Origin: Dehalococcoidia bacterium
GTDB lineage: Bacteria; Chloroflexota; Dehalococcoidia; Bin125
Assembly (NCBI GenBank): GCA_965218115.1
Contig: OZ244584.1
Location: 867,835 to 931,834 of the forward strand
Length of the DNA stretch: 64,000 nucleotides
Direction of reading: 5' to 3'
Part shown: piece by piece, positions 1 to 64,000 of the stretch
How the letters are laid out: every line of letters starts with the position of its first letter
How positions within the stretch are numbered: position 1 is the first letter of the stretch
The notes under the pieces: generated by a model
Database searches by the model: none
The model's input: the letters and a program-made list of their open reading frames with translations, nothing else
What the model was told of the DNA's origin: nothing
Position numbers and translations under genes: made by a program

Positions 1-927
1 AGCCTGGAGTTTGCGCACAAGAAGCGGAAGACCCGGCGGGAACGGTTCCTGGAGCGGCTCGAGTCGCTGGTGCCCTGGGCCGCGCTGGAGGCCCGCGTCG
101 AACCGGTCTATCCCAAGCCGGGGCGCGGACGGCGGCCCTACCGCCTGGCCGTGATGCTGCGCGTTCACTGCGTGCAGCTCTGCTACAACCTCAGCGACCC
201 AGCGATCGAGGACTTGCTCTACGAGGCCGAGTCGGTCCGCCGCTTCTGCGGACTCAACCTCAGTGGGCCGCTCCCCGACGAGTCGACGATCCTGCACTTC
301 CGCCACCTCTTGGAGCGGCATCAGCTGGGCGAGGCGCTGCTGGCGACGATCAACGCGCAGCTGGCAGGCCGGGGCCTGCGGCTGCAGGCCGGCACGATCG
401 TGGACGCCAGCATCATCGCCGCGCCGTCCTCGACCAAGAACCAGCGTCGCCAGCGCGACCCGGAGATGCATCAGACCAAGAAGGGCAACGAGTGGCACTT
501 CGGGATGAAGCTGCATATCGGGGTGGACGCCGCCACGGGAGTGACACACAGCCTGAGCACGACGGCGGCCAACCGCGCCGACGTGACCGAGGCGCATCGG
601 CTGCTGCGCGGCGGCGAACGCGAGGCCTGGGGCGACGCCGGCTACCAGGGCGCGGAGCGGCGTCCCGAACTGGCGGACTCGGAGGTCGAGTGGCGGGTCG
701 CGATGCGTCCCGGACGCCGCCGGCAACTGGCGCCGCACAGCCCACTCGCCCAGCGCGAGCGTGAGCGGGCTTCGCTGCGGGCCAAGGTCGAGCATCCCTT
801 CCTCTACATCAAACGGCGCTTCGGCTACGACAAAGTGCGCTACCGCGGTCTGGCCAAGAATCACCAGCGGCTGGCCCTGTTGCTCGGCTTCGCCAATCTG
901 TTGATCGCCGAGTCGCAACTGGCCTGA
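1..927 (+). mobile_element. IS5-family DDE transposase, 5'-truncated by window edge; reading frame is open back to position 1
   Basis: Translation from the window start (SLEFAHKKRKTRRERFLERL...) plus the IVDASIIAAPSSTKNQ ... QTKKGNEWHFGMKLHIGVD ... TAANRADV ... AGYQGAE blocks is typical of IS5-family transposases. The possible right terminus tgttcagagcgttcctagg lies at ~1082-1100. Confidence 0.85.
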
Positions 928-1137
928 ACCGGGGCGGACTGCGCCCTTCGCCCGGCTCGGCCCCACACAGGCGGCCCACCGGACCCTCAGCACCGCCCCA
1001 ACCCATCGCCCCGGTCGCCAACTCACCGCATCGACGCAACCGCCCGCGGCCAGGCAGCACGAAGTCCGACCAATAGCCTCTTGTTCAGAGCGTTCCTAGG
1101 CTAACCCCATCGAACGGCTCGAGGAGAGGAAGCGCCG

Positions 1138-2340
1138 ATGCCCGCATTGGATGGAATGCGAATCCTGGACATGACTCAACGCGAAGCGGGGACATCCTGC
1201 ACGCAGGCGCTGGCCTGGCTCGGCGCCGACGTCGTGAAGGTCGAGCCCCCGCTCCTTGGAGATCCCGGACGCCACGTGCAGCCGGGCGACGGCGACTCGC
1301 CGTACTTTCTCAACTTCAACAGCAACAAGCGCAGCATCGTCCTCGACCTGCAAGACCCGCGGGGGCGGGACATACTCCTGCGTCTCGCGCCCAACTACGA
1401 CGTGTTCGTGGAGAACTACGCGTCTGGCGTCGTTGAGAAGCTCGACATCGGGCCCGACGTCGTGCGGCGCGCCAACCCGCGCATCATCTATGGGCGGCTC
1501 AAGGGTTTTGGACTGAGTGGGCCGTACGCGCAGTTCAAGGCTTTTGACCCCATCGCGCAGGCGGCCGCCGGCGCGATCGCTCTCACAGGACCCGATGACG
1601 GGCCCCCGGTGTACCCCGCATCGATGACCGGTGATTCGGGCACCGGCCTGCAGCTCGCGCTAGCGATTACGGCGGCCTACGTTGAGTGCCAGCGGACCGG
1701 CGCGGGCCAGGTGATCGAGATCTCGATGCAGGAGGCGATGACCTTCTTCATGCGCACGCGGGTCTCGAGCACGATCTGGAACACCCGCCCAGCCCTCGGC
1801 AGAGGACACCCCAATCGCTCCGGCGCTGGCCCGGCCACGGTGCGCTTGTACCCCTGCCAGCCACAGGGCCTCAACGACTATGTCTTCATCATGTGCACCA
1901 CCCAGCGGATGTGGGACTCGCTCTGCATCGCGATCGAGCGGCCCGAGCTGGCGCTCGATCCGCGCTTCGCGACGGACACCGCGCGACGCGAGCACAGCGA
2001 GGCGCTGGCCGAGGAGATCGGCGCCTGGATGCTGCAGCGGACGAAAGCGGAGGCGATGCAGACCCTGGGCGAGGCCGGTGTCCCCTGTAGCGCGACGATG
2101 ACCACGGAGGACCTGTTTAGCGACCCGCACCTGCGCGCGCGCGGCTTCATTCAGCAGCTCGACCATCCCGAGCACGGCGCGATCGAGCTGTTGGGCTTCG
2201 CCCCGCGGCTCTCGAACGGCAACGTGCCCTTCGTCCGCGCCCCGCTGATGGGGGAGCACACGGCCGACGTGCTGCGGGCCGACCTGGCCTTGCAGCCGGC
2301 AGAGATCACCGATCTCCGCGACGCAGGCGTCGTGGCGTAG
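1138..2340 (+). CDS. CoA-transferase family III (CaiB/BaiF-like)
   Basis: N-terminal GMRILDMTQ...GADVVKVEPP signature and overall length fit family III CoA-transferases. An RBS-like gaggagagg lies upstream of the ATG. Confidence 0.8.
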   Translation: MPALDGMRILDMTQREAGTSCTQALAWLGADVVKVEPPLLGDPGRHVQPGDGDSPYFLNFNSNKRSIVLDLQDPRGRDILLRLAPNYDVFVENYASGVVEKLDIGPDVVRRANPRIIYGRLKGFGLSGPYAQFKAFDPIAQAAAGAIALTGPDDGPPVYPASMTGDSGTGLQLALAITAAYVECQRTGAGQVIEISMQEAMTFFMRTRVSSTIWNTRPALGRGHPNRSGAGPATVRLYPCQPQGLNDYVFIMCTTQRMWDSLCIAIERPELALDPRFATDTARREHSEALAEEIGAWMLQRTKAEAMQTLGEAGVPCSATMTTEDLFSDPHLRARGFIQQLDHPEHGAIELLGFAPRLSNGNVPFVRAPLMGEHTADVLRADLALQPAEITDLRDAGVVA

Positions 2341-2461
2341 TGCCGCTGCAGGGCCCGCCGCGATGACAACATCGTGCCCGTCGTGACCGCGTCGCTCCGG
2401 CCCTTCGACCCGTGCCGCAGCAGTCGTATCCCGATGCTTCCTCTCGGCCGCGTGCCTGTGT

Positions 2462-3289
2462 CTATCCCTCGACCCCGGTGCCCCAGGCAATCGCGTTCTT
2501 AATCAACTGCTCGTAGGGCTCGGTCTCCCAGGGACCGCGGAAGAGCTGTGGCATAACACCGTCGGGGGAGATCGACTCGTGGGCCGGGGGCTGGCGGGCC
2601 CCCAGCGTCAGCGGAGTGTGGCAATGGCCGGGCGCGATGTAGGCGATGGAGCCCTCGCCAACGGTGCGCGCGTAACCGAGCGCGTGCGACTTGCCGTCGG
2701 GCAAGAGTGACAGGTCGCGGCCGTAGAGCTCGTCGACAATCGCCGGGACTTCAACGTCGGTTGTGGTGAGCAGGATCTGAGTGTCGGGGTGGATCACTTC
2801 GATCATGTAGGGCTCGTCCTTGACGAAGAACGAGTCGGGCAGGTTGTACGTCAGCGGATGGTTGTGATCGGCCACGGTGACGTTCATCTCGCGGATCGGC
2901 GGATGGGTCATGAAGTAGCCGCCCAGCGTCTCGTGGTACGGCAGCTTGAGCATGCGGCGGCGGCCGTCTGCGCGATCGCTGGTCCGCTCTGGCATGCCGC
3001 CGGTACTACCGTGCAAGGCGAGCCAGCGGCCTCCGTCGTCGAGCCAGTCCATGATCACGCCGCACTGGTGCTCGTCGGCGAACGGGCCCGCGACGTAGCA
3101 GACCAGCAGCTGACAGTCGGCGATCCACTTGTGGCAGTCGGTGAAATCGCCGCTTACGGTGGCGTGCACGTTCGCGTTGGACTGCAACGCCTGGAGGATG
3201 CGCAGGCGCGCATAGTCCATGTCGTGTCCGGCGTGCTTGCCCGGCGGGAACCCTCCGGCGACGACGTGCACCCGAATTGGCTGGGACAT
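2462..3289 (-). CDS. ThuA-like / class-I glutamine amidotransferase-like domain protein
   Basis: 275-aa ORF with good codon usage. Weak recalled similarity to ThuA (trehalose utilisation) family; function uncertain. Confidence 0.45.
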   Translation of the reverse strand: MSQPIRVHVVAGGFPPGKHAGHDMDYARLRILQALQSNANVHATVSGDFTDCHKWIADCQLLVCYVAGPFADEHQCGVIMDWLDDGGRWLALHGSTGGMPERTSDRADGRRRMLKLPYHETLGGYFMTHPPIREMNVTVADHNHPLTYNLPDSFFVKDEPYMIEVIHPDTQILLTTTDVEVPAIVDELYGRDLSLLPDGKSHALGYARTVGEGSIAYIAPGHCHTPLTLGARQPPAHESISPDGVMPQLFRGPWETEPYEQLIKNAIAWGTGVEG

Positions 3290-3385
3290 GTGAGGCTCCG
3301 TTCAGCGGTGATCTGCCCGTTAAAGCTACAGCCTTTGGGCCGAGCTGACCACGACCGGCTGGGCCGTCCGCGTGAAGAGGTGTGC

Positions 3386-3461
3386 TGGTGGGCCGGGCTG
3401 GATTCGAACCAGCGACCGAGCGGTTATGAGCCGCCTGCTCTGACCCCTGAGCTACCGGCCC
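3386..3461 (-). tRNA. tRNA-Met (anticodon CAT) with encoded CCA
   Basis: Reverse complement GGGCCGGTAGCTCAGGGGTCAGAGCAGGCGGCTCATAACCGCTCGGTCGCTGGTTCGAATCCAGCCCGGCCCACCA folds as a cloverleaf: 7-bp acceptor stem, GCTC/GAGC D-stem, CTCATAA anticodon loop, GCTGG-TTCGAATC-CCAGC T-arm, discriminator A, CCA. Confidence 0.9.
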
Positions 3462-3674
3462 CTGCCTGCCCGCGAGTCTAACCGCGCGGCCCCGGCGGCG
3501 TGGCCTGCCTGGCGCCGGAGCGTCCCCGCGCTTAGATGGAGGCAGACAATGAAGCTCGGCGCACCCCCCGAGTTGGCCCGGCGACCGCTGGGCCGGCGGC
3601 GAATGACTGGGGGCAAGGCCTGGTCGCACGGCCGCGGCCGGGCTGATCCGGGATACCTCGCCTAACCTCGACGC

Positions 3675-4217
3675 ATGACCACGCTTCGAGCCATCGCCCT
3701 CATCGCGATCGCCGCGTTTGCGACGCTTGCGTGCGCCCCGGCGCCCACGCCCAGACCGCAGCTGGACCCTGGCGCGCCCGACCTCTCGGCGTTCCTCGAT
3801 CTCCCCGACGAGGTGGAGGCGGTGTCGTTTGACTGGACCTCGATGACGATGGTCACCGACGAAGCGGAGCTCGAACTCGGCGTCTTCATCGCCGACACCC
3901 CCGAGCGCCGAGGTCGCGGCTTGATGTACGCCAGCGGGCTGCCCCCCGCCAACGCGATGCTCTTCGTGTTCGAGGACCCACCCGTGCACTCGGGCTTCTG
4001 GAACGACAACGTGCCGATCGACCTGCACGTCGCGTTCCTCGACGCCGAGGGACGGATCATCGAGATACTCACGCTCGAGGCCCGGTCACGGGAGATCAGG
4101 CAGCCGCAGCAGCCGTACTCCTACGCCCTCGAGGTGCCCGCCGGACGCTTCGACGCACTCGGAATTGGGCTGGGAGATCGACTGATCGTCACACTCGAAA
4201 CCACGCAACAAAACTGA
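3675..4217 (+). CDS. DUF192-family secreted lipoprotein
   Basis: Signal peptide with lipobox (ATLAC). Central region resembles the DUF192/COG1430 pattern (FIADTPERRGRGLMYASGLPPANAMLFVFEDPPVHSGFWNDNVPIDLHVAFLDAEGRI). Confidence 0.6.
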   Translation: MTTLRAIALIAIAAFATLACAPAPTPRPQLDPGAPDLSAFLDLPDEVEAVSFDWTSMTMVTDEAELELGVFIADTPERRGRGLMYASGLPPANAMLFVFEDPPVHSGFWNDNVPIDLHVAFLDAEGRIIEILTLEARSREIRQPQQPYSYALEVPAGRFDALGIGLGDRLIVTLETTQQN

Positions 4218-4305
4218 CCCACGCAGCACTTGGCCCGTGCTAACCTGCTAGCAATTCTCACGTGCGCGCCGCTCGTGGCGGCGCCGTCAAGGAATGGACA
4301 GCCAG

Positions 4306-4404
4306 ATGAAGCGTATCGTTGGCATCGGAGCAATCTTGGCTCTCCTCGCGGCCGTCGCGCGCGTCGTCATGGGGCGCCGACGCGACGCCGAAGACGAGGC
4401 CTAG
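4306..4404 (+). CDS. possible small single-TM peptide (32 aa, MKRIVGIGAILALLAAVARVVMGRRRDAEDEA)
   Basis: ATG preceded by aaggaa RBS at -10; hydrophobic core then a basic/acidic tail. Below the ORF-track length cutoff, found by reading the intergenic region. Confidence 0.3.
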   Translation: MKRIVGIGAILALLAAVARVVMGRRRDAEDEA

Positions 4405-4530
4405 CCAGCGCCGACCGGGCTCCATCCCGGTTCCGAACTCTCCCCGACGCGGTGAGCGGCTCGCCACGAGCGGGTCACGTCGGGCCGTCCGCGGCCTAAT
4501 CGTACGACCGGCCGCCCGATCAACTGCGAC

Positions 4531-6000
4531 ATGAGCCGCGATCTCTATCTGGCCCTGGACTCGGGCACATCAAGCGTCCGTGCCCTCGCCTTCGACGCTC
4601 ACGGCCGGCTGCGCGGCCTCGCACAACGTGTGCTCGAGACGCGTCATCCCGAACCCGGTTGGGCCGAGCAGGACGCTGAACAACTCTGGTCGTCGCAGCT
4701 GCTCGCGGCCCGCGAAGTGGTCGCGACGGTTGGCGGTGCGGAACGCATCCGCGCGATTGCGATCGCCAATCAGCGCGAGACAGCGGTCATCTGGAATCGG
4801 CACACCCTGACCCCGATCGCACCCGCGATCGTCTGGCACTGCCGTCGCACGGCAGCGGCCGCTGCGGCGCTCGGACGTGCGCACGGCGACGAGATCCGAC
4901 GCCGCACCGGGCTGACGCCCGACGCCTACTTCTCGGGACCGAAGCTGGCCTGGATGCTCGATCACGGGTCCGGCGCGCGCGACCTCGCGTCGCAGGGCGA
5001 CCTCCTCGCCGGGACCGTCGATTCGTGGCTGATCGCTCGGCTCACCAACGGCCTGAGCCACCTGACCGATCGCACCAACGCCTCGCGCACGCTGATCTAC
5101 AACCTGTTGACCGACGCGTGGGACGCCGATCTCGCCGCGTGGAGCCGCGCGCCCCTCGCGATGCTCCCCGAGGTTCGCCCCAGCACCGGCGAATTCGCCA
5201 CCACCGCAGCCGAGCATCTCGGCGAGCCGCTGCCGATCCTCGCGGTCGCGGGCGACCAGCAGGCCGCGCTGTTCGGCCAGCACTGTGACGCGCCGGGGCC
5301 CGCCAAAGCGACCTACGGGACGGGCGCGTTCGTGCTCACGCGGGCGAGCGCCGGGCAGACGCCGCCCGCCGGCCTGCTGCTGACGGCGGCGGCGGACTCT
5401 CCCGCGGCGCTCGCGCTCGAGGGCGGCGTCTTCACCGCCGGGGCGCTGATCGACTGGCTGGTGTCGGAGCTGGGGCTCGCCGCCGACGGCGCGGAGCTCT
5501 CACGGCTGGCGAGCTCGGCCGCCGACAGCGGCGGAGTCGCCGTGCTGCCGGCGCTGGCCGGGATCGGGGCGCCGCATTGGGATTCGCAGCCACGCGGGAT
5601 GATCGCCGGGCTCTCCACCGGAACCACGCGGGCGCAGATCGCACGCGCCGCCCTCGAAGCGATCGCCTTCCGCGTGCGCGAGATCATCGAGGCGATGCCA
5701 ACCCCGATCGACGAGCTGCGGGTCGACGGCGGCCTGGCACACAGCGGCGCGCTCTTGCAGATTCAGGCGGATGCGCTCCAGCGACCCGTGCTGCGTCCGG
5801 GCAACCTCGAAACAACCGCCCTCGGCGCCGCGCGACTGGCGATCCGTGCGGACCTCGGCGATCCGCCCACGCACGAGCCCGACTACACGCGGATCGAGCC
5901 GCGCGCCGATCTCGACGCGGCCTATGAGCGCTGGCAAACGCTGCGCGCTGCCGCAGCGCAGATCCCGACATACACTGCCTCCGAGCGAGCAGGCGCATGA
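4531..6000 (+). CDS. glpK: glycerol kinase (FGGY family)
   Basis: LDSGTSSVRALAFD, HPEPGWAEQDAEQLW and AIANQRETAVIWNR...AIVWHCRRTA motifs. 3' end overlaps the glpD start by 4 nt. Confidence 0.85.
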   Translation: MSRDLYLALDSGTSSVRALAFDAHGRLRGLAQRVLETRHPEPGWAEQDAEQLWSSQLLAAREVVATVGGAERIRAIAIANQRETAVIWNRHTLTPIAPAIVWHCRRTAAAAAALGRAHGDEIRRRTGLTPDAYFSGPKLAWMLDHGSGARDLASQGDLLAGTVDSWLIARLTNGLSHLTDRTNASRTLIYNLLTDAWDADLAAWSRAPLAMLPEVRPSTGEFATTAAEHLGEPLPILAVAGDQQAALFGQHCDAPGPAKATYGTGAFVLTRASAGQTPPAGLLLTAAADSPAALALEGGVFTAGALIDWLVSELGLAADGAELSRLASSAADSGGVAVLPALAGIGAPHWDSQPRGMIAGLSTGTTRAQIARAALEAIAFRVREIIEAMPTPIDELRVDGGLAHSGALLQIQADALQRPVLRPGNLETTALGAARLAIRADLGDPPTHEPDYTRIEPRADLDAAYERWQTLRAAAAQIPTYTASERAGA

Positions 6001-7628
6001 CCCCTCAGTACGACGTGATCATCATCGGCGGCGGGATCAACGGGGCGGCGATCGCGTCCGCCGTGGGCGCGCGCGGCTATCGCACGCTCGTCCTCGAGCA
6101 GGGCGACTTCGCCTCCGGCACCACATCCGCCTCGACCAAGCTGATTCACGGCGGACTGCGCTACCTCGAGACGGGCGACGCCGGCCTGGTCCACGAGTCG
6201 CTGCAATCGCGCGAACGACTGCTGCGCGAGCGTCCCCACCTCGTGCAGCCACTGGGCTTTCTGCTCCCGGTCTACCGCGGCGACCCACGCCCGGCAGCGG
6301 TGATTCGCTCCGGACTGCTGCTCTACGACCTGCTCTCCCCGCGCAAGGTCACGCCCTGGCACCGCTCGTTCTCGACCCGCCAGCTGCAGCGCCGCGAGCC
6401 GTCGCTCTCGACCGACGGGCTCGACGCGGCGTACCTCTTCTACGACGCCCAGGTCACGATGCCCGAGCGCCTGACCCTGGAATATCTGGCCGAGGCACGA
6501 AGCTCGGGCGCCGACCTGCGCAACTACTCGGCGGTCGACTTCATCATCGTCGACCGCGGCCGCGCGCGCGGCGTCGACTTCCACGACGTGCTGACCGGGC
6601 GACGCTCCTCGGCCGCCGCGCGGCTGGTCATCAACGCCGCCGGACCGTGGGTCGACGCGGTGCTCGAAGCGACCGGCAAGACGCTCGAGCGACGCGTCGG
6701 GGGCACGCGCGGATCACATCTGGTGCTCAACCTGGAGCGTCGCGGACCGCGCAACGCGGTGCTGCTCTCGGCTCGCTCCGATGGGCGCCCGGTCTTCGTG
6801 GTGCCCTGGCTCGAGCACCACATCATCGGCACCACCGATGTGCATGATCCCGGTGACCCGACGAACACCCGCACGCATTCCTGGGAGATCGATTACCTGA
6901 TCGCCGAGGCGTCGCGAGCGCTCCCGGGCATCGGCATCGAGCGGCGCAACGTGCTCTACGCATACTCAGGCGTTCGCCCGCTTCCACTCGTCTCGGGCCA
7001 CGCCTCGGAGGCTGCGATTACGCGTCGCTCGTTTGTGATCGATCATCAGGCCGAAGGCGTGGGACGGATGGTCTCGATCGTTGGCGGCAAGCTCACCACC
7101 GCGCGCAACCTCGCCGATCACGTCGCCCGGCACGTCGGGGCGGTGATCGGAAGGCCCCGCGCCCGCGGCATCCGGGCGTTGCCGGCTGTGCCGCAGGCAC
7201 GCACCACCTTCCTGCCCGCGCACACCCAGGAGCACCTGCGCGCAACCTACGGTCCGCGCGCGCCCGAGGTGGCGGCGTATACGGCGACGGACCCCGCGCT
7301 GGCCCAACCACTCTCGCCGCACCACACCGACATCGGCGCACAGGTCGCGTTCGCCGTCGATCGCGAAGGCGCGCGAACCGTCGCCGATGTGCTGCTGCGC
7401 CGCACGGCGGTCGGCCTGACGCGTGATCTCGGGCGCGCGGCCGCGCCGCGGACCGCACACATCATGCAACCGCGGATGGGCTGGTCGGACGATCAGACCC
7501 GCCAGGCCGGGCGCGACTATCTCGTCGAACTGCATCGGCGCTTCACCATCTTCGACCCGCAGACCGGCGCGCCCGCCCCCGAGCCGGCCGTCGCCCCGCG
7601 CGACCCAGCCCGCCGGGACGCCTTCTAG
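5997..7628 (+). CDS. glpD: FAD-dependent glycerol-3-phosphate dehydrogenase
   Basis: N-terminal YDVIIIGGGINGAAIA FAD fold; length 543 aa; operonic with glpK. Confidence 0.85.
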   Translation: MTPQYDVIIIGGGINGAAIASAVGARGYRTLVLEQGDFASGTTSASTKLIHGGLRYLETGDAGLVHESLQSRERLLRERPHLVQPLGFLLPVYRGDPRPAAVIRSGLLLYDLLSPRKVTPWHRSFSTRQLQRREPSLSTDGLDAAYLFYDAQVTMPERLTLEYLAEARSSGADLRNYSAVDFIIVDRGRARGVDFHDVLTGRRSSAAARLVINAAGPWVDAVLEATGKTLERRVGGTRGSHLVLNLERRGPRNAVLLSARSDGRPVFVVPWLEHHIIGTTDVHDPGDPTNTRTHSWEIDYLIAEASRALPGIGIERRNVLYAYSGVRPLPLVSGHASEAAITRRSFVIDHQAEGVGRMVSIVGGKLTTARNLADHVARHVGAVIGRPRARGIRALPAVPQARTTFLPAHTQEHLRATYGPRAPEVAAYTATDPALAQPLSPHHTDIGAQVAFAVDREGARTVADVLLRRTAVGLTRDLGRAAAPRTAHIMQPRMGWSDDQTRQAGRDYLVELHRRFTIFDPQTGAPAPEPAVAPRDPARRDAF

Positions 7629-7650
7629 GGAAGCTCTGAATCACTCTCGC

Positions 7651-7770
7651 CCCCGCTGACCACATTGAGTGGTCAGCGGAATCTGGATCCGGATCGGATT
7701 CCGTCGAGCACTCAATGTGCTCAACGGGGGGGAGATGTCACGGAGTGACAGAGGGGGGCTCCCCACGCCC
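7651..7770. repeat. cluster of hairpin repeat modules (two copies of module D in opposite orientation, plus module C)
   Basis: CCGCTGACCACATTGAGTGGTCAGCGG and CCGTCGAGCACTCAATGTGCTCAACGG are each perfect 11-bp-stem/5-nt-loop palindromes; GGGGGGAGATGTCACGGAGTGACAGAGGGGGGCTCC recurs elsewhere. Sits between convergent glpD and copA. Confidence 0.85.
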
Positions 7771-7791
7771 GCCCGGGCGTCCCCAGTCGGA

Positions 7792-10062
7792 TCAGGCCTG
7801 TCGCGCGTCGGGCCGCCAGCGTTGCAGCCGAAGGGCATTGGTCAGGACGCTGAGGCTGGAGAGCATCATCGCCCCCGCCGCCACGATCGGCTCGAACGTG
7901 CCTTGCTCGCCGAACACCCACTCGAGGCCGCCCGGCACTCCGCCGACGGCGCTGAAGATCGGCCAGCCGATGCCCGCCGCCAGCGGGATCAGCAGGATGT
8001 TGTAGCCGAAGGCGAAGCCAAGATTCTGGCCGATCGTCCGCCGCGTCGCGCGCGCCAGCGCGAGCGCCGCCGCCACGATCCGCGGGTCGTCGCGCATCAG
8101 CGTCGCGTCGGCCGCATCGACGGCGATGTCGGCGCCGCTGCGGAGCGCCATGCCGAGGTCGGCCTGGGCAAGCGCCGGCGCGTCGTTGACACCATCCCCC
8201 ACCATCGCCACGATCTCCCCCTGGGCCTGAAGACCGGCCACGATTCCGGCCTTCTCCTCGGGCAGCGCCTCCGAAACGATCTCGCTGACCCCGACTCGGT
8301 CACCGACCGACCACGCGACCGCGTCGGAGTCGCCCGTGACGAGCAGCACGCGTAGGCCCGCGCGACGCAGCTGCGAGACGGCTTCCGCCGCCCCCGGCTT
8401 CAGCTCATCCGCCGTCCAAATCACACCCGCCGGCGTCCCGTCGACGGCGACCAACACGCCGGTCGCCGCCTCGCCCTGACCCGTCGGCTGGTCCGCTTCG
8501 ATGCCAAGCTCGCGCATCAGGCGATGGTTGCCCACCGCGACCTCGCGCGAGCCGACGCGGCCCACTGCCCCACGGCCGGGCATCGCGCGAAACTCCTCGA
8601 TCCGCGCGATTTCTACCCCGAGTTCGCGCGCGTGATCGAGGACGGCGGCCGCCAACGGATGTTCCGAGGCCGCCTCGACCGCCGCAGCCAGCGCGAGCAG
8701 TTCGCGCTCGTTCCCGCTCTGCGCCTCAACCGAGACCACGCGGTGACGGCCCGTGGTCAGCGTCCCCGTCTTGTCGAAGACCACCACGCTGACCCGTGCG
8801 GCTCGCTCAAGCGCCTCGGCGTCGCGGAAGAGCACGCCCGTCGATGCGGCGCGCCCTGCGCCGGCGGCGATCGCCGCGGGCGTGGCGAGCCCGAGTGCGC
8901 AGGGACAGGCGACGACAAGCACCGCCACCGCTGTCAGTAATCCGAGCGTCCAGGCGGGCTCGGGGCCGAGCGCCGCCCACAGCGCGAAGGCCAGGACCGC
9001 CAACCCGATCACGGCTGGAACGAACACCGACGCGATCCGGTCCGCCAGCCGCTGGATCGGCGCCTTCGACGCCTGGGCCCGTTCAACCGCCGCCGCGACC
9101 CGCGCGAGGGCCGTGCCGGCGCCGACCTGGCGCGCCTCGTAACGCAGCAGCCCGTCGCGATTGATCGCGCCCGCGAACACCAGGTCGCCGACATCCTTTG
9201 TGACCACCGCGCTCTCCCCGGTCAGCAGCGCTTCGTCGACCGACGAGACGCCGGCGACGACCACTCCATCGACGGCGAATTGTTCGCCCGGCCGCACCAC
9301 GAGTTCGTCGCCGACGATCACGTCGTCGACATCGAGCTCCAGTTCCTCCCCGCCGCGAATGACGCGAGCTGTCGGTGGCCGCAGGCCAAGCAGGTTGGCG
9401 ACGGCGGATGCGGTGCGCCGCTTGACGCGTGTCTCCAGCCAGCGCCCCAGGGTCACGAATCCGACGATGATCAGCGCGGTATCGAAGAACACGTCGCGCG
9501 ACGCGCCGGCCGCCTCGAACGCGCCACCGGCGAACGTCGCGGCTGCGCTGTAGGCCCAGGCGGCGGTCACCCCGAGCACGATCAGGGTGTCCATGTTTGC
9601 CCCGTCGCGCAGCCGCAGGCCCTGCATCGCGATTGGCCCTGCGACCACGATCAGCGCCGGCGTGGCCACGATGAACAGCGCGATGAAGAGCACGTCGCGA
9701 TCCCAGCCCAGCTCCGCCCAGCGATTGACCTGCATCGCCACGAACATGCCCCAGCCGAGCGCCAACGCGCCGCCCGACCGCCAGGCCTGGGCGAGGTCGC
9801 CGCCCTCGGCCGCTGACCGCTCGCCGGCGCCGAGCTGGTAGCCCGCGGACTCGATCGCGGCGGCGAACTCTTCACGGTCCGGCGATTCGCCGTCGATGTC
9901 GAGGATCGCCCGGCCGGTCAGGAAGTCCGCGCTGGCCGCGCTGACGCCGTCGACGCGCACGAGCGCGCGCTCGACGCGCCGCACACAGGCGGCGCAGTGC
10001 ATCCCTTCGACGGCCAGCACCGTCTGGGCCGCGCCCTGAGTCGGTGATTTCGAGACGCTCAT
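7792..10062 (-). CDS. copA: heavy-metal (Cu+) translocating P-type ATPase
   Basis: N-terminal HMA domain GMHCAACVRRVE, CPC ion-transduction motif (VVACPCALGLATP), DKTGTLT phosphorylation site, GDGVNDAPAL hinge. Confidence 0.9.
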   Translation of the reverse strand: MSVSKSPTQGAAQTVLAVEGMHCAACVRRVERALVRVDGVSAASADFLTGRAILDIDGESPDREEFAAAIESAGYQLGAGERSAAEGGDLAQAWRSGGALALGWGMFVAMQVNRWAELGWDRDVLFIALFIVATPALIVVAGPIAMQGLRLRDGANMDTLIVLGVTAAWAYSAAATFAGGAFEAAGASRDVFFDTALIIVGFVTLGRWLETRVKRRTASAVANLLGLRPPTARVIRGGEELELDVDDVIVGDELVVRPGEQFAVDGVVVAGVSSVDEALLTGESAVVTKDVGDLVFAGAINRDGLLRYEARQVGAGTALARVAAAVERAQASKAPIQRLADRIASVFVPAVIGLAVLAFALWAALGPEPAWTLGLLTAVAVLVVACPCALGLATPAAIAAGAGRAASTGVLFRDAEALERAARVSVVVFDKTGTLTTGRHRVVSVEAQSGNERELLALAAAVEAASEHPLAAAVLDHARELGVEIARIEEFRAMPGRGAVGRVGSREVAVGNHRLMRELGIEADQPTGQGEAATGVLVAVDGTPAGVIWTADELKPGAAEAVSQLRRAGLRVLLVTGDSDAVAWSVGDRVGVSEIVSEALPEEKAGIVAGLQAQGEIVAMVGDGVNDAPALAQADLGMALRSGADIAVDAADATLMRDDPRIVAAALALARATRRTIGQNLGFAFGYNILLIPLAAGIGWPIFSAVGGVPGGLEWVFGEQGTFEPIVAAGAMMLSSLSVLTNALRLQRWRPDARQA

Positions 10063-10138
10063 CGCTGCTCAAGTGTACGGACGCCGCACACCGCTGCGGG
10101 ATAGACTCGCGGCGACGAGTGAGCGGGATGGAGCGCCT

Positions 10139-11383
10139 GTGACGCGTGTGATGCTGTTGATTCCCACGGCCTCGTGGCGCGCACCCGACTTCATGGCCGC
10201 CGCCGACCGAATGGGACTCGACGTCGTGGTCGCGTCGGATCTCGATCAGCCGCTGGCCGACATGTACCCGGGCCGCTGGTTCACAGTGCCGTATCACGAT
10301 CCGCAGCTCGGAGCACAGGCCGTCGCTCGCTATGCCGACCGCTTCCCGCTCGACGCGGTGGTCGCGGTCGATGATCCCGGCATCCATCTCGCGGCGCTGG
10401 CCAGCGAGACGCTGGACCTGCCCACCAATGGCGCGGAGGCCGTGCTCGCGACTCGTGACAAGTCGGTGCTGCGGCGGCGCCTCGCCGAGGGCGGCGTTCC
10501 CTCGCCTCGCTGGCATCTCGCTCGATTCGAGGCTGAAGCGAGCGCGACAGCCGCCCTCGTCGAAGCGCAGATCGGCTGGCCGGTGGTGATCAAGCCGCTC
10601 GAGCTCAACGGCAGCCGCGGCGTGATCCGCGCCAACGATCCGGCCGCGTTCGCCCAGGCGGTCGAGCGGCTGCGTCTCCTCCTCTCGGTGCCGGACGTAC
10701 GCAACGAATGCACGGAGAGCCCCGATTCATACCTGATCGAGCAGTACATCCACGGCGACGAGGTCGCGCTCGAGGGACTGCTACGCGACGGTCGGCTGCA
10801 CACGCTTGCGCTCTTCGACAAGCCGGATCCGCTCCACGGTCCGTTCTTCGAGGAGACGCTTTATGTCACGCCCTCGCGTCACTCCCAGGCCAAACAGGAC
10901 CTGATCGCCGAGACCACACAGCGCTCGGCGGACGCCCTCGGCCTACGCGATGGTCCGCTGCACGCCGAGCTGCGGCTCAACGACGACGGGGCCTGGCCCG
11001 TCGACGTCGCGGCGCGCACCATCGGCGGCCTCTGCGCCCGCACGCTCAACTTCGGCGCCGGCATGTCGCTCGAGGAGATCGTGCTGCGGCACGCGGTCGG
11101 CGCGCCTCTGGAGTCGCTCAACCGCGAGACGCGCGCCGCCGGCGTGATGATGATTCCGGTCCCGCGCCGTGGCAGGTTGCGGGCGGTTGACGGTCTCGAC
11201 GAAGCGCGCGCGCTGCCGCGCATCGACAGCATCGAGATCGAGGCGCGCATCGGCGACCGCCTGGTCCCGCTCCCGGAGAGCTCGAACTACCCCGGCTTCA
11301 TCTTCGCCCGCGCCGACACCCCCGCCGAGGTCGAGCAAGCCCTCCGCAACGCCCACGCCCGCCTCACCTTCGTGATCGCCTGA
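10139..11383 (+). CDS. ATP-grasp domain protein (amino-acid/peptide ligase-like)
   Basis: ATP-grasp architecture (GWPVVIKPLELNGSRGV ... EQYIHGDEVALEGL ... HAELRL). Start assigned to GTG at 10139 with a ggag RBS 9 nt upstream; the ORF-track start at 10073 is also possible. Confidence 0.6.
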   Translation: MTRVMLLIPTASWRAPDFMAAADRMGLDVVVASDLDQPLADMYPGRWFTVPYHDPQLGAQAVARYADRFPLDAVVAVDDPGIHLAALASETLDLPTNGAEAVLATRDKSVLRRRLAEGGVPSPRWHLARFEAEASATAALVEAQIGWPVVIKPLELNGSRGVIRANDPAAFAQAVERLRLLLSVPDVRNECTESPDSYLIEQYIHGDEVALEGLLRDGRLHTLALFDKPDPLHGPFFEETLYVTPSRHSQAKQDLIAETTQRSADALGLRDGPLHAELRLNDDGAWPVDVAARTIGGLCARTLNFGAGMSLEEIVLRHAVGAPLESLNRETRAAGVMMIPVPRRGRLRAVDGLDEARALPRIDSIEIEARIGDRLVPLPESSNYPGFIFARADTPAEVEQALRNAHARLTFVIA

Positions 11384-11394
11384 CCCCACGAGCG

Positions 11395-11973
11395 ATGCGT
11401 AGCATGCCCAAACTTCGAGCGCTGCTCGCACTCATGTCCAACAGTGAACATCAATCTGATGTCGACGAGTCGCTCAGTATGGGATGGGCGGAGGCCCTTG
11501 ATCTGGACACGCTCGACTATCTGTACGCCGAGAGCCGCGCTCGCCTACTCGAGCAACTCCAGGCCATCGATGCATTAGCTGCGAAGGCGCGGGCAGTTGC
11601 CGGATTCGTAGCTCTCGTGATCATCGCGACCGGGGTCCTTGGAGATCTCCGCATCTCGTTCACCGAGGACAGCGTCGCCAGCAGCCTCTCCATGATCGCG
11701 GTGATTGCGTTCGTAGGCGTCCTCGCCGGCGCGGCAGTCATCATGTGGCCGCATCCGATCAGAACGGGGGTGCTCCCAACATGGTTGGCCCGCTATTCGA
11801 TCGACGAGTCGAATGCGACGGCACTGAGAGCCGCCACGACTGAGATTCAGGTCGATGCGTTCGCTTGGAACGTGCGAACGATGGCACGCAACGACGCCAT
11901 CATCCGAGGCATCATGGCGCTCGCGGCTGTTGAGGTTTCGGCTGTCGTCGCGCTATTCATCTCACGGGCATGA
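11395..11973 (+). CDS. hypothetical small membrane protein (about 3 TM helices), lower GC than surroundings
   Basis: 192-aa ORF with a helical N-terminal region, hydrophobic helices (VAGFVALVIIATGVLG; MIAVIAFVGVLAGAAVIM; IMALAAVEVSAVVALFI), and ~58% GC against ~70% background. Confidence 0.45.
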   Translation: MRSMPKLRALLALMSNSEHQSDVDESLSMGWAEALDLDTLDYLYAESRARLLEQLQAIDALAAKARAVAGFVALVIIATGVLGDLRISFTEDSVASSLSMIAVIAFVGVLAGAAVIMWPHPIRTGVLPTWLARYSIDESNATALRAATTEIQVDAFAWNVRTMARNDAIIRGIMALAAVEVSAVVALFISRA

Positions 11974-12417
11974 CGAGCTGTGATCTAGATGCTGCGCTTC
12001 TGTATCTCGACCGCAGGGCCGGGCGGGCGCTTTGGTGCGCGGCGCGGCGGCGGCGGTCTGATCGGTGCGGGGCTCGCGCCCCGACGAGGCTCTCTCGATC
12101 CAGCGGGTTTCTTCTCAGCCATGTCTGCATTCTACAGACCTGCGCCGCCGACTTGCTGCTCGGCAGGGCGAGCGATGATCGAGGGAGGCGAAGTGCGCGG
12201 AGGTCGGGCGCTGACGAACCAGACGCGCAGGGCGGCGCAGGCGAAGACGATCGTCCAGCCCAGTATCAACGCCTCGGAAGCACGTGCACCGCCAACACAC
12301 GCCGCCGCGCCGCCTACAAATGCGATTCCGTGTCAGCCAATCGCGCCCGTGCCACTGCACCGCCGCAACCCGCGGAGTCTACCCTTCGACCGACCATTTT
12401 CCCGAAGGGAGTTCGTC

Positions 12418-13557
12418 ATGACCACAGGCACGACGCGCCGCACCGGCTGGGTCTATCACGAGGCCTATATGTGGCACGACCCCGGCCGCATGCGCGCATT
12501 CGATCCCTCGATGCGGCGCTGGCTGCAGGCCTGGGAGCACTATGAGAACCCCGAGACCAAGCGCCGGCTCAACAACCTGCTGGAGTACGTGGACTTCAGC
12601 GAGGAGCTGGTCCCGCTGAAGCCGCGGGCAGCCAACTTCGAGCAGGTCACGCGCTTCCACACGCCCGAGTATTTCGAGAAGATCCGCGAGATGAGCGAGG
12701 CCGATGGCGGCGAGAGCGGCGAAGGCGCCACCTTCAGCCACGGCGGCTTCGAGATCGCCCTGCTCGCCGCCGGCGGCACGATCACCGCGGTCGACGCGGT
12801 GCTTGACCGCGAGATCGACAACGCCTACGCGCTCGTGCGACCGCCCGGGCACCACGCCGAGCGCGACCGCGGGCGTGGCTTCTGCATCTTCGGCAACGTG
12901 GCGATCGCCGGGATGCACGCGCTCGCCGATCGCGGTCTCGCCCGGATCGCGACGCTGGACTGGGACGTGCACCACGGCAACGGCACCCAACAGGCGTTCT
13001 ACGACCGCAACGACGCGCTGACCATGTCGATCCACCAGGACCAGTGGTACCCGCGCGACTCCGGCGCGATGCACGAGACCGGTGAGGACGACGGCGACGG
13101 CTACAACATCAACATCCCGCTGCCGCCGGGCTCGGGACACGGCGCGTATGTCGCGACGATCGAGCAGGTGGTCGTGCCGGCACTGCGGGCGTTCAAGCCG
13201 GACCTGATCCTGGTGCCCTCGGGCTTCGACGGCGGCATGTACGACCCGCTGGGGCGGATGATGGCCTACAGCGAGACGTTCCGCGAGATGACGGGGCTGC
13301 TGATGGAGGCGGCCGACGAGCTCTGCGAAGGGCGACTCGTGCTCTCGCACGAGGGCGGCTACTCGCCGACCTATGTGCCGTTCTGCGGACTCGCAGTCGT
13401 CGAGGAGCTAAGCGGCAAGACCTCCGGCGCGGCCGACCCAATGGGCGACAACGCCGCAGGCGCCGGCGGTCAGGATCTACAGCCGCACCAGCAAGCGCGA
13501 ATCTCCGAGGCCGCCACGATGGTCGCCCGCCTGCGGTCAATGGAGGGCCTCAGCTAG
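12418..13557 (+). CDS. histone deacetylase-family amidohydrolase (acetylpolyamine/acetoin-utilisation type)
   Basis: RPPGHHAE, GFCIFGNVAIA, DWDVHHGNGTQ motifs of the arginase/deacetylase superfamily. Start at 12418 preceded by gaagggag RBS; the ORF-track start at 11989 is rejected. Confidence 0.8.
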   Translation: MTTGTTRRTGWVYHEAYMWHDPGRMRAFDPSMRRWLQAWEHYENPETKRRLNNLLEYVDFSEELVPLKPRAANFEQVTRFHTPEYFEKIREMSEADGGESGEGATFSHGGFEIALLAAGGTITAVDAVLDREIDNAYALVRPPGHHAERDRGRGFCIFGNVAIAGMHALADRGLARIATLDWDVHHGNGTQQAFYDRNDALTMSIHQDQWYPRDSGAMHETGEDDGDGYNINIPLPPGSGHGAYVATIEQVVVPALRAFKPDLILVPSGFDGGMYDPLGRMMAYSETFREMTGLLMEAADELCEGRLVLSHEGGYSPTYVPFCGLAVVEELSGKTSGAADPMGDNAAGAGGQDLQPHQQARISEAATMVARLRSMEGLS

Positions 13558-13579
13558 CGCACCCCCGCCAGCGTCCGCC

Positions 13580-14215
13580 CCAAAATCGCTCCCCCCGAGG
13601 GGGAGCTGTCGCGCAGCGACTGAGGGGGAGGCTCCCAAGCCCGTGAGCTCGCAACCCGCCAAACACTCCCCGCTCTGCCTTCAACAGCTCCCCCCGAAGA
13701 GACCTGCGCGTAATCCCCATTTCCCCTCTCCCCCCGCTCCGCGGGGGAGATGCCGCAGCCTGCCCCAGCGCAGGCACGGGGCAGACGGGAAGAGCGCCGC
13801 GGTCAGCGGTGGTCATCGCGGGCCTCTCCCGCCGTCATTCCTGCGCCTCCCCCGCCGTCATTCCTGCGCAGGCAGGAATCCATGCGACCGCCCAACAACC
13901 CTTGACGCCTCGGCGCTCTCGACGTTCCACCGACGGATCGAACGCGCGCGTTGGGCGATCAAGCGCCGTCGGACGATCGACGCCCCTGCGATGCCCTCAG
14001 ATCGCCTGGATTCCTGCCTGCGCAGGAATGACGGAGGGTTGCGAGTGGCGCGAGTCATTGAGCTGGTCGGGCATGCGGACTTCGGAGTCGATGGTGACCG
14101 TTCGCCCCCACCAGCGCCCTGTGCGTTGATCCTCAACACAGTCGCTCAGTCGCTGTGCAACAGCTCCCCCGCCGGGGGAGCGATTCCGTCTGATCGTTCG
14201 GCCGCCACGACTCCG
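13580..14215. repeat. composite repeat cluster (modules B, E/C, two half-copies of the A terminus, a full MITE-like element A, module F)
   Basis: CGCTCCCCCCGAGGGGGAGCTGTCGCGCAGCGACTGAGGGGGAGGC (B). Element A spans 13838-14037 with termini CCCTCCGTCATTCCTGCGCAGGCAGGAATCCATGCGA / TCGCCTGGATTCCTGCCTGCGCAGGAATGACGGAGGG. Convergent junction HDAC(+)/rSAM(-). Confidence 0.85.
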
Positions 14216-14377
14216 CGAGCCCCGGGTCAGGCTGGCTGGGACAGCGGTCGGCCCGGTCAGACCCGGTCAGGAATGGTCAGAAACGGTCAGCGTCGGTCCG
14301 CTTCCGGCGCAGGTGGAAGGCGGCGAGGGTGATCGGTGGAGTTAGAGCGAGGCGAACTGCCCCGTGGTGGGTTCCGC

Positions 14378-15676
14378 TCAACAGAACCAGGCCTCCGTCA
14401 GGCCGGGAACATGCTGCGGGCCCGGTGGCGCGTCGGGCCACGGCGCGGCATTCAGCCGCTCGCACGCGATCTGCTTGACGGCGGCGAAGACCTGCGCGCT
14501 CGTCGCACCTTCGGCCCGTTCGACCAGCGCCGCGAGCTCCGCTTGCAGCGCGTCCATGCGCGGATCGGGGTGACGCCACTGCCAGATCAGGCCGTCCTCG
14601 TCGAACTCTCGAAGCCAGCCGGCCGCGCGAATCGGGGACACCAACGGCGAGGCGGGCGGCACCAGCAGTCGCAGGCCAAGCTGCACGGGCGGTACCGCAG
14701 CGATGATCGCGTGCTGCTCAATGAAGCGAAGCAGCGCGAGGTAGTCGTCACTTGACGTCCAGGGAGTGAAGGGCAGCCAGGTGGGACGGAGCGCGATTCC
14801 CGCGTCGGCGACCAGGCCGAGCGCCGAACCGACATCGGCCGCGCTGTGGCCTTTGTCGAGCACGGTCAGCAGCTGATCCTCAACGGACTCGAACGCCGAG
14901 GTGATGAACGTGACGCCGAGATCGGACAGCGTGGGCAGCAGTTCGCGGTGATCGAGCAGGTGCTCGACCTTGATCGTGACGTCGAATGTCAGCTCCGCGT
15001 GGCGTCCCCGCGCTGCTTCGAGCAGTTCCAGCCCGTATCCGGGCGCGTTGAAGAAATCGGGATCGCCCAAGGTGATATGGCGAGCGCCCATCGCGGCCTG
15101 TTGGTCGATGTCGCCGAGCACCGATTCGGCGCCGTTGAGCCGCAGGCGGCCGGCGTAGACCGGCGTGATCGGGCAGTGGGTACAGCGATGAGCGCAGCCG
15201 CGCGAGGCCTCGGCGTAGCCGGACAACTCGAACTCGCCTTCGCGGCCGTGATAACGCGCGTAGGCGTCAAGCGGCGGTAGGCCGGAGCGATCGGGGACGC
15301 CGCGCGGATCACGGTCGAACGCGATTCCCGCGGGAGCGTCGCCGCGGGCCAGCGCCAACAGCTGGCCGTCGGTGTCGCCGGTCAGGGTGCGTCCGGGGAT
15401 GCCCATCGCACCGAGGCCGTAGAGCACGACCTTGTCCCCGAGGCCGCGCTGCCGGAGTTGCCGCGAGAGCGCCAGCCCGAGTCGTGCGGCGGTGTGCATC
15501 GGGGTCGAGACGGCGATCAGGCCGGCCCACTCGTAGGCGGATTCGTCGGCCGGTTCGACGGAGAGGTCGAGCGTCCGCACATCGTGGCCGTCGGCGCGCA
15601 GCACTACAGCAGGCGCCGCCAGCCCAAGCGGCTGGTGGCCCTGTTCGTAGGTGTTGATCAGCAGAACGCGGCTCAC
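14378..15676 (-). CDS. B12-binding-domain radical SAM protein
   Basis: CAHRCTHC (CxxxCxxC) cluster after an N-terminal B12-binding-like region. GTG start with aggatga RBS. Confidence 0.7.
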   Translation of the reverse strand: MSRVLLINTYEQGHQPLGLAAPAVVLRADGHDVRTLDLSVEPADESAYEWAGLIAVSTPMHTAARLGLALSRQLRQRGLGDKVVLYGLGAMGIPGRTLTGDTDGQLLALARGDAPAGIAFDRDPRGVPDRSGLPPLDAYARYHGREGEFELSGYAEASRGCAHRCTHCPITPVYAGRLRLNGAESVLGDIDQQAAMGARHITLGDPDFFNAPGYGLELLEAARGRHAELTFDVTIKVEHLLDHRELLPTLSDLGVTFITSAFESVEDQLLTVLDKGHSAADVGSALGLVADAGIALRPTWLPFTPWTSSDDYLALLRFIEQHAIIAAVPPVQLGLRLLVPPASPLVSPIRAAGWLREFDEDGLIWQWRHPDPRMDALQAELAALVERAEGATSAQVFAAVKQIACERLNAAPWPDAPPGPQHVPGLTEAWFC

Positions 15677-15800
15677 GCGGTCATCCTAACCGGCCGCCAA
15701 CGGGAGGACTCCCGCCTATACTTCGCGGGCTGCGCTAACGCTGGCGCCACGGACCGACCGCCGCCCGCAACCATGCGGGCGACGAACGATCGGCTGCGGA

Positions 15801-17012
15801 ATGTCTGACCGCGCTGATATCGACCGGCTCGTCGATGTGATTCGCCGCATCGGAGCCATTGACGGCGAGCTGCTCGAGCTCCGGGAAACCAAGCACCTTT
15901 TGACTCTGCTCGAGCCCGGTGAGATGCCGGCGCGAATTGCGGCCAGCCCGAACGGCGTTGTTGTAGCAACCGATCGTCGCCTGATCGTTGTGAGCGGTGG
16001 CGGGGCAGGAGAGCCCAGCGCATTGGTTCACTCGTTTCGCTTCGGCAGCGTCAGGGAGGTACGGCTCGTTGGCTCCGACGTTGTGGAGGTCGACGCGGAA
16101 AGGGCGCGGATCTCGTTCACCATGCCCCGAAGCCATCGGACCGCGATAACCGAATACCTCCAGAGTCAACATGGTGTCGAGGTCGACCCATCACCCGTCG
16201 CAAGAGAAGACATCGAGCCCTTGACAGACGCAGCTAGGGGCGAACCTGCTGACGACACGAGTCCCCTGAGCCTCGAGCAGCGCACCGCTCGACTCAGGAA
16301 GTTGGGCGTCAAGCCGAACCCCGAGTCCAACGGCGTTGCGACTGCTCTGTTCGTCGTCGGGTTCATCGTGGGTGCGGTGTTGACTTGGGTGGTGGATGTC
16401 GGCCCGTGGGCGTTTGGGATCGCTTGGGTGCTTGCAGGTGCATCTTTCATCGTGGTCCTCGCGGGGATGGAAGATACCGAATCCGCGGTCCGCAGAGAAG
16501 AACTAGCTCACGGCCTTGAAACAGCCCCGCGCCAGAACGAGAGACCGCGTCAGTCGGGCTTGGGGCTAGGGCTGGTGTCAGGCGTCGTGGGCATCATCAT
16601 CCTCAGCCTCGTGATAGGGCTCGCTGGAACCGACGACGATCGAGGTGCGCCAGCCCGTTCGAGTGGCGGCTCGCTGGCGTCGTCGGCCACCCCATCAGGC
16701 TGGTCGCTGAGCAGATGCATCGAATATGGCGAGGAGATACAAGCGCGGATCTTGCATGTCGGCGTCAATAGTGGGTTGGTGACGGAAGCAGCCGATCGGG
16801 GAGACGGTGCGTCGGCCGTCCACCTCTGGGATAGACAAATCGAGCCGAGCTGGCGCTGGCTTGACACCGGAATCCCGCGATTCGAGCAAAACTGCCAAGT
16901 TCACGCGCCGTCGGCCGTCGACGTAGCCAGCAGTGGTTGGCGCGACGAGCTCCGGCCCGCTCTCCGCAACGCTGAGAAGCGCGTCGATGAGCTGCGAGCG
17001 GCTCTGCGCTGA
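15801..17012 (+). CDS. membrane protein with N-terminal bacterial PH (bPH_2-like) domain, paralog 1
   Basis: N-terminus LLEPGEMPARIAASPNGVVVATDRRLIVV...FRFGSVREV fits the bPH fold; 3 predicted TM helices; C-terminal extracytoplasmic region. Lower GC (about 60%). Confidence 0.6.
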   Translation: MSDRADIDRLVDVIRRIGAIDGELLELRETKHLLTLLEPGEMPARIAASPNGVVVATDRRLIVVSGGGAGEPSALVHSFRFGSVREVRLVGSDVVEVDAERARISFTMPRSHRTAITEYLQSQHGVEVDPSPVAREDIEPLTDAARGEPADDTSPLSLEQRTARLRKLGVKPNPESNGVATALFVVGFIVGAVLTWVVDVGPWAFGIAWVLAGASFIVVLAGMEDTESAVRREELAHGLETAPRQNERPRQSGLGLGLVSGVVGIIILSLVIGLAGTDDDRGAPARSSGGSLASSATPSGWSLSRCIEYGEEIQARILHVGVNSGLVTEAADRGDGASAVHLWDRQIEPSWRWLDTGIPRFEQNCQVHAPSAVDVASSGWRDELRPALRNAEKRVDELRAALR

Positions 17013-17447
17013 ACGCACACTTGGCCCCTCGCGACCCCACACCGCTGCGCCAGGTACGATCGCGGGTGGAGCCCGATTGCCCGGATCGAACGAGGTGCGC
17101 CGAGCTGTGCATAGCAGCGCGGATCGTGAGCTGGTGATCCGGTCCGATCTACCATCGGATAGTCACCCCTCCATGCTCGGCGGCCCTCGCGGGGCCGCCG
17201 CGAGATGACAGACCAGCTTGCCCGCATCCTTCTCCTCGTGTGTTCAACAGACAGACAATCCGCGCAGATGGCGCTATATTGCGCCACGGCTTGCTGCGAT
17301 CTGGCAACGCGGATCGGTATCCATTGATGATACGGGTTAGGGGATACGGGTCGCGTCCATCCGTCGCACAGCCGGGTGGCCAGAAGGCCTGAGCCGCTGC
17401 CTAGCTGGCACACACGCGAGTGCTGTCGACGAAGAACGAGGCGCGAT

Positions 17448-18533
17448 ATGCGCGACGAGATCGGCACCGACCAACTCATCGCTGCCGTGCGGCGAATCGA
17501 GGAGATCGACCAGGGTCTGCTCGATCTGCCAGAAACCAAGCATCTTCTGACAGTGCTAGAGCCCGGCGAGCTTCCGGAGGAGATCGCCAGCGGCTCACAT
17601 GTCGTCGCCACCGCAACCGGTCGCCGGCTGATTGTCGTGCGGCGGAGCCGAACAGGTAGTTCTATTGCGAGTGTCCAGTCGTTGTCGTTCGACGGCATCG
17701 AGAGAGTCCGATCCGTCGGAACGTTGGGGATCGAGATCCGCATCGAAGGCCGACGCACATCGTTCATCTTGCTCGAACAGCGCCGCAATCGCCTACTGGC
17801 ATACCTCAGGCGCAGACTCGGCGATTCCGCGGCCGATCCGTCACGCGCTGTGGCGCACGCCAACCCACGACCCGAAGCGAGAGGCGACAAGCCCATCGCT
17901 GGGGTGGGATCTCTGAGCCTGGATGAGCGAACCAAGCGATTGATGGACGCGGGCGTTCAGCCGAGTCCCAACGCCAACGGCCGCGCATTCGCTCTGTTTG
18001 TCATTGGGTTCGTTGTGAGCGCGGTGTTGAATTGGGTGGTGGATGTCGGCCCATGGCTGTACGGAATCGCTTGGACCCTCACAGGCGCATCGATGATCGC
18101 GTTCGTCGCGTCGCAGGAAGATATGGAGACAGCGGTGCGCAGGGAGGAAGTGGCTCTCGGGCTTGAATCGGCCTCGCGGACGGACGAGCGACCGGGCAAG
18201 CCGGGCTTGAGGGCGGGTGCGGTAGCGGTCGCCGTCGGAATCATCGTTCTTGGCATTGTCGTCGTCGCTGGCGGCTCAGACGGGTCGCCGGCCGACAGTT
18301 CCGGCTCGCGCCCCGTGAGCAGTGGCAACCTGCCTGGAACCATCGTGACCATTCGCAACTGCGCTGACGTCGATCGACTAATTGACAGGTACAGCCGGAG
18401 TGATGGGGGCGACGCGTTTGTGTACCGCGCGGGCGGACGGAGCTATCTGGTCAAAAACACCGGAGACATCCCGGACTTGGTGAACACGCCCTGGAAGAGC
18501 CTGTACTGGTACGCCTACGACATGTCGTGCTGA
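17448..18533 (+). CDS. membrane protein with N-terminal bacterial PH (bPH_2-like) domain, paralog 2
   Basis: Same architecture and clear similarity to 15801-17012 (LLDLPETKHLLTVLEPGELPEEIASGSHVVATATGRRLIVV; matching TM region LFVIGFVVSAVLNWVVDVGPW). Start moved to ATG 17448. Confidence 0.6.
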   Translation: MRDEIGTDQLIAAVRRIEEIDQGLLDLPETKHLLTVLEPGELPEEIASGSHVVATATGRRLIVVRRSRTGSSIASVQSLSFDGIERVRSVGTLGIEIRIEGRRTSFILLEQRRNRLLAYLRRRLGDSAADPSRAVAHANPRPEARGDKPIAGVGSLSLDERTKRLMDAGVQPSPNANGRAFALFVIGFVVSAVLNWVVDVGPWLYGIAWTLTGASMIAFVASQEDMETAVRREEVALGLESASRTDERPGKPGLRAGAVAVAVGIIVLGIVVVAGGSDGSPADSSGSRPVSSGNLPGTIVTIRNCADVDRLIDRYSRSDGGDAFVYRAGGRSYLVKNTGDIPDLVNTPWKSLYWYAYDMSC

Positions 18534-18534
18534 T

Positions 18535-19143
18535 CTACTTCTTGGAGGGCTGGTAGTAGGGGTTGTCGCCGGAGGCGTGATCGGTGACGTCGACCAGCTC
18601 TTCGATCTCGGGGATCTGCTCCTTGACCGCGACCTCGACGCCCTGCTTGAGGGTGACACTGGCCATGCCGCAGCCCTGGCACCCGCCGCCCATCTCGATG
18701 TAGGCGCGACTGCCCTGCACATCGAGCAGCTGCACGTAGCCGCCGTGCGCCGCGATCTGCGGGTTGATCTGTTCGTCGAAGATGCGCTGGATCTGCAGCG
18801 CGAGCGGGTCGCTCCAGACCGGATTGGGATTGTCGAACTCGAGGCCCGAGACGTTGGGACCCTTGAACTGATAGTTGACCGCGGTGCCGCGCAGGTCCTC
18901 GAGCCGCTCGCCTTCAACGAAGAGACGGAAGTCGGGGTAGTCGGCCACGGCGTCGCCCGCCGGCTCCATGCCCTTCTCGACGATCGTCAGCACGTGTTCG
19001 AAGCCGTCCGAGCTGCGCCCGATGATCTTTAGGCGCAGACCCGCCACCTCCTCGGGATAGCCCTGAAGGACCTCAACCAGCTTGCTCCGAGCTGCCTCGC
19101 TGAAGCGAATGCCCGGCTCGCCTGTGTCAACACTGCTCGTCAT
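18535..19143 (-). CDS. NfuA-like Fe-S cluster biogenesis protein (A-type-carrier-like N-domain plus Nfu C-domain)
   Basis: C-terminal GGGCQGCGMASVTLKQGVE Nfu CxxC motif; N-terminal HesB/IscA-like fold. Confidence 0.7.
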   Translation of the reverse strand: MTSSVDTGEPGIRFSEAARSKLVEVLQGYPEEVAGLRLKIIGRSSDGFEHVLTIVEKGMEPAGDAVADYPDFRLFVEGERLEDLRGTAVNYQFKGPNVSGLEFDNPNPVWSDPLALQIQRIFDEQINPQIAAHGGYVQLLDVQGSRAYIEMGGGCQGCGMASVTLKQGVEVAVKEQIPEIEELVDVTDHASGDNPYYQPSKK

Positions 19144-19210
19144 CCCGTCCTCCTTCGACCGTTCGGCGCGCCTAGCATACTCCAGTCACGCAACACTCTG
19201 GAGTTCAATC

Positions 19211-20947
19211 ATGCCCTCGAACAATGTGATCGTCGAGAAAGATGTCCGCGTGCCGATGCGCGACGGCGCCATCCTGCGCGGCGATGTCTACCGCCCGGTT
19301 GACAGCCTCGAAGCGGGCGCCGCCGTGCCCGGCGTCGTGACGCGCACGCCCTACGACAAAGAGCTGTCGGGCGCCGGCCTCGTGGCGGTGATGCCCAACG
19401 CGCTGAAGATGGCCGAGCGCGGCTACGCGGTGCTCGTCTGCGACACTCGCGGCCGCTACGCCTCCGAGGGGGACTTCAACCCCTTCCATCAGGAGGGTCC
19501 CGACGGCTACGACACCATCGAGTGGCTCGCAGCGCAGCCCTGGTGCAACGGGACCACCGCCATCTACGGGCCGTCCTACGTCGGTGCGACGACGATGCTG
19601 GGCGCGCGCGAGGCGCCGCCTTCGCTGCGCTGCGCGATTCCGATCATCACCGCCGACGACTACTACGACGGCTGGACCTATCAGGGCGGCGCGTTCCAGC
19701 TGGGCTTCGTCGGGCTGTGGGGCGCGGGACTGGCGGCGACGGGCTACCTGCAGCATGAGCACGAACATCCGCCGGATGCGATGCCGGCGCTGCAGGACGG
19801 ACTGCTGGGCGACGGGTTCCGCTACCTCGGCAACCGCCCGCTGACCGACCTGCCGGGCCTCTCGGCGCCCGGCGTCGCCGACTGGTGGGCCGATTGGACC
19901 GGCCACGACACGCGCGATGACTTCTGGGAGGGCGTGCGGCACTCGGCGGACTACTCGCGGTTCAGCGTGCCGATGCTGCATATCGGCGGCTGGTTCGACA
20001 TCTTCGGGATCGGCACGGTCCGAAACTTCCAGGGGCTCACGGCAGCGGGCGTGGGGCCGCAGCACATGATTATCGGTCCCTGGGCGCACACGAACTACGA
20101 CCGCTGGCTGGGCGAGCTGGACTTCGGCGCGACCGGCGCGGCGGCGGCAGCCAACGTGGTCGGCGACATCAATCACTTCCTCGACCGCCACCTCAAGGGC
20201 CGCGACACGGAGCTGCCCGAGGTGCGCTGGTTCCTGATGGGCGCCAACGAGTGGCGTTCCTCAACGTCATGGCCACCGCCCGAGGCCGAGCCTCGCAGCT
20301 TCTACCTCGGCTCAAACGGCGGTGCGACGCTGCACTACGGCGACGGGCGGCTGGATGACGAGTGCCCGGCCGAGGACGACCGCTGGGACAGCTACCTCTA
20401 CATCGCCCACAAGCCGGTCATCACCAACGGCGGCTCGATCCTCCAGATCGCAATCGGCACGCCCGGCCCGCGCGACCAGTCGCGAGCCGAGAGCCGCGAC
20501 GATGTGCTCTGCTACAGCACCGAGCCGCTGCAGCGCCCACTCGATGTCGCCGGCCCGGTCACCGTTGACCTCTTCGTCTCGTCGGACCGGCCCGACACCG
20601 ACTTCACGGCCAAGCTGGTCGATGTGCATCCCGACGGAAAGCCGATCTCGCTGACGGACAGCATCATCCGTGCGCGCTTCCGCGAGGGCTTCGACCACGA
20701 GGTGTTGCTGGAGCCGGGCAAGGTCGCGGAGGTCACGATCGACCTGGCGTCGATCGCACACCGATTCGATGCGGGCCATCGGATCCGGCTGGAGGTATCG
20801 AGCAGCAACTACCCGCGCTTCATGCCGAATCCGAACACAGGGGAGCCCGCGAACACGTCCACGGAGGCGCAGCCGGCGATCAACAACATCCACCGCGGCG
20901 GGCCGACGCCCTCAGCGCTGCACCTGCACGTGCTGCCGGACGCCTGA
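19211..20947 (+). CDS. CocE/NonD-family hydrolase (X-Pro dipeptidyl-peptidase S15-like)
   Basis: VRVPMRDGAILRGDVYRP N-terminus typical of the family; length ~578 aa. Start at ATG 19211, not the ORF-track 19082. Confidence 0.7.
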   Translation: MPSNNVIVEKDVRVPMRDGAILRGDVYRPVDSLEAGAAVPGVVTRTPYDKELSGAGLVAVMPNALKMAERGYAVLVCDTRGRYASEGDFNPFHQEGPDGYDTIEWLAAQPWCNGTTAIYGPSYVGATTMLGAREAPPSLRCAIPIITADDYYDGWTYQGGAFQLGFVGLWGAGLAATGYLQHEHEHPPDAMPALQDGLLGDGFRYLGNRPLTDLPGLSAPGVADWWADWTGHDTRDDFWEGVRHSADYSRFSVPMLHIGGWFDIFGIGTVRNFQGLTAAGVGPQHMIIGPWAHTNYDRWLGELDFGATGAAAAANVVGDINHFLDRHLKGRDTELPEVRWFLMGANEWRSSTSWPPPEAEPRSFYLGSNGGATLHYGDGRLDDECPAEDDRWDSYLYIAHKPVITNGGSILQIAIGTPGPRDQSRAESRDDVLCYSTEPLQRPLDVAGPVTVDLFVSSDRPDTDFTAKLVDVHPDGKPISLTDSIIRARFREGFDHEVLLEPGKVAEVTIDLASIAHRFDAGHRIRLEVSSSNYPRFMPNPNTGEPANTSTEAQPAINNIHRGGPTPSALHLHVLPDA

Positions 20948-20955
20948 CGCAGCGC

Positions 20956-21459
20956 TCAGAACGCGAGGCGAATCAAGACCGCAACGAGCGCAGCGAAGTT
21001 CGCCAGCCCGAGGCCCATGGCGATGCGGACGAGCGACATCGTTTGATTTCGCATCGCGCTGATCTGCTCGTCGGCGCGATCGGCTGTCCGCTCCGCCGTG
21101 CGGGCGTTGTCTTCAATCAACTCTGCGCGCATCATGGCCATCTGCGCCAGCAACGCCGCGTGCATCTCGCGCATCATCCCCCGCGTTTCGGCGTGCTGCT
21201 CGCGAGATTCAGCTCGAAGTTCGGCGAATTCGGCGCGCAGGCCCGCGAACAGCTCACGCATCTCCGCCAGCTGTTCGCGCGTCTCGCCGCGATGCTGGGC
21301 CATTTGGCCGCGCTGGTCAGAGATCGCAGTAGTGAACTCGGCCGCGGTCAACAGCTCCGCGCGATCCTCGTTCAATGCGTCAACGAAGCTCCGTGCGTCG
21401 TCTGCATCCATGCCGACGCCCGTGAGCCATTCGATGAACTGTTGCGTGTCCAGAACCAT
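20956..21459 (-). CDS. hypothetical coiled-coil protein with C-terminal TM anchor
   Basis: Heptad-rich E/R/A-rich sequence ending in the hydrophobic LGLANFAALVAVLIRLAF. Confidence 0.4.
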   Translation of the reverse strand: MVLDTQQFIEWLTGVGMDADDARSFVDALNEDRAELLTAAEFTTAISDQRGQMAQHRGETREQLAEMRELFAGLRAEFAELRAESREQHAETRGMMREMHAALLAQMAMMRAELIEDNARTAERTADRADEQISAMRNQTMSLVRIAMGLGLANFAALVAVLIRLAF

Positions 21460-21491
21460 GTAGCCATATTACGGCTTGCTTTCCGTTTACG

Positions 21492-21818
21492 CTAGGGCAA
21501 CGGCGACCACTCCGTGGGGTTGAGGATGCGGTTCTCGATGTGGTGGACGAGCGGACCATCGGCCTCGGAGGCCGCGCGGGCGGCCTGCCAGTCGGGGTCC
21601 GCGCCGAACTCGGCCCAGGCGCGCTCGCGCTGGCCGTGGTCCTCGAACGAGACCATGTACCAGAGTTCGTCGCTGCGCCCGCCGACTGCGTTCAGCCAAT
21701 AGCCGACGTTCGTGACGCCGTGCTTCTCGAAGAGCCCCATCGTGTGGTCCCGGAAGCGCTTCATCAAATGGCCCATCTTGCCCGGGTGCGCCGTGTAAAT
21801 CCGCAGCTCGTAGATCAT
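21492..21818 (-). CDS. NIPSNAP-family protein
   Basis: MIYELRIYTAHPGKMGHLMKRF...GYWLNAVGGRSDELWYMVSFED pattern. Start at ATG 21818 with agaggga RBS; the ORF-track N-terminal extension is rejected. Confidence 0.7.
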   Translation of the reverse strand: MIYELRIYTAHPGKMGHLMKRFRDHTMGLFEKHGVTNVGYWLNAVGGRSDELWYMVSFEDHGQRERAWAEFGADPDWQAARAASEADGPLVHHIENRILNPTEWSPLP

Positions 21819-21841
21819 CTCGTCCCTCTTTCGTTGTCCGC

Positions 21842-22705
21842 TCAGGATATGTGACGCAGCCGCGCGATGAGCACCGGCGGAATCTCGGGCAGCTCCGACC
21901 AACGGAGTCGGCCGTCCGTAGCGTCGTCGGGTCGGTACAGCACCGGCTCGCGCAGCCCGTCCAACGCCCATCCGCACTCGAACGCCGCCCCCAGCAGCGC
22001 CTCCAGTGGGCGGTGGAAGTACGGTTGCAGCACCGGCTGTCCCACCACCGCGGCGCCGTCCTCACGCCGGACGCTGAGATAGCGCGAGATGCGCACGCCC
22101 CGGACCGTCCGAAAACTGCCGTTGGGCCGTTCGTAGCGCTCGATGAACAGCGCGGTCTCGGCGCCCTGATTGAACGCCGGATGGAGCACCGAGAACACGA
22201 ACGGCGCTCCAGCCGCAAGCAGACCCGGCAGCGTCCGGAACAGCGGCCCCAGCTCCGAGATGTCCATCAGCGCCATGTTGCACACCGCCGCGCCGAACGG
22301 CCCGCCCGCGATCTCTGCGAGCTGCCTGGCAACGGTCACGTCGACCTGCCGCCAGTCGATCGGCGTGGCGAGTCCGATCGACCGCTCGCGGGCAAGCGCG
22401 AGCATCTCCGTGGAAGCATCCGTGGCGGTGACCGCAACGCCGCGTCGTGCCAGCGCTCGCGCGAAATTCCCATTGCCGCAAGCGATTTCGAGTACTCGTT
22501 CCGGGAGTGGTTCGAGTAGTTCGAGCGTCGGCGGAAAGATCAGCTCGCGCTGCCAGAAGTTGCCCTCATCGCCCTGGGCCGCGTCCCAGAACTCGGCGTT
22601 GATCCTCCACGCGTCGATCGATGCCGCATTCGATTCGGGAAACTCGCCCGCGTCGGGCATTGCTGCGCCTCCCTCTCGCACTGTGTCGCACACCGCGTCG
22701 CGCAC
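21842..22705 (-). CDS. class I SAM-dependent methyltransferase
   Basis: Motif I VLEIACGNGNFARALARRG followed by a post-I acidic residue (TATDASTEM). Confidence 0.75.
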   Translation of the reverse strand: MRDAVCDTVREGGAAMPDAGEFPESNAASIDAWRINAEFWDAAQGDEGNFWQRELIFPPTLELLEPLPERVLEIACGNGNFARALARRGVAVTATDASTEMLALARERSIGLATPIDWRQVDVTVARQLAEIAGGPFGAAVCNMALMDISELGPLFRTLPGLLAAGAPFVFSVLHPAFNQGAETALFIERYERPNGSFRTVRGVRISRYLSVRREDGAAVVGQPVLQPYFHRPLEALLGAAFECGWALDGLREPVLYRPDDATDGRLRWSELPEIPPVLIARLRHIS

Positions 22706-22746
22706 GCGAATAGGCTCACGCTACGTGGAAGCCGTGGAAGGGACCA

Positions 22747-23712
22747 ATGATGTCCGCACCCCTGCCCGTGATTATTCAGGGCCTCGGCCCGATCGGACTG
22801 CGCCTCGCCACCGCTGCCGCGACCGATCCGTTTCTCGAATTGGTCGGCGCGGTCGAGATTCGGTCGGAGATGCTGGATCAGCCGCTGGCATCGTTCGCAC
22901 CGGGCGTGCACCCGGACCTGGTGATCCGCCAGTCGCTCGCGCAGGCGCGGGTTGACGCGCTGGCTGAGGGCGGGATTCTGCTGCACTGCACCGGCTCGTA
23001 CCTCGAGCAGGTCAGCCCGCAGATCGAGGAGGCGCTGCGACAGGACCTGCATGTCGTCTCGACCTGTGAAGAGCTGTCTTTCGCGCAGCACAGCCATCCG
23101 GAGATCGCCGCGGGGCTCGACCTGTTGGCGCGCCGCGCCGATCGCACGGTGGTCGGAGCGGGCGTCAACCCGGGCTTCCTGATGGACGCGCTGCCCGCCT
23201 CACTGTCGTCGATCTCGCACAGCATTCGGCGCGTGCGGGTTGAGCGCGTGCAGAACCCTCGGCGGCGGCGCGAGCCGTTTCAGCAGAAGGTGGGGCTCGA
23301 TTTCACCCGCCAACAGTGGGAGGCGCGCCGAGACGCAGGCGGCTTCGGGCACGTGGGGCTGCATGAAAGTGCGCGGCTGCTGGCCTACGCGCTGGGCTGG
23401 AAGCTGATCGACTGGCAGCACGCGATGGAGCCGATCCAGCCCGACGCCGACGGCCTGGTGCAGGGCACGCTGGAGACGCTGCGCGGGGCGACCTACGACG
23501 GGCACGTCGTGGAGCTGCACTTCGAGGCGAACGGGGCGACGCCCGAGGAGTACGACCAGATCGAGGTCGACGGCACCCCGCCCCTGAAGCTGCGCTTTGA
23601 GGGCGGCGTATTCGGCGACGACGCGACGATCGCGTCGGTGCTGCGTGCCGCGCGGGTGATCCCCCACACCCGCCGCGGGCTGGCGACGGTTCTGGACCTG
23701 CCGCTGCGCTAA
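22747..23712 (+). CDS. DapB-like NAD(P)-dependent oxidoreductase (amine-dehydrogenase family candidate)
   Basis: N-terminal Rossmann VIIQGLGPIGL and a DapB-like C-terminal domain; good RBS ggaaggga. Confidence 0.45.
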   Translation: MMSAPLPVIIQGLGPIGLRLATAAATDPFLELVGAVEIRSEMLDQPLASFAPGVHPDLVIRQSLAQARVDALAEGGILLHCTGSYLEQVSPQIEEALRQDLHVVSTCEELSFAQHSHPEIAAGLDLLARRADRTVVGAGVNPGFLMDALPASLSSISHSIRRVRVERVQNPRRRREPFQQKVGLDFTRQQWEARRDAGGFGHVGLHESARLLAYALGWKLIDWQHAMEPIQPDADGLVQGTLETLRGATYDGHVVELHFEANGATPEEYDQIEVDGTPPLKLRFEGGVFGDDATIASVLRAARVIPHTRRGLATVLDLPLR

Positions 23713-23764
23713 GAACGCTCTGAACAAGCCCGATCCGCTCCTCCCCCGCAGAGCAGGGCGAGGT

Positions 23765-24050
23765 CAGAAATCGCTCCCCCCGAGGGGGAGCTGTCGCGCA
23801 GCGACTGAGGGGGAGGCCCGCACTGAGTTCCGCTGACCGTGGCGCTCTCCCCCTCTGCCCCCTGCCTGCGCAGGGGCAGGCTGCGGCATCTCCCCCGCAG
23901 GAGACGTGCGCGTAATCTCCATTTCCCCTCTCCCCCCGCGGAGCGGGGGGAGATGCCGCAGGCAGAGGGGGGCTCCGCGCGCGCGCGCACCACATAGCAG
24001 AAGCTCCCCACCGTCACTCCGTGACATCGCCCCCGCCCCGCGGGGGGAGA
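23765..24050. repeat. composite repeat cluster (modules B, inverted C', E, C', H)
   Basis: Same module series as 60185-60560 in related order. Convergent junction. Confidence 0.85.
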
Positions 24051-24076
24051 GCCGATCCGATTCGTTCCGAGGATGC

Positions 24077-26113
24077 CTAGCCGCCGAGGTAGAGCAGGTC
24101 GCCGGATTCGATCTGGAAGTCGACCGAGCCTGGGGTTGGCGTGCCCTCGCGCTCGCTGTAGATGAACCAGTAGTGGCCGCTCCAGAGCATCAACGACGCA
24201 ACGCCGCGGCTGGCGAGTCCGGCGAACAGCTCAGACGCGCGGCCACGACGGGGCGAGCGCCAGTTCGCGAAGTCGCCGGGACTCTGTTGACTGAGGGCTT
24301 CGATGCCCGGTCCGGCCGGCGGCGCGGATGTCGTGCTGATTTCGACGCCCGCAGTGACCGCGTCTGCGCGCGCGCTGATCAGCGCTCGGCCGCGGCCGAT
24401 CGCGAAGAAGCTCGCTTCGAAGCGACCGTCCTCGGTGACGATCCGGCTGCCTCCCTGGGGGAAGAACAGCACGGCGGCGGCTGAGGCGGGGATGCTGTCG
24501 ATACTCAGCTGCAGGGACGTGCCGTCGGCCACGTCGGCGCCCTGTTGATCCACGACACGACCCTGCACGCGAACACGGTCACCGGGATCGAGGCGGCCGG
24601 TCTGCTCCAGGGTGAGCGCGATCAGGGCGGGGCGCCCACTGACGACGAAGGCGCGCTGCGCAGTGATTTCGCCGTCGCGAGCGTGGACGATGTAGGCGCC
24701 GAGGTTTAGCTCCTCGAAGACCTCAAGCTCGATCCGGTCGCCGTCCTGTTCGGCCGCGAGCCGCCAGGATGGCACCAGCCGACCTGCGGCGTCGGTGACG
24801 GAGAGCTGAACGGTGGGCACGCCGACGTCGCGGCCCGTCGGGTCGACGCCGCGCAGCGTCAGGCTGAGGATGTCGCGCCCGTCGCCGCTGCCGTCGTAGT
24901 AGAGCGTGGAAGTGGGCGGATCGATCTCCAGGCGCGAGACATCCCCGCTGAACGTGACCCGAACCGGATCTGAGTCCAGCGAGCTGCCCCCCAGACGGTC
25001 GATCGTGGCGATCACGCTCGACTCGACGGCCTGCGACCCGGAGTAGAGGCGCAGGCCATCGATCTCGCCGGTGGCGCCGCCGGCGAAGCCGGCGATCGCC
25101 GCTTGAGTCATGGTGCAGGTCGAGCTGCGCGGCCTGCGGCCGAACTCCTCGCAGCCGCGATATTCGAGCGTGCCTTCGGTCGCGGTGATCCGGATCCCGG
25201 CGATGTCTGAGGCTTCGGCGGAACCGCCGCCCTCGCCGAGGACGCTGAGCGTGAGCTCGGTGAATGCGCTGCCGCCGGCGCGAATCGCCGCCGGGAACGT
25301 GGTCGCGTCGTTGTCGTCGGTGGGCTCGCGGTCGCTGAGCGCCAGGCCGACGCTCTGAACGCCGCTTGTCTCCCCGACGCGGAACGTCGCGACGGCGACG
25401 TAGCTGTTGTCGCCGACCTCGCCGCAGCGGTCGACGTTGGCCAGACACTCCGCGGCGAGAAAGCGGCCGAGGAAGCGATGCGACGTTTGGGCGGCCGTGA
25501 GCTGCGCCGAGACCGTGTACGTGCCCGGCGCTGTACCGGCGGGGATGCGGATGCGAGGCAGTGAGTGACCCTCGAACTCGCCGAGCGAGCCAATCTCGGC
25601 GAGGTCGTTCGTACTGGTGATCACGCACTCGGCGATGGCCGGGTCGGGTCCTTCGGAGGCGACGCCGCGCGGACAGGTGAGCTGCCCGCCGGTCGCGCTC
25701 GAGCCGGCGCCGACGAAGCGAAAGACGGTTGAGGACTCAGCCCCCTCGAGCTGATAGCTCAGCCCGCCCGAGAGGCGCAGCCAGGAAGAACCGGGGTTGA
25801 TCCGACTGTCGGTGATGCTCACCGCGTTGATCAACGGATTGGATGCGTCTGTGGTGAGCTGCAGCGTCGGCGCGATCACACCTTCCCAGTCATCGTCGAG
25901 GAACGACGGGTGGACGCGCAGCGTCAGCGCGACCTTGACGACGAGCGTGGAGCCGGGCTGAACGACGCCGTCAGCGTCGTTCGGGAAGCTGATTTCAAGC
26001 GCGAGCGGGTCGGCGTTGGCGCCCTTCGCCGGAGCGATCGCGAAGCCGGCGACCAAGAGGGCGCAGAGCACGAGCAGGATGGCGATCGCGACGCGACGGC
26101 TTCGCTGGTGCAC
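24077..26113 (-). CDS. large secreted/cell-surface protein, function unknown
   Basis: GTG start at 26113 with a GGAGG RBS 6 nt upstream, then RSRR n-region and hydrophobic h-region (VAIAILLVLCALLVAGFAIAPA). G/S/T/D-rich beta-type composition. Confidence 0.6.
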   Translation of the reverse strand: MHQRSRRVAIAILLVLCALLVAGFAIAPAKGANADPLALEISFPNDADGVVQPGSTLVVKVALTLRVHPSFLDDDWEGVIAPTLQLTTDASNPLINAVSITDSRINPGSSWLRLSGGLSYQLEGAESSTVFRFVGAGSSATGGQLTCPRGVASEGPDPAIAECVITSTNDLAEIGSLGEFEGHSLPRIRIPAGTAPGTYTVSAQLTAAQTSHRFLGRFLAAECLANVDRCGEVGDNSYVAVATFRVGETSGVQSVGLALSDREPTDDNDATTFPAAIRAGGSAFTELTLSVLGEGGGSAEASDIAGIRITATEGTLEYRGCEEFGRRPRSSTCTMTQAAIAGFAGGATGEIDGLRLYSGSQAVESSVIATIDRLGGSSLDSDPVRVTFSGDVSRLEIDPPTSTLYYDGSGDGRDILSLTLRGVDPTGRDVGVPTVQLSVTDAAGRLVPSWRLAAEQDGDRIELEVFEELNLGAYIVHARDGEITAQRAFVVSGRPALIALTLEQTGRLDPGDRVRVQGRVVDQQGADVADGTSLQLSIDSIPASAAAVLFFPQGGSRIVTEDGRFEASFFAIGRGRALISARADAVTAGVEISTTSAPPAGPGIEALSQQSPGDFANWRSPRRGRASELFAGLASRGVASLMLWSGHYWFIYSEREGTPTPGSVDFQIESGDLLYLGG

Positions 26114-26340
26114 CGCTGCCTCCGTTGACCGAAAGGATCGTGCACCGCCGCACCACAACGCCTCGCGGCGTTACGTCCACTATGGCGCTCTCGCGAGCTC
26201 CAGCGGGGCGTGCATTCGCCGTCCGATTTACCTGTGGGCAACAGAGCGGCGGAGCTGCGGCGCGACGGGATGGCAGCGGGCGGGCGGGGGCGAGCCTGTA
26301 TCATCGGCGTGCCGCGCGAGCCGTGCGTTTGGAGGCGAAT

Positions 26341-26835
26341 ATGGCGTTCGACAGCCGCGAGTTCCGTGACACGCTGGGCCGCTTCGCGTCCGGGGTGACG
26401 GTGGTCACGACCGGCGACGCGCCGAACTTCGTGGGGATGACCGCGCAGTCATTCTCATCGCTGTCGCTCGATCCGCCGCTGGTCCTGGTCTGTGTCGACA
26501 AGGGCGCGAGCGTGCTGCCGCTGCTCAAGGAGTCCGCCGCGTTCACCGTCAACGTGCTGGCCGACACCGACATGGATCTGTCGAACTTCTTCGCCTCCAG
26601 TTCGCGACCCGCGCCGCCGCACCAGTTCGACGACGCGCCGTATACGGTCGGCGCCACCGGCCGGCCACGGCTGGCCTGCGCGACGACCGTGTTCGATTGC
26701 CACGTCCACGAGGTGCTGGATGGCGGCGACCACGAGATCATCGTGGGGCTGGTCGAGGCGATCGACCGGCAGAGTGAAGCTTCCCCGATCATCTTCTTCG
26801 GCGGCGCCTATCGCTCGCTCGCGCCGACCGACTAA
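26341..26835 (+). CDS. flavin reductase-family protein (HpaC-like)
   Basis: FRDTLGRFASGVTVVTT...MTAQSFSSLSLDPPLVLVCV signature. Confidence 0.8.
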   Translation: MAFDSREFRDTLGRFASGVTVVTTGDAPNFVGMTAQSFSSLSLDPPLVLVCVDKGASVLPLLKESAAFTVNVLADTDMDLSNFFASSSRPAPPHQFDDAPYTVGATGRPRLACATTVFDCHVHEVLDGGDHEIIVGLVEAIDRQSEASPIIFFGGAYRSLAPTD

Positions 26836-26874
26836 TGCTCGGTCGCGGCGCGGCCGGAGCTCGATGGCGCCTCG

Positions 26875-27426
26875 ATGGCCGAAGCTGACGACCGACCGCT
26901 GCTGAGTCTCGATCCCCCGCTCTACGCGGACGACTTTCTGCCGGCGCTGTGGGTGCCGCTGACCCGGGCGGTGCGCGCGCGCCGGCGCCTCCTGACGCTC
27001 GGCGAACGCCTGCCGGCCCGCAGCTGGCTGGAGCCGAGCGCCGCGCCCGGCTGGAACCGCCGCGACCAGCTGGCCCATGTCGCCGCGTCGGACGGGCGCT
27101 ATCACGACGCGCTGATCGCCGCGTTGAACGACCGGCCGCTGACGGAGTTCGAACCGCATCCCGACCAGCCGGGGCCCAAGCTCGCGCTGGCGAACCGTCT
27201 GGCGCTCCAGGCCCTCGCAGATCTCAGCCTGGCCGATCTGGTCGAGCGCCTGCGCGCCGGCAGCAAGCGGACGCTCGAGCTACTCGCCGCGCTCGACGAG
27301 CACCACGCGCTGATGTCGATGGGCTTCCGCCCCAACGCCCTGTCGCTGGCCGAGGCGCTGTCCAACCACGACAACGATCACGCCGACGCCATCGTCAACG
27401 GCCCGATGATGATGTCATCGCGCTAA
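26875..27426 (+). CDS. hypothetical DinB/MDMPI-like protein
   Basis: Weak pattern only (W...RDQLAHVAASDGRYHDAL); low confidence. Confidence 0.35.
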   Translation: MAEADDRPLLSLDPPLYADDFLPALWVPLTRAVRARRRLLTLGERLPARSWLEPSAAPGWNRRDQLAHVAASDGRYHDALIAALNDRPLTEFEPHPDQPGPKLALANRLALQALADLSLADLVERLRAGSKRTLELLAALDEHHALMSMGFRPNALSLAEALSNHDNDHADAIVNGPMMMSSR

Positions 27427-27735
27427 GAATCCGATTCCCAACCGCTCCCCCCGCGGGGGAGCTGTCGCGCAGCGACTGAGGGGGAGGCCCGCGCCCGCAT
27501 CGGCTGACCGCGACCCACCCCCGCTTGTACGTTCGCGCCGGCTCGGGAGCTCTCCGTTCGGCATCTCCTCCCGCTGACCACATTGAGTGGTCAGCGGAAT
27601 CCGATTCCCAATCGCTCCCCCCGAGGGGGAGCTGTCGCGCAGCGACTGAGGGGGAGGCCCGCGCCCGCATCGGCTGACCGCGACGCACTCCCGCCTGCAT
27701 GTTCGCGCTGGCTCGGGAGCTCCCCCCGCCCCCCG
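27427..27735. repeat. tandem duplication (~170-bp period) of a module-B-containing unit with a module-D hairpin between the two units
   Basis: GAATCCGATTCCCAA(C/T)CGCTCCCCCCG...GCTCGGGAGCTC occurs twice (27427-27587 and 27596-27722), separated by CCGCTGACCACATTGAGTGGTCAGCGG. Convergent junction with sppA. Confidence 0.85.
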
Positions 27736-27766
27736 CAAAGCCGGGCGAGAGCTACTCAGCGCCTCC

Positions 27767-28597
27767 CTAGCGACCGAGCCGCGCCTGCAACAACCGCTCA
27801 GCGGGCTCGGCGGCCACCCGCGCCACGACGGCGTCGATCAGAGCCTCGGCCATCCCATCGGCGCTGCGCTGCATCAACATCTGCAGCAGCGGGCGACGCG
27901 GGCGCAGCACCTGGGTGCGCTTCGGGATGCCGGCCGCCTTGGCCGCCCAGCCGACCGCGTCGTCGAGGTCACCGAGCTGGTCAACGAGGCCGAGTTCGCG
28001 GGCGCGAGCCCCGGTGTGCATCTCGCCCGAAGCGAGCCTGGCGATCTCGTCGCGGGCGAGGTCCGGGCGGCCCTGATCGACGATCTCGATGAAGCGTTCG
28101 TAGATCGAGTCGATGATCGCGCGGAGCTTTGCTTCCTCCTCGGGGGTGGCGTCGCGGAACAGCGAGCCGATGTCCTTGTATTCGCCGGAGGTGTGCGTGC
28201 GCATCTTGACGCCGAGCCGTTCGAGCGCTTCGGCGACCATCGGCAGGACCATGATCACCCCGATCGAGCCGACGATCGAGGTGGGTAGGGCGAAGATCGG
28301 GTTGGCGGCGCAGGCGACCATGTAGCCGCCCGAGGCTCCGACACCGCGAATCGCGGCGGCGACAGGCTTGCGCGCGGCGAGTCGCTGGGCGGCGAGGTAG
28401 ATCGACTCCGAGGCGGCCGCTCCGCCGCCGGGCGAATCGATGTCGAGCACGACGGCCGGAAAGCGCGCATTGCCCCGCAGACCATCAAGCATCCGCGAAA
28501 CCTCGCGCGCGTTCAGCCGGCTGCCAATCTGCCCCGAGATCTCAACCACCGCGACGCTCGGCGGAAAGAGCATTTCCTGCAGGTCGATGCGCTCCAT
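27767..28597 (-). CDS. sppA: signal peptide peptidase SppA (S49 family, 36K type)
   Basis: VVLDIDSPGG...GASGGYMVACAAN motifs. Confidence 0.8.
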   Translation of the reverse strand: MERIDLQEMLFPPSVAVVEISGQIGSRLNAREVSRMLDGLRGNARFPAVVLDIDSPGGGAAASESIYLAAQRLAARKPVAAAIRGVGASGGYMVACAANPIFALPTSIVGSIGVIMVLPMVAEALERLGVKMRTHTSGEYKDIGSLFRDATPEEEAKLRAIIDSIYERFIEIVDQGRPDLARDEIARLASGEMHTGARARELGLVDQLGDLDDAVGWAAKAAGIPKRTQVLRPRRPLLQMLMQRSADGMAEALIDAVVARVAAEPAERLLQARLGR

Positions 28598-28704
28598 GTG
28601 CTGGGCCTCCTGTTCAATCTGAGTGTATGCCCGCGTTGACCGCAGACTTGTAGCGGGCGATGCTGTGCGCGCGGGATGTTGTCACGTGACGAGGGGAGCC
28701 GCAG

Positions 28705-29082
28705 GTGGCCGAAGTTGCAGTGTGTGCGCTGAGCGAGCTGCCGCCCGGATCGGTCACGGCGGCCGAGATCGAGGGCCAGCGGGTCTGCGTCGCGAACGTG
28801 CACGGCGAGGTGTTCGCAGTGCAGGACAAGTGCCCACACCTGTTCGCGCCGCTTTCAGTCGGCGCGCTCAAGGGCTCGCACATCGTCTGCCCCTGGCACG
28901 ACTCCGAGTTCGACATGCGATCGGGCCAGACGAAGAAGTGGCTGCCGACCGGGATGTGGAACACGATCCACAAGCTGATGCCGCCGCCGCCAGGCTTCAT
29001 CAAGCGAAAAATCGAGCCGGACGAGATCCGCACCTTCCGGACCCGAGTCTCAAACGAAACCGTCTACATCTCCGACGACTGA
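28705..29082 (+). CDS. Rieske [2Fe-2S] domain ferredoxin
   Basis: CPHLF...CPWH Rieske ligand motifs. Confidence 0.85.
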   Translation: MAEVAVCALSELPPGSVTAAEIEGQRVCVANVHGEVFAVQDKCPHLFAPLSVGALKGSHIVCPWHDSEFDMRSGQTKKWLPTGMWNTIHKLMPPPPGFIKRKIEPDEIRTFRTRVSNETVYISDD

Positions 29083-29174
29083 CCCCGCCCCGCCGGACGC
29101 CCTAACTCCCGCGGGCCAAGTGTCCCTGTACGGGCAGCCACCAGCAGCGTGGTGAAAAAGTCATCGCGCCCGCT

Positions 29175-29560
29175 CATTCTCTCCCCCCGCCTCGCGGGGG
29201 GAGATGAGTGACAGAGCAACTGTGTTGAGGATCAACTCAGTCGACGCGGTTGGGGCCCTGTCCGTCATTCCTGCGCAGGCAGGAATCCATGCGGCCGCCC
29301 CACCGTGCGACGAGCCTCCATCCGCCCGACGGCCCACCGAAGCCCGCGCGGACCGCGCGTGATCGGGCGCCGTCGTACATTGGGAGTGCCCTCGACCCCC
29401 ACAGATCGCCTGGATTCCTGCCTGCGCAGGAATGACGGAGGGGTGCACGAATGACGCACGGGTGCAGGAATGACGCAGGGGGCGCCGGTCTGCCGCACCC
29501 AGGTTCGACTCAGAAACCAGCAGCTTCCGAGCCAGCGCGAACATACAAGGGGAGCCGCGT
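29175..29560. repeat. composite repeat cluster (module C variant, inverted module F, MITE-like element A at ~29259-29445, module G)
   Basis: Element A termini present on both sides; its internal sequence is nearly identical to the copies at 42105-42295 and 59205-59400. Confidence 0.85.
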
Positions 29561-29605
29561 CCCAGACTCAATAATGTGCTGGTATCTGGTCAGACGGACC
29601 AGGGG

Positions 29606-30415
29606 TCAGAACCCCTTGAACACAGGCTCACGCTTCTCCGAGAAGGCCTTCGGCCCCTCGATCGCGTCCTGCGTGGACCTCGCGATCACCATCGCGTGGT
29701 CGGCCATCTCGAGCGCCTCATGGAGGCCCGTGACGGCTGACCGATAAGCGAGCCGCTTGATCAGCTGCACCGAGACGGCGGGCATCTTGCAGATGTCGTT
29801 GGCGAAATCGAGGGTCTGTTCCATCAGCTCCTCGCCGGGCACGACCCGCGTCACGTAGCCCATCGCGAGCGCTTCCTCGGCGTTGAAGATCCGGCCGGTC
29901 CACATCAGTTCGAGCGCCTTGGACATGCCGACGATGCGCGGCAGGTAGTAGGCGCCGCCGTCGCCCGGGATCAGCGCCATCCGGACGTAGGCCATGCCGT
30001 ACTTGGCGCGCTCGGAACTGAAGCGCAGGTCGGCCATCGAGGCCATGTCCATGCCGGCCCCGACAGCCGCGCCGTTGACCGCCGCGATGTACGGCTTCTC
30101 CATGTTGAACAGCGCGCGCGGGACGCGCTGGACGGAGTTGCGCAGGCTGTTGCGATTGGCGGCGGGGGCGTTCGGGTCGCCGCCCAGCACGTCGGCGCCG
30201 GCGCGTTCACGCGAGACGTCCGCGCCGGAGCAGAAGCCTCGGCCGGCGCCGGTGACGATCACCACGCGCACGCCCTGGTCCTGGCTGGCGTTGGTGATGT
30301 AGCCCTGCCAGAGCTCGAGCATCTCATTGCTGAACGCGTTCAGCTTCTCTGGGCGGTTGAGGGTGATGATCCCGACATGCCCCTGCACGTCGTACAGAAC
30401 TGCGTCGTCGCTCAT
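29606..30415 (-). CDS. enoyl-CoA hydratase/isomerase family protein
   Basis: Crotonase fold motifs (VVIVTGAGRGFCSGADV; AAVNGAAVGAGMDMA). Confidence 0.85.
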   Translation of the reverse strand: MSDDAVLYDVQGHVGIITLNRPEKLNAFSNEMLELWQGYITNASQDQGVRVVIVTGAGRGFCSGADVSRERAGADVLGGDPNAPAANRNSLRNSVQRVPRALFNMEKPYIAAVNGAAVGAGMDMASMADLRFSSERAKYGMAYVRMALIPGDGGAYYLPRIVGMSKALELMWTGRIFNAEEALAMGYVTRVVPGEELMEQTLDFANDICKMPAVSVQLIKRLAYRSAVTGLHEALEMADHAMVIARSTQDAIEGPKAFSEKREPVFKGF

Positions 30416-30430
30416 GGGTGGGGCCTTTCT

Positions 30431-30478
30431 GGTGGCTCGCGTTGCTGGTGGCTCGCGTTGCTGGTGGCTCGCGTTGCT
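30431..30478. repeat. perfect 3 x 16-bp tandem repeat (GGTGGCTCGCGTTGCT) in the 5' leader, 16 nt upstream of the enoyl-CoA hydratase start
   Basis: Read directly from the sequence; a partial fourth unit (GGTGG) follows. Confidence 0.95.
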
Positions 30479-30487
30479 GGTGGTTGG

Positions 30488-31279
30488 TCAGTTCATCCGC
30501 ATCCCGCCGTCGACGTTGAGCGATTGTCCCGTGATGTTCCGCGCGTCGTCGGAGGCGAGGAAGACGGCGGCCTTGCCGATGTCTTCGGGGGTTTGTTCAC
30601 GCCCGAGCGGGCACCGGGCTGCCAACGTCGATTCGAAGGTGCGCCGTTGTTCAACGACCTCCTCGGCCGTGTCGCCGCGATTCAGGCCCTCAATCTTGCG
30701 CCAGAGGTCCGTCCAGAGCAGGCCGGGGCAGATCGCGTTGACGTTGATGTTGTGCGGGCCAAGCTCGGTCGCCTGCGACTGCGTGATGCTGATCGCGCCG
30801 GCCTTGGAGGTGCTATACGCGGCAGCGCCGCCGCCCTGACGTCCTGCGATCGAGGCGATGTTGACGATCTTGCCGCCGCCCTGTGCGCGCAGCGTCGGGA
30901 TCACCGCGGCGGAGACCTTCCAGATGCCCTTGAGATTCACGTTGAAGCAGGCGTCCCAGTCGGACTCCTGCTCATCTTCTCCCCTGTGGTCCGGAAACAC
31001 GCCGGCGTTGTTGACCAGGATGTCGATCCTGCCGAAGCGGGCCAGAGCGTTCTCGATGGCCTCTTCGATCGACGCTTCGTCAGTGACATTGAGTGGTAGA
31101 GCGAGGGTGTGGTTCCCGGACTGCCCGTGAATCTCAGCAGCAGTCTGCTCGGCCATGGCGAACAGGAGGTCCGCGATGATCACGCTGGCGCCCTCAGCGG
31201 CCAGCTGTTCGGCGATCCCGCGCCCGATCCCGCGCGCCGAGCCGGTAACCAGTGCAACCTTGCCGTCTAGACGTCCCAT
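30488..31279 (-). CDS. SDR-family oxidoreductase (FabG-like)
   Basis: TGSARGIGRGIA glycine motif, NNAG, and a YxxxK region. Confidence 0.85.
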   Translation of the reverse strand: MGRLDGKVALVTGSARGIGRGIAEQLAAEGASVIIADLLFAMAEQTAAEIHGQSGNHTLALPLNVTDEASIEEAIENALARFGRIDILVNNAGVFPDHRGEDEQESDWDACFNVNLKGIWKVSAAVIPTLRAQGGGKIVNIASIAGRQGGGAAAYSTSKAGAISITQSQATELGPHNINVNAICPGLLWTDLWRKIEGLNRGDTAEEVVEQRRTFESTLAARCPLGREQTPEDIGKAAVFLASDDARNITGQSLNVDGGMRMN

Positions 31280-31355
31280 TGAATCTCCTCACAGCCCTCG
31301 CCGCTGTTGTGCCAGCTGTTGTGGCAGCCATCGCCGCAGCCGCAGTGATTGATGC

Positions 31356-32612
31356 TCAGGGTAACGGCTGGCTGCCTGTAGACCTGCGGTGAACACCGAT
31401 CAGCGCGATCAGCAACAGCAGCGTGACGAAGTTGACCGCGGCGATCGCCATCAGCGCAGGCCCATAGTTCTCCGTCGCGTCGCGCAGCAGACCGGCGGCG
31501 AACGGCCCGATCGCCAGCGCCACGTTGCCGATCGCCGTCTGCACCGCCATCAGCGTGCCGAGTCGGCGCAGCCCGAACGTGTCGGACGCGATCAGACCCT
31601 GCAGCGGCATGGTCTGTCCCCAGACCAGCCCGGCGATGATCGCTGAGACGTAGATCCAGTACAGCGGCCCGGCCGCGAGCAGGGCGATCGTGCCGAACAG
31701 CATCACCGCGTAGCCGACGCCGAGCGCGGGCCGCAGTCCGAGGAAGGCAGCCATCGGTCCGATCAGGGCGCGGCCGGGGATCGACAAGAAGCTGCGCAGG
31801 CCGGTCAGGTAGCCACCCGCCGTCAGCGAGAGGCCTGCGGCGGTCGCTGCGGGCACAAAGTGGTTGAGCAGCGCGCCCAGGCCGAACGAGGAGACCGCCA
31901 CCACCGCCAGCATCAACAGCACTTCGGGGGAACGCAGCGCCTCTCGGACCGTGCCGTAGCCCGCGCGAGGCGCGTTCCGCGACGGTCCCGGCGCCGCCGC
32001 GTCGCTGGAGGCCGGTATCGGGGGCAGCCGCCGCACCGTCAAGAGGGCCGGGATCACGAGCGCCGCCGAAAGCGCCAGCAGAATTCGAACAGCCCAGCGC
32101 CAGCCCAACTCGTCCGTCAGCAGTCCGGTCAGGGGCATGAACAGCACCGCCGAGAAGCCGCCGGTGGTGACGAGCACGGACATCGCGGCGATCTGGCGGC
32201 GCGGGTAGAGCCTCGCGGTGATCGGCATCGTGACGTTGTAGAAGAGGCCGGCGATGGTGATCGCGCCGCCGGCGCCCCAGAGCGGGATGAAGAGCCAGAC
32301 GCTGCCGGCGAACGAGGCGGCGACCAGCAGGCCGGTGCCGCCGATCAGGCCGACAGCGAGCACAGGCCGCGGTCCGATCGAATCGAGCACGCGCCCCGAG
32401 ACGATGCTCGCGGCTGCGCCGAGCAGGTACGAGGCCATAAAGGCGGCGTTGGTCGCGCCCGAGGACCAGCCCTCCTCCTCCTGAATCGGCCCCGCGATGA
32501 TCCCGAAGCCATAGAGCACGAGTCCGTAAGCGCCGATCGTCAAGACGCCGAGGAGCACCGCGGGCCACCAGGTACCCAGCCAGTCGCTCACTCGGGCTTG
32601 CAGCAGGGGCAT
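31356..32612 (-). CDS. MFS transporter
   Basis: 12 predicted TM helices with an MFS-like loop pattern; 418 aa. Confidence 0.75.
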   Translation of the reverse strand: MPLLQARVSDWLGTWWPAVLLGVLTIGAYGLVLYGFGIIAGPIQEEEGWSSGATNAAFMASYLLGAAASIVSGRVLDSIGPRPVLAVGLIGGTGLLVAASFAGSVWLFIPLWGAGGAITIAGLFYNVTMPITARLYPRRQIAAMSVLVTTGGFSAVLFMPLTGLLTDELGWRWAVRILLALSAALVIPALLTVRRLPPIPASSDAAAPGPSRNAPRAGYGTVREALRSPEVLLMLAVVAVSSFGLGALLNHFVPAATAAGLSLTAGGYLTGLRSFLSIPGRALIGPMAAFLGLRPALGVGYAVMLFGTIALLAAGPLYWIYVSAIIAGLVWGQTMPLQGLIASDTFGLRRLGTLMAVQTAIGNVALAIGPFAAGLLRDATENYGPALMAIAAVNFVTLLLLIALIGVHRRSTGSQPLP

Positions 32613-32639
32613 CGCAGCAGGCTACGCGGCCCCCGTGTC

Positions 32640-33980
32640 CATCCACGCGAGATCGGCTCCACACACCCCGGAGTTGCGCGCCTCCGCCCCCTCCGTTATC
32701 CCTCCGCCCTCTCCGTCACTCCCGCGCCCCCTCCGTCATCCCTCCGCCTCCTCCGTCATTCCTCCGCGCCCGCCTCCGTCATTCCCGCCCGCTCTCGGTC
32801 ATTTCCTCCCGGTTTCCGTCCTTCCTGCTCCCCCTCGGCCCTTCCTACGCCCGCTCTCCGCCATTCCTGCTACCCCTCCGCCCTTCCTGCGCCCCCCCCC
32901 CGCCATTCCCGAGTCCCCCTCCCTCATTCCCGCGCCCCTCCCTCATTTCCGCACCCTCTCCGTCATCCCCGCGCCCGCTCCGTCATTCCTGCACCCCTTC
33001 CCGTCACTCCTGCACCCCCTCCGTCATTCCTGCGCAGGCAGGAATCCATGCGAGCTGCGTGGGTTCGAGAACAGCGCCGATGCTGGACGGCCTCCCGTAC
33101 GTCCGAGCCCCCCCCCTCCGGCGGCTTCGTGGCCCGCTGGCGGGATCGAGGCGTCAGGCAGCCTGCAGCAGGGGCATCGGAGCAGGCCAGGTGCAGCCGG
33201 TGTCCATGCAGGCGGGATCCGTTCGACACACCTCGGCGTTGCGCGCATGCCCCCCTCCGTCATTCCCGCGCCGCTCTCCGTCATTCCCGCGCCCCCCCCC
33301 CGCCATCCCTGCGCCCCCTCCGTCATTCCCGCGCCCCCTCGCCATCCCTCCGCCCCCTCCGTCATCCCTCCGCCCTCTCCGTCATCCCTCCGCCCTCTCC
33401 GTCATTCCTGCACCCCCCCCGTCGTTCCTGCGCCCCCCCCTCCGTCATTCCTGCGCAGGCAGGAATCCATGCGAGCTGCGTGGGTTCAAGAACAGCGCCG
33501 ATGCTGGACGGCCTCGCGTACGTCCGAGCACCCCCTCCGGCGGCTTCGTGGTCCGCTGGCGGGACGCAGGCGTCAGGCAGCCTGCAGCAGGGGCATCGGA
33601 GCAGACCAGGTGGAGCCCATGACCATGCAACAGGCGAGATCGGTTCGACCCACTTCCGGGTTGCGCGCATCCGCCCCCCCTCCGTCACTCCTGCGCCCCT
33701 TCCCGTCATTCCTGCGCAGGCAGGAATCCATGCGAGCTGCGTCGATTCGAGAACAGCGCCGATGCTGGACGGCCTCCCGTAGGTCCGAGCGCCCCCTCCG
33801 GCGGCTTCGTGGCCCGCCGGCGGGATGGAGGCGTCGGAGGGACCTGGGTCGTCGGTTGGATTCCTGCCTGCGCGGGAACGGCGGAGTGGGGCGGACGGGA
33901 TGACGAAGTGATGGACGGAGGAGCGATGTTGGACGAGGGCGCGCCTACGACTCAATCCGAGAGATGCGCGATACGCTGCG
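32640..33980. repeat. 1.3-kb repeat-dense region: degenerate ~21-bp tandem array (CCCTCCGTCATTCCTGCGCCC, about 15 or more units) followed by three ~250-430-bp higher-order units each carrying a module-A hairpin terminus
   Basis: GTCATTCCTGCGCAGGCAGGAATCCATGCGAGCTGCGTGGGTTCGAGAACAGCGCCGATGCTGGACGGCCTCCCGTACGTCCGAGC appears at ~33027, ~33457 and ~33707. Lies between the divergent MFS and PTPS-like genes. Confidence 0.8.
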
Positions 33981-33983
33981 CGC

Positions 33984-34466
33984 ATGTCGCACTCAGTCAC
34001 CGTTGAACGCCAGCGGCTCCGCTTCGCCGCAGGACACTTCGCAACCTTCGCCGACGAACTCGAGCCGATCCACGGCCACAACTACGACGTGATGGTGGAG
34101 GTCGGCGGCGCGCTGACCGACGAGTCGTGGGTGATCGACTTCTCGTTGCTCAAACGGCTGACGCGGGCCGTCTGCGAGGAGCTCGACCACAAGTTCCTCC
34201 TACAGATGGAGTCGCGCGTGCTCTCGATCCGGGACGAGGGGACGCACTTCGAGGTGCAGTACAAGTCGGAGCTGCCGTATCGGCTGCCGAAGCATGACGT
34301 GGCCGCGCTGCCGATCGACAACACCACCGCGGAGCGATTGGCGGAGTACATCGCGGGTCGGCTGACCGAACAGCTGGCGTCAGACGGGCCGAGCGGTCTG
34401 GTGACGCTGCGCGTCGGCGTCGAGGAGATGCCGGGCCAGGCCGGATGGTTCGAGGGGACGCTATGA
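33984..34466 (+). CDS. 6-pyruvoyl-tetrahydropterin synthase family protein (QueD-like)
   Basis: HGHNY catalytic motif and ~160 aa length. Confidence 0.75.
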   Translation: MSHSVTVERQRLRFAAGHFATFADELEPIHGHNYDVMVEVGGALTDESWVIDFSLLKRLTRAVCEELDHKFLLQMESRVLSIRDEGTHFEVQYKSELPYRLPKHDVAALPIDNTTAERLAEYIAGRLTEQLASDGPSGLVTLRVGVEEMPGQAGWFEGTL

Positions 34467-34975
34467 CCACGCGGGTGATGGTGCTGTACGACTCGCGCGG
34501 CGTCGTGGCCGAGCTCGTCGCGTCGGTGATCGAGGGCGCGGCGTCGGCGGAAGGGGTCGAGGTCTGGGACCGGCCGGTCGATGAGGCGAAGAAGGAGGAG
34601 CTGCTGGAGTGCGACGCCCTGATTCTCGGCTCGCCGAACTGGACCGGGATCACGGGCAAGCTGAAGCACTGGATGGACTACACCGGCGACCTCTGGGAGA
34701 CCGGCGAGCTGGAGGGCAAGGTGGGCGCCTGCTTCACCGCCGGCTGGTCACGCTCCGGCGGCACCGAGGCCACGCTCTTGCAGATGTTCCACCTGCTGAT
34801 CGGACACGGGATGGTCTTCGTGGGGTTGCCGTGGACGGAGGCGATGCGCCAGTCGGGCTCCTACTATGGCGCCACCGCGCACGGCGAGGCAACGGACCTG
34901 GACCGCGCGCAGGCGCGAGCGCTGGGCCTCCGCGCGGCCCAGTTCGCCGTGCGCCTGAAGCAGACCGCTGACTAG
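34463..34975 (+). CDS. flavodoxin-like fold protein (WrbA/NAD(P)H-dependent FMN reductase-like)
   Basis: VMVLYDSRGV...LILGSPNWTG flavodoxin-like motifs. ATGA overlap with the upstream gene. Confidence 0.65.
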   Translation: MTTRVMVLYDSRGVVAELVASVIEGAASAEGVEVWDRPVDEAKKEELLECDALILGSPNWTGITGKLKHWMDYTGDLWETGELEGKVGACFTAGWSRSGGTEATLLQMFHLLIGHGMVFVGLPWTEAMRQSGSYYGATAHGEATDLDRAQARALGLRAAQFAVRLKQTAD

Positions 34976-34992
34976 TCGAGGAGAGAACAGGC

Positions 34993-35877
34993 ATGACCGA
35001 CTACGAGAACGTGCTGGTTGACGTTGATGGGCCGGTGGCGACGATCACGCTGAATCGCCCGGAGAAGCTGAACGCGATCTCCGGCGCGCTGCGCGATGAC
35101 CTGGAGGCGGCGCTGCGCGAACTCAATCCGGGCGATGCGGTGCGGGTGATCCGGCTCAAGGGCGCCGGCCGGGCGTTCTGCGCCGGATACGACCTCACGC
35201 CGGAACGCGGGGCGCTCAACTGGCGCCCGAATCAGCGCACCGGCGACCAGGCCTGGGAGCTGGGCGAATCCCGCATCTCGCTCGACCGCGAGGGGCTGCG
35301 GGTCAGCGTCGACCGCTGGCTCTGGATGTGGTCCTATCGCAAGCCGATCATCGCCCAGGTCCACAGTTGGTGCCTGGCCGGCGGCGGCGAAATGATCGGC
35401 GCCTGCGACATCGTGTTTGCATCCGAGACGGCTCGCTTCGGCCACCCCGCCGGTCGGGCGATCGGGATTCCGCCCACGCTCGGCATGTGGCCGATCAAGA
35501 TCGGCATGCTGAAGACCAAAGAGCTGCTGTTCAGCGGCGACACGGTCGACGGGATCGAGGCGGAGCGGATCGGGATGATCAATCGGGCGATCCCAGAGGA
35601 TCAGCTCGACGCCGAAACAATGGACTACTGCCAGCGCATCGCGCAGCTGCCGCTGGACGGCTTGACCGTCCACAAGCACAACACCAACCGCTGGTTCGAG
35701 CTGATGGGCGCACGGGTCGCGGCGATGGAGGGCGCAGACTTCGACGCCATCTGGCACGAATCCCCGACCATCCCCGAGTTCGCGCGCATCTCACGCGAGA
35801 AGGGCCTCAAGGTCGCGCTGGAATGGCGCGACGATCCCTTCGGCGACGGTCGCGGCGCAATCCGCCGCCGCACCTAG
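34993..35877 (+). CDS. enoyl-CoA hydratase/isomerase family protein
   Basis: Crotonase motifs (VIRLKGAGRAFCAGYDL; AQVHSWCLAGGGEM). Confidence 0.8.
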   Translation: MTDYENVLVDVDGPVATITLNRPEKLNAISGALRDDLEAALRELNPGDAVRVIRLKGAGRAFCAGYDLTPERGALNWRPNQRTGDQAWELGESRISLDREGLRVSVDRWLWMWSYRKPIIAQVHSWCLAGGGEMIGACDIVFASETARFGHPAGRAIGIPPTLGMWPIKIGMLKTKELLFSGDTVDGIEAERIGMINRAIPEDQLDAETMDYCQRIAQLPLDGLTVHKHNTNRWFELMGARVAAMEGADFDAIWHESPTIPEFARISREKGLKVALEWRDDPFGDGRGAIRRRT

Positions 35878-35883
35878 GCGGCA

Positions 35884-36765
35884 ATGCGACCGCTACCGAC
35901 GGCTTCGACCGCGCAGGTTCGCGGCTACGCGCTGCGGGTCTGGGAGTGGCCTGCATCGGGCGAGCCCGCGCGGACGGCCGCGCTGGTCCACGCAACCGGC
36001 TTCCATGCGCGGACCTGGGACGCGGTGGCACGGCTCTTGCCCGAGGACTGGCGAGTGTTCGCTCTCGATATGCGCGGGCACGGAGCTTCGCAAGCGCCGC
36101 CCGACAAAGCGGGCGCCGACTGGCGCGAGCTGGCCGCCGACCTGAACGAATTGCTGGCGCAGCGCGATCTGACCGATATCGTCGCCGCGGGACACTCGAT
36201 GGGCGGCTGCATCTGCACGATTGCTGCAGCCACGGGCGATCGGATTGAAGCGCTGGCGCTGGTTGACCCCGTGCTCTTCAATCCTCGCGGCCCGATGCCG
36301 CCGATGCCGCCCGACGGACTGGCTGTGGCCGCTCGCAAGCGGCGGCGGATCTGGAGCAGCCCGACGGAGATGGCGGAGTCGTTGACGGGCCGCGGCGCGT
36401 TCACGCACTGGCCTAAGCAGCTCGTCGAGAGTTATGTCCGCTATGGACTGACTCCGATCGGTCGGTTGGGCCAATGGGAACTCGCCTGCGACCCAGAGGT
36501 CGAAGCGTGGTGCTTCGAGCACGCTGCGACGGTCGATCCGTGGCCGGAGATGGCTCAAGCTTCCCAGCCGACGCTGATTCTCAGGGCGGGCGAGAAACTG
36601 GGCCACGGCTCTCCGACCGGTCAGAACGCGGTCGAAGTGTTTCCCAACGCGTTTGAGACCGTGGTCGCGGATTCGGACCACTTCATCCCAATGCGCCGTC
36701 CCGATGCCGTGGCAGACGCGATGATCACCGTGGCGAGGGACTGCTCAGCAGAAAGTCCGGCCTGA
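35884..36765 (+). CDS. alpha/beta hydrolase
   Basis: GHSMGG nucleophile elbow. Confidence 0.8.
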   Translation: MRPLPTASTAQVRGYALRVWEWPASGEPARTAALVHATGFHARTWDAVARLLPEDWRVFALDMRGHGASQAPPDKAGADWRELAADLNELLAQRDLTDIVAAGHSMGGCICTIAAATGDRIEALALVDPVLFNPRGPMPPMPPDGLAVAARKRRRIWSSPTEMAESLTGRGAFTHWPKQLVESYVRYGLTPIGRLGQWELACDPEVEAWCFEHAATVDPWPEMAQASQPTLILRAGEKLGHGSPTGQNAVEVFPNAFETVVADSDHFIPMRRPDAVADAMITVARDCSAESPA

Positions 36766-36944
36766 AGGCCGACTCGCCCTCGCGAACGTTGGAGGTAAGT
36801 TCGCAGTGCAACACGTCGCCGGCAGCGGCGTCGCGTGGGCAGCGGAATTCGACCGAACAGCCGGCGACGCCGCAGCGCATGCATGAGCTGAGCATCGATG
36901 AGTTCGGGGGCGACCAACTCGGCCTCACCGAGCATTGGGGAGGC

Positions 36945-37070
36945 TCTGAATATCTCTCCCCCCGCGGGGGGGAGATGTCACGGAGTGACAGAGGGGGGCC
37001 GCTCCGCAACGGGTCGCCGCCCCCCTCCGCCTTCGCCATCTCCCCCCGCCTTGCGGGGGGAGATGGGATC
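36945..37070. repeat. repeat cluster: module C plus the perfect palindrome CCATCTCCCCCCGCCTTGCGGGGGGAGATGG
   Basis: Convergent junction between the hydrolase (+) and the RHH gene (-). Confidence 0.85.
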
Positions 37071-37164
37071 TGATTTGTTCAGAGCGCTCGTAGCGCGGCT
37101 CTCCGACCGAGCGGTGTACGGAGGAGGTGCTCAACTGCTGCCGATGCGTCGATGACGTATCGCC

Positions 37165-37404
37165 TCACTCGTAGCCGAGCTCTCGGTCGCGCTCCGCTCG
37201 TCCGTCCTCGATCAGCTGCGCGCCTGAGACGCCGATATCAATGCTCGGCAGTTCGCGCAGCCGGCGGTCGAACTCTCGCCGCGTGAGTTCTCGCTCGATG
37301 GCTTCGAGGACGATCGAGCGGATGGTCTTGCCCGTGCGCGCGGCTTCTGCGCGCAGCTCCTCGTGGAACTGCTCCGGAACGTTCCTGACCTGAAGATTGC
37401 TCAT
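37165..37404 (-). CDS. ribbon-helix-helix DNA-binding protein (FitA/VapB-type antitoxin-like)
   Basis: MSNLQVRNVPEQFHEELRAEAARTGKTIRSIVLEAIEREL is a classic RHH N-terminus. Its ATG overlaps the stop of the upstream radical SAM gene (TAATG). Confidence 0.65.
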   Translation of the reverse strand: MSNLQVRNVPEQFHEELRAEAARTGKTIRSIVLEAIERELTRREFDRRLRELPSIDIGVSGAQLIEDGRAERDRELGYE

Positions 37405-38240
37405 TACATCAGAATAGCATCGGCGCTCGGAGTCCGCAGCCTCGAGCCGAACAGCCAGTCGGGGTCGAAACCGCTGCGGCCTTCGCGGAGGTTGGGGAGC
37501 ATCCGGGCGAGGATCTCGCGCGAGGATTCGTACGCGGCGTCGTCCCAGCCGAGCTCGGCGGCCTGGCCGAGCGCTTCGGGGCGGGTGCCGCCGCTGAAGT
37601 GTCCGCGCGGCGGTTGGAAGCGTTCGACGACGAAGCGCTGCGCGCCCGTGCCGATGACCTGCTCCGCGAAGCCGGCGGGGTCGTCAAGCGGGAGCAGTGG
37701 GGTCATCGTCACGGCGCTGGGAATGCCGGCAGCGGCGATCTCGCTAATCGCCGCGAGCCGGGCCGGAATCGGTGGACAGGTCGGCTCCCAGATGCGCCGG
37801 GTCGCTTCCGAGTCGGTCGTGACGGTCATGTTCACGCAGACGGCCTCGAACCGCCGGAGCAGCTCAATGTCGCGGGTGACGAGCGGGCTGCGCGTCTGGA
37901 CCGTGAGATGGGCGCCGCGCTCGGCCAGGATCGCGAGGATCTCGCGGACGAGGCCGAGGCGGCGCTCAATTGGCAGGTACGGGTCGGTGGCGCTGCTGAG
38001 GTAGATGCGCTTGCCGCGGAGGTCGCGCCGCAGGCGGCGGACTTTGTCAACGGCGTTCTGCTTGACGAGCAGCCATTCGCCCCAGGCCTGCCGGCGCTCG
38101 GGGGTGTGGAAGGCGGCGGCGTAGCAGTAGGAGCAGCCGAAGCTGCAACCCCGCCACGGGTTGAGCGAGTAGTCATAGGCCGCGAGGTAGCCGCCGGCGG
38201 GGGTGAGGATGTGGCGGGCGTCGTAGAACTCGGTGCGCAT
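37404..38240 (-). CDS. radical SAM protein, spore-photoproduct-lyase-like (COG1533 DNA repair photolyase family)
   Basis: CSFGCSYC CxxxCxxC motif near the N-terminus; 278 aa. Confidence 0.65.
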   Translation of the reverse strand: MRTEFYDARHILTPAGGYLAAYDYSLNPWRGCSFGCSYCYAAAFHTPERRQAWGEWLLVKQNAVDKVRRLRRDLRGKRIYLSSATDPYLPIERRLGLVREILAILAERGAHLTVQTRSPLVTRDIELLRRFEAVCVNMTVTTDSEATRRIWEPTCPPIPARLAAISEIAAAGIPSAVTMTPLLPLDDPAGFAEQVIGTGAQRFVVERFQPPRGHFSGGTRPEALGQAAELGWDDAAYESSREILARMLPNLREGRSGFDPDWLFGSRLRTPSADAILM

Positions 38241-38287
38241 CGCGGCCTGCAGGGAACTCTTGGCGAACCGGACCCGCGCGACGCGAA

Positions 38288-39535
38288 CTACTCGAACGCC
38301 CCGCTGATCAGCAGTTCGACGTAGTCATCCTCGTCGATCCCCACGATCTCCTTCCAGACGTATTCGTTGTCCTCGCCGAGCAGCGGCGCGGCCTTGCGCA
38401 GGTTGGCAGGGGTCTCCGAGAGGCGGAACGAAGGGCCATCGTAGGCGCGGCGGCCCATCGTCGGATGCTCGAGCATCCAGAAGTGGCCGCGATGCTCGAG
38501 CTGCGGGTCATTGCGGAGGTCTTCGGGGGTCTGCACCACTCCGGCGGGGACGCCTGCTGCCTGGAGCTCGCGCATCAGTTGCTCGGCGGGCTGCGTGCGG
38601 GTCCACGCGGCGATCATCCGGTCCAGCCGGTCCTGGTTGCTGAGGCGGTCGAAGCGCGTCGCGAAGCGCGAGTCGCTCGCCCACTCGGGGTGACCGGCAG
38701 CGCCGGCAAGCGCCTGCCATTCCTCGTCGCTGCTACAGGCGATGGCGATCCAGCGGTCGTCGTCATCCTCACCGCGCGCGGCGCACTGGTATGTGCCGTG
38801 CGGGGCGTGCTCGAGATGGCGCGCGCCGAGCGCGACCTGCTCCCGACCGTTGACCGTGTAGTCGAGGATCATCGACTCAGTGGCGTGGATCGCCGCTTCC
38901 ATCTGGCCGAAGTCGATGTTCTGGCCCTCGCCGGTGCGCTCACGATGGTCGAGTGCGGCGATCACCGCGATCGCCGCGAAGTGCGGAACGAGGAAGTCGG
39001 TGTAGGCGACGCCCGTGCCGATCGGCTCCTCACCGGGGTAGTGCGTCAGGTGTGAGATGCCCGCGGCGGCCTGCAGCACGTGCCCGTAGCCCTGCCACAT
39101 CGACCACGGGCCGGTAGAGCCATACATCGGCATCGAGATCATGATCACGTCCGGCCGGACCTCCCGAAGATCGTCATACGTGAGGCCCCACGCGCGCATC
39201 GCTTTGGGGGTGAACGACTCGGTCACGATGTCGCACTGGGCGACGATCCGCTTGGCCAGCTCAATCCCCTGCGGGTGCTGCATGTTGAGCGAGCAGCACA
39301 GCTTCGAGGAGTTGAAGTCGGCGTAGTAGCCGCTGTTGTCGAGGCCCGGCTGGTCGTCGACAAACGGCGGAGCGCGGCGCAGCGGCTCGGGGCGCACGCT
39401 GCTCTCGATCCGGATCACTTCGGCGCCGTGGTCCGCGAGGTACTTCGAGACGAGCGGTCCGACCCCGACCCAGGCGAAGTCGGCGACCCGGATGCCCTCG
39501 AAGACGTCGTTCGGCAGATCGGCGGAGTCGGTCAT
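38288..39535 (-). CDS. CoA-transferase family III (CaiB/BaiF-like)
   Basis: GIRVADFAWVGVGPLVSKYLADHGAEVIRIE N-terminus. Confidence 0.8.
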   Translation of the reverse strand: MTDSADLPNDVFEGIRVADFAWVGVGPLVSKYLADHGAEVIRIESSVRPEPLRRAPPFVDDQPGLDNSGYYADFNSSKLCCSLNMQHPQGIELAKRIVAQCDIVTESFTPKAMRAWGLTYDDLREVRPDVIMISMPMYGSTGPWSMWQGYGHVLQAAAGISHLTHYPGEEPIGTGVAYTDFLVPHFAAIAVIAALDHRERTGEGQNIDFGQMEAAIHATESMILDYTVNGREQVALGARHLEHAPHGTYQCAARGEDDDDRWIAIACSSDEEWQALAGAAGHPEWASDSRFATRFDRLSNQDRLDRMIAAWTRTQPAEQLMRELQAAGVPAGVVQTPEDLRNDPQLEHRGHFWMLEHPTMGRRAYDGPSFRLSETPANLRKAAPLLGEDNEYVWKEIVGIDEDDYVELLISGAFE

Positions 39536-39556
39536 CGTCGCAGCCTCTGGTTCTTG

Positions 39557-40825
39557 TTAGATCACGCCATCCGAAGCGAGTTGGTCGATTTCGTCGTCGG
39601 AGAGGCCCAGCAGGTCGCCGTAGACCTCGTGATTATGTTCACCGAGGTGCGGTGCGCGGCCCCTCACGGCCAGCGGCGTCGCGGAGAGCTTGGCCCACGG
39701 TCCGGGATAGGTGACGCGCTCGTCGATGTCTTCGTGTTCGACCTCGACCCAGTAGTCGCGGGCGGCGAGGTGTTCGTTTTCCAGCAGGTCGGCCGGCGTG
39801 TGGACGATCCCCCAGCCGTTGCGGATCTGCTGCGCCTCCGAGACGAGCTGGGCGCGCGTGAAGCGCTTGCAGAAGCGCACGAGCACGTCGTTGAGATGGT
39901 CGCCGTCGGGGCCGCCGGGTGGCAGCAGCACGCCCTGCGTGGCATCGAGCTTGGCCAGCCATTCCTCGGAAGTGAGATCTTCGGCCATCCCGTGGTGGTC
40001 AAGCCACTCAACCGTCTGGCGGGCGGTCAGGCCGAACAGCCCGCCGTAGGAGAGCGCGGCGACGTGCCCGTCGGCGGCTTCGTAGACGTACTGCCCGCTC
40101 TGGTAGCCGCCGATATTGCGTCCGTTGCCGGGCCGCCCGATGTTGATCCCCCGGATGTCCCAGGTCGGCATCGCATTGTCGTGCGTAAACGTGACGGCCT
40201 CCTGCATCGACTGGTCGACGCGCTGGCCGCGGCCCGTGCGCGTGCGGTGGAAGTGCGCGATCATCGTGCCGACCACGGCCTGCGCACAAGCCTGCGTGTA
40301 GCCCTGCGCGGCCGAGGGCCGGATCGGCGGCCGGCCGGGCGAGCCGCACAGCGAGGCGAGGCCGCCCATCGCGACGCCGATCAGGTCGGTGGCTCGCCAG
40401 TCGGCGTATGGCCCGTCCTGTCCGAACGGCGTGATCGAGGTCATCACCAGGCGCGGGTTGCGCTCGTGAATCAGATCCCAGCCGAGACCGACGGATTCCA
40501 TCGCGCCGGGCGGAGTCGATTCGACGATGAAATCGGATCGATCGACGAGCTGCAGGAAGAGTTCGGCGCCGTGCGGTTTGCTGAGGTCGATCGTGATGCT
40601 GCGCTTGGAGTGATTGAGGGTCCACCAGAGCAACGACCGTTCGGGGTGCGGCTCGTCGTGGTAGAACGGCGGCGCGAGCCGCGCGCCGCCGGCGTACGGC
40701 GGCTCCAGCTTGATCACATCCGCGCCGAGCTCGGCGAGCATCCGTCCGGCCAGGTGGCCGAGTTCGTCAGTCAGGTCGAGGACGCGGAAGGGCGCGAGCG
40801 GTCCGCGGGCGGCTGCGATGGGCAT
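39557..40825 (-). CDS. CoA-transferase family III (CaiB/BaiF-like)
   Basis: FRVLDLTDELGHLAGRMLAELGADVIKLEPP. Start trimmed to ATG 40825 with gagggga RBS. Confidence 0.8.
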   Translation of the reverse strand: MPIAAARGPLAPFRVLDLTDELGHLAGRMLAELGADVIKLEPPYAGGARLAPPFYHDEPHPERSLLWWTLNHSKRSITIDLSKPHGAELFLQLVDRSDFIVESTPPGAMESVGLGWDLIHERNPRLVMTSITPFGQDGPYADWRATDLIGVAMGGLASLCGSPGRPPIRPSAAQGYTQACAQAVVGTMIAHFHRTRTGRGQRVDQSMQEAVTFTHDNAMPTWDIRGINIGRPGNGRNIGGYQSGQYVYEAADGHVAALSYGGLFGLTARQTVEWLDHHGMAEDLTSEEWLAKLDATQGVLLPPGGPDGDHLNDVLVRFCKRFTRAQLVSEAQQIRNGWGIVHTPADLLENEHLAARDYWVEVEHEDIDERVTYPGPWAKLSATPLAVRGRAPHLGEHNHEVYGDLLGLSDDEIDQLASDGVI

Positions 40826-40894
40826 GGCCAATCCCCTCGTTTGCGGGCGCATGCTACTGGAGGCCCAATGGCGCAAGGCCGATAGCTTCGGGGT

Positions 40895-41869
40895 ATGCGA
40901 CGTTTCGCGGCGCAGACGATCGATGCGGTCTTCTTCCGCTGGCAGGTGCACGCGGCGCAGCTGCGTCGGCGCACGACCTGGCCGCTGCCCGAAGACATCG
41001 ACCGGCTGCGGACGCGATCGTGGCGCGTTCCCTGGATGGGCGACCCGGGGCCGCCGGACGTGTCGCTGCTGGAGGTGGAGGACGTCCGGCGGTTCGAGTT
41101 CGCGTCATCGGAGCCGTTCGCGCAGCGCCATGACCAGGTCGCGGGCGGGCGGCTCTATGAGCCGCAGGGGACGCCGCGCGGCGCGGTCGTGCTGGTGCCC
41201 GGCGCGCTGACCGGCGCGCCATGGAACGGCGCCGAGCGGCTCTACCCCCGCGTGGCGGAGGCGTTCACGGCTCTGGGGCTGGTCGCGGCCCGGATCGAGC
41301 TGCCGCTGCACGAGAGTCGCGCCCCGGCGGGCGAGATCTCGGGCCACGAGATGTTTCAGGGCGACCTGTTCACCTACGTGCGTGCGGTGGCGCAGGCGGT
41401 GCGCGATGTGCGCTCGCTGGCGGTCTGGCTGCGCAACGAGTACGGATCGGTCGGCGTCTGGGGCCTGAGCATCGGCGCACTGATCGCGGCGCTGGCGGCC
41501 GAGCGCGACGCGCGGCTGGCATGGGCGGTACTGGCGCAGCCCACGATCCGCGCGGGCTCGGCGTGGGGATCGCCGATAACAGCGCCGATGCGCGAGCACA
41601 TGCAGGCGAGCGGCGTGACGCGCGAGGAGGTGGAGATGGTCCTGCACGGCCTCGCGCCCGTCGGCCCGCCGGCGCTCGGCGCATCGCGCGTGTTGCTACA
41701 GGGCGGCCGCTGGGATCGTCTCGCGACCGCGGAGAGTCTGGCCGAGCTCGGACGCCGCTGGCCAGGCGCCGAAGTAAGGCTCTATGACGGCGGCCACATC
41801 TCGATGGCGATCAGGAATCAGTGGTTAGAGGACGGCTCCGAGTTCATCGCCCGCTTGCCCGGAGCGTAG
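40895..41869 (+). CDS. alpha/beta hydrolase-fold protein
   Basis: GLSIGA nucleophile elbow and overall pattern; start uncertain. Confidence 0.55.
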   Translation: MRRFAAQTIDAVFFRWQVHAAQLRRRTTWPLPEDIDRLRTRSWRVPWMGDPGPPDVSLLEVEDVRRFEFASSEPFAQRHDQVAGGRLYEPQGTPRGAVVLVPGALTGAPWNGAERLYPRVAEAFTALGLVAARIELPLHESRAPAGEISGHEMFQGDLFTYVRAVAQAVRDVRSLAVWLRNEYGSVGVWGLSIGALIAALAAERDARLAWAVLAQPTIRAGSAWGSPITAPMREHMQASGVTREEVEMVLHGLAPVGPPALGASRVLLQGGRWDRLATAESLAELGRRWPGAEVRLYDGGHISMAIRNQWLEDGSEFIARLPGA

Positions 41870-41894
41870 GCGCGCCTAGGGACGCTCCAAGACA

Positions 41895-42548
41895 CTCTCC
41901 CCGCTCCGCGGGGGGGTCGGAAATCGCTCCCCCCGAGGGGGAGCTGTCGCGCAGCGACTGAGGGGGAGGCCCGCGCTGACCTCCGCTGACCGCGCCCCTC
42001 TCCCCCCGCAAAGCGGGGGGAGATGTCACGAAGTGACAGAGGGGGGCCCGCCCCGGACCAAATACGCCACGCCGCTGCGTCCGGTCTGCAGACCCCGTCC
42101 GTCACACCCGCCCCTTCCGTCATTCCTGCGCAGGCAGGAATCCATGCGACCGCCCAACCGTGCGACGAGCCTCCAACCGCCCGACGGACCACCAGAGCCC
42201 CAGCGCACCGCGCGTGACCGAACGCCGTCGAACATTGGGAGTGCCCTTGACCCCCACAGACCGCATGGATTCCTGCCTGCGCAGGAATGACGGAGGCGGC
42301 GCAAAAGTGACGCGGGGATCGGTCTGCCGCACCCCGGTTCGACTCAGCCACCAACGGCTCCCGATCCAGCGCGAACATACAAAGGGGGGCCCGCCCGCGC
42401 CGCACCAGATACGCCACGCCGCTGCGTCGGCGCTGCAGACCCCCTCCTCTGCCTCCGGCATCTCCCCCCGCAGGAGACCTGCGGGTGATCCTACGAATCC
42501 CCTCTCCCCCCGCAAAGCGGGGGGAGATGTCACGGAGTGACAGAGGGG
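41895..42548. repeat. composite repeat cluster (modules B, C, MITE-like element A at ~42105-42295, G, E, C)
   Basis: Convergent junction between the hydrolase (+) and hflX (-). Confidence 0.85.
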
Positions 42549-42554
42549 GGCCGC

Positions 42555-43751
42555 CTAGCTGGACGCCCCGTTGAGCACCCGCCCATGAACGACCTGGATG
42601 CTGGGCAGAGTCGGGATGATCTGCGAGATCGAGGCTCTCAAGCCATCGAGATTTTCGCCGGTTTCAGCGGACACCGGGATACCCACGCCGGTGGTGGGAG
42701 CCGCGCCCTCAAGTAGGTCGATCTTGTTGAGCACGGTGATCGTCGGTCTCGTGTCGACACCGAGCTCGGCGAGCGTGGCATGGACCGCCTCGGCCTGTTC
42801 GACGGCGTCCGGGTGGGTGGCGTCAACGACGTGCAGCAGCAGGTCGGCCTCGAGCAGCTCTTCGAGCGTCGCGCGGAATGCGGCCACGAGCTGGGTCGGC
42901 AGCTTCTGGATGAAACCCACGGTGTCGGACAGCAGCACCGTGTGGACATCGTCGAGCCGGCAGCGCCGCGTGGTCGGGTCGAGCGTTTCGAAGAGTCGGT
43001 TCCGAGCGGGAACCTTGGCCGCAGTCAGCGCGTTCATCAGCGTGCTCTTGCCGGCGTTCGTGTAGCCGACCAGGGCGACGAGCGGAATCCCCGCGCGGTC
43101 GCGCTGCTGGCGCTGCTCGTGGCGATGCGTGCGGACACGCTCGAGGTCCCTCTTGAGCCGCTTGATCTGATTGCGGATCAGCCGCCGGTCGGTTTCCAGC
43201 TGGGTCTCGCCCGGACCGCGCGAGCCGATCGCGCCCTCCATGCGCTCGAGGTGCTCCCACTGGCCGGCCAGCCGCGGCAGCAGGTATTCGTGCTGCGCGA
43301 GCGCGACCTGGACCGCGCCTTCGCGGGTTCTCGCGCGCTGGGCGAAGATGTCGAGAATCAGCGCGGTGCGGTCGATGATCTTGCAGTCGAGGCGCTTTTC
43401 GAGGTTGCGCTGCTGCGAGGGCGTGAGCTCGTCATCGCAGATCACGACGGTGGCCCGGAGGTCGTCGCGCATGGCCGCGATCTCGTCCAGCTTGCCCTTG
43501 CCGATCCAGGAGCGCGGGTCGGGCTGCGGGCGTCGTTGGATCACGCGGGCAAGCGGCACCGCGCCGGCGGTCTCGGCAAGCTGCGCGAGCTCGTCGACCG
43601 AGGCTTCAGCGTTCCAGTGGTTGGCGCGGCGGGAATCGACGCAGAGCAGGATCGCGCGTTCGCGCGGCGGGCGGGTCGGGTGATGGTTGCGGCGTCCGCC
43701 GCGGTTGCGAATGCGTGGAATTGCAGTCTCCGTCGCTACGCCCGCCCGCAT
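42555..43751 (-). CDS. hflX: GTPase HflX
   Basis: G1 GYTNAGKST, DTVGF, NKID motifs and an HflX N-terminal domain. Confidence 0.85.
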   Translation of the reverse strand: MRAGVATETAIPRIRNRGGRRNHHPTRPPRERAILLCVDSRRANHWNAEASVDELAQLAETAGAVPLARVIQRRPQPDPRSWIGKGKLDEIAAMRDDLRATVVICDDELTPSQQRNLEKRLDCKIIDRTALILDIFAQRARTREGAVQVALAQHEYLLPRLAGQWEHLERMEGAIGSRGPGETQLETDRRLIRNQIKRLKRDLERVRTHRHEQRQQRDRAGIPLVALVGYTNAGKSTLMNALTAAKVPARNRLFETLDPTTRRCRLDDVHTVLLSDTVGFIQKLPTQLVAAFRATLEELLEADLLLHVVDATHPDAVEQAEAVHATLAELGVDTRPTITVLNKIDLLEGAAPTTGVGIPVSAETGENLDGLRASISQIIPTLPSIQVVHGRVLNGASS

Positions 43752-43927
43752 CGGAGCACGCAGCCGGGCGCGATTCAGTCTAGCCAGTGGGGCGTGACGG
43801 AAACTAAATGCGCATGTCCCAGCTCAACTCCTTCGGCAGAGGCGCAGCGGTGCGTCCAGATTCGGCTACCCAGTGTAGCCGCACCCGCGACGGATCTGCC
43901 GGGGAGCCTACCGGGCCTACCGGCGCG

Positions 43928-45091
43928 TTAGTCCCGGGTGAACGCCGCGATGCGCTCGACGCCCTCGTCGACCTCCGCGTCCGGCAGCGTCAGCGACAGC
44001 CGGATGTAACCCTCACCCGAGGGTCCGTAGCCGTTGCCCGGGGTGACGACCACGCCTTGCTCTTCAATCAAGCGGCTGGCGAAGCCCGCGGAGCTGTCGC
44101 CCTCGGGAATTCTGGCCCAGATGTACAGCGATGCCTTCGGGTTGGTCACTTCCAGACCAATCGCGCGGAGCGCCGCCACGACCTTGTCGCGACGCCGCTC
44201 GATGATCGCGTTGTTCGCCTCGATCACCGACTGATCGCCGAGCAGCGCCGCGATCGCCATCTGCTGGATCGCCTGCGGGATGCCGCTGTCGATGTTCGAC
44301 TTGACGCGCAGCAGAGCGTCAACCATCTCCGCGTTGCCGCAGGCCCAGCCGACCCGCCAGCCGGTCATGTTGAAGGACTTCGAGAGCGAGAAGTACTCCA
44401 TCCCGGCCTCCCGGGCGCCGGCTGCCTGCAGGTAGGCGGGCGCGTCGTAGCCGTCGAACGTGACATCGCAGTAGGCGTTGTCGTGCAGCACGGCGATATC
44501 GTTGTCCAGGCCGAACCGCGCGGCGCGCTCGAAGAAGTCGATCTCGGCGGTCGCGCCGGTGGGGTTGTTGGGATAGTTGATCCAGAGCACCCGCGCCTGC
44601 TCCCGAACGTCGGCCGGGATCGCATCGAGGTCGGGCAGCCAGTCGTTCTCGGCCGTCAACGCGAGCTGGTGCGCCTTGCCCCCGGCGAACATCGTGCCGA
44701 TCGCGTAGACGGGGTAGGCCGGATCCGGGACGAGCGCGATGTCGCCGGGGTCGATGAAGCAGAGCGCGGTGTTGGCGATGCCCTCTTTCGCGCCGATCAG
44801 CGGCACAATCTCGTTGGCCGGATCGAGCGCGACCTCGAAGCGCTGCTGCATCCAGGTCGCGATCGCCTGGCGCAGCTCGGGCAGGCCCTCGGTCTCGGGG
44901 TAGCGATGGTTGGCGGCCACGTCGATGTGGTCGTGCAGCGCTTCGAGGATGTGCGGATGCGTCGGCAGGTCGGGGTCGCCGATCCCGAACGAGATGACGC
45001 GCACCCCCTTCTCACGCTGCTCGGCGATCCGGCGGCTGATTTCGACAAAGAGGTAGGGGGGCAGTGACTGGACGCGTTGCGCGCTGCGCAT
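43928..45091 (-). CDS. dapL: class I/II aminotransferase, LL-diaminopimelate aminotransferase-like
   Basis: LPPYLF N-terminus, PLP-lysine region (SLSKSFNMTGWRVG); same gene run as dapF. Confidence 0.65.
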   Translation of the reverse strand: MRSAQRVQSLPPYLFVEISRRIAEQREKGVRVISFGIGDPDLPTHPHILEALHDHIDVAANHRYPETEGLPELRQAIATWMQQRFEVALDPANEIVPLIGAKEGIANTALCFIDPGDIALVPDPAYPVYAIGTMFAGGKAHQLALTAENDWLPDLDAIPADVREQARVLWINYPNNPTGATAEIDFFERAARFGLDNDIAVLHDNAYCDVTFDGYDAPAYLQAAGAREAGMEYFSLSKSFNMTGWRVGWACGNAEMVDALLRVKSNIDSGIPQAIQQMAIAALLGDQSVIEANNAIIERRRDKVVAALRAIGLEVTNPKASLYIWARIPEGDSSAGFASRLIEEQGVVVTPGNGYGPSGEGYIRLSLTLPDAEVDEGVERIAAFTRD

Positions 45092-45092
45092 C

Positions 45093-46025
45093 CTAGAAGC
45101 GTCCCCAGATCTTGCCGACCTTCACCCGCGTGACCACCTGTTCGTCCCGCTGGCGCTGAATCACGGCGGGATCGGCGGGCCGCTGGTAAAAGAGCTCGTT
45201 GGTGACGTGGCGGAAGCCGAAGGCGCTGAGCATCGGGTCGCCGACCGCGTCGCCGGCGACGCGCAGCGTCAGCCCGCGGCGGTTCTGTTCCGCGCCCCAC
45301 GACATCGCGGCCGCGAGCAGCGCACCGGAGATCTCCGAGAATGGCTGGTCGGCGCCGATCACCAGCTCTTCGGCGGCGAGGCCGCGCTTTTCCGCCTCGG
45401 AGAGGTGGATGTAGCCGGCCGGCTGGCCATCCAGCTCGGCGATCCCGACCCACGCCGCGCTGCCGAAGAACTCGGGGCTGAGCGGCGGCGCGTGAGCGGC
45501 CTCGCCGGCCGCGCTCTGCTCCAGCTCGGCGATGATCGCGGCGTCGTCCTCGCTCGCCTGACGGACGCTCACGTCCGCGTTGGTCTCGGGCAGCGACTGC
45601 TCGCGGACGTCGCGGCAGCGCATCACCGAGACCTCATCAGGGCTGGGGAAGGCTGCCCCGATCAGCATCGGCTCGACGTAGTGCCGGTGCGGGAAGTCGT
45701 TGTAGTCCAGCGTCATCAGCTCGCACTCGGAGTGCTGCAGCGCGAGCTCGCCGATGTCGTTGAGCAGGTTGGTCAGATGCAGCCGGATGTGGTTGATCGT
45801 GTCGAACTCGTAGAAGAGCCGCAGGTGGCGGCCGTAGGGCAGGCCGATCACGTAGCCGTCGTCGCACTGGACGGAGAGCAGACGGGTCGCTTTGACCAGC
45901 TGGCCGTAGTCGCGCAGCGGTTGGTTGCGGAAGGTGATCTGCCCGGTGGTGAGGTTCTCATGCAGCTCCCGGATGAGTCCCGGGGTGCGGTCCTGGTCGT
46001 ATGCGGTGTAGTCAGGCGTAACCAT
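45093..46025 (-). CDS. hypothetical protein with GNAT-like C-terminal half
   Basis: C-terminal pattern weakly resembles acetyltransferase folds. Overlaps the dapL start by ~1 nt. Confidence 0.35.
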   Translation of the reverse strand: MVTPDYTAYDQDRTPGLIRELHENLTTGQITFRNQPLRDYGQLVKATRLLSVQCDDGYVIGLPYGRHLRLFYEFDTINHIRLHLTNLLNDIGELALQHSECELMTLDYNDFPHRHYVEPMLIGAAFPSPDEVSVMRCRDVREQSLPETNADVSVRQASEDDAAIIAELEQSAAGEAAHAPPLSPEFFGSAAWVGIAELDGQPAGYIHLSEAEKRGLAAEELVIGADQPFSEISGALLAAAMSWGAEQNRRGLTLRVAGDAVGDPMLSAFGFRHVTNELFYQRPADPAVIQRQRDEQVVTRVKVGKIWGRF

Positions 46026-46034
46026 TCGGCATCC

Positions 46035-46931
46035 TCATGATCCAGTCGTTCGTATCCAGTTGCTCGGAATCGCGCCTTCAAAGGCGAACTCGGCGGGTCC
46101 GGTCATTTCGACCGATGCGGTCGGGTCGTCAGGACCGTCCCAGGCGATCTGAAGGTCGCCGCCGGGCAACGACACGGTCGCGCTGCGACCGGCGAAGCCG
46201 CGCAGCTGCGCCGCGACGAGCACGGCGCAGGCGCCCGTGCCGCAGGCCATCGTCTCGCCGACGCCGCGCTCCCAGACGCGCATCTTGAGCCGGTCGGCGG
46301 CAAGCACGTTGACGATCTCGAAGTTGGTGCGGTTGGGGAAGTCGGGGTGACGCCCGACGAGCGGGCCGATCTCGTTGAGCCGGACCGTATCGATGTCCTC
46401 GTCGGTGAACCAGACGGCGTGCGGGTTGCCCATGCCGACGCAGGTCAAAGAAAAGCTCTGGTCGGCCACGCGCAACTCGTGGTGCAGCACCGGTCCGGGG
46501 CCCGCCGCGCGGACCGGGATCTCGTCCGGGTGCAGATACGCGGGGCCGATCGCCACGCGCACCTCGTCGATCGTGGCGGCCGCGTCGCCGAGCTCTGCAT
46601 GGAGGACGCCGGCGCCAGTCTCGATCGCGAGCCGACCATCGGTGGGTGCGATCCCCGCGCGCTCGACGAGGTACTTGGTGAAGCAGCGAAAGCCGTTGCC
46701 GCACATCTGGCCGTCCGAGCCGTCGGCATTGACGATCGTCATCCGCGCCGCGGCGGCCTCGGTGTCCTCGACCAGCAGGATGCCGTCCGCGCCGATCCCG
46801 AAGTGCCGGTCGCAGATTCGCGGGGCCGCGGCCGCCCAGTCGAGTCGCAGGCGCTCGGCGAGCGGGCCGCGCGCGTCGACCAGCACGAAGTCATTGCCTG
46901 CGCCCTGGACTTTGAGAAATGGAATCGACAT
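46035..46931 (-). CDS. dapF: diaminopimelate epimerase
   Basis: FLKVQGAGNDFVLVD start and a second catalytic Cys region (ACGTGACA). Confidence 0.85.
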   Translation of the reverse strand: MSIPFLKVQGAGNDFVLVDARGPLAERLRLDWAAAAPRICDRHFGIGADGILLVEDTEAAAARMTIVNADGSDGQMCGNGFRCFTKYLVERAGIAPTDGRLAIETGAGVLHAELGDAAATIDEVRVAIGPAYLHPDEIPVRAAGPGPVLHHELRVADQSFSLTCVGMGNPHAVWFTDEDIDTVRLNEIGPLVGRHPDFPNRTNFEIVNVLAADRLKMRVWERGVGETMACGTGACAVLVAAQLRGFAGRSATVSLPGGDLQIAWDGPDDPTASVEMTGPAEFAFEGAIPSNWIRTTGS

Positions 46932-46978
46932 GTGTGATCGCTCAGTGTCCGCGGCGAGCGGCACGCGGTGAACTCATC

Positions 46979-47980
46979 TTACCCAAGCGACTGGATTTGC
47001 GCGTTGACCTCCTGTGCTGTGGGTGGCTCGGGCGACCAACGGATGCGCGGATCGGTGACGCGGAACCAGGCGTGTTGCCGGCGGCTGAACCGTTTCGTGG
47101 CGCTCGCGACCGCGACGATCGCGTCAAGCAGCGAGAGTTCGCCGCGGATCTGCGCGAGCACCTCGCGGTAGCCGATCGCGTCGAAGCCGGGCGCGTCGTG
47201 GGGCACGCCGTCCGCGAGCAGGCTGAGCACTTCGTCACGCAAGCCGGCGCCAAACATGGCGACCGTGCGCTCGTTGATCCGCCGGTCGAGCGCCTGCCGT
47301 TCATGGGCGGGGGCGATCGCCGCGAAGCGGATCGGCTGGCGCTCGCGCTGCCAATCGGAGATCCGCCGGCCGGTCGCCTCGTAGACCTCGAGCGCGCGGA
47401 TGATCCGCCGGACGTTGTGGTGGTCGATCTTGGCCGCGGCCTGCGGGTCGATCCGGCTGAGCTCCTGATGCAGCGCGTCGGCCCCGCGTGCTTCGGCCTC
47501 GAGCGTCATGTGCTCGCGGAAAGCCTGGTCGGGCGGGGCCGGCGGAACCTGCCAGCCTTCAAGCAGCGCCCAGACATATTGGCCGGAGCCGCCGACCACG
47601 ACCGGGAGGCGACCGCGGGCCTGAATGTCGGCGATCGCGGCGCGTGCATGCGCCAGGTATTCGGCGAGTGAGATCGGCTCAGTAGGATCGCGCAGATCAA
47701 GGCAGTGATGCGGGACGCGTTCGCGGTCGGCATCGGTCGGTTTGGCCGCGCCGATGTTCAGGCGGCGGTAGAGCTGACGCGAGTCGGCGCTGACGATCTC
47801 ACCGTCGAGCTGCTCGGCGAGCTGCAGCGCCCAGCCCGACTTGCCGGACGCGGTCGGTCCCACGACGGCAAGGACGGCCAACTGGTCAGCCGGCTGGTCA
47901 GGCGCCGGCGATGCGCCGGCTGATTTCGAGGAAGGCATGGGGGTCGAGCGCGGCCCCGCCGACGAGCGCGCCATCGACAT
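46979..47980 (-). CDS. miaA: tRNA dimethylallyltransferase
   Basis: P-loop GPTASGKS and SADSRQLYRRLNIGAAKPT. The true start is probably downstream of the ORF-track start, since it overlaps the tpiA 3' end. Confidence 0.8.
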   Translation of the reverse strand: MSMARSSAGPRSTPMPSSKSAGASPAPDQPADQLAVLAVVGPTASGKSGWALQLAEQLDGEIVSADSRQLYRRLNIGAAKPTDADRERVPHHCLDLRDPTEPISLAEYLAHARAAIADIQARGRLPVVVGGSGQYVWALLEGWQVPPAPPDQAFREHMTLEAEARGADALHQELSRIDPQAAAKIDHHNVRRIIRALEVYEATGRRISDWQRERQPIRFAAIAPAHERQALDRRINERTVAMFGAGLRDEVLSLLADGVPHDAPGFDAIGYREVLAQIRGELSLLDAIVAVASATKRFSRRQHAWFRVTDPRIRWSPEPPTAQEVNAQIQSLG

Positions 47981-48656
47981 CGTCCTCGCGGACGAAGTCG
48001 GCGACGTTGTCGGGCTTCACCGAGCCACCGTAGAGGACGCGTGTCTGAGCGGCGATCTCCTCACCGAGCACCTGCTCGAGCAACGCGCGAATGTGGCCGG
48101 CGGCCTCCTGCGCCTGCTCGGGGCTGGCGGGCTGGCCGGCGCCGATCGCCCAGACCGGCTCGTAGGCCACGACGAGTCCCGGCGGCGCGGGGTTGTCACC
48201 GAGCGCGATGCTGATCTGGCGGGTCAGGACCGTGCGGGTGCGCTTGTTCTCGCGCTCCGCCTCGGTTTCGCCAACGCAGAGGATCGGCTTGAGCTTGTGG
48301 CCCGCTGCGGCAACGAGCTTGGCCTGCAGCGCGAGGTCGTCTTCGCAGAAGAACTGCCGCCGCTCGGAGTGGCCGAGAATCACCCAATCGGCGAGCTCGG
48401 CGAGCTGCGCCGGCGAGACCTCGCCGGTGTACGCGCCGCTGGGCTGAGTGTGCATGTTCTGGCCGGCCACGCCGACGCTGCTCGCGCCGAAGGCGTCGGC
48501 CACGATCGCGAGCTGCAGGAACCCGGGGCCGAGCACGACATCAACGCCGTCGATCTGCTCGATCCCGCTGAGACCGTCGCAGAGTTCGCGCGCCTCCGCG
48601 GCGCTGGCGTTCATCTTCCAGTTGCCGGCGCTGACCGGCGTGCGGGTGGGCGTCAT
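47898..48656 (-). CDS. tpiA: triosephosphate isomerase
   Basis: AGNWKMN start, active-site region GHSERR, and YGGS. Confidence 0.9.
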   Translation of the reverse strand: MTPTRTPVSAGNWKMNASAAEARELCDGLSGIEQIDGVDVVLGPGFLQLAIVADAFGASSVGVAGQNMHTQPSGAYTGEVSPAQLAELADWVILGHSERRQFFCEDDLALQAKLVAAAGHKLKPILCVGETEAERENKRTRTVLTRQISIALGDNPAPPGLVVAYEPVWAIGAGQPASPEQAQEAAGHIRALLEQVLGEEIAAQTRVLYGGSVKPDNVADFVREDDVDGALVGGAALDPHAFLEISRRIAGA

Positions 48657-48672
48657 GGCGGGGACTCTCGAT

Positions 48673-49866
48673 TCAGTGGTCGGATTCCGGCAGGGCGCGA
48701 ATCCCGGGCAGCTCGATGCCCTGCAGGAACTCGAGCGCGGCGCCGCCGCCGGTGCTGATGTGGTTCATCTTGCGCGCAACGCGATTGCGCGCCACCGCCG
48801 CGACGGTCTCGCCGCCGCAGATGATCGTGTTCGCTTCGAGCGGGGCGATCGCCTCGGCCATCGCCAGCGTGCCGCCGCTGAAGGCTTCGCGCTCGAACAG
48901 TCCGAGCGGGCCGTTCCACACGATCGTGTCGCAATCCGCCACGGCCTTGCTAAACAGCTGGACGGTCGCCGGCCCCACGTCGAGCACCTGCCAGCGCGGC
49001 GGGACCTCCTCGTCAGCGAAGATCAATGGGCGCGCGCGCGGCGGTTGGTCTGCCCCGCCCGCGATCACCGCGTCGACCGGAAGCAGCAGCTCGCACTTGT
49101 GCTCCGCGGCGCTGACGACGATCCGGCGGGCCTGCTCGGCCATATCCGCCTCGAGCAGGGAGTTTCCGAGCTGCTCGCCCCGCGCATGCAGGAAGGTATT
49201 GGCCATCGCGCCGCCGATGCAGAGCACGCTCGCCTTCTCAACCAGGCTGTCGAGCAGACCGAGCTTGTCCGAGACCTTCGCGCCACCGGTGATCACCGCC
49301 AGGCGCCCCGCCTTGGCGCTGGCGACCGGTGAGAGCACGTCGATTTCGCGCTGCAGCAGCAGGCCCGCCGCGGAGGGCAGGCACTTGGTGATGGCGTCGG
49401 TCGAGGCGTGGGCGCGATGCGCCGCCCCGAAGGCGTCGTTGACGTAGTAGTCCGCGAGCGAGGCGAGCTGGCGAGCGAAGCCGGCGTCGTTGGCCTCCTC
49501 CTCGGGGTGGAAGCGGAGGTTCTGCAACACCATCACCTCACCGGGCACGAGCGCGGTCGCCATCTCGGAGGTGAGTTCGCCAATGCAGTCGGGCGCCATC
49601 TTGACGCTCTGCTGCAGCAGCCGGGCGAGGCGCACGGCCGCGGGCGTGAGATCGAAGCGGGGATCCCGGACGCCGTTGGGGCGGCCGAGGTGCGAGCAGC
49701 AGATCACCGCAGCGCCCGACTTGAGCAGGTAGCGAATCGTGGCGATCGCGGCCGCAATCCGGGTGTCGTCGGTGATCCGGGCGTGGTCGAGCGGGACGTT
49801 GAAATCGACCCGAAGCAGGACGCGCTGACCTGCAAGTGTGAGGTCGCGCACGGAGCGCTTGGTCAT
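48673..49866 (-). CDS. pgk: phosphoglycerate kinase
   Basis: RVDFNVPL start and GGGA...TGGGA hinge motifs. Confidence 0.9.
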   Translation of the reverse strand: MTKRSVRDLTLAGQRVLLRVDFNVPLDHARITDDTRIAAAIATIRYLLKSGAAVICCSHLGRPNGVRDPRFDLTPAAVRLARLLQQSVKMAPDCIGELTSEMATALVPGEVMVLQNLRFHPEEEANDAGFARQLASLADYYVNDAFGAAHRAHASTDAITKCLPSAAGLLLQREIDVLSPVASAKAGRLAVITGGAKVSDKLGLLDSLVEKASVLCIGGAMANTFLHARGEQLGNSLLEADMAEQARRIVVSAAEHKCELLLPVDAVIAGGADQPPRARPLIFADEEVPPRWQVLDVGPATVQLFSKAVADCDTIVWNGPLGLFEREAFSGGTLAMAEAIAPLEANTIICGGETVAAVARNRVARKMNHISTGGGAALEFLQGIELPGIRALPESDH

Positions 49867-49887
49867 GGCTCGGGTCCTTGCGGCGGT

Positions 49888-50409
49888 CTAGCGAGCGGGT
49901 CCGGCCGGAGAGGCTTCAGCGTCGCTGGCTGCGGGCTGTTCGATCGTTGGCTCAGCCGCTGGCTCCGATTGCTCGTTCTCAATCGCCGCGAGCTTGGCCA
50001 GGCGCCGCACGTGGCGTCCGCCCTCAAACGAAGCATTGACGAAATTGTCGACGATCTCCTGAGCGAGCGCCCTGCCGGTCACCCAGGCTCCGATCGCAAG
50101 GATGTTGGCGTCGGTGTGCTGGCGGGCTCGACGGGCGGTCCAGGGGTCGGCGCACAGCGCGGCCCGCACGCCGTTGACCTTGTTCGCCGCGATGCTGACC
50201 CCCACGCCGTTCGAGCAGAGCACGATCCCGAGCTGATCGCGACCGTTCACGACTGCGCCGGCGAGGGGCGCGACGATGTCGGGATAGTCGACCGACTCGT
50301 CGGAATGCGTGCCGAAGTCGTGAATCTCGTGGCCGGCGTCGCGCAGTCGCTGGCTGAGCATTCGTTTGAGATCGACGCCGGTGTGGTCGCTACCGATCGC
50401 GATGCGCAC
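49888..50409 (-). CDS. rpiB: ribose-5-phosphate isomerase B
   Basis: VRIAIGSDHTGVDLK start and LCSNGVGVSIAANK. GTG start at 50409; the ORF-track N-terminal extension is rejected. Confidence 0.8.
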   Translation of the reverse strand: MRIAIGSDHTGVDLKRMLSQRLRDAGHEIHDFGTHSDESVDYPDIVAPLAGAVVNGRDQLGIVLCSNGVGVSIAANKVNGVRAALCADPWTARRARQHTDANILAIGAWVTGRALAQEIVDNFVNASFEGGRHVRRLAKLAAIENEQSEPAAEPTIEQPAASDAEASPAGPAR

Positions 50410-50440
50410 GTGATGGTCCCAGCGTGGTGGCGCGTGCGGC

Positions 50441-51094
50441 TCAGGCGCCGGCCGCGTCAGGCTCAGGGATGCCCCAGTGCTCGACGAGCCAATCGCCAAT
50501 TCGGGGATCGAGCGCGGGTCCCTGGCGGAGGACGCGCGGGATCGGCCCGGCAAGATCGAGAATAGTAGAGGCGGCGCCCGCAGGCAGCCGCGGGCCGGGC
50601 GCCACTATGTGAACTGAGTCACGGAGCTGCGCGCGAACATCGTCCGGCGTTAGCGCCGCCGGCTGCCCGTGCAGGTTCGCGCTGGTGCCGGTCAGCGGTT
50701 GATCGAGCTCGCGCAGGATCTGCAGCGCGACGGGATGGTCGGGAATCCGCACGGCGATCGTCTCGCCCTGGACCGCGATTGTGTAAAACGACGGGTGTCT
50801 CGGCAGGATCAGGGTCACAGCGCCGGGCCAGACCCGTTCGGCGAGGCCGCGCACGCGCTCCGGCGGCTCGCCGGCGACGCGCTCCAGCCAGTCGAGCGAC
50901 GGGATCAGGATCGGCAGATTCTCGAAGGCCGGGCGCTGCTTGATCTCGAACACGGCGGCCACGGCGTCGCGATCGGTCGCGACCGCGCTCAGCGCATACT
51001 GCGTGTCGGTCGGCATCGCCACGACCGCGCCGCGCGAAAGCAGGTCAACGGCTCGGTGCAGGGGCTCAGGACTCACGGGTGCGCCTTGAGAAAC
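50441..51094 (-). CDS. tsaC: L-threonylcarbamoyladenylate synthase (YrdC/TsaC type)
   Basis: AVVAMPTDTQYALSA and the YrdC fold. The start is uncertain (51076-51094); the ORF-track extension to 51394 would run over the guaA start. Confidence 0.7.
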   Translation of the reverse strand, partial: VSQGAPVSPEPLHRAVDLLSRGAVVAMPTDTQYALSAVATDRDAVAAVFEIKQRPAFENLPILIPSLDWLERVAGEPPERVRGLAERVWPGAVTLILPRHPSFYTIAVQGETIAVRIPDHPVALQILRELDQPLTGTSANLHGQPAALTPDDVRAQLRDSVHIVAPGPRLPAGAASTILDLAGPIPRVLRQGPALDPRIGDWLVEHWGIPEPDAAGA

Positions 51095-51175
51095 CGGGGG
51101 CGCGTCTGCTCCCTGTCGCTGGGGAACATAGCGGTAGGCGGGACCTTGAGCGTACACCGCATAATCTGAGGGCCA

Positions 51176-52771
51176 GTGGATCGCGCAGGGTTGCAGGACG
51201 AGATGTCGCGAGAACATCCGCACGAATCGATCGTGATCGTGGACCTGGGTTCGCAAACGGCGATGCTGATCGCGCGTCGGGTCCGCGAGCTGAACGTCTA
51301 CTGCGAGCTCGTGCCCGCCACGGCTACCCGCGCGGACATCCAACCTCTGCGGGCCCGTGGCGTGATCCTCTCCGGTGGGCCGTCGTCGGTACACGATGAA
51401 GGCGCTCCGCGAGCCCCTCAGTGGTCACTGGACGGCAGTCTGCCGACCCTCGGCATCTGCTACGGCATGCAGACCATGGCGCAACAGCTCGGCGGCCGCG
51501 TCGCGCCGGGCCGCGAGCGCGAGTTCGGCTCGGCGTCCGTCACCGCGCGGGCCGATGGCTCGGCGCTGCTGCGCGGACTGCCCGAGCCGCTGCCGGTCTG
51601 GATGAGCCACGGTGATCGCGTCGAGGCGCTGCCCGCCGGGTTCGAGGCGCTGGCCTCGACGGCCACGATTCCGATCGCGGCGATGACCAACGGCGCCGGG
51701 CTCTACGGGATTCAGTTCCACCCCGAGGTCGTGCACACCCCCGACGGTCCGGAGCTGCTGCGCAACTTCGTGCACGACATCTGCGGATGCTCGGGCGATT
51801 GGACCGCGGAGCACTTCGTCACCGAGACGATCGAGGAGATCCGCGCTCAGGTCGGCCGGCGCCGCGTGATCTGCGGGCTCAGCGGCGGCGTCGACTCCGC
51901 CGTCGCGGCGACGCTGGTGCATCGCGCGATCGGCGACCAGCTGACCTGCGTCTTCGTCGACAACGGGCTGCTCCGTCGCGGCGAGCGCAAGCAGGTCGAG
52001 CAGACCTTCTCGCAGCAGCTCCACATCAATCTGCGCACCGTCGAGGCGGGCGACCGCTTCCTCGAGGAGCTGGCCGGCGTGACCGACCCAGAGACCAAGC
52101 GCAAGCGCGTCGGTGAGACGTTCATCTCGGTCTTCGAGGAGTCGGCGCGCGAGCTGGGCGCGGCCGGCGCCGCCGTTGACTTCCTGGTCCAGGGCACGAC
52201 CTACCCCGATGTCGTCGAGAGCGCCGGCACCGGCGCCGGCGGCGCGACGGCGACGATCAAGTCGCACCACAACGTCGGCGGGCTGCCCGACGACCTGCGT
52301 TTCGAGCTGGTCGAGCCGCTCCGCTATCTGTTCAAGGACGAAGTGCGCACGGTCGGCCGCGAGCTGGGCCTGCCCGACGAGATCGTGCAGCGTCAGCCCT
52401 TCCCGGGGCCCGGGCTCTCAATCCGCATCATCGGCGCGGTCACCCACGAGAAGGTGCGGGTCCTACAGGCCGCCGACGCCGTGGTCGTGGAGGAGGTGCG
52501 CGAGGCCGGCCTGGAACGCGAGCTCTGGCAGTCGTTCGCGATTCTGACCGATACACGCACCGTGGGCGTGCAGGGCGACGCGCGGACCTACGGTTGGGTC
52601 GTCGCCCTCCGCGCAGTCACCGCCGACGACGCGATGACCGCCGACTGGGCGCGCCTGCCCGGCGACCTGCTCGGCCGGATCGCGAATCGGATCGTGAACG
52701 AAATCCCAGAGGTGAACCGCGTGGTCTACGACATCACCTCGAAGCCGCCCGGCACGATCGAGTGGGAGTAG
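51176..52771 (+). CDS. guaA: GMP synthase (glutamine-hydrolysing)
   Basis: GATase GICYGMQ, PP-loop SGGVDS, C-terminal dimerisation domain. Start may be ATG 51203. Confidence 0.9.
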
Positions 52772-52775
52772 CGCC

Positions 52776-53216
52776 GTGAACATCACGATCTGCATGAGCA
52801 TGCTGCTAAGCGACCGGCTGCCCGCGCTGACGGACGAACTGGAGACGGCCGGCCACGTCGTCTTCACACCAGTCGACACCGAAGGCTTCGATTACGTCGG
52901 CGCGTCAACGCTCGAGCGGGCTGAGCAGAAGCGCTCCTACGACCTGATCCGCGAGCACTGGCGCAAGATCCAGCGCTCGGACGCGATTCTGGTGGTCAAC
53001 GAGGACCTGCCGGGCCGCCCCGCGCACATCGGCGGCAACACGTTCCTCGAGATGGGCTTCGCCCACGTCCTCGAGCTGCCGATCTACATGATGCAGCCCG
53101 TCCCCGACACGACCTATGCGAGCGAGATGCTCGCAATGGACCCGATCATCCTGCACGGCGACCTGACCCAAATCGGGCCACGCATCGAACCGGCGCTCGC
53201 GCCGGCGGGGGACTGA
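52776..53216 (+). CDS. nucleoside 2-deoxyribosyltransferase-like protein
   Basis: GGNTFLEMGFAHVLELPIY matches the G-x-x-F-E-x-G-(Y/F)-A...P motif of the NDT family. Sits between guaA and purD. Confidence 0.5.
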   Translation: MNITICMSMLLSDRLPALTDELETAGHVVFTPVDTEGFDYVGASTLERAEQKRSYDLIREHWRKIQRSDAILVVNEDLPGRPAHIGGNTFLEMGFAHVLELPIYMMQPVPDTTYASEMLAMDPIILHGDLTQIGPRIEPALAPAGD

Positions 53217-53220
53217 GCGC

Positions 53221-54504
53221 ATGCGCGTGATGGTGGTCGGCGGCGGCGGTCGCGAACACGCCCTGGCCTGGGCGATCTCGCGCAGCCCGCGCTGCGACGA
53301 GCTGATCTGCGCGCCCGGCAACGCGGGCACTGCGGCGCTCGGCGAAAACCTCTCGATCCCCGACTCCGACATCGCCGGCCTCGTCGACGCAGGGCTGGCC
53401 CGGCGGATCGATCTGCTCGTCGTCGGCCCCGAGGCGCCGCTGGCTGCAGGACTGGTGGACGCGCTCGACGCGCGCGGCGTGCTCGCCTTCGGTCCACGAC
53501 GCGACGCCGCCGAGCTGGAATCGTCGAAGTGGTTCGCCAAATCCGTGATGCAGCAGGCCGGCGTCGCCCACGCGGCCGGCGAGCTGTTCGAGAGCGCGGC
53601 CGCCGCGCACAAGTGGGTCGAGTACCTCGGTGATCACCCCGCCTACCTGCCCGTGCTCAAGGCCGACGGCCTGGCCGCCGGCAAGGGCGTGATCGTCCCC
53701 GCCGACCTCGACGAAGCGCATCAGGCGGTGGACGAGCTGATGGGCGGCAAGTTCGGCGCCGCCGGCGAGCGGATCGTGATTGAGGATCGGCTCTCGGGCC
53801 GAGAAGCGTCAGCGATGGCGATCGTCTCAGGCACGTCGGTCATCCCGCTCCCCCTCTCCTGCGACTACAAGCGCGTCGGCGACGGCGACACCGGCCCCAA
53901 CACGGGCGGAATGGGCGTCTATTCGCCGCCTGGCTTCCTCAGCGATGAACCTCACGTCTTCACCCGCGTGCACGAGCCCGTCGCGCAGGCGCTGACTTCG
54001 ATCGGCCGCGAGTTCCGAGGCCTGATGTACGCCGGCCTGATGGTCGACGGCGCCGCCGTCAACGTGCTCGAGTTCAACTGCCGCTTCGGCGACCCCGAGT
54101 CGCAGGCGGTGCTCCCGAGGATCGAGGGCGATCTGCTCACCGCCCTCACCTCCGCCGCGAGCGGCGAGCCGCTCGCCGAGCGCGCGATCACCTGGCGCGA
54201 AGAGGCCACCGTCGCCGTCGCGATGGCAAGCGGCGGATACCCGGGGCCGTATGCCACGGGCGCACCGATCACGGGCCTGGACGCCGTCGACGATGCTGTC
54301 GAGGTCTTCCACGCCGGCACCGCGCTGGATGACGAGGGCCGCATCGTGACGGCCGGCGGGCGCGTGCTCTCGGTAGTCGCCCGCGGGAGCGATCTGGCCG
54401 AAGCGCGTGCGATCGCATACGACAATGTCGCCCGGATCAGCTTCGAGGGCGGCTTCTTCCGCAGCGACATCGCGCTGCGCGAACTGGACGCTTCGCGCCG
54501 GTAA
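53221..54504 (+). CDS. purD: phosphoribosylamine--glycine ligase
   Basis: MRVMVVGGGGREHALAW start and ATP-grasp core. Confidence 0.9.
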   Translation: MRVMVVGGGGREHALAWAISRSPRCDELICAPGNAGTAALGENLSIPDSDIAGLVDAGLARRIDLLVVGPEAPLAAGLVDALDARGVLAFGPRRDAAELESSKWFAKSVMQQAGVAHAAGELFESAAAAHKWVEYLGDHPAYLPVLKADGLAAGKGVIVPADLDEAHQAVDELMGGKFGAAGERIVIEDRLSGREASAMAIVSGTSVIPLPLSCDYKRVGDGDTGPNTGGMGVYSPPGFLSDEPHVFTRVHEPVAQALTSIGREFRGLMYAGLMVDGAAVNVLEFNCRFGDPESQAVLPRIEGDLLTALTSAASGEPLAERAITWREEATVAVAMASGGYPGPYATGAPITGLDAVDDAVEVFHAGTALDDEGRIVTAGGRVLSVVARGSDLAEARAIAYDNVARISFEGGFFRSDIALRELDASRR

Positions 54505-54539
54505 GCTGGTGGCGTTCGAGCGCGAACGAGAGGCGAAGC

Positions 54540-54878
54540 ATGGCTGACGCGAATCTGCAGGACCACGACGAGACGAAGCGGGTCGAGATGTTCGAGGGCG
54601 TGACGATGCGCACGCTGAACCACGGCGAGCACACCTCGATCCACGAAATCGAGATCGCGCAAGGCGGCGTGGTGCCGATGCACACCCATCCGCACGAACA
54701 GATCGGCTACCTGGTCAGCGGCCGGGTGCTGTTCGAGCTCGGTGAGCTGAAGCGCGAAATCTCGGCCGGCGACTCCTGGATCATCCCCTCCGAGGTCCCC
54801 CACGAGGTCACCGCGCTCGAGGATTCGGTCGCGCTCGATATCTTCTCGCCCAAGCGCGACGAGTACATCAACCGATGA
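54540..54878 (+). CDS. cupin domain protein
   Basis: Two His-containing cupin motifs (HTHPHEQ ... PHEV). 3' end overlaps the purB start. Confidence 0.7.
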   Translation: MADANLQDHDETKRVEMFEGVTMRTLNHGEHTSIHEIEIAQGGVVPMHTHPHEQIGYLVSGRVLFELGELKREISAGDSWIIPSEVPHEVTALEDSVALDIFSPKRDEYINR

Positions 54879-56539
54879 TCCCCCGCTACCAACGCCCCGA
54901 GATGGCGGCGCTCTGGACCGACGACGCCAAGTGGCGCCGCTGGCTCAATGTGGAGATCGCGGTCGTGCAGGCCTGGGCCGACGAGGGCGTCGTGCCCCGC
55001 GAGGACGCCGAAAAGATCGCCGCGAACGCCAGCTTCGTGACGGCCGACATCGACCGCTACCAGATCAAGGTGCACCACGACACGCACGCGTTCCTGCAGT
55101 CGGTCGGCGACAGCCTCGGCCCGGAGTCGCGCTGGGTGCATCACGGCCTGACCACCAACGACGTCTGGGACACGGCCTCGGCGCTACAGATTCGCGATGC
55201 GGCCGAGCTGCTGGAGCAGAATCTCGAGCGTCTCGAAGGGGTGCTGACGCGCCGGGCCAACGAACACCGCCACACGGTCTGCGCCGGGCGGACGCACGGA
55301 ATCCACGCGGAGCCGACGACGTTCGGTCTCAAACTGCTGTCCTGGGTCGACGAAGTCCGGCGCAACCGCGTCCGCCTGGCCGACGCCAAGTGCGGCATCG
55401 CAGTGGGCAAGATCTCCGGCGCGGTGGGGACGCACGCGACCGTACCGCCGTGGGTCGAAGACCGCGTCTGCGCCGAACTCGGCCTCGGCGTTGAAGCGGT
55501 GTCCACGCAGGTGGTGCAGCGCGACCGTCACGCGCATTTCGTCTCGACGCTGGCGCTGGTCGCAGCATCGCTGGAGCGCTTCGCCACGGAGATTCGCCAC
55601 CTCCAGCGCACCGAGGTGCGCGAGGTGCAGGAGCCGTTCGTGGAGGGCCAGGCCGGCTCGTCGGCGATGCCGCACAAGCGCAACCCCGAGAAGTGCGAGC
55701 GGGTCTGCGGGCTCGCCCGCACGATCCGCGCAAACGCGATGACGGCGCTCGAAAACGTGGCGCTATGGCACGAGCGCGATATCTCGCACTCGAGCGCCGA
55801 GCGCATCCTGATCCCCGACGCCTGCCAGGCGCTCGACTACATCCTCGACCTCTTCACCTGGGTCATGGACGGCCTGATCGTGGACGCCGACCGGATGCTG
55901 CAAAATCTCGGCGGCTCCCACGGCCTGGTCTTCTCCCAGCGCGTCCTGCTGGCGCTGACCGAGGCGGGCATGGGTCGCGACGAAGCCTTCCGCCGCGTGC
56001 AAACCCACGCCCTCGCCGCGTGGGACGAACAATCCGACTTCCGCGCCCGCCTCGAGGCCGATGAGACGATCACCTCCGTGCTGGATAGGTCGGCGCTGGA
56101 TGGACTGTTCGACCCGGCGGCGTTCCTGATACACGTCGACGTATCCTTCAGGCGAATCATCGAGCATGAAATAGTCTCGCTAGTACGCGCCTTCCTGGCC
56201 GAGCGAGGAGTTTCAGCGGAATCCGAGCACCTTGAACGGGGCGTCGGACCGGACTTCTTCGTGCAGCATGACGGAGTATCGGTAGCACTCCAGATCAAGG
56301 GCAGTTCCCCCCCTGATGAACGCGCGATTCAGCAGATGGACGCGATCATCCGACGCGACCCCGCCACCATCGTCTTTGCCGTCTCCTACGAGACTCCACC
56401 AAGCGGAACCTGGCGCGACTCAGAGACGCTCCGCTGGACAACGCGGATGTCGAGCGGCGATCCCGCCGCCGCGTGGTCGCGCGGAACGGCGGCGCAACTG
56501 GCTGACGCCGTGTTTCGTGCGGTGACCGACGGCGTCTAA
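54875..56539 (+). CDS. purB: adenylosuccinate lyase with a ~130-aa C-terminal extension of unknown function
   Basis: MIPRYQRPEMAALW start and the fumarase/ASL signature GSSAMPHKRNP. The ORF continues ~130 codons beyond where PurB normally ends (~430 aa). Confidence 0.8.
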   Translation: MIPRYQRPEMAALWTDDAKWRRWLNVEIAVVQAWADEGVVPREDAEKIAANASFVTADIDRYQIKVHHDTHAFLQSVGDSLGPESRWVHHGLTTNDVWDTASALQIRDAAELLEQNLERLEGVLTRRANEHRHTVCAGRTHGIHAEPTTFGLKLLSWVDEVRRNRVRLADAKCGIAVGKISGAVGTHATVPPWVEDRVCAELGLGVEAVSTQVVQRDRHAHFVSTLALVAASLERFATEIRHLQRTEVREVQEPFVEGQAGSSAMPHKRNPEKCERVCGLARTIRANAMTALENVALWHERDISHSSAERILIPDACQALDYILDLFTWVMDGLIVDADRMLQNLGGSHGLVFSQRVLLALTEAGMGRDEAFRRVQTHALAAWDEQSDFRARLEADETITSVLDRSALDGLFDPAAFLIHVDVSFRRIIEHEIVSLVRAFLAERGVSAESEHLERGVGPDFFVQHDGVSVALQIKGSSPPDERAIQQMDAIIRRDPATIVFAVSYETPPSGTWRDSETLRWTTRMSSGDPAAAWSRGTAAQLADAVFRAVTDGV

Positions 56540-56867
56540 GACACCAGCGATGCGTTGACGAGGCCTGCACGCGCACCATGTGACCCCACGCTCTCTAGCG
56601 CGCAGCCAACGGGACGATCACTTCGGCCACGCGAACTGGCCATCGCCCAGCCCTGCGCAGCGCAACAAGTGTCGACGGCCGCCGTGCTGGACACAGCTGA
56701 AAGACCCGCCCCTCAACCTCGCGTACAGGGGCAGCACGAGACTTGGGAAGCTCCCAAAAACTCTCCCCCCGCTTCGCGTTGGCAGAGTCATTCAGAGCCG
56801 TCCTGAGAGTGCCGCGCACTGAGCGCCCGTGCGACGCATGGGACTTGACGTCCTGGGCGGATCAGCC

Positions 56868-57792
56868 TCTAATCAGAACATGCATGCACACGCGGCAATC
56901 GGCAGGTCCGATCAGCCCACTCGTCAAAGCCCTGAACTGCCCGTCGCGGAGCTCCAGACCCACGATCATGACCGATCAAACCGATCAGGGCTGAACGAAA
57001 CCGATCGATTCCGATCACCCCTACCAGATAGGACAGGCGCTCGAATCGAGTCAGAATCGAAAAATCCCCCAAAAACCGATCACTCCCATGCAGCCAGCTC
57101 CAACCGCCCTCTTCACGCCCTCCATCCAGCAGGGAGTCGAGACCTTCCGACTCCCCGATATTGCTGAGCACCCTGAGGTGACGGAACGAGTTCGCCGAGC
57201 TGCATTCACGCTGGCTGCGAGCCGTTGTAATTTTGCCTGGCATGAAACGAGGGACCGCGATGCGCGTGATGCTGGAGTCTGACCTCGCGGCGCCGCTGCA
57301 ACGCGGCAACCTCACCAGGCAGCCGACTTGACATCCCGAGCGATCCCGTCTCTAATCAGAACATGCATGCGCATGCCGCGATCCCCAGATCCGATCACCC
57401 CACTCGTCGCAGCCCTGAACTGCCTGTCGCCGAACTCCTGACCCACAATCAGGACCGATCAAACCGATCAGGGCTGAACGAAACCGATCGATTCCGATCA
57501 CCTGACCAGATAGGACAGGCGCTCAAAATCGAAGCGAAATCGAAAAATCCCCAAAAACCGATCACTCCCATGCAGCCAGCCCCAACCACCCTCTTCCCGC
57601 CCGCCATCCGGCAGGCAGTCGAGACCTGCCGACTCCCCGACACGGCTGAGCACGCTGAGCTAACGGAACGAGTTCGCGGAGCTGCATTCACGCTGCCTGC
57701 GAGCCGTTGTAATTTTGATTGGCGTGAAACGAGGGACCGAGATGACCGTGATGCTGGAATCTGACCTCGCGGCGCCGCTGCGGCGCGGCAAG
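56868..57792. repeat. tandem duplication (period 482 bp) of the purC leader plus the first ~17 codons of purC
   Basis: Copy 1 is 56868-57310, copy 2 is 57351-57792. Both begin TCTAATCAGAACATGCATGC and end in ATG(C/A)(G/C)CGTGATGCTGGA(G/A)TCTGACCTCGCGGCGCCGCTGC. Confidence 0.9.
57260..57331 (+). pseudogene. purC 5' fragment (MRVMLESDLAAPLQRGNLTRQPT*) created by the leader duplication
   Basis: Aligns codon-for-codon with the purC start at 57742, then diverges into a stop. Confidence 0.8.
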
Positions 57793-58650
57793 GTGCGGGA
57801 TATCTATGACCTTGGCGAACAACTGCTGATCGTGACCACCGACCGCGTGTCGGCGTTCGACGTGGTGCTGCCGACCGGCATCCCTCAGAAGGGCTGCGTG
57901 CTCACCCAGATGTCGGCCTACTGGTTCGAGGCGACCTCCTCGGTCGTGCCCAACCACATGATCCGGGTGATCGACTCGACCGACAATCCCGACCTGCCGC
58001 TGCAGTTGGGCCCCGAATACGTGGGCCGCTCGATGCTGGTGCGCAAGGCCGAGCCGGTCAAGCTCGAGGCGGTCGTGCGCGGCTACCTGGCCGGCAGCGG
58101 TTGGGCCGAGTACCAGCAGAACTCGCGGGTCTGCGGGATTCCCCTGCCCCCCGGGTTGCGCGAGTCCGACGCGCTGCCCCAGGCCATCTTCACACCCTCG
58201 ACCAAGGCCGATGTCGGCCACGACGAGAACATCACCTACCAGCAGGCCGTCGAAATCGTCGGCGAAGACGTGGCCAACACGGTCAAGGTGCGCTCGATGG
58301 CGCTCTATCTGTTCGGGCTCGAGCGCGCGCGCCAGGCCGGCTTCATGCTCGCCGACACCAAGTTCGAGTTCGGCGTGACCAAGAACGAGCAGGGCGAGGA
58401 CGAGGTGATCCTGATCGACGAGGCGCTCACGCCCGACTCGTCGCGCTACTGGGATGCGAGCGTCTACAAGCCGGGCCAGTCGCAGCCCTCCTTCGACAAG
58501 CAACCGCTGCGCGACTGGCTGACATCCACCGGCTGGAACAAGGAGCCGCCCGGCCCGCCGATCTCCGACGAGGTCGCGGCCGTGCTCACCGAGCGCTACC
58601 GCGCCGCGTTCGAGCGCGTCACAGGCCGCGAGCTGTTGGTCGGCGCTTAG
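57742..58650 (+). CDS. purC: phosphoribosylaminoimidazole-succinocarboxamide synthase (SAICAR synthetase)
   Basis: GKVRDIYDL, LLIVTTDRVSAFDV and LADTKFEFG motifs. Start at ATG 57742. Confidence 0.9.
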   Translation: MTVMLESDLAAPLRRGKVRDIYDLGEQLLIVTTDRVSAFDVVLPTGIPQKGCVLTQMSAYWFEATSSVVPNHMIRVIDSTDNPDLPLQLGPEYVGRSMLVRKAEPVKLEAVVRGYLAGSGWAEYQQNSRVCGIPLPPGLRESDALPQAIFTPSTKADVGHDENITYQQAVEIVGEDVANTVKVRSMALYLFGLERARQAGFMLADTKFEFGVTKNEQGEDEVILIDEALTPDSSRYWDASVYKPGQSQPSFDKQPLRDWLTSTGWNKEPPGPPISDEVAAVLTERYRAAFERVTGRELLVGA

Positions 58651-58940
58651 TGGCCGAGAGCAGGTCCTTCAAGGCGGACATCTACGTCACCCTCAAGCGG
58701 ACGGTCAACGATCCGCAAGGCCTGACGATCCGCGGCGGCCTCCACGCCCTCGGCTTCGAGGCAGTCTCGGCGGTCCGCGCCGGCAAGTTCATCGAGGTCT
58801 GGCTCGAAGCCGCCGACGACGCCGAAGCCCAGCGCCAGGTCGAGCAGATGAGCGATCAGCTCCTGGCCAATCCCGTCATCGAGGATTTCCGCGTCGAACT
58901 CACCTCCGGCGGCGAGCCGGCGCCAGGAGTCGAGGACTGA
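58650..58940 (+). CDS. purS: phosphoribosylformylglycinamidine synthase subunit PurS
   Basis: KADIYVTLKRTVNDPQG...LLANPVIEDFRVEL. GTG start overlapping the purC stop (TAGTG). Confidence 0.8.
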   Translation: MAESRSFKADIYVTLKRTVNDPQGLTIRGGLHALGFEAVSAVRAGKFIEVWLEAADDAEAQRQVEQMSDQLLANPVIEDFRVELTSGGEPAPGVED

Positions 58941-59440
58941 GCGCTTCCATCTCTCCCCCCGCGGGGGGGAGATGTCACGGAGTGACAGAGGGGGGCCTCC
59001 CGCCAGCCTCGTGCCACCAGCGCTTCCATTTCTCCCCCCGCGGGGGGGAGATGTCACGGAGTGACAAAGGGGGGCCTCCCGCTCGGCGGCGAGCCGGCGT
59101 CGGGGGTCGCGGACTCAGCGCTTCCATTTCTCCCCCCGCGGGGGGGAGATGCCGCAGGCAGAGGGGGGCCTCCCACCCGCCTCGTGCGACCTGCGCCCCC
59201 TCCGTCATTCCTGCGCCCCCTCCGTCATTCCTGCGCAGGCAGGAATCCATGCGACCGACCAACCCTGCGACGAGCCTCCATCCGCCCGACGGCCCACCAA
59301 AGCCCCCAGCGCACCGCGCGTGATCGAACCCCGTCGAACATTGGGAGTGCCCTTGACCCCACAGACCGCCTGGATTCCTGCCTCCGCAGGAATGACGAAA
59401 CCAGCAGCTCCCGAGCTAACGCGAACGTCTGCGCGGAGCT
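58941..59440. repeat. repeat cluster: three direct ~62-bp module-C units (one carrying a duplicated purS 3' end) followed by MITE-like element A (~59205-59400)
   Basis: AGCGCTTCCAT(C/T)TCTCCCCCCGCGGGGGGGAGATG... occurs at 58941, 59029 and 59117. The 59082-59148 stretch repeats the last ~12 purS codons. Convergent junction with hisB. Confidence 0.85.
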
Positions 59441-59453
59441 CCCCGCTCCCCCC

Positions 59454-60041
59454 TCACCCACCCAACGTTCCCTTGGTACTCGGAGCCCCCGCCCCATCAA
59501 CGACCCGCACCGCATCCCTCAGACACCTCGCTAACGCCTTGAACGTAGCCTCCAGAATGTGATGATCGTTCTCCCCCGCGAGCTGCCGGACGTGCAGCGC
59601 GAAGCGGCCCTCCTGCGCCACCGTCTCGAGGAAGTGGATCGCCATGTGCGACGGCAGCTGGCCGATCATCGGGCTCGGGAACTCCAGCCCGATCGCGCTG
59701 TAGGGGCGGCCGCTGAGGTCGATTGAGACATGGATCAGCGATTCGTCGAGTGGCACAGTGCGGTCGGCAAAGCGGGCGATCCCCGCGCGCTCGCCGAGCG
59801 CCTCGTTGATCGCGCGGCCGAGCGAGATCGCGATGTCCTCCACCGTGTGGTGCGCGTCCACGTGCAGATCGCCGCTGGCCTTGACCGTCAGGTCGAGCCC
59901 GCCATGCCGGGCGAGCTGGTTGAGCATGTGATCGAGCATCCCCACGCCGGTCTCGATCTCAGCCGCGCCCGAGCCGTCGAGCTCCAGCTCAAGCTTGATC
60001 TCAGTCTCTTTGGTGACCCGTTCAACACGTGCGCTGCGCAT
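59454..60041 (-). CDS. hisB: imidazoleglycerol-phosphate dehydratase
   Basis: RVTKETEIKLELELDG start, DxHHxxE metal motifs (DAHHTVEDIAISLG; DHHILEATFKALAR). Start at ATG 60041. Confidence 0.9.
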   Translation of the reverse strand: MRSARVERVTKETEIKLELELDGSGAAEIETGVGMLDHMLNQLARHGGLDLTVKASGDLHVDAHHTVEDIAISLGRAINEALGERAGIARFADRTVPLDESLIHVSIDLSGRPYSAIGLEFPSPMIGQLPSHMAIHFLETVAQEGRFALHVRQLAGENDHHILEATFKALARCLRDAVRVVDGAGAPSTKGTLGG

Positions 60042-60184
60042 ACATGCACATTGCCTCAGCCCGCGCCGACTGTCCACCGATTCGCGCGAACTAAACTGGA
60101 ATCGTCGAATAGACGTGACGGAACAGTCGAAGCGCTCCTCCACGGATCCTCTGAACAAGTCGGATCCCCCTGACCACCCAATGT

Positions 60185-60560
60185 GTTCAGGGGCATCCGC
60201 TCCCTTCCCAATGTCGCCCCCTGAGGGGGAGATGCCCCGCAGGGGCAGAGGGGGAGGCCGCGCGCATCGCCACCGCTCACGCAGTTGGGAGCCTCCCCCT
60301 CAGTCGCTGCGCGACAGCTCTCCCCCGTTGAGCACATTGAGTGCTCAACGGAATCCGGATCCCTTCACCCCTGAGGAGACCTGCGCGTAATCTCCATTTC
60401 CCCTCTCCCCCCGCGGAGCGGGGGGAGATGCCGCAGGCAGAGGGGGGCTCCGGGCGCGCCCTCACCAGATAGCGGAAGCTCCCCACTGTCACTTCGTGAC
60501 ACCGCCACCGGGAGGGAAGGTCGGAGCAGTGGGACTTACGCGCAGGTCTCCTCAGGGGGA
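60185..60560. repeat. composite repeat cluster (inverted modules B and D, then E, C', H); same module series as 23765-24050
   Basis: CCGTTGAGCACATTGAGTGCTCAACGG perfect palindrome; CTCTCCCCCCGCGGAGCGGGGGGAGATGCCGCAGGCAGAGGGGGGCTCC. Between the same-strand PEPM-like gene and hisB. Confidence 0.85.
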
Positions 60561-60580
60561 GCCATTGAGAGCGGGTCTAC

Positions 60581-61441
60581 TCAGCCGTCGGGACGCACGG
60601 TAGTCCGCGCCTCGATCTCGTAGAGCTCGTCCATCCCCGCGGCGTCCTGCACGTCGCGGTAGAGCCGCATCAGGTCGCCGATCTCGTGGCCGCTCGCGCC
60701 GCTCTCGCGGATCGCGCGGTAGGCCTCGCGCATCGCGCCGAACGCGACGACCTGCCCGGTGAAGGGATCGATCTGCAGATTGAATCCGTGTGAGGTGAGC
60801 ATCTCGGGGTCCTGGCGCCCCGCCGCGCCCATGATCGCGAGCGGGCCGCCGAGCAGCTCGCCGGCCTGCGCGATCTGCGCGTCGTCGGTCGGGAAGATCA
60901 TCAGCACATCGGCGCCAGCCTCGCGATAGGCCAGCGAGCGCTCGATCGCGCGCTCGAACGACTCGTTCCGCACCGCGCCGGTCCGCGCGATGATCAGGAA
61001 GTCGGGATCGCTGCGCGCTCCGACCGCCTCGCGCACCTTGTCGACCATCACCTCCAGCGGCTCCAGGAACTCGACGCCCTTGTGGTGATGCGCCCGCTTG
61101 GGCGAGACCTGGTCCTCAATCTCAATCGCCGCTCCGCCCGCCGACTCGATCTCACGAATCGCGCGGGTCAGGTGCACCGCGTCGCCAAAGCCCACGCCGC
61201 CGTCCACAATCAGCGGCACGCTGGAGCGGGCCGTGATCTGCCGCGTCAGCGTCGCGATCTCCGTGGTCGTCAACAGCGCCTCGGAGACGGCCAGCTGGAA
61301 TCCAAAGCCGCCGCCGGAGAGGTAGGCGGCATCGAACCCCAGCGATTCAATCAGCCGCCCGCTCAGCGGATCGAGGCAGACCGGCGCAAACGTCGTCTGC
61401 CCCGAACGGATCCGTTCAGCAAAGTCATGTCGGTTGGTCAT
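60581..61441 (-). CDS. isocitrate lyase/PEP mutase family protein (methylisocitrate lyase / oxaloacetate decarboxylase-like)
   Basis: ICL/PEPM family pattern (LIVDGGVGFGDA ... EIEDQVSPKRAHHHKG). Confidence 0.7.
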   Translation of the reverse strand: MTNRHDFAERIRSGQTTFAPVCLDPLSGRLIESLGFDAAYLSGGGFGFQLAVSEALLTTTEIATLTRQITARSSVPLIVDGGVGFGDAVHLTRAIREIESAGGAAIEIEDQVSPKRAHHHKGVEFLEPLEVMVDKVREAVGARSDPDFLIIARTGAVRNESFERAIERSLAYREAGADVLMIFPTDDAQIAQAGELLGGPLAIMGAAGRQDPEMLTSHGFNLQIDPFTGQVVAFGAMREAYRAIRESGASGHEIGDLMRLYRDVQDAAGMDELYEIEARTTVRPDG

Positions 61442-61463
61442 GCGCGGATGCTAGTGGCGTCGC

Positions 61464-64000
61464 TCACGGGGCGCACGGATAGCCGTCAACCACCCATTCG
61501 ACATAGTTGTCATCGGCCGCTCGAACCACGTAGCTGCGACGTTCGGTCGGAAACGTTTGCTTCCCGCAGTCGCCAAAGCGCGGCCGCAGACTCATCTCGC
61601 CTGTGTTCGTCGCCGCGAAGACGAATTCGCCCGAGGCGCCGGTGGCCACATTCTGGCACAAGCCGCTGTCCGGGCACGCGACGAAGCCCCAGCTCGCAAC
61701 CGGCATCCCCTCCGAGTCGATCACGCGTCCCTCAACGGCGTAGCGACAGGCGCCAGAGTGGATCTCCCACCGCAAGGAAGTGGGGCCGTCGCCGGTGACG
61801 CGAATGCCCCTAACGCTCAGCGCCCGCGTCGTCGCACGTGACGCCCATTGTTGCGGGTTGTAGCTGACGATCTCGCACCCAAGTGTGATGCCGTCATGGA
61901 GCACTGGAGCGCTGATCGTGAATCGATAGGGCCCGGCCTCCGAGACGGCGAGCCTGAAGGACCCGTCAGCCTGCAGCTGCGTCGTGACGTGCCGCCCTCC
62001 CCCCTCCAAGTACGCACCGATGCGACGGTTACGCGCCCACGCCTCGTCGCGGCCCAGCAGCTGGCCACTGATCACCAGCTCGCAGAGTTGCGAGAGCGGC
62101 TCGAACCGGATCTGGGTTGTCCTTGCGCGCACCGCGGACCGCACGATCAGCGCCTCGCTTGGGTCGCGCGTGAAGCCGTCAGCAGCGGCGTAGGACGTGC
62201 AGCGGTTTTGCGGAGTCGAGAACGCGATCACGTGGTCGCCGGGAATCGGCACGGTCGCGGTGTAGGTGCGGCTCCCGCGCCTCTGTTCGGCCTCGGTGCA
62301 GCCCGTGCCGTCTGGACGGCACACCGAGATCTCGAGATCCTTGGGCACATCTCTGATGCTTCCGGTCGTACGCACCCGGACCTGTTCGCGGCAGAATGAC
62401 GCGGGTGCGACGATGTTGAAGTCGCTCACCGATGGCTCGCTCGTCGAGAACGGCCGGGGCGCTCGCGAATCGCCCGATGTGGGCCACGTGAGCATCTGAT
62501 CGAGGTCAACCTCGCCACGGCACGTTGTATCCCGCCGGACCACCGCGATGCCGTAGTTGAGCGTCCCCGCCCCGGCGCTGTCGAACCGTGGCAGCGTGAC
62601 TTCGAACGACCCGTTGGGCTCAACGTCGACGGATTCCCGTCGGCCCCGATCAGTTTCGGCCTCCACTGAGAGCCGCGGCAGGGCAGCGGCGCCTGATCGT
62701 TTGATCGCGCCGCTGATGACGGTGAAGTTCGGCCGTCGGACTTCATAGAACAGCTCGTAGAACTCCTGAGACGAGAGCCCGAACGTCTCACGGAAGGCGG
62801 TCTGCCAGCTCCGCGTGACGCCGTTGCGCGGCGCCAGGTTGCGCCAGAAGTCGATGACGGTATCGGCGCCCGACCGCTCGATCAGGATCGTCAGCGCTGC
62901 GAGCCCGACAAAGTGCGCGTAGTCGAACGGCCGGTAGCGGTTGGCGAGGTTGAGTTCGGTGGTCCAGAACTGCGCCTCGCTCACGCTCGTCGGCTGCCCA
63001 TCGAGACTCCAGCCGAACCACGTCGCGGTGCCTTCCGTCAGCCAGCCGGGCGTACGGTGGCGGGCAGGCCCGGCGATCTCGAACTGCGCGATGTGGAAGT
63101 ACTCGTGCGCCAGGACCGCGCGGGCGTAGCTGACCCCGCCGGCCGACCTGTAGCCACCGGTCCAGAAGCTGGCCGACATCACGATCTCGTTCACCCCCGC
63201 CCGCGTCACGGGTGATCGCGCCCACGCGCTCGTGGTTGCACCCCGTCGCGACTGTAGGCGGGCGAGCGCCTCAGGCGTGGTGGCGATCCGGACCGTCAGA
63301 CGCCGCGTTTCCATCTCCCACGCGAAGCGCGACGCGAACAGCTCCACGACCCACGCCACATCGGCTTCGACGGTCTCGCGAAAGTCGTCGGGTAGTTGAA
63401 GCTGGAGGCCGCCCGCGAACGCGACCCGGTGATACACCCCCGATGGTTGCAGCCACTCCACTGCCTCGGTCAGTGTGACCTCGATCGCTTCGCCGCGGCG
63501 GAGCGCTGGGATGTCGACGGGTTCGAGCGAAGGATCAGGCGGCCACGGCACCGATCGCTGCTCGGCGGCGATCCAGCGCTGGGCGCTGGTCAGCTGCTCC
63601 GCCAGACCGGCCAGCGCGTCGGCCAACCCGATATCCGAACGGCCCGCCCAGGCGACCAACTGGCGTCCCGGCTCGAGCTGGAAGCGTCGGCCGGCGGGCG
63701 TCGCCGGTCGGACCCAGTCAACCGCATCCCCGTCTCTGATCCGGAACCAATAGCCGCGACCCGGCTGTAGCTGCTGAACCGCGTCCGAGTCGTCAGGCGC
63801 CTCGCCGTCAACCAACGCACCGTCGTGGATCGATTCCAGCTCAGGCAGCTGCTCGAAGACCTCGCTGGCAGCCGTCTCCGCGTGAATCCAGCCAATCAGG
63901 TTCCAACCGGAGTAAAGCGTGGTGGTGATCGTCTCATCGTCCGCGGCCGCCGAAGCGGGACGGATCACCGCGAGGAGCAGCACGGAGGCGACGGTGGCCA
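61464..64000 (-). CDS. large secreted zinc-metallopeptidase-like protein (HExxH), 5' end beyond the window
   Basis: AHEYFHIAQFE carries an HExxH motif. Signal-peptide-like LLLAVIRPASAAADD at the window edge; the reading frame is open to position 64000. C-terminal region predicted beta-rich. Confidence 0.55.
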   Translation of the reverse strand, partial: ATVASVLLLAVIRPASAAADDETITTTLYSGWNLIGWIHAETAASEVFEQLPELESIHDGALVDGEAPDDSDAVQQLQPGRGYWFRIRDGDAVDWVRPATPAGRRFQLEPGRQLVAWAGRSDIGLADALAGLAEQLTSAQRWIAAEQRSVPWPPDPSLEPVDIPALRRGEAIEVTLTEAVEWLQPSGVYHRVAFAGGLQLQLPDDFRETVEADVAWVVELFASRFAWEMETRRLTVRIATTPEALARLQSRRGATTSAWARSPVTRAGVNEIVMSASFWTGGYRSAGGVSYARAVLAHEYFHIAQFEIAGPARHRTPGWLTEGTATWFGWSLDGQPTSVSEAQFWTTELNLANRYRPFDYAHFVGLAALTILIERSGADTVIDFWRNLAPRNGVTRSWQTAFRETFGLSSQEFYELFYEVRRPNFTVISGAIKRSGAAALPRLSVEAETDRGRRESVDVEPNGSFEVTLPRFDSAGAGTLNYGIAVVRRDTTCRGEVDLDQMLTWPTSGDSRAPRPFSTSEPSVSDFNIVAPASFCREQVRVRTTGSIRDVPKDLEISVCRPDGTGCTEAEQRRGSRTYTATVPIPGDHVIAFSTPQNRCTSYAAADGFTRDPSEALIVRSAVRARTTQIRFEPLSQLCELVISGQLLGRDEAWARNRRIGAYLEGGGRHVTTQLQADGSFRLAVSEAGPYRFTISAPVLHDGITLGCEIVSYNPQQWASRATTRALSVRGIRVTGDGPTSLRWEIHSGACRYAVEGRVIDSEGMPVASWGFVACPDSGLCQNVATGASGEFVFAATNTGEMSLRPRFGDCGKQTFPTERRSYVVRAADDNYVEWVVDGYPCAP

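Follow-up and report, generated by a model that had tools for sequence, protein, structure and literature searches.

The intergenic spaces of a Dehalococcoidia genome (Chloroflexota, 68% GC) are crowded with small hairpin-forming repeats nested in each other, which raises the question of what kind of repeat system they belong to, how the mosaics are built and why they sit where they do. Self-BLAST of the window, by which we mean the whole 64-kb stretch of DNA analysed, placed its dispersed repeats at the ten clusters listed in an earlier note on this sequence and nowhere else. The clusters amount to about 4.7 kb (7.4%), and the only other repeats were two paralogous gene-segment pairs and one 483-bp tandem duplication. 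The mosaics add a new case to a known class of repeat systems, the NIME/BIME type, since the hairpin at the ends of one of their families is a variant of the one recognised by Ssn in Neisseria; a few of their features are undescribed.

Table. Repeat clusters of the window, with their flanking genes (called from GC3 and Pfam) and module contents.
Cluster	Position	Strand	Setting	Contents
1	7646-7767		glpD-like gene vs P-type ATPase, convergent	D palindromes 7653-7679, 7701-7727; then B/C core without left arm 7717-7761
2	13579-14185		deacetylase vs radical SAM, convergent	B 13587-13632; E left end and hairpin 13687-13760; two NTS half-sites 13828-13850; element A 13851-14038; inverted B remnant 14145-14185
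3	23703-24059		convergent junction	B 23772-23817; E left end 23893-23939 fused to B/C unit 23928-23972 (short second hairpin); degenerate inverted B/C unit 24000-24055, in a '+-' pair with 23928-23972
4	27427-27725	+	DinB-like vs S49 peptidase, convergent	two B-bearing 129-nt units 27427-27555, 27597-27725 (93% identical); D 27571-27597 between them
5	29175-29556		Rieske vs enoyl-CoA hydratase, convergent	hairpin-1-only unit 29179-29204; element A 29258-29442; 'tail' module up to 29556; three half-sites 29408-29475 (minus strand)
6	32596-33908	+	MFS transporter vs PTPS, divergent	unit three times in tandem: MFS promoter/5' end segment, ~20-nt NTS half-site array, full NTS, left A body; arrays 32694-33016, 33258-33437; full NTS hairpins 33017-33053, 33438-33474, 33699-33735; degenerate right end 33852-33893
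7	36938-37099		alpha/beta hydrolase vs small unannotated ORF (ribbon-helix-helix-like by eye), convergent	C 36952-36997 (+); inverted B/C variant 37017-37067, sole module hairpin with T-rich tail
8	41910-42555		ABHD-like vs HflX, convergent	B 41925-41970; C 41998-42045, 42502-42549; inverted B/C variant with E-like end 42436-42489; ~58-nt direct copies 42037-42097, 42384-42445 flanking an insertion of half-sites, element A 42113-42297 and tail
9	58907-59407	+	purS vs hisB, convergent	C 58949-58994, 59028-59073; short-hairpin variant 59126-59167; two half-sites 59189-59217; element A 59218-59407
10	60165-60568		between hisB and PEP-mutase gene, both minus strand	B/C variant 60209-60258; inverted B core 60291-60327; D 60325-60351; E element 60366-60560 (195 nt, 23-nt terminal inverted repeats CCCCTGAGGAGACCTGCGCGTAA) with B/C unit 60403-60447 inside

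The modules had been described as at least six families. That they recur was borne out: searches, run at no more than 3 mismatches for the A terminal repeat and for C, returned 10 matches for the A terminal repeat, 5 for B, 4 for D and 3 for E, with 0 matches per module predicted by shuffles. The number of families has to be reduced, since B and C are one family and E is the end of a 195-nt element. The C sequence as typed in the earlier note lacks one G and has 0 matches in the window at up to 3 mismatches; the actual sequence, one G longer, is TCTCCCCCCGCGGGGGGGAGATGTCACGGAGTGACAGAGGGGGGC and is found at 36952, 58949 and 59028. The comparison with BIME/REP mosaics holds in that module order and orientation vary and one module may be nested within another. 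The modules also extend beyond the window, as had been expected, to unlinked loci of a sister genome and, for two of the cores, to other phyla; D, E and the body of A were seen only in the window and the sister genome.

B and C are built alike and form two subfamilies of a single family. Each unit has two hairpins and a mirror G-tract, the first hairpin being of the C-tract/G-tract kind and the second strongly covarying: over 336 B/C instances the stem of the second takes 26 distinct forms, and a perfect stem of at least 5 bp is present in 89% of them versus 2.4% of shuffles. The window carries 18 B/C copies, mostly in inverted pairs making units of about 130-150 nt, and the inverted doublets have a fixed spacing of about 60 or 96 nt. 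E, in turn, is the left terminal inverted repeat of its 195-nt element, residing inside a B/C hairpin.

The 37-nt terminal repeat of family A is found in inverted pairs 184-195 bp apart (13851/14038, 29258/29442, 42113/42297, 59218/~59401) and as three direct copies in 33017-33735; there are five A units of 184-195 bp with inverted hairpins at both ends, and three tandem units in cluster 6. The hairpin at the A ends is the 28-nt CGTCATTCCTGCGCAGGCAGGAATCCA, and a family A unit of about 185 nt is bounded by inverted 'Ssn-related motif' hairpins with one compensatory stem change. Compared with the published NTS, CGTCATTCCCGCGMAVGCGGGAATCYRG, the hairpin is the same at 26 of 28 positions, including 5' CGTC and 3' C, and the two differences constitute one compensatory change of a C:G pair to T:A. 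Each of the 11 NTS-like copies found in the window at 3 mismatches or fewer has 2-3 differences, the two shared ones being this C:G to T:A pair. With either of the published NTS/SRM strings (the above sequence with at most 1 mismatch, or the degenerate HGTCWYN(0-2)YYVSBRHN(0-5)WNVSBRGN(0-2)RNCYNB) 0 matches were obtained in the window, a formal failure, because the strings exclude T and A at two columns. SsnA depends critically on a GTC on the 5' side of the palindrome and a C directly behind it (Chenal et al. 2025, PMC11893778). No window copy departs from these residues, and the A-end hairpin combines them with an 8-bp palindromic stem. As single-stranded DNA it folds at -7.7 kcal/mol (z = -2.4).

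Many phyla carry the exact 26-mer of the A-end hairpin, which was found in more than 116 genome stretches. Across 125 cross-phylum instances, whose GTC and 3' C are dictated by the search string itself, conservation ends at positions -1 and +26, and the A at +26, which lies outside the search string, is kept in 120. From the sequences, such limits would behave like those of a protein recognition site, unlike a transposon end. The varying stem pair among NTS-class matches in IMG/VR is C:G in 165, T:A in 12, C.A in 1 and T.G in 1.

The NTS/dRS3 motif is the target of SsnA, a GIY-YIG single-stranded DNA nuclease of Neisseria whose activity is lost when the palindrome is altered with the hairpin retained, and Ssn is encoded in 81% of the genomes in which such motifs number more than 200 (Chenal et al. 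2025, PMC11893778). The earlier note had raised the possibility of a dedicated mobilising protein by analogy with RAYT. The idea of such a protein is reasonable, but for A the candidate is an Ssn-type GIY-YIG ssDNA nuclease in place of a RAYT, since the hairpin at the core of the A end is, apart from one compensatory pair, that of NTS/dRS3. The association was scored as a cd10448-type single-domain GIY-YIG ssnA gene of about 95 aa, typically arranged NTS-ssn-NTS. The T:A variant of the hairpin flanks ssn in two other contigs (L013, with a GIY-YIG protein of 96 aa, and L245), and in four Chloroflexota MAGs (L123, L124, L370, L371) ssn has NTS-like hairpins at its flanks; from phylum to phylum, Ssn homologues share about 70% identity. 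No Ssn-like ORF was present in the 64-kb window, and none in the sister genome (about 40 kb covered) or at the further Dehalococcoidia loci that were retrieved; Ssn is not known to spread its own motif.

NIMEs consist of units some 50-150 bp long that have dRS3-type inverted repeats at their ends and form intergenic arrays. This description covers the A units and the tandem units of cluster 6, in which bodies of about 110-150 nt lie between inverted copies. As in Neisseria, the window motif is dense, intergenic and clustered. It differs from the Neisseria NTS in its T:A stem pair (C:G in the published motif), in its GC-rich Chloroflexota host, in the lack of an ssn among the 64 kb of the window and in the 5' half-site arrays which precede many of the hairpins. 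These tandem arrays of about 20 nt, not singled out before, correspond to the 5' half of the A repeat/NTS (32694-33437 and 59189-59217), and the chains are strictly 5'-sided, with 18 left-half versus 0-1 right-half chains. Direct duplications of 58-98 nt of unique flanking DNA surround NTS-bearing insertions. Both the half-NTS tandem arrays and the long duplications of flanking DNA are undescribed, in that Chenal et al. 2025 do not mention them. Tandem duplications in general take unique flanking DNA along, and in cluster 9 the final 37 nt of purS are duplicated together with a module.

The sister genome, about 91% identical, wholly lacks cluster 10 at the orthologous site and has a rearranged cluster 9; the absence of one whole cluster and the difference in another indicate fast turnover. 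Its locus L093 has a B module with an E element inserted into the loop of hairpin 1, whereas at the paralogous neighbour gene the B module is intact. The 7-nt CCCGCGG is present on both flanks of this insertion, a palindromic sequence by which a target duplication is indistinguishable from an extension of the inverted repeat. At an unlinked locus of the sister genome the 195-nt E element is 95% identical.

The E flanks and the long terminal inverted repeats of A and E also fit transposase-driven MITEs, which would have arisen from insertion sequences by deletion and be mobilised in trans by a DDE transposase reading the 37-nt repeat of A and the 23-nt repeat of E. Like MITEs, both elements are small (below 200 nt), have near-perfect long terminal inverted repeats, fold into long hairpins (z about -8) and vary in presence between close genomes. 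On this explanation, however, one would have to account for a cross-phylum conservation which is limited to the 28-nt hairpin of the A repeat and leaves out the remainder of the repeat and the body. Furthermore, no parent IS was seen, no consistent target duplication flanks A, the one at E is ambiguous, and no transposase recurred either at up to 1 kb from the hairpin (116 loci) or in the stretches that separate distant B/C pairs; we therefore regard ordinary MITEs as unlikely. A REP/REPIN system kept and moved by a RAYT of IS200/IS605 type encoded elsewhere, the analogy drawn in the earlier note, would account for extragenic, mosaic-forming hairpins with varied order and orientation, for the preference for gene 3' ends and for the REPIN-like fixed spacing of the B/C doublets. 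As in the REP, BIME and REPIN systems of Enterobacteria and Pseudomonas, one would expect the driver to be a partner enzyme, single-copy and active on ssDNA hairpins, and the parallel between NTS-ssnA-NTS and RAYT/REP has been drawn by Chenal et al. themselves (2025, PMC11893778). REPs are imperfect palindromes of 20-40 nt with a 5' GTAG-like tetranucleotide, and in modules A-E, read from their sequences, no such tetranucleotide stands beside the palindrome. Neither the window nor the sister loci had an ORF matching an E. coli RAYT query, the window having neither a RAYT-like nor an Ssn-like ORF, and the identifiable core, that of the A end, belongs to a different and experimentally defined system, which makes a RAYT distinctly improbable.

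The position of the clusters suggests a further explanation, namely that the hairpins are selected as RNA elements at gene ends, as terminators or 3' stabilisers of both converging transcripts, mobility being incidental. Eight of the ten clusters are indeed between convergent genes by our gene calls, as had been claimed, cluster 6 being divergent and cluster 10 lying between two minus-strand genes. Our gene list gives about 11 convergent junctions for the window, of which three are free of repeats; their spacers measure only 122, 2 and 9 bp. Several modules begin 0-50 nt past a stop codon, the hairpins are stable and GC-rich, and B/C copies are mostly sense behind the upstream gene, with a strand ratio of 15:3 favouring plus, so that a role at the RNA level is conceivable for them. 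Nevertheless the modules are not canonical terminators, and the proposed bidirectional termination was not upheld: they lack a U-tract, a T-rich tail follows a single module hairpin (37036-37066), and in a search of 23-43 kb for intrinsic terminators (GC-rich hairpin and U-tract) 3 sites were found versus 6.3 in shuffles. No module matched an Rfam 15 family at E<=1, the only hit at gathering score being a tRNA. Clusters are also found in a divergent promoter region and within prophage gene arrays, and the sister species dispenses with a whole cluster. Selection as RNA elements is accordingly, in our opinion, distinctly unlikely.

What we consider probable is that the mosaics were built by insertion and duplication, with the A ends tied to Ssn, B/C as a second family and placement through promoter-safe insertion. 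Small non-autonomous hairpin elements would insert repeatedly into each other and into gene-free spacers, and local tandem duplication would then enlarge the mosaics; by analogy, the clusters may be regarded as the Dehalococcoidia counterpart of the NIMEs of Neisseria and the BIMEs of enterobacteria. A GIY-YIG nuclease of the Ssn family, with its gene at some other place in the genome, would bind the A hairpin as ssDNA, nick a few nucleotides 5' of it and, as the dedicated partner, maintain the motif and probably spread it. It may also render NTS-bearing ssDNA cleavable, as in Neisseria, where recombination of incoming DNA is thereby limited. Elements would pile up at convergent gene ends because insertion there presumably leaves promoters intact; effects on the 3' ends of mRNAs would be secondary.

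The cores of both main families are widespread, and B/C has 84-89% matches in Rhizobiaceae and Deinococcus and is present in at least 120 stretches of IMG/VR. The window holds 12 NTS and 18 B/C copies per 64 kb, from which the hundreds to thousands of genomic copies supposed in the earlier note would be an extrapolation. By analogy one might go further and see in the NTS hairpin and Ssn a self-propagating system of nicking and copying ssDNA, common to many phyla including Chloroflexota, and in B/C a second pan-bacterial hairpin family served by a putative enzyme, but this reading is speculative and we give it little credit. It would be similar to REPIN/RAYT, and the 5'-sided half-site arrays and the flanking duplications would be its footprints. 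The C-tract, G-tract and mirror G-tract of B/C could then form an intramolecular purine-motif triple helix. We know of no protein partner for B/C, D or E. The rhizobial matches lie in Neorhizobium, Rhizobium and Sinorhizobium replicons, and are set here by name only beside the RIMEs, the Sm-repeats and the AB/C palindromes of Sinorhizobium meliloti (PMC2573895). The rhizobial copies are built as the same inverted pairs, with a TGCCC..GGGCA hairpin at one end and a TGTCAC..GTGACA hairpin at the other, whereas the Dehalococcoidia copies hold in addition nested E and D modules.

By self-BLAST, all dispersed repeats of the window fall within the ten clusters listed in the earlier note, which combined cover about 4.7 kb (7.4%) of a sequence with a GC content of 62-73% (about 68% overall). 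The only other repeats are two paralogous gene-segment pairs and one 483-bp tandem duplication. The strings proposed for modules A, B, D and E recurred as reported, with 10, 5, 4 and 3 matches respectively at three mismatches or fewer, where none is expected from dinucleotide-preserving shuffles. The string given for module C had no match in the window at this threshold, because one G is missing from it; the true unit is TCTCCCCCCGCGGGGGGGAGATGTCACGGAGTGACAGAGGGGGGC, with three starts in the window (see table). E is not a separate module, as had been assumed, but forms the left end of an element of 195 nt that has terminal inverted repeats of 23 nt and a B/C unit inside it. The 11-bp palindrome D has the loop ATTGA and exists in two covarying versions. 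The window and the sister genome are the only places where D and E were seen, and the matches of both in viral contigs are those expected by chance, so that both were treated as lineage-specific.

The sister genome (OZ253504.1) is a 3.43-Mb MAG chromosome labelled Dehalococcoidia bacterium. One of its loci, L055, is syntenic with a segment of the window at 90-92% identity, and the window can therefore be assigned to a sister species within the Chloroflexota. Three trivial explanations of the clusters were rejected: a CRISPR array, as the units are not regularly spaced by unique spacers; an assembly artefact, as the repeats recur in an independent long-read MAG; and coding repeats, as open reading frames across them lack a coding GC3 signature. 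In annotation, many spurious reading frames do arise from the repeats, containing for example the peptides SFLRRQES, IPACAGMT and GGEMSRSDRGG. The clusters are real, dense and fast-evolving nested hairpin repeats of the NIME/BIME kind. Novel are the host phylum, a compensatory variant of the NTS hairpin outside its published definitions, arrays of 5' half-sites of this hairpin and a two-hairpin family crossing phyla, the novelty of the arrays and of the two-hairpin module being judged against PMC11893778 alone.

Family A has five units, 184-195 nt long and with inverted repeats of 35-37 nt at their ends; each unit folds as one long hairpin (-69 kcal/mol, z = -8.5). The body of A was seen in the window and the sister genome only. 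The core of its terminal repeat is CGTCATTCCTGCGCAGGCAGGAATCCA. When one genome per species was scanned, the exact 26-mer of this core turned up in more than 116 stretches, with hosts among Chloroflexota, Planctomycetota, Rhodothermales, Bacteroidota, several proteobacterial classes, Nitrospirae, Parcubacteria and others. Conservation across 125 instances stops exactly one base before and one base after the motif; the conserved unit is therefore the hairpin, not a larger element. No recurrent neighbouring protein family was found by guilt by association around the 125 NTS copies.

The dRS3 repeat of Neisseria belongs to the 28-nt NTS, CGTCATTCCCGCGMAVGCGGGAATCYRG, which is bound as single-stranded DNA by SsnA, a GIY-YIG nuclease of 94 amino acids whose cut lies a few nucleotides to the 5' side (Chenal et al. 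2025, PMC11893778). According to the same work, which described the Ssn/NTS system mainly from Pseudomonadati, ssn genes usually have the motif at their flanks, and of the genomes in which it occurs more than 200 times, 81% encode Ssn. The window hairpin agrees with the Neisseria NTS in 26 of its 28 positions; the remaining two make up one compensatory change of a C:G to a T:A pair, and the hairpin retains the 5' GTC and the 3' C reported as critical (PMC11893778). It matches neither of the search strings published there, so the published census would have missed the T:A hairpin. Since this variant is present in many phyla, the published counts probably underestimate the system, which is here extended to a high-GC Dehalococcoidia genome. 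Among NTS-class matches in IMG/VR the variable pair is C:G in 165 cases, T:A in 12, and C.A and T.G in one each, so that the T:A form counts as a natural variant, though a minor one. The exact T:A 26-mer had no match in 2.9 million viral contigs, yet the general NTS class is common there (at least 120 stretches, some multi-copy, with 13 copies in the contig L265); the idea that viruses are poor in this class was given up.

The T:A variant is tied to Ssn in other organisms. An alphaproteobacterial MAG (L013) carries a gene for a 96-amino-acid GIY-YIG protein (PF01541, E = 1e-17) with the T:A hairpin on both sides, and a 65%-GC soil contig (L245), the single match of a metagenome scan for high-GC ssn genes preceded by the T:A hairpin, has the arrangement NTS(+)-ssn-NTS(-) with the same variant; the lack of B/C modules in L245 places it outside the lineage of the window. 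Homologues of Ssn exist in very large numbers, with identities of about 70% between phyla. Those from Chloroflexota detected by protein search are all from MAGs of about 50% GC, and four Chloroflexota MAGs (L123, L124, L370, L371) harbour NTS-ssn-NTS cassettes whose stems covary, being ATTCCAGC, ATTCTGGC, ATTCCCCT and ATTCCCGC. No Ssn-like open reading frame was found in the window or in the fetched loci of the sister genome, and no Ssn or RAYT gene of this lineage in the window and all fetched loci; for the window's own lineage we infer the link between the T:A hairpin and Ssn. In L370 and L371 the cassette and a few small ORFs lie between the genes for the isopropylmalate isomerase subunits (Aconitase, Aconitase_C), which looks like insertion into an operon. 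Many database Ssn proteins (P0006, P0113, P0185, P0128 and others) are extended at the N or C terminus by strings such as MPACAGMT, SFLRRQES and GFQPSLE, which are the flanking hairpins in translation; gene callers thus read through the repeats, and called Ssn proteins are lengthened in annotation.

Many hairpins have upstream of them a tandem array of a unit of about 20 nt, CCCCCTCCGTCATTCCTGCG, which consists of the 5' flank and left arm of the NTS; the array leads in phase into a single complete hairpin. Cluster 6 has arrays of 7, 9 and 10 units, with shorter ones elsewhere in the window, and the same layout is found in the sister genome, another Dehalococcoidia genome, a Burkholderiales MAG and around the ssn gene of L013; a Pirellulaceae array (L073) has 13 units and that of L245 a 38-nt period. 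Polarity is strict, with 18 chains of left halves (101 units) against none or one of right halves, and 43 of 237 full hairpins have an extra left half-site upstream. The arrays, which are not mentioned in PMC11893778, sit on the cutting side of SsnA, whose cutting tolerates split stems and loop extensions (PMC11893778). They may have been left by cutting and repair, or may offer alternative registers for cutting. The L073 unit, CACCTCCGTCATTCCTGCG, has CCTCCGTCATTCCTGCG in common with the Dehalococcoidia unit, a shared flank longer than the generally conserved one, which hints at a possible transfer between the two phyla.

Modules B and C share one build, in which a C-tract, a loop and a G-tract form a first hairpin, followed by a second hairpin closed by TG...CA and by a second G-tract mirroring the first; as single-stranded DNA the unit folds into two adjacent hairpins. 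Fifteen of the 18 copies in the window are on the plus strand, and their second stems vary with compensating changes (GTCGC/GCGAC, GTCAC/GTGAC, GCC/GGC, GCCCC/GGGGC). The 54-nt C unit has 84-89% matches in replicons of Neorhizobium, Rhizobium and Sinorhizobium and in a Deinococcus plasmid, and the structural pattern occurs in at least 120 IMG/VR stretches. As the outer sequences are fixed by the search pattern, covariation of the second hairpin is the only independent evidence: 336 instances contain 26 distinct second stems, and a perfect stem of at least 5 bp is present in 89% of the instances versus 2.4% of shuffled controls. Units are usually inverted pairs spaced by about 60 or 96 nt; in rhizobia and in clusters 3 and 10, the two ends differ, with a short hairpin of the TGCC..GGCA type at one and a hairpin of the TGTCAC..GTGACA type at the other. 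No transposase lies between distant pairs, where only phage structural genes and one DUF559-like ORF were found. The latter, recognised by eye as a Vsr-type endonuclease inside an inverted pair 445 nt apart (L187, IMG/VR), is a single case and may be a coincidence. No module matched Rfam at gathering score or E<=1. The three tracts have the polarity that an intramolecular purine-motif triplex needs, and may form one. Common to Chloroflexota, Rhizobiaceae and Deinococcus and not described in PMC11893778, the B/C module could, together with the half-site arrays, guide a search for the enzymes involved.

Gene calls based on third-position GC and Pfam place every cluster between ordinary housekeeping genes and agree with the earlier note that eight are at convergent junctions; the genes around cluster 6 are divergent, and those on either side of cluster 10 are both on the minus strand. 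Of about 11 convergent junctions in the gene list, three are free of repeats, and their spacers measure only 122, 2 and 9 bp. The bidirectional terminators proposed for these positions are unsupported by the canonical criterion, since the modules have no U-tracts, one of their many hairpins is terminator-like and terminator-like sites in the scored region are fewer than in shuffles. Non-canonical termination or 3'-end stabilisation may still apply, given that B/C units are biased to the sense orientation. The placement is most simply read as tolerance, convergent junctions being free of promoters.

The close genome pair allows insertion, nesting and duplication of hairpins to be read event by event, and such pairs are the material needed to learn how repeats spread. 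Each of two paralogous genes in L093, a locus of the sister genome, has a B module behind it; one of these modules is intact, and the other has E in the loop of hairpin 1, flanked on either side by CCCGCGG. The E ends of the window likewise lie within a C-tract/G-tract hairpin context. In place of cluster 10 (443 bp) the sister genome has 81 bp of unrelated sequence, and in cluster 9 an A body is present in one genome and absent from the other, and a C unit is replaced by an array and hairpin. Local duplications also carry unique DNA: the final 37 nt of purS, a segment of 58 nt on both sides of the A insertion of cluster 8, and an MFS promoter segment in three copies in cluster 6.

Coordinates of repeat units and neighbouring features in the window and in other loci.
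Feature	Sequence	Position	Strand	Remarks
C units (starts)	window	36952, 58949, 59028
195-nt E element	window	60366-60560
Segment syntenic with L055	window	57307-62276
483-bp tandem duplication	window	56842-57791		copies 87-90% identical; between upstream plus-strand gene and purC
Single copy of the 483-bp unit	L055	549-1016
Segment absent from sister alignment	window	61803-62025		about 224 bp; L055 4580 -> 4571
Long ORF containing this segment	window	61464-63983	minus
Adjacent similar genes	window	15801-17012, 17376-18533	plus	300-333-nt stretch shared, about 72% identity
79-aa ORF, edge of cluster 7	window	37165-37404	minus	no Pfam match
Radical-SAM gene	window	37404-38240
NTS-ssn-NTS cassette	L370	5056-5408
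NTS-ssn-NTS cassette	L371	3823-4300
DUF559-like ORF	L187	~182-535
Half-site array	L073	2950-3269

The 483-bp duplication contains no hairpin modules. The segment absent from the sister alignment may be variable or inserted. The 79-amino-acid ORF looks ribbon-helix-helix-like by eye, and its start codon overlaps the stop of the radical-SAM gene by one base. The two adjacent similar genes look like paralogues from their sequences, and their third-position GC (0.70-0.73) is below that of most genes of the window.

Follow-up and report, generated by a model that had tools for sequence, protein, structure and literature searches.

The window analysed here, meaning the whole 64-kb stretch of Dehalococcoidia DNA, has a GC content of about 68%–70% and is syntenic with the Dehalococcoidia MAG chromosome OZ253504.1 at about 90%–92% nucleotide identity, which places the organism in the Chloroflexota. 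Genes were called from GC3 plus Pfam, and no transposase was found among the 18 window ORFs scanned against Pfam. Between the housekeeping genes lie four full, non-coding repeat units of 175–180 bp, all in one shared orientation and each placed between convergent genes, together with a fifth unit and two arrays of half-sites at a locus between divergent MFS and queD-like genes (Table 1). All units and half-site arrays are intergenic and flanked by housekeeping genes. The 20-mer ATTCCTGCGCAGGCAGGAAT has 12 matches in the window at up to 3 mismatches, against 0.01 expected from shuffles, and the 15-mer half-site CCGTCATTCCTGCGC has 33 matches at up to 2 mismatches, against 0.4 expected, the latter being confined to five loci.

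The bounds of the units were set by extending the complementarity between the two ends of each copy, which gave inverted ends of 28–33 nt with 0–2 mismatches; the right terminus of copy 4 carries one mismatch in the loop. The flanks of the units are themselves inverted, with CCTC outside the opening CGTCATT and GAGG outside the closing AATGACG. A sequence-only reading that preceded this analysis had reported at least four full copies with terminal inverted repeats and a GCAG-looped hairpin in each terminus, and both statements hold. The loci that it gave were correct, but their bounds were 5–20 bp too wide because a flanking half-site had been included. The solo and half termini that it described are also real, as seen in the single half-site beside copy 1, the degenerate right end at the divergent locus, and the 20-bp arrays. 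The terminus placed at 33840–33890 belongs to the fifth full unit, and the array given as 21-bp repeats at 32680–33020 consists of 20-bp units, extends slightly further, and is accompanied by a second array. Array 2 is part of a tandem duplication of about 419 bp (32851–33717) in which the region upstream of the MFS gene has been copied too. Each array unit comprises a few bases 5' of the hairpin together with its left arm as far as the apex of the loop.

Table 1. Repeat units, half-sites, and associated features in the 64-kb window.
Feature	Position	Strand	Remarks
Single direct half-site CCGTCATTCCTGCGC	13832..13846	+	23 bp upstream of the left terminus of copy 1
Copy 1, doublet unit, diverged core	13855..14034	+	left terminus 13855-13887, right terminus 14003-14034
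Convergent neighbours of copy 1			HDAC-like 11989-13557 (+); radical-SAM 14378-15676 (-)
Copy 2, doublet unit, A-type core	29261..29439	+	between convergent Rieske 28705-29082 (+) and enoyl-CoA hydratase 29606-30415 (-)
Two inverted degenerate half-sites GCACGAATGACGCAC, GCAGGAATGACGCAG	29440..29480	-	outside the right terminus of copy 2
Module X, GGTCTGCCGCACCC..GGTTCGACTCAG..CAGCGCGAACATACAA	29481..29553	+	separate repeat; again after copy 3 (42315-42387), partly after copy 4
Half-site array 1, 17.4 direct units of 20 bp, consensus CCCCCTCCGTCATTCCTGCG	32681..33035	+	runs into full left terminus 33021-33053
Half-site array 2, 10.1 x 20 bp	33251..33456	+	runs into full left terminus 33442-33474
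Fifth full unit, B-type	33703..33886	+	left terminus 33703-33735; core differs from core A
Degenerate right terminus of the B-type unit	about 33852-33893	+	ATTCCTGCCTGCGCGGGAAC at 33860-33879
Copy 3, doublet unit, A-type core	42116..42294	+	between convergent ABHD18-like 40895-41869 (+) and hflX 42555-43751 (-)
One direct half-site unit CCCCCTCCGTCATTCCTGCG	59197..59216	+	upstream of copy 4
Copy 4, doublet unit, A-type core	59223..59397	+	between convergent purS 58647-58937 (+) and hisB 59454-60158 (-)

Conservation is unevenly distributed within the units. The termini are about 100% conserved across copies, whereas the cores of copies 2–4 diverge by 8%–12%. These cores, 115–125 nt in length and enclosed by ATTCCTGC-N4-GCAGGAAT pairs, are 88%–92% identical among copies 2–4, so that the near-identical internal sequence first attributed to these three copies was an overstatement, while the core of copy 1, rightly described as diverged, has about 60% identity to them. 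The B-type core is weakly related to core A read in reverse complement (z 3.8). Termini that stay invariant beside cores that drift fit a role of the termini as protein-recognition sites, and the pattern of sequence divergence suggests that purifying selection or homogenisation may act on these putative recognition termini and not on the cores. A full A-type unit found elsewhere in OZ253504.1 (L036) has a core 91%–92% identical to those of the window copies, which is as close as the window cores are to each other. Therefore, the family predates these species and its sites turn over. Because the cores are as diverged within the window as from the copy of another species, no recent burst is evident from the data, and the recent mobility originally deduced from core identity is not upheld.

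Each terminus holds a hairpin with an 8-bp stem, ATTCCTGC-GCAG-GCAGGAAT, with a calculated folding energy as ssDNA of -7.7 kcal/mol (z -2.5). Through pairing of its inverted ends, the unit as a whole folds into a 33-bp stem (-67 kcal/mol, z -10 against shuffles), and thus displays the REPIN trait of two inverted hairpins that form one longer hairpin. The core was also considered as a structured RNA and rejected as such: RNAalifold applied to five copies returned just the stem of the inverted ends and a CGACGG/CCGTCG helix that did not vary; double changes occurred at three pairs, each time supplied by the diverged copy 1, with an unfavourable covariation term. A terminator scan at copy 3 gave no matches, and an Rfam search of the window at the gathering threshold returned tRNA alone. 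Module X was discarded as a part of the element, as it follows copies 2 and 3 and partly copy 4, but neither copy 1 nor the L036 copy. Two smaller modules also occur in the intergenic mosaics, alongside at least two further families of abundant double-hairpin repeats.

The termini resemble a hairpin that was recently characterized in Neisseria. The Ssn nuclease/NTS system was first described in 2025 by Chenal et al. (Nat Commun, PMC11893778), who reported for the Neisseria NTS the consensus CGTCATTCCCGCGMAVGCGGGAATCYRG, which contains the dRS3 repeat. SsnA is a 94-aa GIY-YIG nuclease that binds NTS as ssDNA alone, cuts a few nt upstream, and does not bind RNA; mutagenesis identified as critical the GTC that precedes the stem and the C that follows the palindrome (PMC11893778). 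Hairpins related to NTS, designated SRM, flank ssn homologues in many bacteria, and the biochemistry of Ssn is limited to four Neisseria and Wolbachia enzymes (PMC11893778). The roles demonstrated so far for Ssn are ssDNA cutting and the modulation of transformation. The window terminus CGTCATTCCTGCGCAGGCAGGAATCCAT is identical to the NTS consensus at 25 of 28 positions, and two of the three differences make up a compensatory stem pair in which C:G has become T:A. It retains the 5' CGTC/GTC and the C 3' of the palindrome. This T-type hairpin is laid out as CGTC, ATTCCTGC-GCAG-GCAGGAAT, and CCA, corresponding to CGTCATTCCTGCGCAGGCAGGAATCCA as an ssDNA site, and it displays the oriented features of an SRM, namely 5' CGTC, the stem ATTCCc..gGGAAT, and a C immediately 3'. 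When the core was considered as the remnant of an ssn gene, no similarity at the protein level was found and this candidate was dropped.

The published SRM pattern HGTCWYN(0-2)YYVSBRHN(0-5)WNVSBRGN(0-2)RNCYNB, which was made by hand from 29 genomes of 4 phyla (PMC11893778), has no matches on either strand of the window. Comparison by hand indicates that it misses the terminus because a T falls at a 'V' stem position. The miss is a limit of the hand-made pattern and is not taken as evidence against kinship, and because the T-type variant is invisible to the pattern, the family has probably been under-counted. The ends are not the family-specific transposase sites that a MITE would carry, but an Ssn-related NTS hairpin that is distributed over many phyla.

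This distribution was followed by scanning the 26-mer GTCATTCCTGCGCAGGCAGGAATCCA over one genome per species, which identified at least 116 loci. Exact copies occur in Planctomycetota, Bacteroidota (including isolates), Chloroflexota, Patescibacteria/CPR, Nitrospirota, and others, and also in Alpha-, Beta-, and Gammaproteobacteria (Legionella, Pseudomonas, Luteibacter). Among the matches listed, the hairpin alone is common to the loci and the flanks are unrelated. A GIY-YIG profile applied to the 116 loci listed (828 kb) detected nine genes, seven of which lie within 20–164 bp of a hairpin; stretches of 200 bp on either side of the hairpins make up about 6%–7% of the 828 kb, which gives a binomial p of about 2e-7 for seven of nine inside them. 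The seven hairpin-near proteins are single-domain GIY-YIG proteins of 81–103 aa that score above the Pfam cut-off. Among the matches listed, GIY-YIG is the commonest Pfam family in the 150 ORFs nearest to a hairpin, and no transposase family is among the top Pfam families listed for these ORFs. In Gelatiniphilus marinus (Bacteroidota; L092), candidate division LCP-89 (L024), and Parcubacteria (L058), an inward-facing pair of exact 26-mers encloses the GIY-YIG gene in units of 423–514 bp. In other genomes, the exact 26-mer is thus associated with a gene for a GIY-YIG protein of about 100 aa, putatively of the cd10448 type. The longer relative sharing these ends, which had been envisaged as the source of a transposase, does exist in the form of these units, but it encodes a GIY-YIG nuclease of about 100 aa and occurs in other phyla, not in the window. 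A GIY-YIG profile search of the 64-kb window and about 110 kb of related Dehalococcoidia loci returned nothing below E = 0.04, and a GIY-YIG protein from a hairpin-flanked gene had no match among PDB sequences.

The arrangement in doublets is likewise shared with other lineages. Among the matches listed, 35 of 104 occurrences elsewhere have an inward-facing inverted partner that lies on the CCA side at a distance of up to 200 nt, compared with 8 in head-to-head arrangement and 8 and 3 in the direct ones; these partners often have a different stem, and the spacers mostly measure 14–50 nt. As inverted doublets with short spacers dominate elsewhere, the window units, with a spacer of about 125 nt, are long-spacer versions of a general doublet. 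Direct half-sites lie 18–23 nt upstream of the hairpin in 11 of 109 occurrences among the matches listed (Gammaproteobacteria, Alphaproteobacteria, Pirellulaceae, Comamonadaceae, a Berkelbacteria MAG, Caldilineaceae, and the related Dehalococcoidia MAG), and half-site arrays with periods of 18–23 bp are found upstream of the hairpin in at least seven other lineages. A metagenome scan with the terminus plus CATGCG returned 16 loci, none from this lineage, and yielded no added copies or autonomous form.

Syntenic loci of relatives, fetched via homologues of hflX, enoyl-CoA hydratase, and radical-SAM and showing about 90%–93% nucleotide identity, allow the sites themselves to be compared, and all of the sites so compared differ between the window and its relatives. 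Copy 1 is absent from the corresponding site in L140, where the window has about 520 bp extra with units of another repeat family at both bounds. Copy 2 is absent from both L121 and the more distant L122; the extra DNA of the window at this site (about 330–400 bp) comprises the unit, half-sites, and two other modules, and lies inside the unit of another repeat. What the window has in excess at sites without a copy in the relatives is thus a mosaic block of 330–520 bp bounded by other repeat families, and not the 180-bp unit alone. The intergenic region of copy 3 contains in L117 and L118 a 77-bp canonical C-type NTS doublet, whose left arm matches the Neisseria NTS consensus at 28 of 28 positions, and the remaining spacer is unalignable. 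Copy 4 is present in L116 in a rearranged form, with a duplicated purS 3' end inside it and an interrupted right terminus. In the window, the unique flank before the half-site unit of copy 4 ends in CCTGCG, the hexamer that also ends the unit, and in the orthologous array of L116 the flank shares GCG with the unit end. These microhomologies of 3–6 nt between flank and unit end point to slipped-strand duplication where replication stalls at the loop, and are indirect evidence that the hairpins extrude in vivo.

At the array locus, L122 has nothing, and L117 has a single perfect palindrome, CTCCGTCATTCCTGC-GCAG-GCAGGAATGACGGAG (dG -19, z -7.7), in place of the 1157-bp block of the window (32703–33860). 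Deletion across the 8-bp direct repeats GCAGGAAT of a unit's two termini would leave exactly this palindrome. It could equally be a landing site, and the data do not polarise the event.

We conclude that the units are a Chloroflexota counterpart of the intergenic mosaic repeats of Neisseria and not a classical transposon; they represent a known kind of element, here with a variant hairpin and in a new phylum. More specifically, we think it probable, if by no means assured, that each unit is a NIME/REPIN-like doublet of Ssn-related hairpins whose turnover depends on hairpin-driven slippage and recombination. Each terminus would fold when single-stranded, whether during replication, repair, or uptake, and a cognate Ssn-family GIY-YIG nuclease, assumed to be encoded elsewhere in the genome, would bind the hairpin and nick a few nt 5' of CGTC, by analogy with SsnA on NTS. 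The hairpins may drive turnover by stalling replication and by supplying dispersed homology. Slippage at the loop apex would produce half-site arrays of 18–23 bp, and slippage between the 8-bp direct repeats GCAGGAAT of the two termini would leave a single perfect palindrome such as that of L117. Recombination among dispersed repeats could move or delete mosaic blocks, and nicks or the hairpins themselves may drive the tandem duplication of adjacent gene ends. We infer the slippage and recombination steps from their end-products in a few genome comparisons, and a cognate Ssn nuclease in this genome, with a role in the spread of the units, is presumed. The units would accordingly be non-autonomous passengers of a hairpin/nuclease system and not cut-and-paste transposons.

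Four rival explanations were weighed, each of which fails at least one test made in this analysis. The description of the units as a MITE-like mobile element stands insofar as they are short, non-coding, dispersed, bounded by inverted repeats, and variable in site between close relatives, but their identity as a MITE does not. A classical MITE would be the deletion derivative of an IS with a DDE transposase, moved in trans by cut-and-paste via its terminal inverted repeats of about 33 bp, and the size, inverted ends, multiple copies, and absence at orthologous sites would all suit such an element. Nevertheless, target-site duplications are lacking at the four units, where direct repeats at the junctions amount to 0–1 nt, and no transposase was detected in the window or among the top hairpin-adjoining Pfam families in the matches listed. 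Since the same termini also bound many unrelated short spacers in other phyla, the inserted blocks exceed the unit, and half-site arrays are not a feature of MITEs, we consider this origin very improbable. It is slightly less credible still that the hairpins are attachment sites of an IS110/Piv-type recombinase or a phage and that the arrays are scars of integration and excision. The dRS3 repeat is indeed the integration target of a phage-encoded recombinase of Neisseria filamentous phages (PMC11893778, PMC1797815), and the half-site duplications resemble the partial-target arrays at tRNA attachment sites. However, no recombinase or prophage was seen beside any site in the window, and viral contigs seldom carry the 26-mer (4 stretches among 2.9 million). 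The array units, moreover, are just 18–23 bp long with nothing between them, and their 3–6-nt microhomology (CCTGCG, GCG) fits slippage.

Two further explanations share more with our own. A REPIN in the strict sense would be mobilised by a RAYT, an IS200/IS605-like Y1 HUH enzyme that recognises the hairpin in ssDNA and excises and inserts the doublet. The geometry fits, with inverted hairpins, an intergenic position, no target-site duplication, and vertical persistence, and Bertels and Rainey assign the Neisseria 21-mer ATTCCCGCGCAGGCGGGAATC, which belongs to the same repeat, to a Group 2 RAYT as its REPIN. On the other hand, jackhmmer seeded with E. coli RayT found no homologue, and hence no RAYT flanked by the hairpin, in the ORFs of the 116 listed loci and the relatives (about 1.1 Mb) or in the window, a search that covered a fraction of each genome and that very divergent RAYTs could escape. 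The same DNA holds the nine GIY-YIG genes, seven of them less than 200 bp from a hairpin, and the hairpin is preceded by CGTC and not, like RAYT-associated REPs, by GT[AG]G. Mobilisation by a RAYT is therefore rather unlikely in our judgement. A somewhat better but still poor prospect is that the units are passive structural palindromes, that is, REP/BIME-like mRNA-stabilising, terminator-like, or nucleoid-protein sites that have no dedicated enzyme in this lineage and spread solely by general recombination and slippage. The position of all four A-type copies between convergent housekeeping genes agrees with this explanation, as do the mosaics with other REP-like families, the gain/loss blocks bounded by those repeats, and the fact that no nuclease gene was seen in this lineage (the window and about 110 kb of relatives). 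It does not account for the exact 26 nt in more than 10 phyla, for the compensated stem changes, or for the invariant unpaired GTC and C flanks, and such conservation points to a sequence-specific protein partner and not to a mere stable stem. Furthermore, a U-tract is lacking, there is no terminator-like match at copy 3, and SsnA is without RNA binding.

Beyond the doublet reading that we favour, a bolder version can be formulated, which we regard as speculative and on balance unlikely. The units might behave as 'homing palindromes' that spread without a transposase, via breaks made by a GIY-YIG ssDNA nickase beside folded hairpins. Fill-in primed from the hairpins, template switching, and repair by short homology would place copies of the units in other hairpin or palindrome sites. 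The by-products would include arrays of half-sites, tandem duplications of adjacent gene ends, and perfect palindromes, the last as footprints or landing sites. If this were true, the hairpin with the T:A stem pair, identical to the base in more than 10 phyla, would represent a separate Ssn specificity class that spreads horizontally and is missed by the published motif.

Whichever version applies, the relatives provide natural before-and-after states that constrain any mechanism for the multiplication of Ssn-associated repeats, namely a palindrome versus a 1.1-kb array locus, a short canonical doublet versus a long one, and arrays ending at the loop apex. The GIY-YIG genes of Bacteroidota, LCP-89, and Parcubacteria that are flanked by the exact 26-nt site offer candidate enzymes for which a defined ssDNA specificity can be proposed. 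In the annotation of such MAGs, repeats of this kind also account for spurious ORFs and for breaks in the assembly.

Among known systems, bacterial MITEs such as the Correia elements are similar in their length of about 150–200 bp, terminal inverted repeats, non-coding nature, and dispersion. They differ in that the window units have no target-site duplication and no transposase-bearing parent was found for them, and in that their ends are a multi-phylum motif and not the ends of a specific IS. The resemblance to REPIN/RAYT systems and the BIMEs of E. coli is closer and includes inverted extragenic hairpin doublets without target-site duplication, long vertical persistence, and mosaic clusters with other palindromic units. 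In the present case, however, the associated gene in other phyla encodes a GIY-YIG nuclease and not a Y1 HUH transposase, and the 5' flank is CGTC.

The NIMEs of Neisseria (dRS3-RS-dRS3) consist of 20-bp ATTCC-N-GGAAT inverted repeats that flank repeat sequences of 19–214 bp, and, as stated in 2007, had not been observed outside Neisseria (Bentley et al. 2007, PMC1797815). The window likewise has dRS3-type inverted repeats around repeats within the 19–214-bp range in variable intergenic mosaics, although the strict dRS3 string ATTCCCN8GGGAAT does not occur in the termini owing to a C-to-T and a G-to-A change. Both form dynamic intergenic clusters that are mixed with other repeats and vary at syntenic positions between relatives. 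In contrast to NIMEs, the window units are mostly isolated between convergent genes in a genome of about 69% GC, and the arrays are built of half-sites and not of alternating dRS3 and RS. With respect to NTS/SRM, the host belongs to Dehalococcoidia and not to Pseudomonadati, one stem pair is T:A in place of C:G, and no ssn gene was seen in about 175 kb of this lineage; half-site arrays, collapsed palindromes, and a conserved 125-nt core are not described in the paper on that system (PMC11893778). What the two have in common is a 28-nt oriented hairpin with 5' CGTC, a stem beginning ATTCC, and a C next to the palindrome on its 3' side, together with many intergenic copies and, here shown in other genomes, linkage to genes for GIY-YIG proteins of about 100 aa.

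A double-hairpin repeat family of the form TCTCCCCCCGC-N3-4-GCGGGGGGAGATGTCACGGAGTGACAGAGGGGGGCC is abundant in the window, where its units frequently lie directly 3' of stop codons, and it is found in related Dehalococcoidia loci as well (L036, L116, and L121). This family has no kinship with the NTS hairpin, the Neisseria hairpin that SsnA recognises as single-stranded DNA. One of its units is interrupted by the mosaic blocks that bear copy 2 of the hairpin doublet. Gene-end pseudo-copies arise beside hairpin elements, as at window positions 58907-59181, where the last ~30 nt of purS and the double-hairpin repeat that follows are tandemly duplicated in three copies, with units of about 80-100 bp; the orthologous region of L116 holds the same pieces in a different arrangement. 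Within the half-site array locus between the divergent MFS and queD-like genes, the upstream region and first codons of the MFS gene are also duplicated, inside a ~419-bp tandem repeat.

A second repeat family, CGCTCCCCCCGAGGGGGAGCTGTCGCGCAGCGACTGAGGGGGAGGCC, is present in five copies with 89%–100% identity. The edges of the ~520-bp block containing doublet copy 1 are formed by CTCCCC..GGGGGAGCTG units, which are more diverged kin of this family, and at the corresponding site the related locus L140 carries one unit only.

Repeats and small genes of the window
Feature	Position	Strand	Remark
CGCTCCCCCCGAGGGGGAGCTGTCGCGCAGCGACTGAGGGGGAGGCC family	13583-13637, 23768-23822, 27439-27493, 27609-27663, 41921-41975		window
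TCTCCCCCCGC/GCGGGGGGAGATGTCACGGAGTGACAGAGGGGGGCC double-hairpin family	7712-7766, 23925-23978, 36947-37006, 41995-42048, 42499-42552, 58944-59082, 59130-59170, 60400-60453		window
MFS upstream/first-codon duplication	32596-32734 vs 33161-33299 and 33580-33660		window
tRNA-Met (CAT) gene	3386-3461	-	window
Small ribbon-helix-helix antitoxin-like ORF	37165-37404	-	weak FitA/ParD matches, below Pfam cut-offs

A lower-GC stretch (63.5%) holds a paralogous ORF pair, 15801-17012 (403 aa) and 17376-18533 (385 aa), for which membrane segments are predicted and no Pfam hit was obtained; a 300-nt repeat with 72% identity is common to 16266-16565 and 17913-18212, and the stretch is possibly foreign DNA. 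A ~480-bp tandem duplication (56842-57791, 87%–90% identity) lies where the GC content of the window is lowest (62%), flanked by a 554-aa unannotated ORF (54875-56539) and purC, and the ORFs within the duplication likewise gave no Pfam hit. A further indel separates the window genome from the related locus L117, in which ~2.2 kb with RCC1-repeat genes (7680-9917) stands against only ~100 bp in the window (43835-43938). The antitoxin-like ORF sits within a segment (36818-37964) that is longer in the window than in L117.

The Caldilineaceae MAG DAOUCA01 carries a different, highly repeated element, in which a short T-type (T:A stem variant) hairpin doublet with a 24-nt spacer is embedded in longer conserved flanks (..TTCGCCAAACCTTGTTTTGGCGGAAATTTCCAGAT..). 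This element (loci L003, L004, L017, L023, L030, L048, L054, L056, L057, L059, L062, L090, and L110) lies at many contig ends and thus interrupts the assembly. In a related Dehalococcoidia genome, a 77-bp hairpin doublet (L117 11336-11412, L118 11337-11413) has a left arm that equals the Neisseria meningitidis NTS consensus at 28/28 positions (CGTCATTCCCGCGAAGGCGGGAATCCAG); therefore, canonical C-type (C:G) and T-type hairpins both occur in this clade.

Follow-up and report, generated by a model that had tools for sequence, protein, structure and literature searches.

The window, as we call the whole 64,000-nucleotide stretch of DNA analysed here, contains at positions 15801–18533 a real pair of diverged paralogous membrane-protein genes. 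The two proteins share an N-terminal bacterial PH-like (bPH) domain and a core of three transmembrane (TM) helices, and differ in their C-terminal ectodomains. They probably belong to a very small family of accessory inner-membrane proteins that is restricted to one lineage. Their genes would have been inserted into an ancestral gap between a NifU-like gene and a radical SAM (rSAM) gene, and the pair would be functionally independent of the rSAM enzyme. The bPH-3TM pair does not amount to a novel type of system. To our knowledge, bacterial PH-like domains are widespread and almost uncharacterised, and the locus provides a natural experiment that could be used to learn the role of PH-3TM proteins: near-identical genomes carry zero, one, or two copies, and the same PH-3TM chassis bears one or the other of two kinds of ectodomain. 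Experiments would not be simple, because the organism is uncultured. The features of the locus are as follows:

14342–15676, minus strand: CUAEP-tail radical SAM selenoprotein, flanking and outside the bPH-3TM module; in-frame UGA at 14378–14380, stop codon TAA at 14342–14344
15677–15800, no strand: gap between the starts of the rSAM gene and paralog 1, 124 bp
15801–17012, plus strand: paralog 1 (open reading frame), 403 residues; bPH-like N-domain, three TM helices, "type-1" two-cysteine ectodomain
15801–16175, plus strand: paralog 1 N-terminal cytoplasmic domain, residues 1–125; three short helices, seven-strand PH sandwich, and capping helix (AF2)
16335–16469, plus strand: paralog 1 TM1-turn-TM2 hairpin, residues 179–223, motif LTWVVDVGPWAFGIAWVLAG (hydropathy, AF2)
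16560–16622, plus strand: paralog 1 TM3, residues 254–274 (hydropathy, AF2)
16686–17009, plus strand: paralog 1 putative extracytoplasmic C-terminal domain, residues ~296–403; Cys306 and Cys365 in WSxxRC...NC
17013–17447, no strand: spacer between the paralogs, 435 bp, 64.4% GC
17448–18533, plus strand: paralog 2, 361 residues; bPH-like N-domain, three TM helices, "type-2" two-cysteine ectodomain
17448–17822, plus strand: paralog 2 N-terminal PH-fold domain, residues 1–125 (AF2, Foldseek)
17976–18116, plus strand: paralog 2 TM1-turn-TM2 hairpin, residues 177–223 (AF2, hydropathy)
18207–18269, plus strand: paralog 2 TM3, residues 254–274 (AF2, hydropathy)
18333–18530, plus strand: paralog 2 putative extracytoplasmic alpha/beta C-terminal domain, residues ~296–361; Cys305 and C-terminal Cys361
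18535–19143, minus strand: flanking gene for an NfuA-like Fe-S carrier (Fe-S_biosyn and NifU domains)

Gene models and domain architecture

Paralogs 1 and 2 are 48% identical over 303 residues (BLASTP E 6e-74), in agreement with the earlier note, which had described them as tandem diverged paralogs. The final ~65–110 residues cannot be aligned by BLASTP and form two unrelated ectodomain types. The motifs quoted in that note (LLEPGE, VVATDRRLIVV, and FRFGSVREV) are found in paralog 1, and its length of 403 residues for this protein is correct, but paralog 2 has 361 residues from its ATG instead of 362. The open frame of paralog 2 extends back to a GTG at 17376, and the homology to its orthologs begins at 17448. 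The public gene call of paralog 1 starts at Met42, 41 codons downstream of the corrected start, and gives a truncated 362-residue protein (P0001) that is too short. Neither full-length paralog matches a family in Pfam, NCBIfam, PADLOC, or PHROGs, and PADLOC-DB 2.0, a collection of known anti-phage defence systems, contains no family that matches either protein at E ≤ 1.

The AF2 models, together with homology, show the N-terminal domain as a PH fold that is related to, but diverged from, the YokE-like family bPH_3 of Pfam and is preceded by a three-helix N-terminal extension. Both models contain a seven-stranded beta sandwich closed by a C-terminal capping helix. In paralog 2, the predicted strands span residues 45–48, 52–56, 60–66, 73–80, 84–90, 94–99, and 102–107, and the helix residues 110–128. 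The pLDDT is 94–97 for residues 11–120 of paralog 2 and 89–96 in the N-domain of paralog 1. The top Foldseek matches of the paralog 2 N-domain in the PDB are 3HSA, 3DCX, and 3B77 (probability 1.0), accompanied by eukaryotic PH domains; a profile search of the PDB also identified 3DCX and 3HSA, with weak scores (E 0.016–0.035). Pfam searches with both paralogs yielded no match at E ≤ 0.1, the gathering score of PF14470 bPH_3 (23 bits) was not reached, and the isolated N-domain of paralog 2 had no Pfam match at E ≤ 0.01. The link to PF14470 is provided by relatives, since 25 of the 32 aligned homologous domain segments match this family (best E 8.5e-16). A phmmer search with paralog 2 detected N-domain relatives with E-values down to 1e-21, and an HMM built from the four closest N-domains also matches canonical bPH_3 domains (P0009 390–523, iE 3.8e-6; P0031 209–340, iE 4.4e-7); the domain is connected to bona fide members of PF14470 by transitive profile homology. 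Residues common to the paralogs and distant family members are conserved in the alignment. The bacterial PH-like domain that had been proposed from the letters is thus supported by family relatives, predicted fold, and structural matches.

The likeness to PF14470 consists of the GELP...ATDRRxI signature and the PH fold, whereas the conserved three-helix extension and the sub-threshold Pfam score set the N-domain apart. Members of PF14470 are often multi-repeat proteins with a SHOCT domain at the end, and the relatives P0009, P0012, and P0013 carry a window-type N-domain alongside canonical bPH_3 and SHOCT domains. The window proteins differ by the addition of the 3-TM core and the predicted extracytoplasmic two-cysteine domain, neither of which matches the models of the four family databases searched. 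We know of no established function of bPH_3 proteins. The best structural matches of the N-domain, 3HSA and 3DCX, belong to PHb1 (bPH_1, PF08000; Xu et al. 2010, PMC2817789), with Foldseek E-values of 4e-4 to 1e-2, a TM-score on the target of ~0.6, and sequence identities of 13–22%. These bacterial PH domains form oligomeric rings (PMC2817789). They are soluble and single-domain, whereas in the window proteins the PH domain is fused to a TM core.

The N-domain is followed by a linker of ~50 residues, which is modelled with low confidence and is poorly conserved, and then by a short conserved helix (R..RL..GV.P.P). In paralog 1, the TM1-turn-TM2 hairpin is modelled as helices 174–197 and 202–236, and its motif recurs in P0016 and P0027. 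The tight outer turn of the hairpin contains a conserved Asp and several Trp residues (L[TN]WxxD[VI]xxWxxGxxWxxxG). After the hairpin come a charged loop that is predicted to be cytoplasmic, TM3, and the small C-terminal domain, in which the sole two cysteines of each paralog are located. Hydropathy, AF2, and the non-aligning C-termini agree with the previously suggested 3-TM core and variable extracytoplasmic C-terminus. The hydropathy, loop charges, and cysteine positions point to an N-in/C-out topology with a predicted disulfide-bonded ectodomain. The ectodomain of paralog 1 has a pLDDT of ~30, which makes the model unusable; it is 64% identical to the C-terminus of gene B from the related locus L004 (dN/dS 0.19) and has weak similarity to two repeats of a lipoprotein from locus L006 (E 7e-5). 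The ectodomain of paralog 2 reaches a pLDDT of 63–71 at residues 301–340 and lower values after residue 340.

The bPH-3TM genes evolve faster than their neighbours, yet under purifying selection. The dN/dS of paralog 2 relative to its L001 ortholog is 0.30, compared with 0.14 and 0.09 for neighbouring genes, and this value gives no overall sign of positive selection. The TM hairpin of paralog 2 is the most constrained segment (92% ortholog identity, omega 0.12), and the ectodomain is similarly conserved (87%, omega 0.13). The dN/dS of TM3 is 2.1, a value calculated from 25 codons only.

Variation of the gap between the NifU-like and radical SAM genes

Full-length bPH-3TM proteins occur only in a single Dehalococcoidia lineage, and 15 billion proteins include about five clusters of them. 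A word-indexed homolog search with paralog 1 retrieved only the protein itself among 5.8e9 clusters, and a phmmer search of 1.84e9 representatives with paralog 2 gave 32 matches, two of them full-length. The search with a family profile gave six matches, the scan of a genome collection one locus, and the scan of JGI metagenomes no match for the family. Paralog 1 is found only in the genome of the window and its region is missing in L001–L003, while orthologs of paralog 2 with 77–80% amino-acid identity are present in related genomes.

In genomes without the insertion, the NfuA-like gene is the immediate upstream neighbour of the rSAM gene on the same strand. This is the arrangement in L007, L009, and L010, in which the two genes are separated by 30–80 bp and there is no bPH-TM gene. 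L009 and L010 belong to the same lineage as the window, and their rSAM DNA is 91–92% identical to that of the window; in L007, the rSAM protein is 59% identical. One bPH-3TM copy is located in the gap in L001–L003, and two copies in L004, where type-2 precedes type-1, in the reverse of the order in the window. Other genes occupy the gap in some of the more distant relatives: two restriction-modification (R-M) genes in L008, and a gene for a lipoprotein of 284–285 residues, on the opposite strand, in L006 and L011. Genomes with flanks that are 91–97% identical thus contain zero, one, or two copies at the site, and there is a zero-copy genome in each of two NifU sub-clades. Because the contents of the gap vary in copy number, order, and gene type, the pair is best regarded as accessory genes that were inserted at a hotspot of changing content; this argument draws on about eleven loci, mostly from one lineage. 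The rSAM gene and paralog 1 are divergent because the insertion, which faces the other way, separated two neighbours that are transcribed in the same direction.

The composition of the block is compatible with this origin. The earlier note was right that the GC content is below the background, but the values are 63.2% for the block and 68.3% for the window, not ~60% and ~70%. The block has the lowest GC content among all 2733-bp windows of the stretch (fraction at or below, 0.002), and the GC3 of the paralogs is 0.70 and 0.73, compared with 0.853 ± 0.051 for 45 genes of the window. The low GC content and atypical codon usage are therefore real and fit the accessory or foreign origin that had been suggested, although the lower GC3 could alternatively stem from low expression.

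The intergenic DNA carries few recognisable signals. The spacer between the paralogs had been described as AT-richer, which does not hold: its GC content is not below that of the two genes and lies within one standard deviation of the intergenic mean of 67.6%. The spacer contains one weak sigma-70-like promoter-like site at 17252–17280 (one found compared with 0.4 expected) and a GC-rich hairpin at ~17180–17200. It has no homolog in the related loci, and no credible small or bacteriocin-like open reading frame was found in it or its flanks. The gap upstream of paralog 1 is indeed flanked by divergent genes; its length is 124 bp instead of 125 bp, and related genomes share no more of it than the ~20 bp beside the rSAM start. 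Apart from these ~20 bp, the intergenic DNA beside the rSAM gene is wholly different in the window, in L001 and L004, and in L009 and L010. The three intergenic regions upstream of the paralogs do not align to each other or to L001. The search around 15700–18534 for direct or inverted flanking repeats, transposase, integrase, and att-like repeats found none beyond the paralogy itself.

Possible function and alternative explanations

In the ancestral pair formed by the NifU-like gene and the CUAEP-tail rSAM gene, the short gap would have received two genes that face the other way. Their products may act as membrane-anchored receptors or adaptors, in which the swappable ectodomain would recognise something at the cell surface, and the cytoplasmic PH-like domain would oligomerise, or dock with the inner leaflet or a partner, in the way reported for bacterial PH domains of other proteins. 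We favour such a membrane receptor or anchor as the putative function, and envelope conflict or immunity is possible. The pair is strain-variable and compositionally atypical, and the same gap holds R-M genes in another genome; therefore, we hypothesise that the likeliest role is envelope-level conflict or protection, for example immunity to a membrane-targeting toxin or phage exclusion. The link to defence comes from a single genome, L008. A more far-reaching and rather unlikely version holds that the gap is a cassette-like hotspot that gains, loses, reorders, and re-tips envelope proteins, and that the bPH-3TM proteins are an undescribed conflict or immunity class. In this version, the type-1 ectodomain may occur as a stand-alone lipoprotein in a sister clade, and the PH-like domain would transduce a signal or oligomerise upon surface recognition.

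The earlier note had suggested that both bPH-TM proteins and the rSAM enzyme could form one module, for envelope modification or sensing, governed by a bidirectional control region. In L001–L004, as in the window, the genes lie side by side and diverge, but all the genomes with this adjacency are close relatives (rSAM DNA 91–95% identical), so their shared synteny is not independent evidence. Conserved co-occurrence does not extend beyond these relatives, as the gaps of L006, L008, and L011 hold other genes, and the NifU-rSAM pair is intact without bPH-TM genes in L007 and in two genomes of the window's own lineage, L009 and L010. Moreover, the relatives of the rSAM family number more than 4800, against about five bPH-3TM clusters from one narrow lineage, and the supposed control region differs between genomes except for the ~20 bp at the rSAM start. 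We therefore regard a common module as highly improbable, and the analysis removes a false guilt-by-association between the bPH-TM pair and the rSAM enzyme. There is as little to recommend the idea that the genes are annotation artefacts or decaying pseudogenes left over from a formerly larger element and now functionless. Their codon usage is atypical, they have been lost in some relatives, and paralog 1 lacks an ortholog. In addition, gene B of L004 is frameshifted, but it lies on a contig from a long-read assembly with 1x coverage, in which the NifU and peptidase genes are also broken. Against decay, both open reading frames are intact (403 and 361 codons), the dN/dS of 0.30 overall falls to 0.12–0.19 in the TM hairpin and ectodomains, the fold of both N-domains is predicted very confidently, and positions in common with distant family members have been kept.

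Variable presence among strains, low GC3, and the lack of an assigned function for the membrane proteins would also suit a remnant of a prophage, plasmid, or other mobile element, such as a phage-borne superinfection-exclusion gene. YokE, which gave its name to bPH_3, is encoded by the SP-beta prophage of Bacillus subtilis. Nevertheless, such a remnant is quite unlikely, because the proteins match no PHROGs family, tblastn found no match in 50,697 phage and 72,556 plasmid records, the BFVD search returned nothing significant, and the block is not surrounded by an integrase or att-like repeats. The genes around it (rSAM, NifU-like, S15 peptidase, and deacetylase) are chromosomal and conserved. 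The pair, encoded side by side in one orientation, combining bacterial PH domains with TM helices, and putatively accessory at the envelope, also recalls YdbS/YdbT (PHb2, PF03703), represented by DdE/DdF and LnqC/LnqD, the paired PH membrane proteins that export leaderless bacteriocins or give protection from them; the export of enterocin DD14 requires both DdE and DdF (PMC8657885). In YdbS/YdbT, a TM hairpin is positioned ahead of each PH domain, and a small protein with one PH domain is paired with a large protein with three (PMC8657885). The domain order is reversed in the window proteins, in which the PH domain precedes the TM helices, and the partners are paralogs of similar size. Neither protein matches PF03703 (bPH_2; COG3402, COG3428), which is matched by one of the 32 relatives, and most related genomes contain one copy or none. 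The bacteriocin and ABC transporter with which YdbS/YdbT and DdE/DdF are associated are lacking at the window locus, where no plausible small-peptide open reading frame or ABC transporter is located nearby. It is very unlikely that the pair is a member or analogue of this group.

The flanking radical SAM selenoprotein

The rSAM gene was previously given the coordinates 14378–15676, of which the start is correct; the gene ends at 14342, and the TGA at 14378–14380 is an in-frame selenocysteine codon. Public gene calls also read this UGA as a stop and truncate the gene. The C-terminus is encoded as ...EAWFC-TGA-AEPTTGQFASL-TAA, and both the C-U-A-E-P-T sequence and the read-through extension are kept in seven loci, including L001–L003, L006, L007, and L008. 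A hairpin at 14348–14364 with an AGUU loop begins 14 nucleotides past the UGA, and the comparative alignment contains compensatory changes in two of its pairs; the single-sequence fold of the region past the UGA is not significant (z −0.87).

The radical SAM assignment of the earlier note stands, and its B12-binding label is imprecise, since the Pfam score of 29.3 bits is below the cut-off of 32.1. The predicted protein, which has a CxxxCxxC motif and a UGA-containing C-U-A-E-P at its C-terminus, belongs with the CUAEP/CCAEP-tail radical SAM selenoproteins of NF040546, a family described as uncharacterised (bioRxiv 10.1101/2022.07.06.499078). The 90% cluster of this rSAM by itself comprises 52 members. 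The score against NF040546 rises from 474.2 bits for the protein cut at the UGA to 494.1 bits once the tail is added back with C in place of U, slightly below the curated cut-off of 500, and the restored protein, matched along its whole length, aligns to profile positions 121–467 of 468.

Architecture of the paired membrane proteins

Two adjacent genes for membrane proteins with a bacterial PH-like (bPH) domain and three transmembrane (TM) helices are present at the positions assigned to them in the earlier note:

15801-17012, plus strand: paralog 1, ORF of 403 amino acids
17448-18533, plus strand: paralog 2, ORF of 361 amino acids counted from the ATG

The proteins are 48% identical over 303 amino acids (BLASTP E 6e-74), which bears out their description as tandem paralogs, and cannot be aligned across the C-terminal ~65-110 residues. 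In public annotation, paralog 1 appears as P0001, a call of 362 amino acids that begins at Met42. The 41 residues missing from it (window 15801-15923) are conserved with paralog 2 and lie within the confidently modelled N-terminal domain.

Neither paralog has a significant match in Pfam, NCBIfam, PADLOC or PHROGs. When 1.84 billion cluster representatives were searched exhaustively with phmmer, just 32 proteins were identified at E<=1e-3, two of which are full-length relatives. The resemblance is limited to the TM core in P0016, P0020, P0024 and P0027, and to the N-terminal ~125 residues in the other matches. In these N-domain-only relatives, the domain frequently forms tandem repeats in soluble proteins, with a canonical bPH_3 and a SHOCT domain at the end. 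When 32 N-domains were extracted from the relatives and aligned, 25 of them individually matched PF14470 bPH_3 (best E 8.5e-16), and the alignment profile gave weak matches to two bacterial PH domains of solved structure, 3DCX and 3HSA. The N-domains of both paralogs were predicted by AlphaFold2 with very high confidence (pLDDT 94-97 for residues 11-120 of paralog 2) and comprise seven beta strands, preceded by three short helices and followed by a capping helix. Foldseek matched them to 3HSA, 3DCX, 3B77 and eukaryotic PH domains in the PDB with a probability of ~1.0. The relatives' profile matches, the predicted fold and the structural matches show that the bPH assignment is correct, even though Pfam misses so divergent a domain.

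Beyond the N-domain, a linker with little conservation leads to a short conserved helix and then to a TM1-turn-TM2 hairpin (residues ~179-223), whose turn carries the conserved motif L[TN]WxxDVxPW..G..W; a charged loop, TM3 (residues ~254-274), a Ser/Gly-rich linker and a small terminal domain follow. Each protein contains exactly two cysteines, both within the terminal domain. The number of TM helices, the loop charges and the cysteine positions suggest that both paralogs have an N-in/C-out topology with a disulfide-bonded ectodomain. P0016 and P0027, small proteins lacking a PH domain, carry two or three hairpins with this motif (LTWxFDVSxWxWGLSWLxTG) in tandem; the TM hairpin is therefore a membrane module in its own right and one not yet described.

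Composition and divergence

The earlier note had described a low-GC block and suggested a horizontal origin for it. The atypical composition is real, although the deviation is smaller than stated: GC is 63.2% in the two-gene block and 68.3% in the window. Among 2733-bp windows across the 64 kb, the block ranks lowest in GC (a fraction of 0.002 is equal or lower), GC3 is 0.70 and 0.73 in the paralogs as opposed to 0.853 +/- 0.051 in 45 window genes, and their codon usage is the most deviant among genes of comparable length, so that the comparison of composition with the rest favours the earlier description. The 435-bp spacer between the paralogs, which had been considered AT-richer and promoter-bearing, has a GC content of 64.4%, not below that of the paralog genes, and contains a single weak promoter-like match (17252-17280). 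The largest codon-usage deviation of the window belongs to a 192-residue gene downstream of an ATP-grasp gene (11395-11973, plus strand; GC3 0.70), whose 199-residue counterparts in related genomes contain no Pfam domain.

Paralog 2 is 80% identical in amino acids to its ortholog in L001, the closest named relative (Dehalococcoidia MAG chromosome OZ253504.1, flanks ~91% DNA-identical to the window), with a dN/dS of 0.30, compared with 0.14 and 0.09 for the flanking radical SAM (rSAM) and NifU-like genes. The strongest constraint is on the TM hairpin and ectodomain of paralog 2 (omega 0.12-0.13). The paralogs are genuine genes with a fairly high rate of evolution. The separation of the paralogs is old, with a dS >1 between them versus ~0.25-0.37 for the species split.

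The variable gap between the NifU-like and rSAM genes

The paralogs are flanked by two genes on the opposite strand:

14342-15676, minus strand: rSAM gene
18535-19143, minus strand: NifU-like gene, encoding an NfuA-like Fe-S carrier

The best match of the rSAM protein, called B12-binding in the earlier note, is NF040546, the CUAEP/CCAEP-tail radical SAM (seleno)protein family, described as uncharacterised (bioRxiv 10.1101/2022.07.06.499078). Beyond the TGA of the rSAM ORF (14378-14380), the reading frame continues with AEPTTGQFASL to a TAA (14342-14344), and seven loci with protein identities as low as 52% share the UGA and AEPT extension. At 14348-14364, 14 nt 3' of the UGA, there is a hairpin with AGUU in its loop and with compensatory changes. 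Restoring the tail raises the NF040546 score from 474 to 494 bits (cut-off 500). From sequence, the protein is most probably a CUAEP-tail selenoprotein. In the public gene calls, this protein and its closer relatives end at the UGA (432-433 amino acids).

Gap content in the window and related loci (rSAM identity in brackets)
Window: paralog 2 and an additional ~1.74 kb (15702-17444) with paralog 1 and spacer
L001, L002, L003 (DNA ~91-92%): one opposite-strand gene of paralog 2 type
L004 (DNA 91%, partial, 333 bp): gene with paralog 2 ectodomain (type-2) by rSAM, then gene with paralog 1 ectodomain (type-1) by NifU; order reversed
L009, L010 (DNA 91.5-92.2%): no genes; NifU 73-80 bp upstream of rSAM, same strand
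L007 (protein 59%): no genes, 30 bp
L008 (protein 52%): two restriction-modification genes (3212-5973)
L006, L011 (protein 73-74%): opposite-strand lipoprotein gene, 284-285 amino acids (L006 5099-5956; L011 4102-4956)

The NifU distances divide the close lineage into the sub-clades {window, L004, L010} and {L001, L002, L003, L009}; therefore, each contains a genome without bPH genes. The L004 type-1 gene and paralog 1 share 64% identity in the ectodomain. Since the dS between these two genes is >1 despite 96.7% identity of the adjacent NifU genes, they cannot be simple orthologs. The lipoproteins of L006 and L011 contain two repeats with a weak, tentative similarity to the type-1 ectodomain (for L006, WSxxRC...C with equal spacing; E 7e-5 in a single pairwise comparison). 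The L008 genes encode an Eco57I-type methyltransferase and an N6_N4 methyltransferase-HNH protein. No transposase, integrase or flanking repeats marking the two-gene block were found, and there were no matches in phage collections, plasmid collections or JGI metagenomes. DDE_Tnp_1 transposase genes occur 1-3 kb away on the NifU/peptidase side in L007 (894-2009) and L010 (1301-2275), and mobile elements are thus active in the neighbourhood.

The structural part of the earlier interpretation is confirmed. The proposed sensing or envelope-modification module with the rSAM enzyme is rejected, since co-occurrence is not conserved and the gaps of L007, L009 and L010 lack bPH genes. The ancestral unit is most likely a NifU-like-rSAM gene pair, with the bPH genes as accessory insertions within its variable gap and their divergent orientation relative to rSAM as a by-product of insertion. 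Among published systems, YdbS/YdbT-DdE/DdF, a PHb2 membrane-protein pair required for leaderless-bacteriocin export (PMC8657885), is the closest functional precedent. The window proteins lack all the defining traits of that group that were tested: its PH subtype, the order of its domains, the inequality of its partners and its gene neighbourhood. The favoured reading is a membrane-anchored receptor or adaptor, in which the ectodomain would be swappable and the cytoplasmic PH-like domain would oligomerise or dock a partner, and whose role may lie in envelope-level conflict or immunity. This inference draws on the strain-variable presence, atypical composition, faster evolution and L008 gap neighbours. 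A known domain type is here part of a new architecture of very narrow distribution, located within an insertion hotspot, and the locus is useful as a natural presence/absence series for bacterial PH-domain membrane proteins.

In the window, L007, L008, L009, L010 and L011, the CUAEP-tail rSAM gene has an NfuA-like gene directly upstream on its own strand or no more than ~3 kb away. The proximity spans rSAM protein identities from 52% to 92%, which suggests that the Fe-S delivery protein and rSAM form a conserved functional pair.

Repeats in the window

Tandem copies at 56842-57268 and 57325-57750 (period ~482 nt, 87-89% identical) occupy a 1.2-kb gap without ORFs and with a GC of 61-63%, between purB-like (54875-56539) and purC-like (57715-58650) genes; the copies have no Rfam match at the gathering threshold. 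An interspersed, partly palindromic repeat family (40-200 nt, 74-100% identical) occupies many intergenic regions, and several copies are also present in L001:

13550-14340: ~800-bp stretch without ORFs downstream of rSAM
23768-24080, 27440-27658, 29207-29446, 33001-33905, 41921-42529, 59198-59397, 60207-60568: further sites

These interspersed repeats look REP- or MITE-like.
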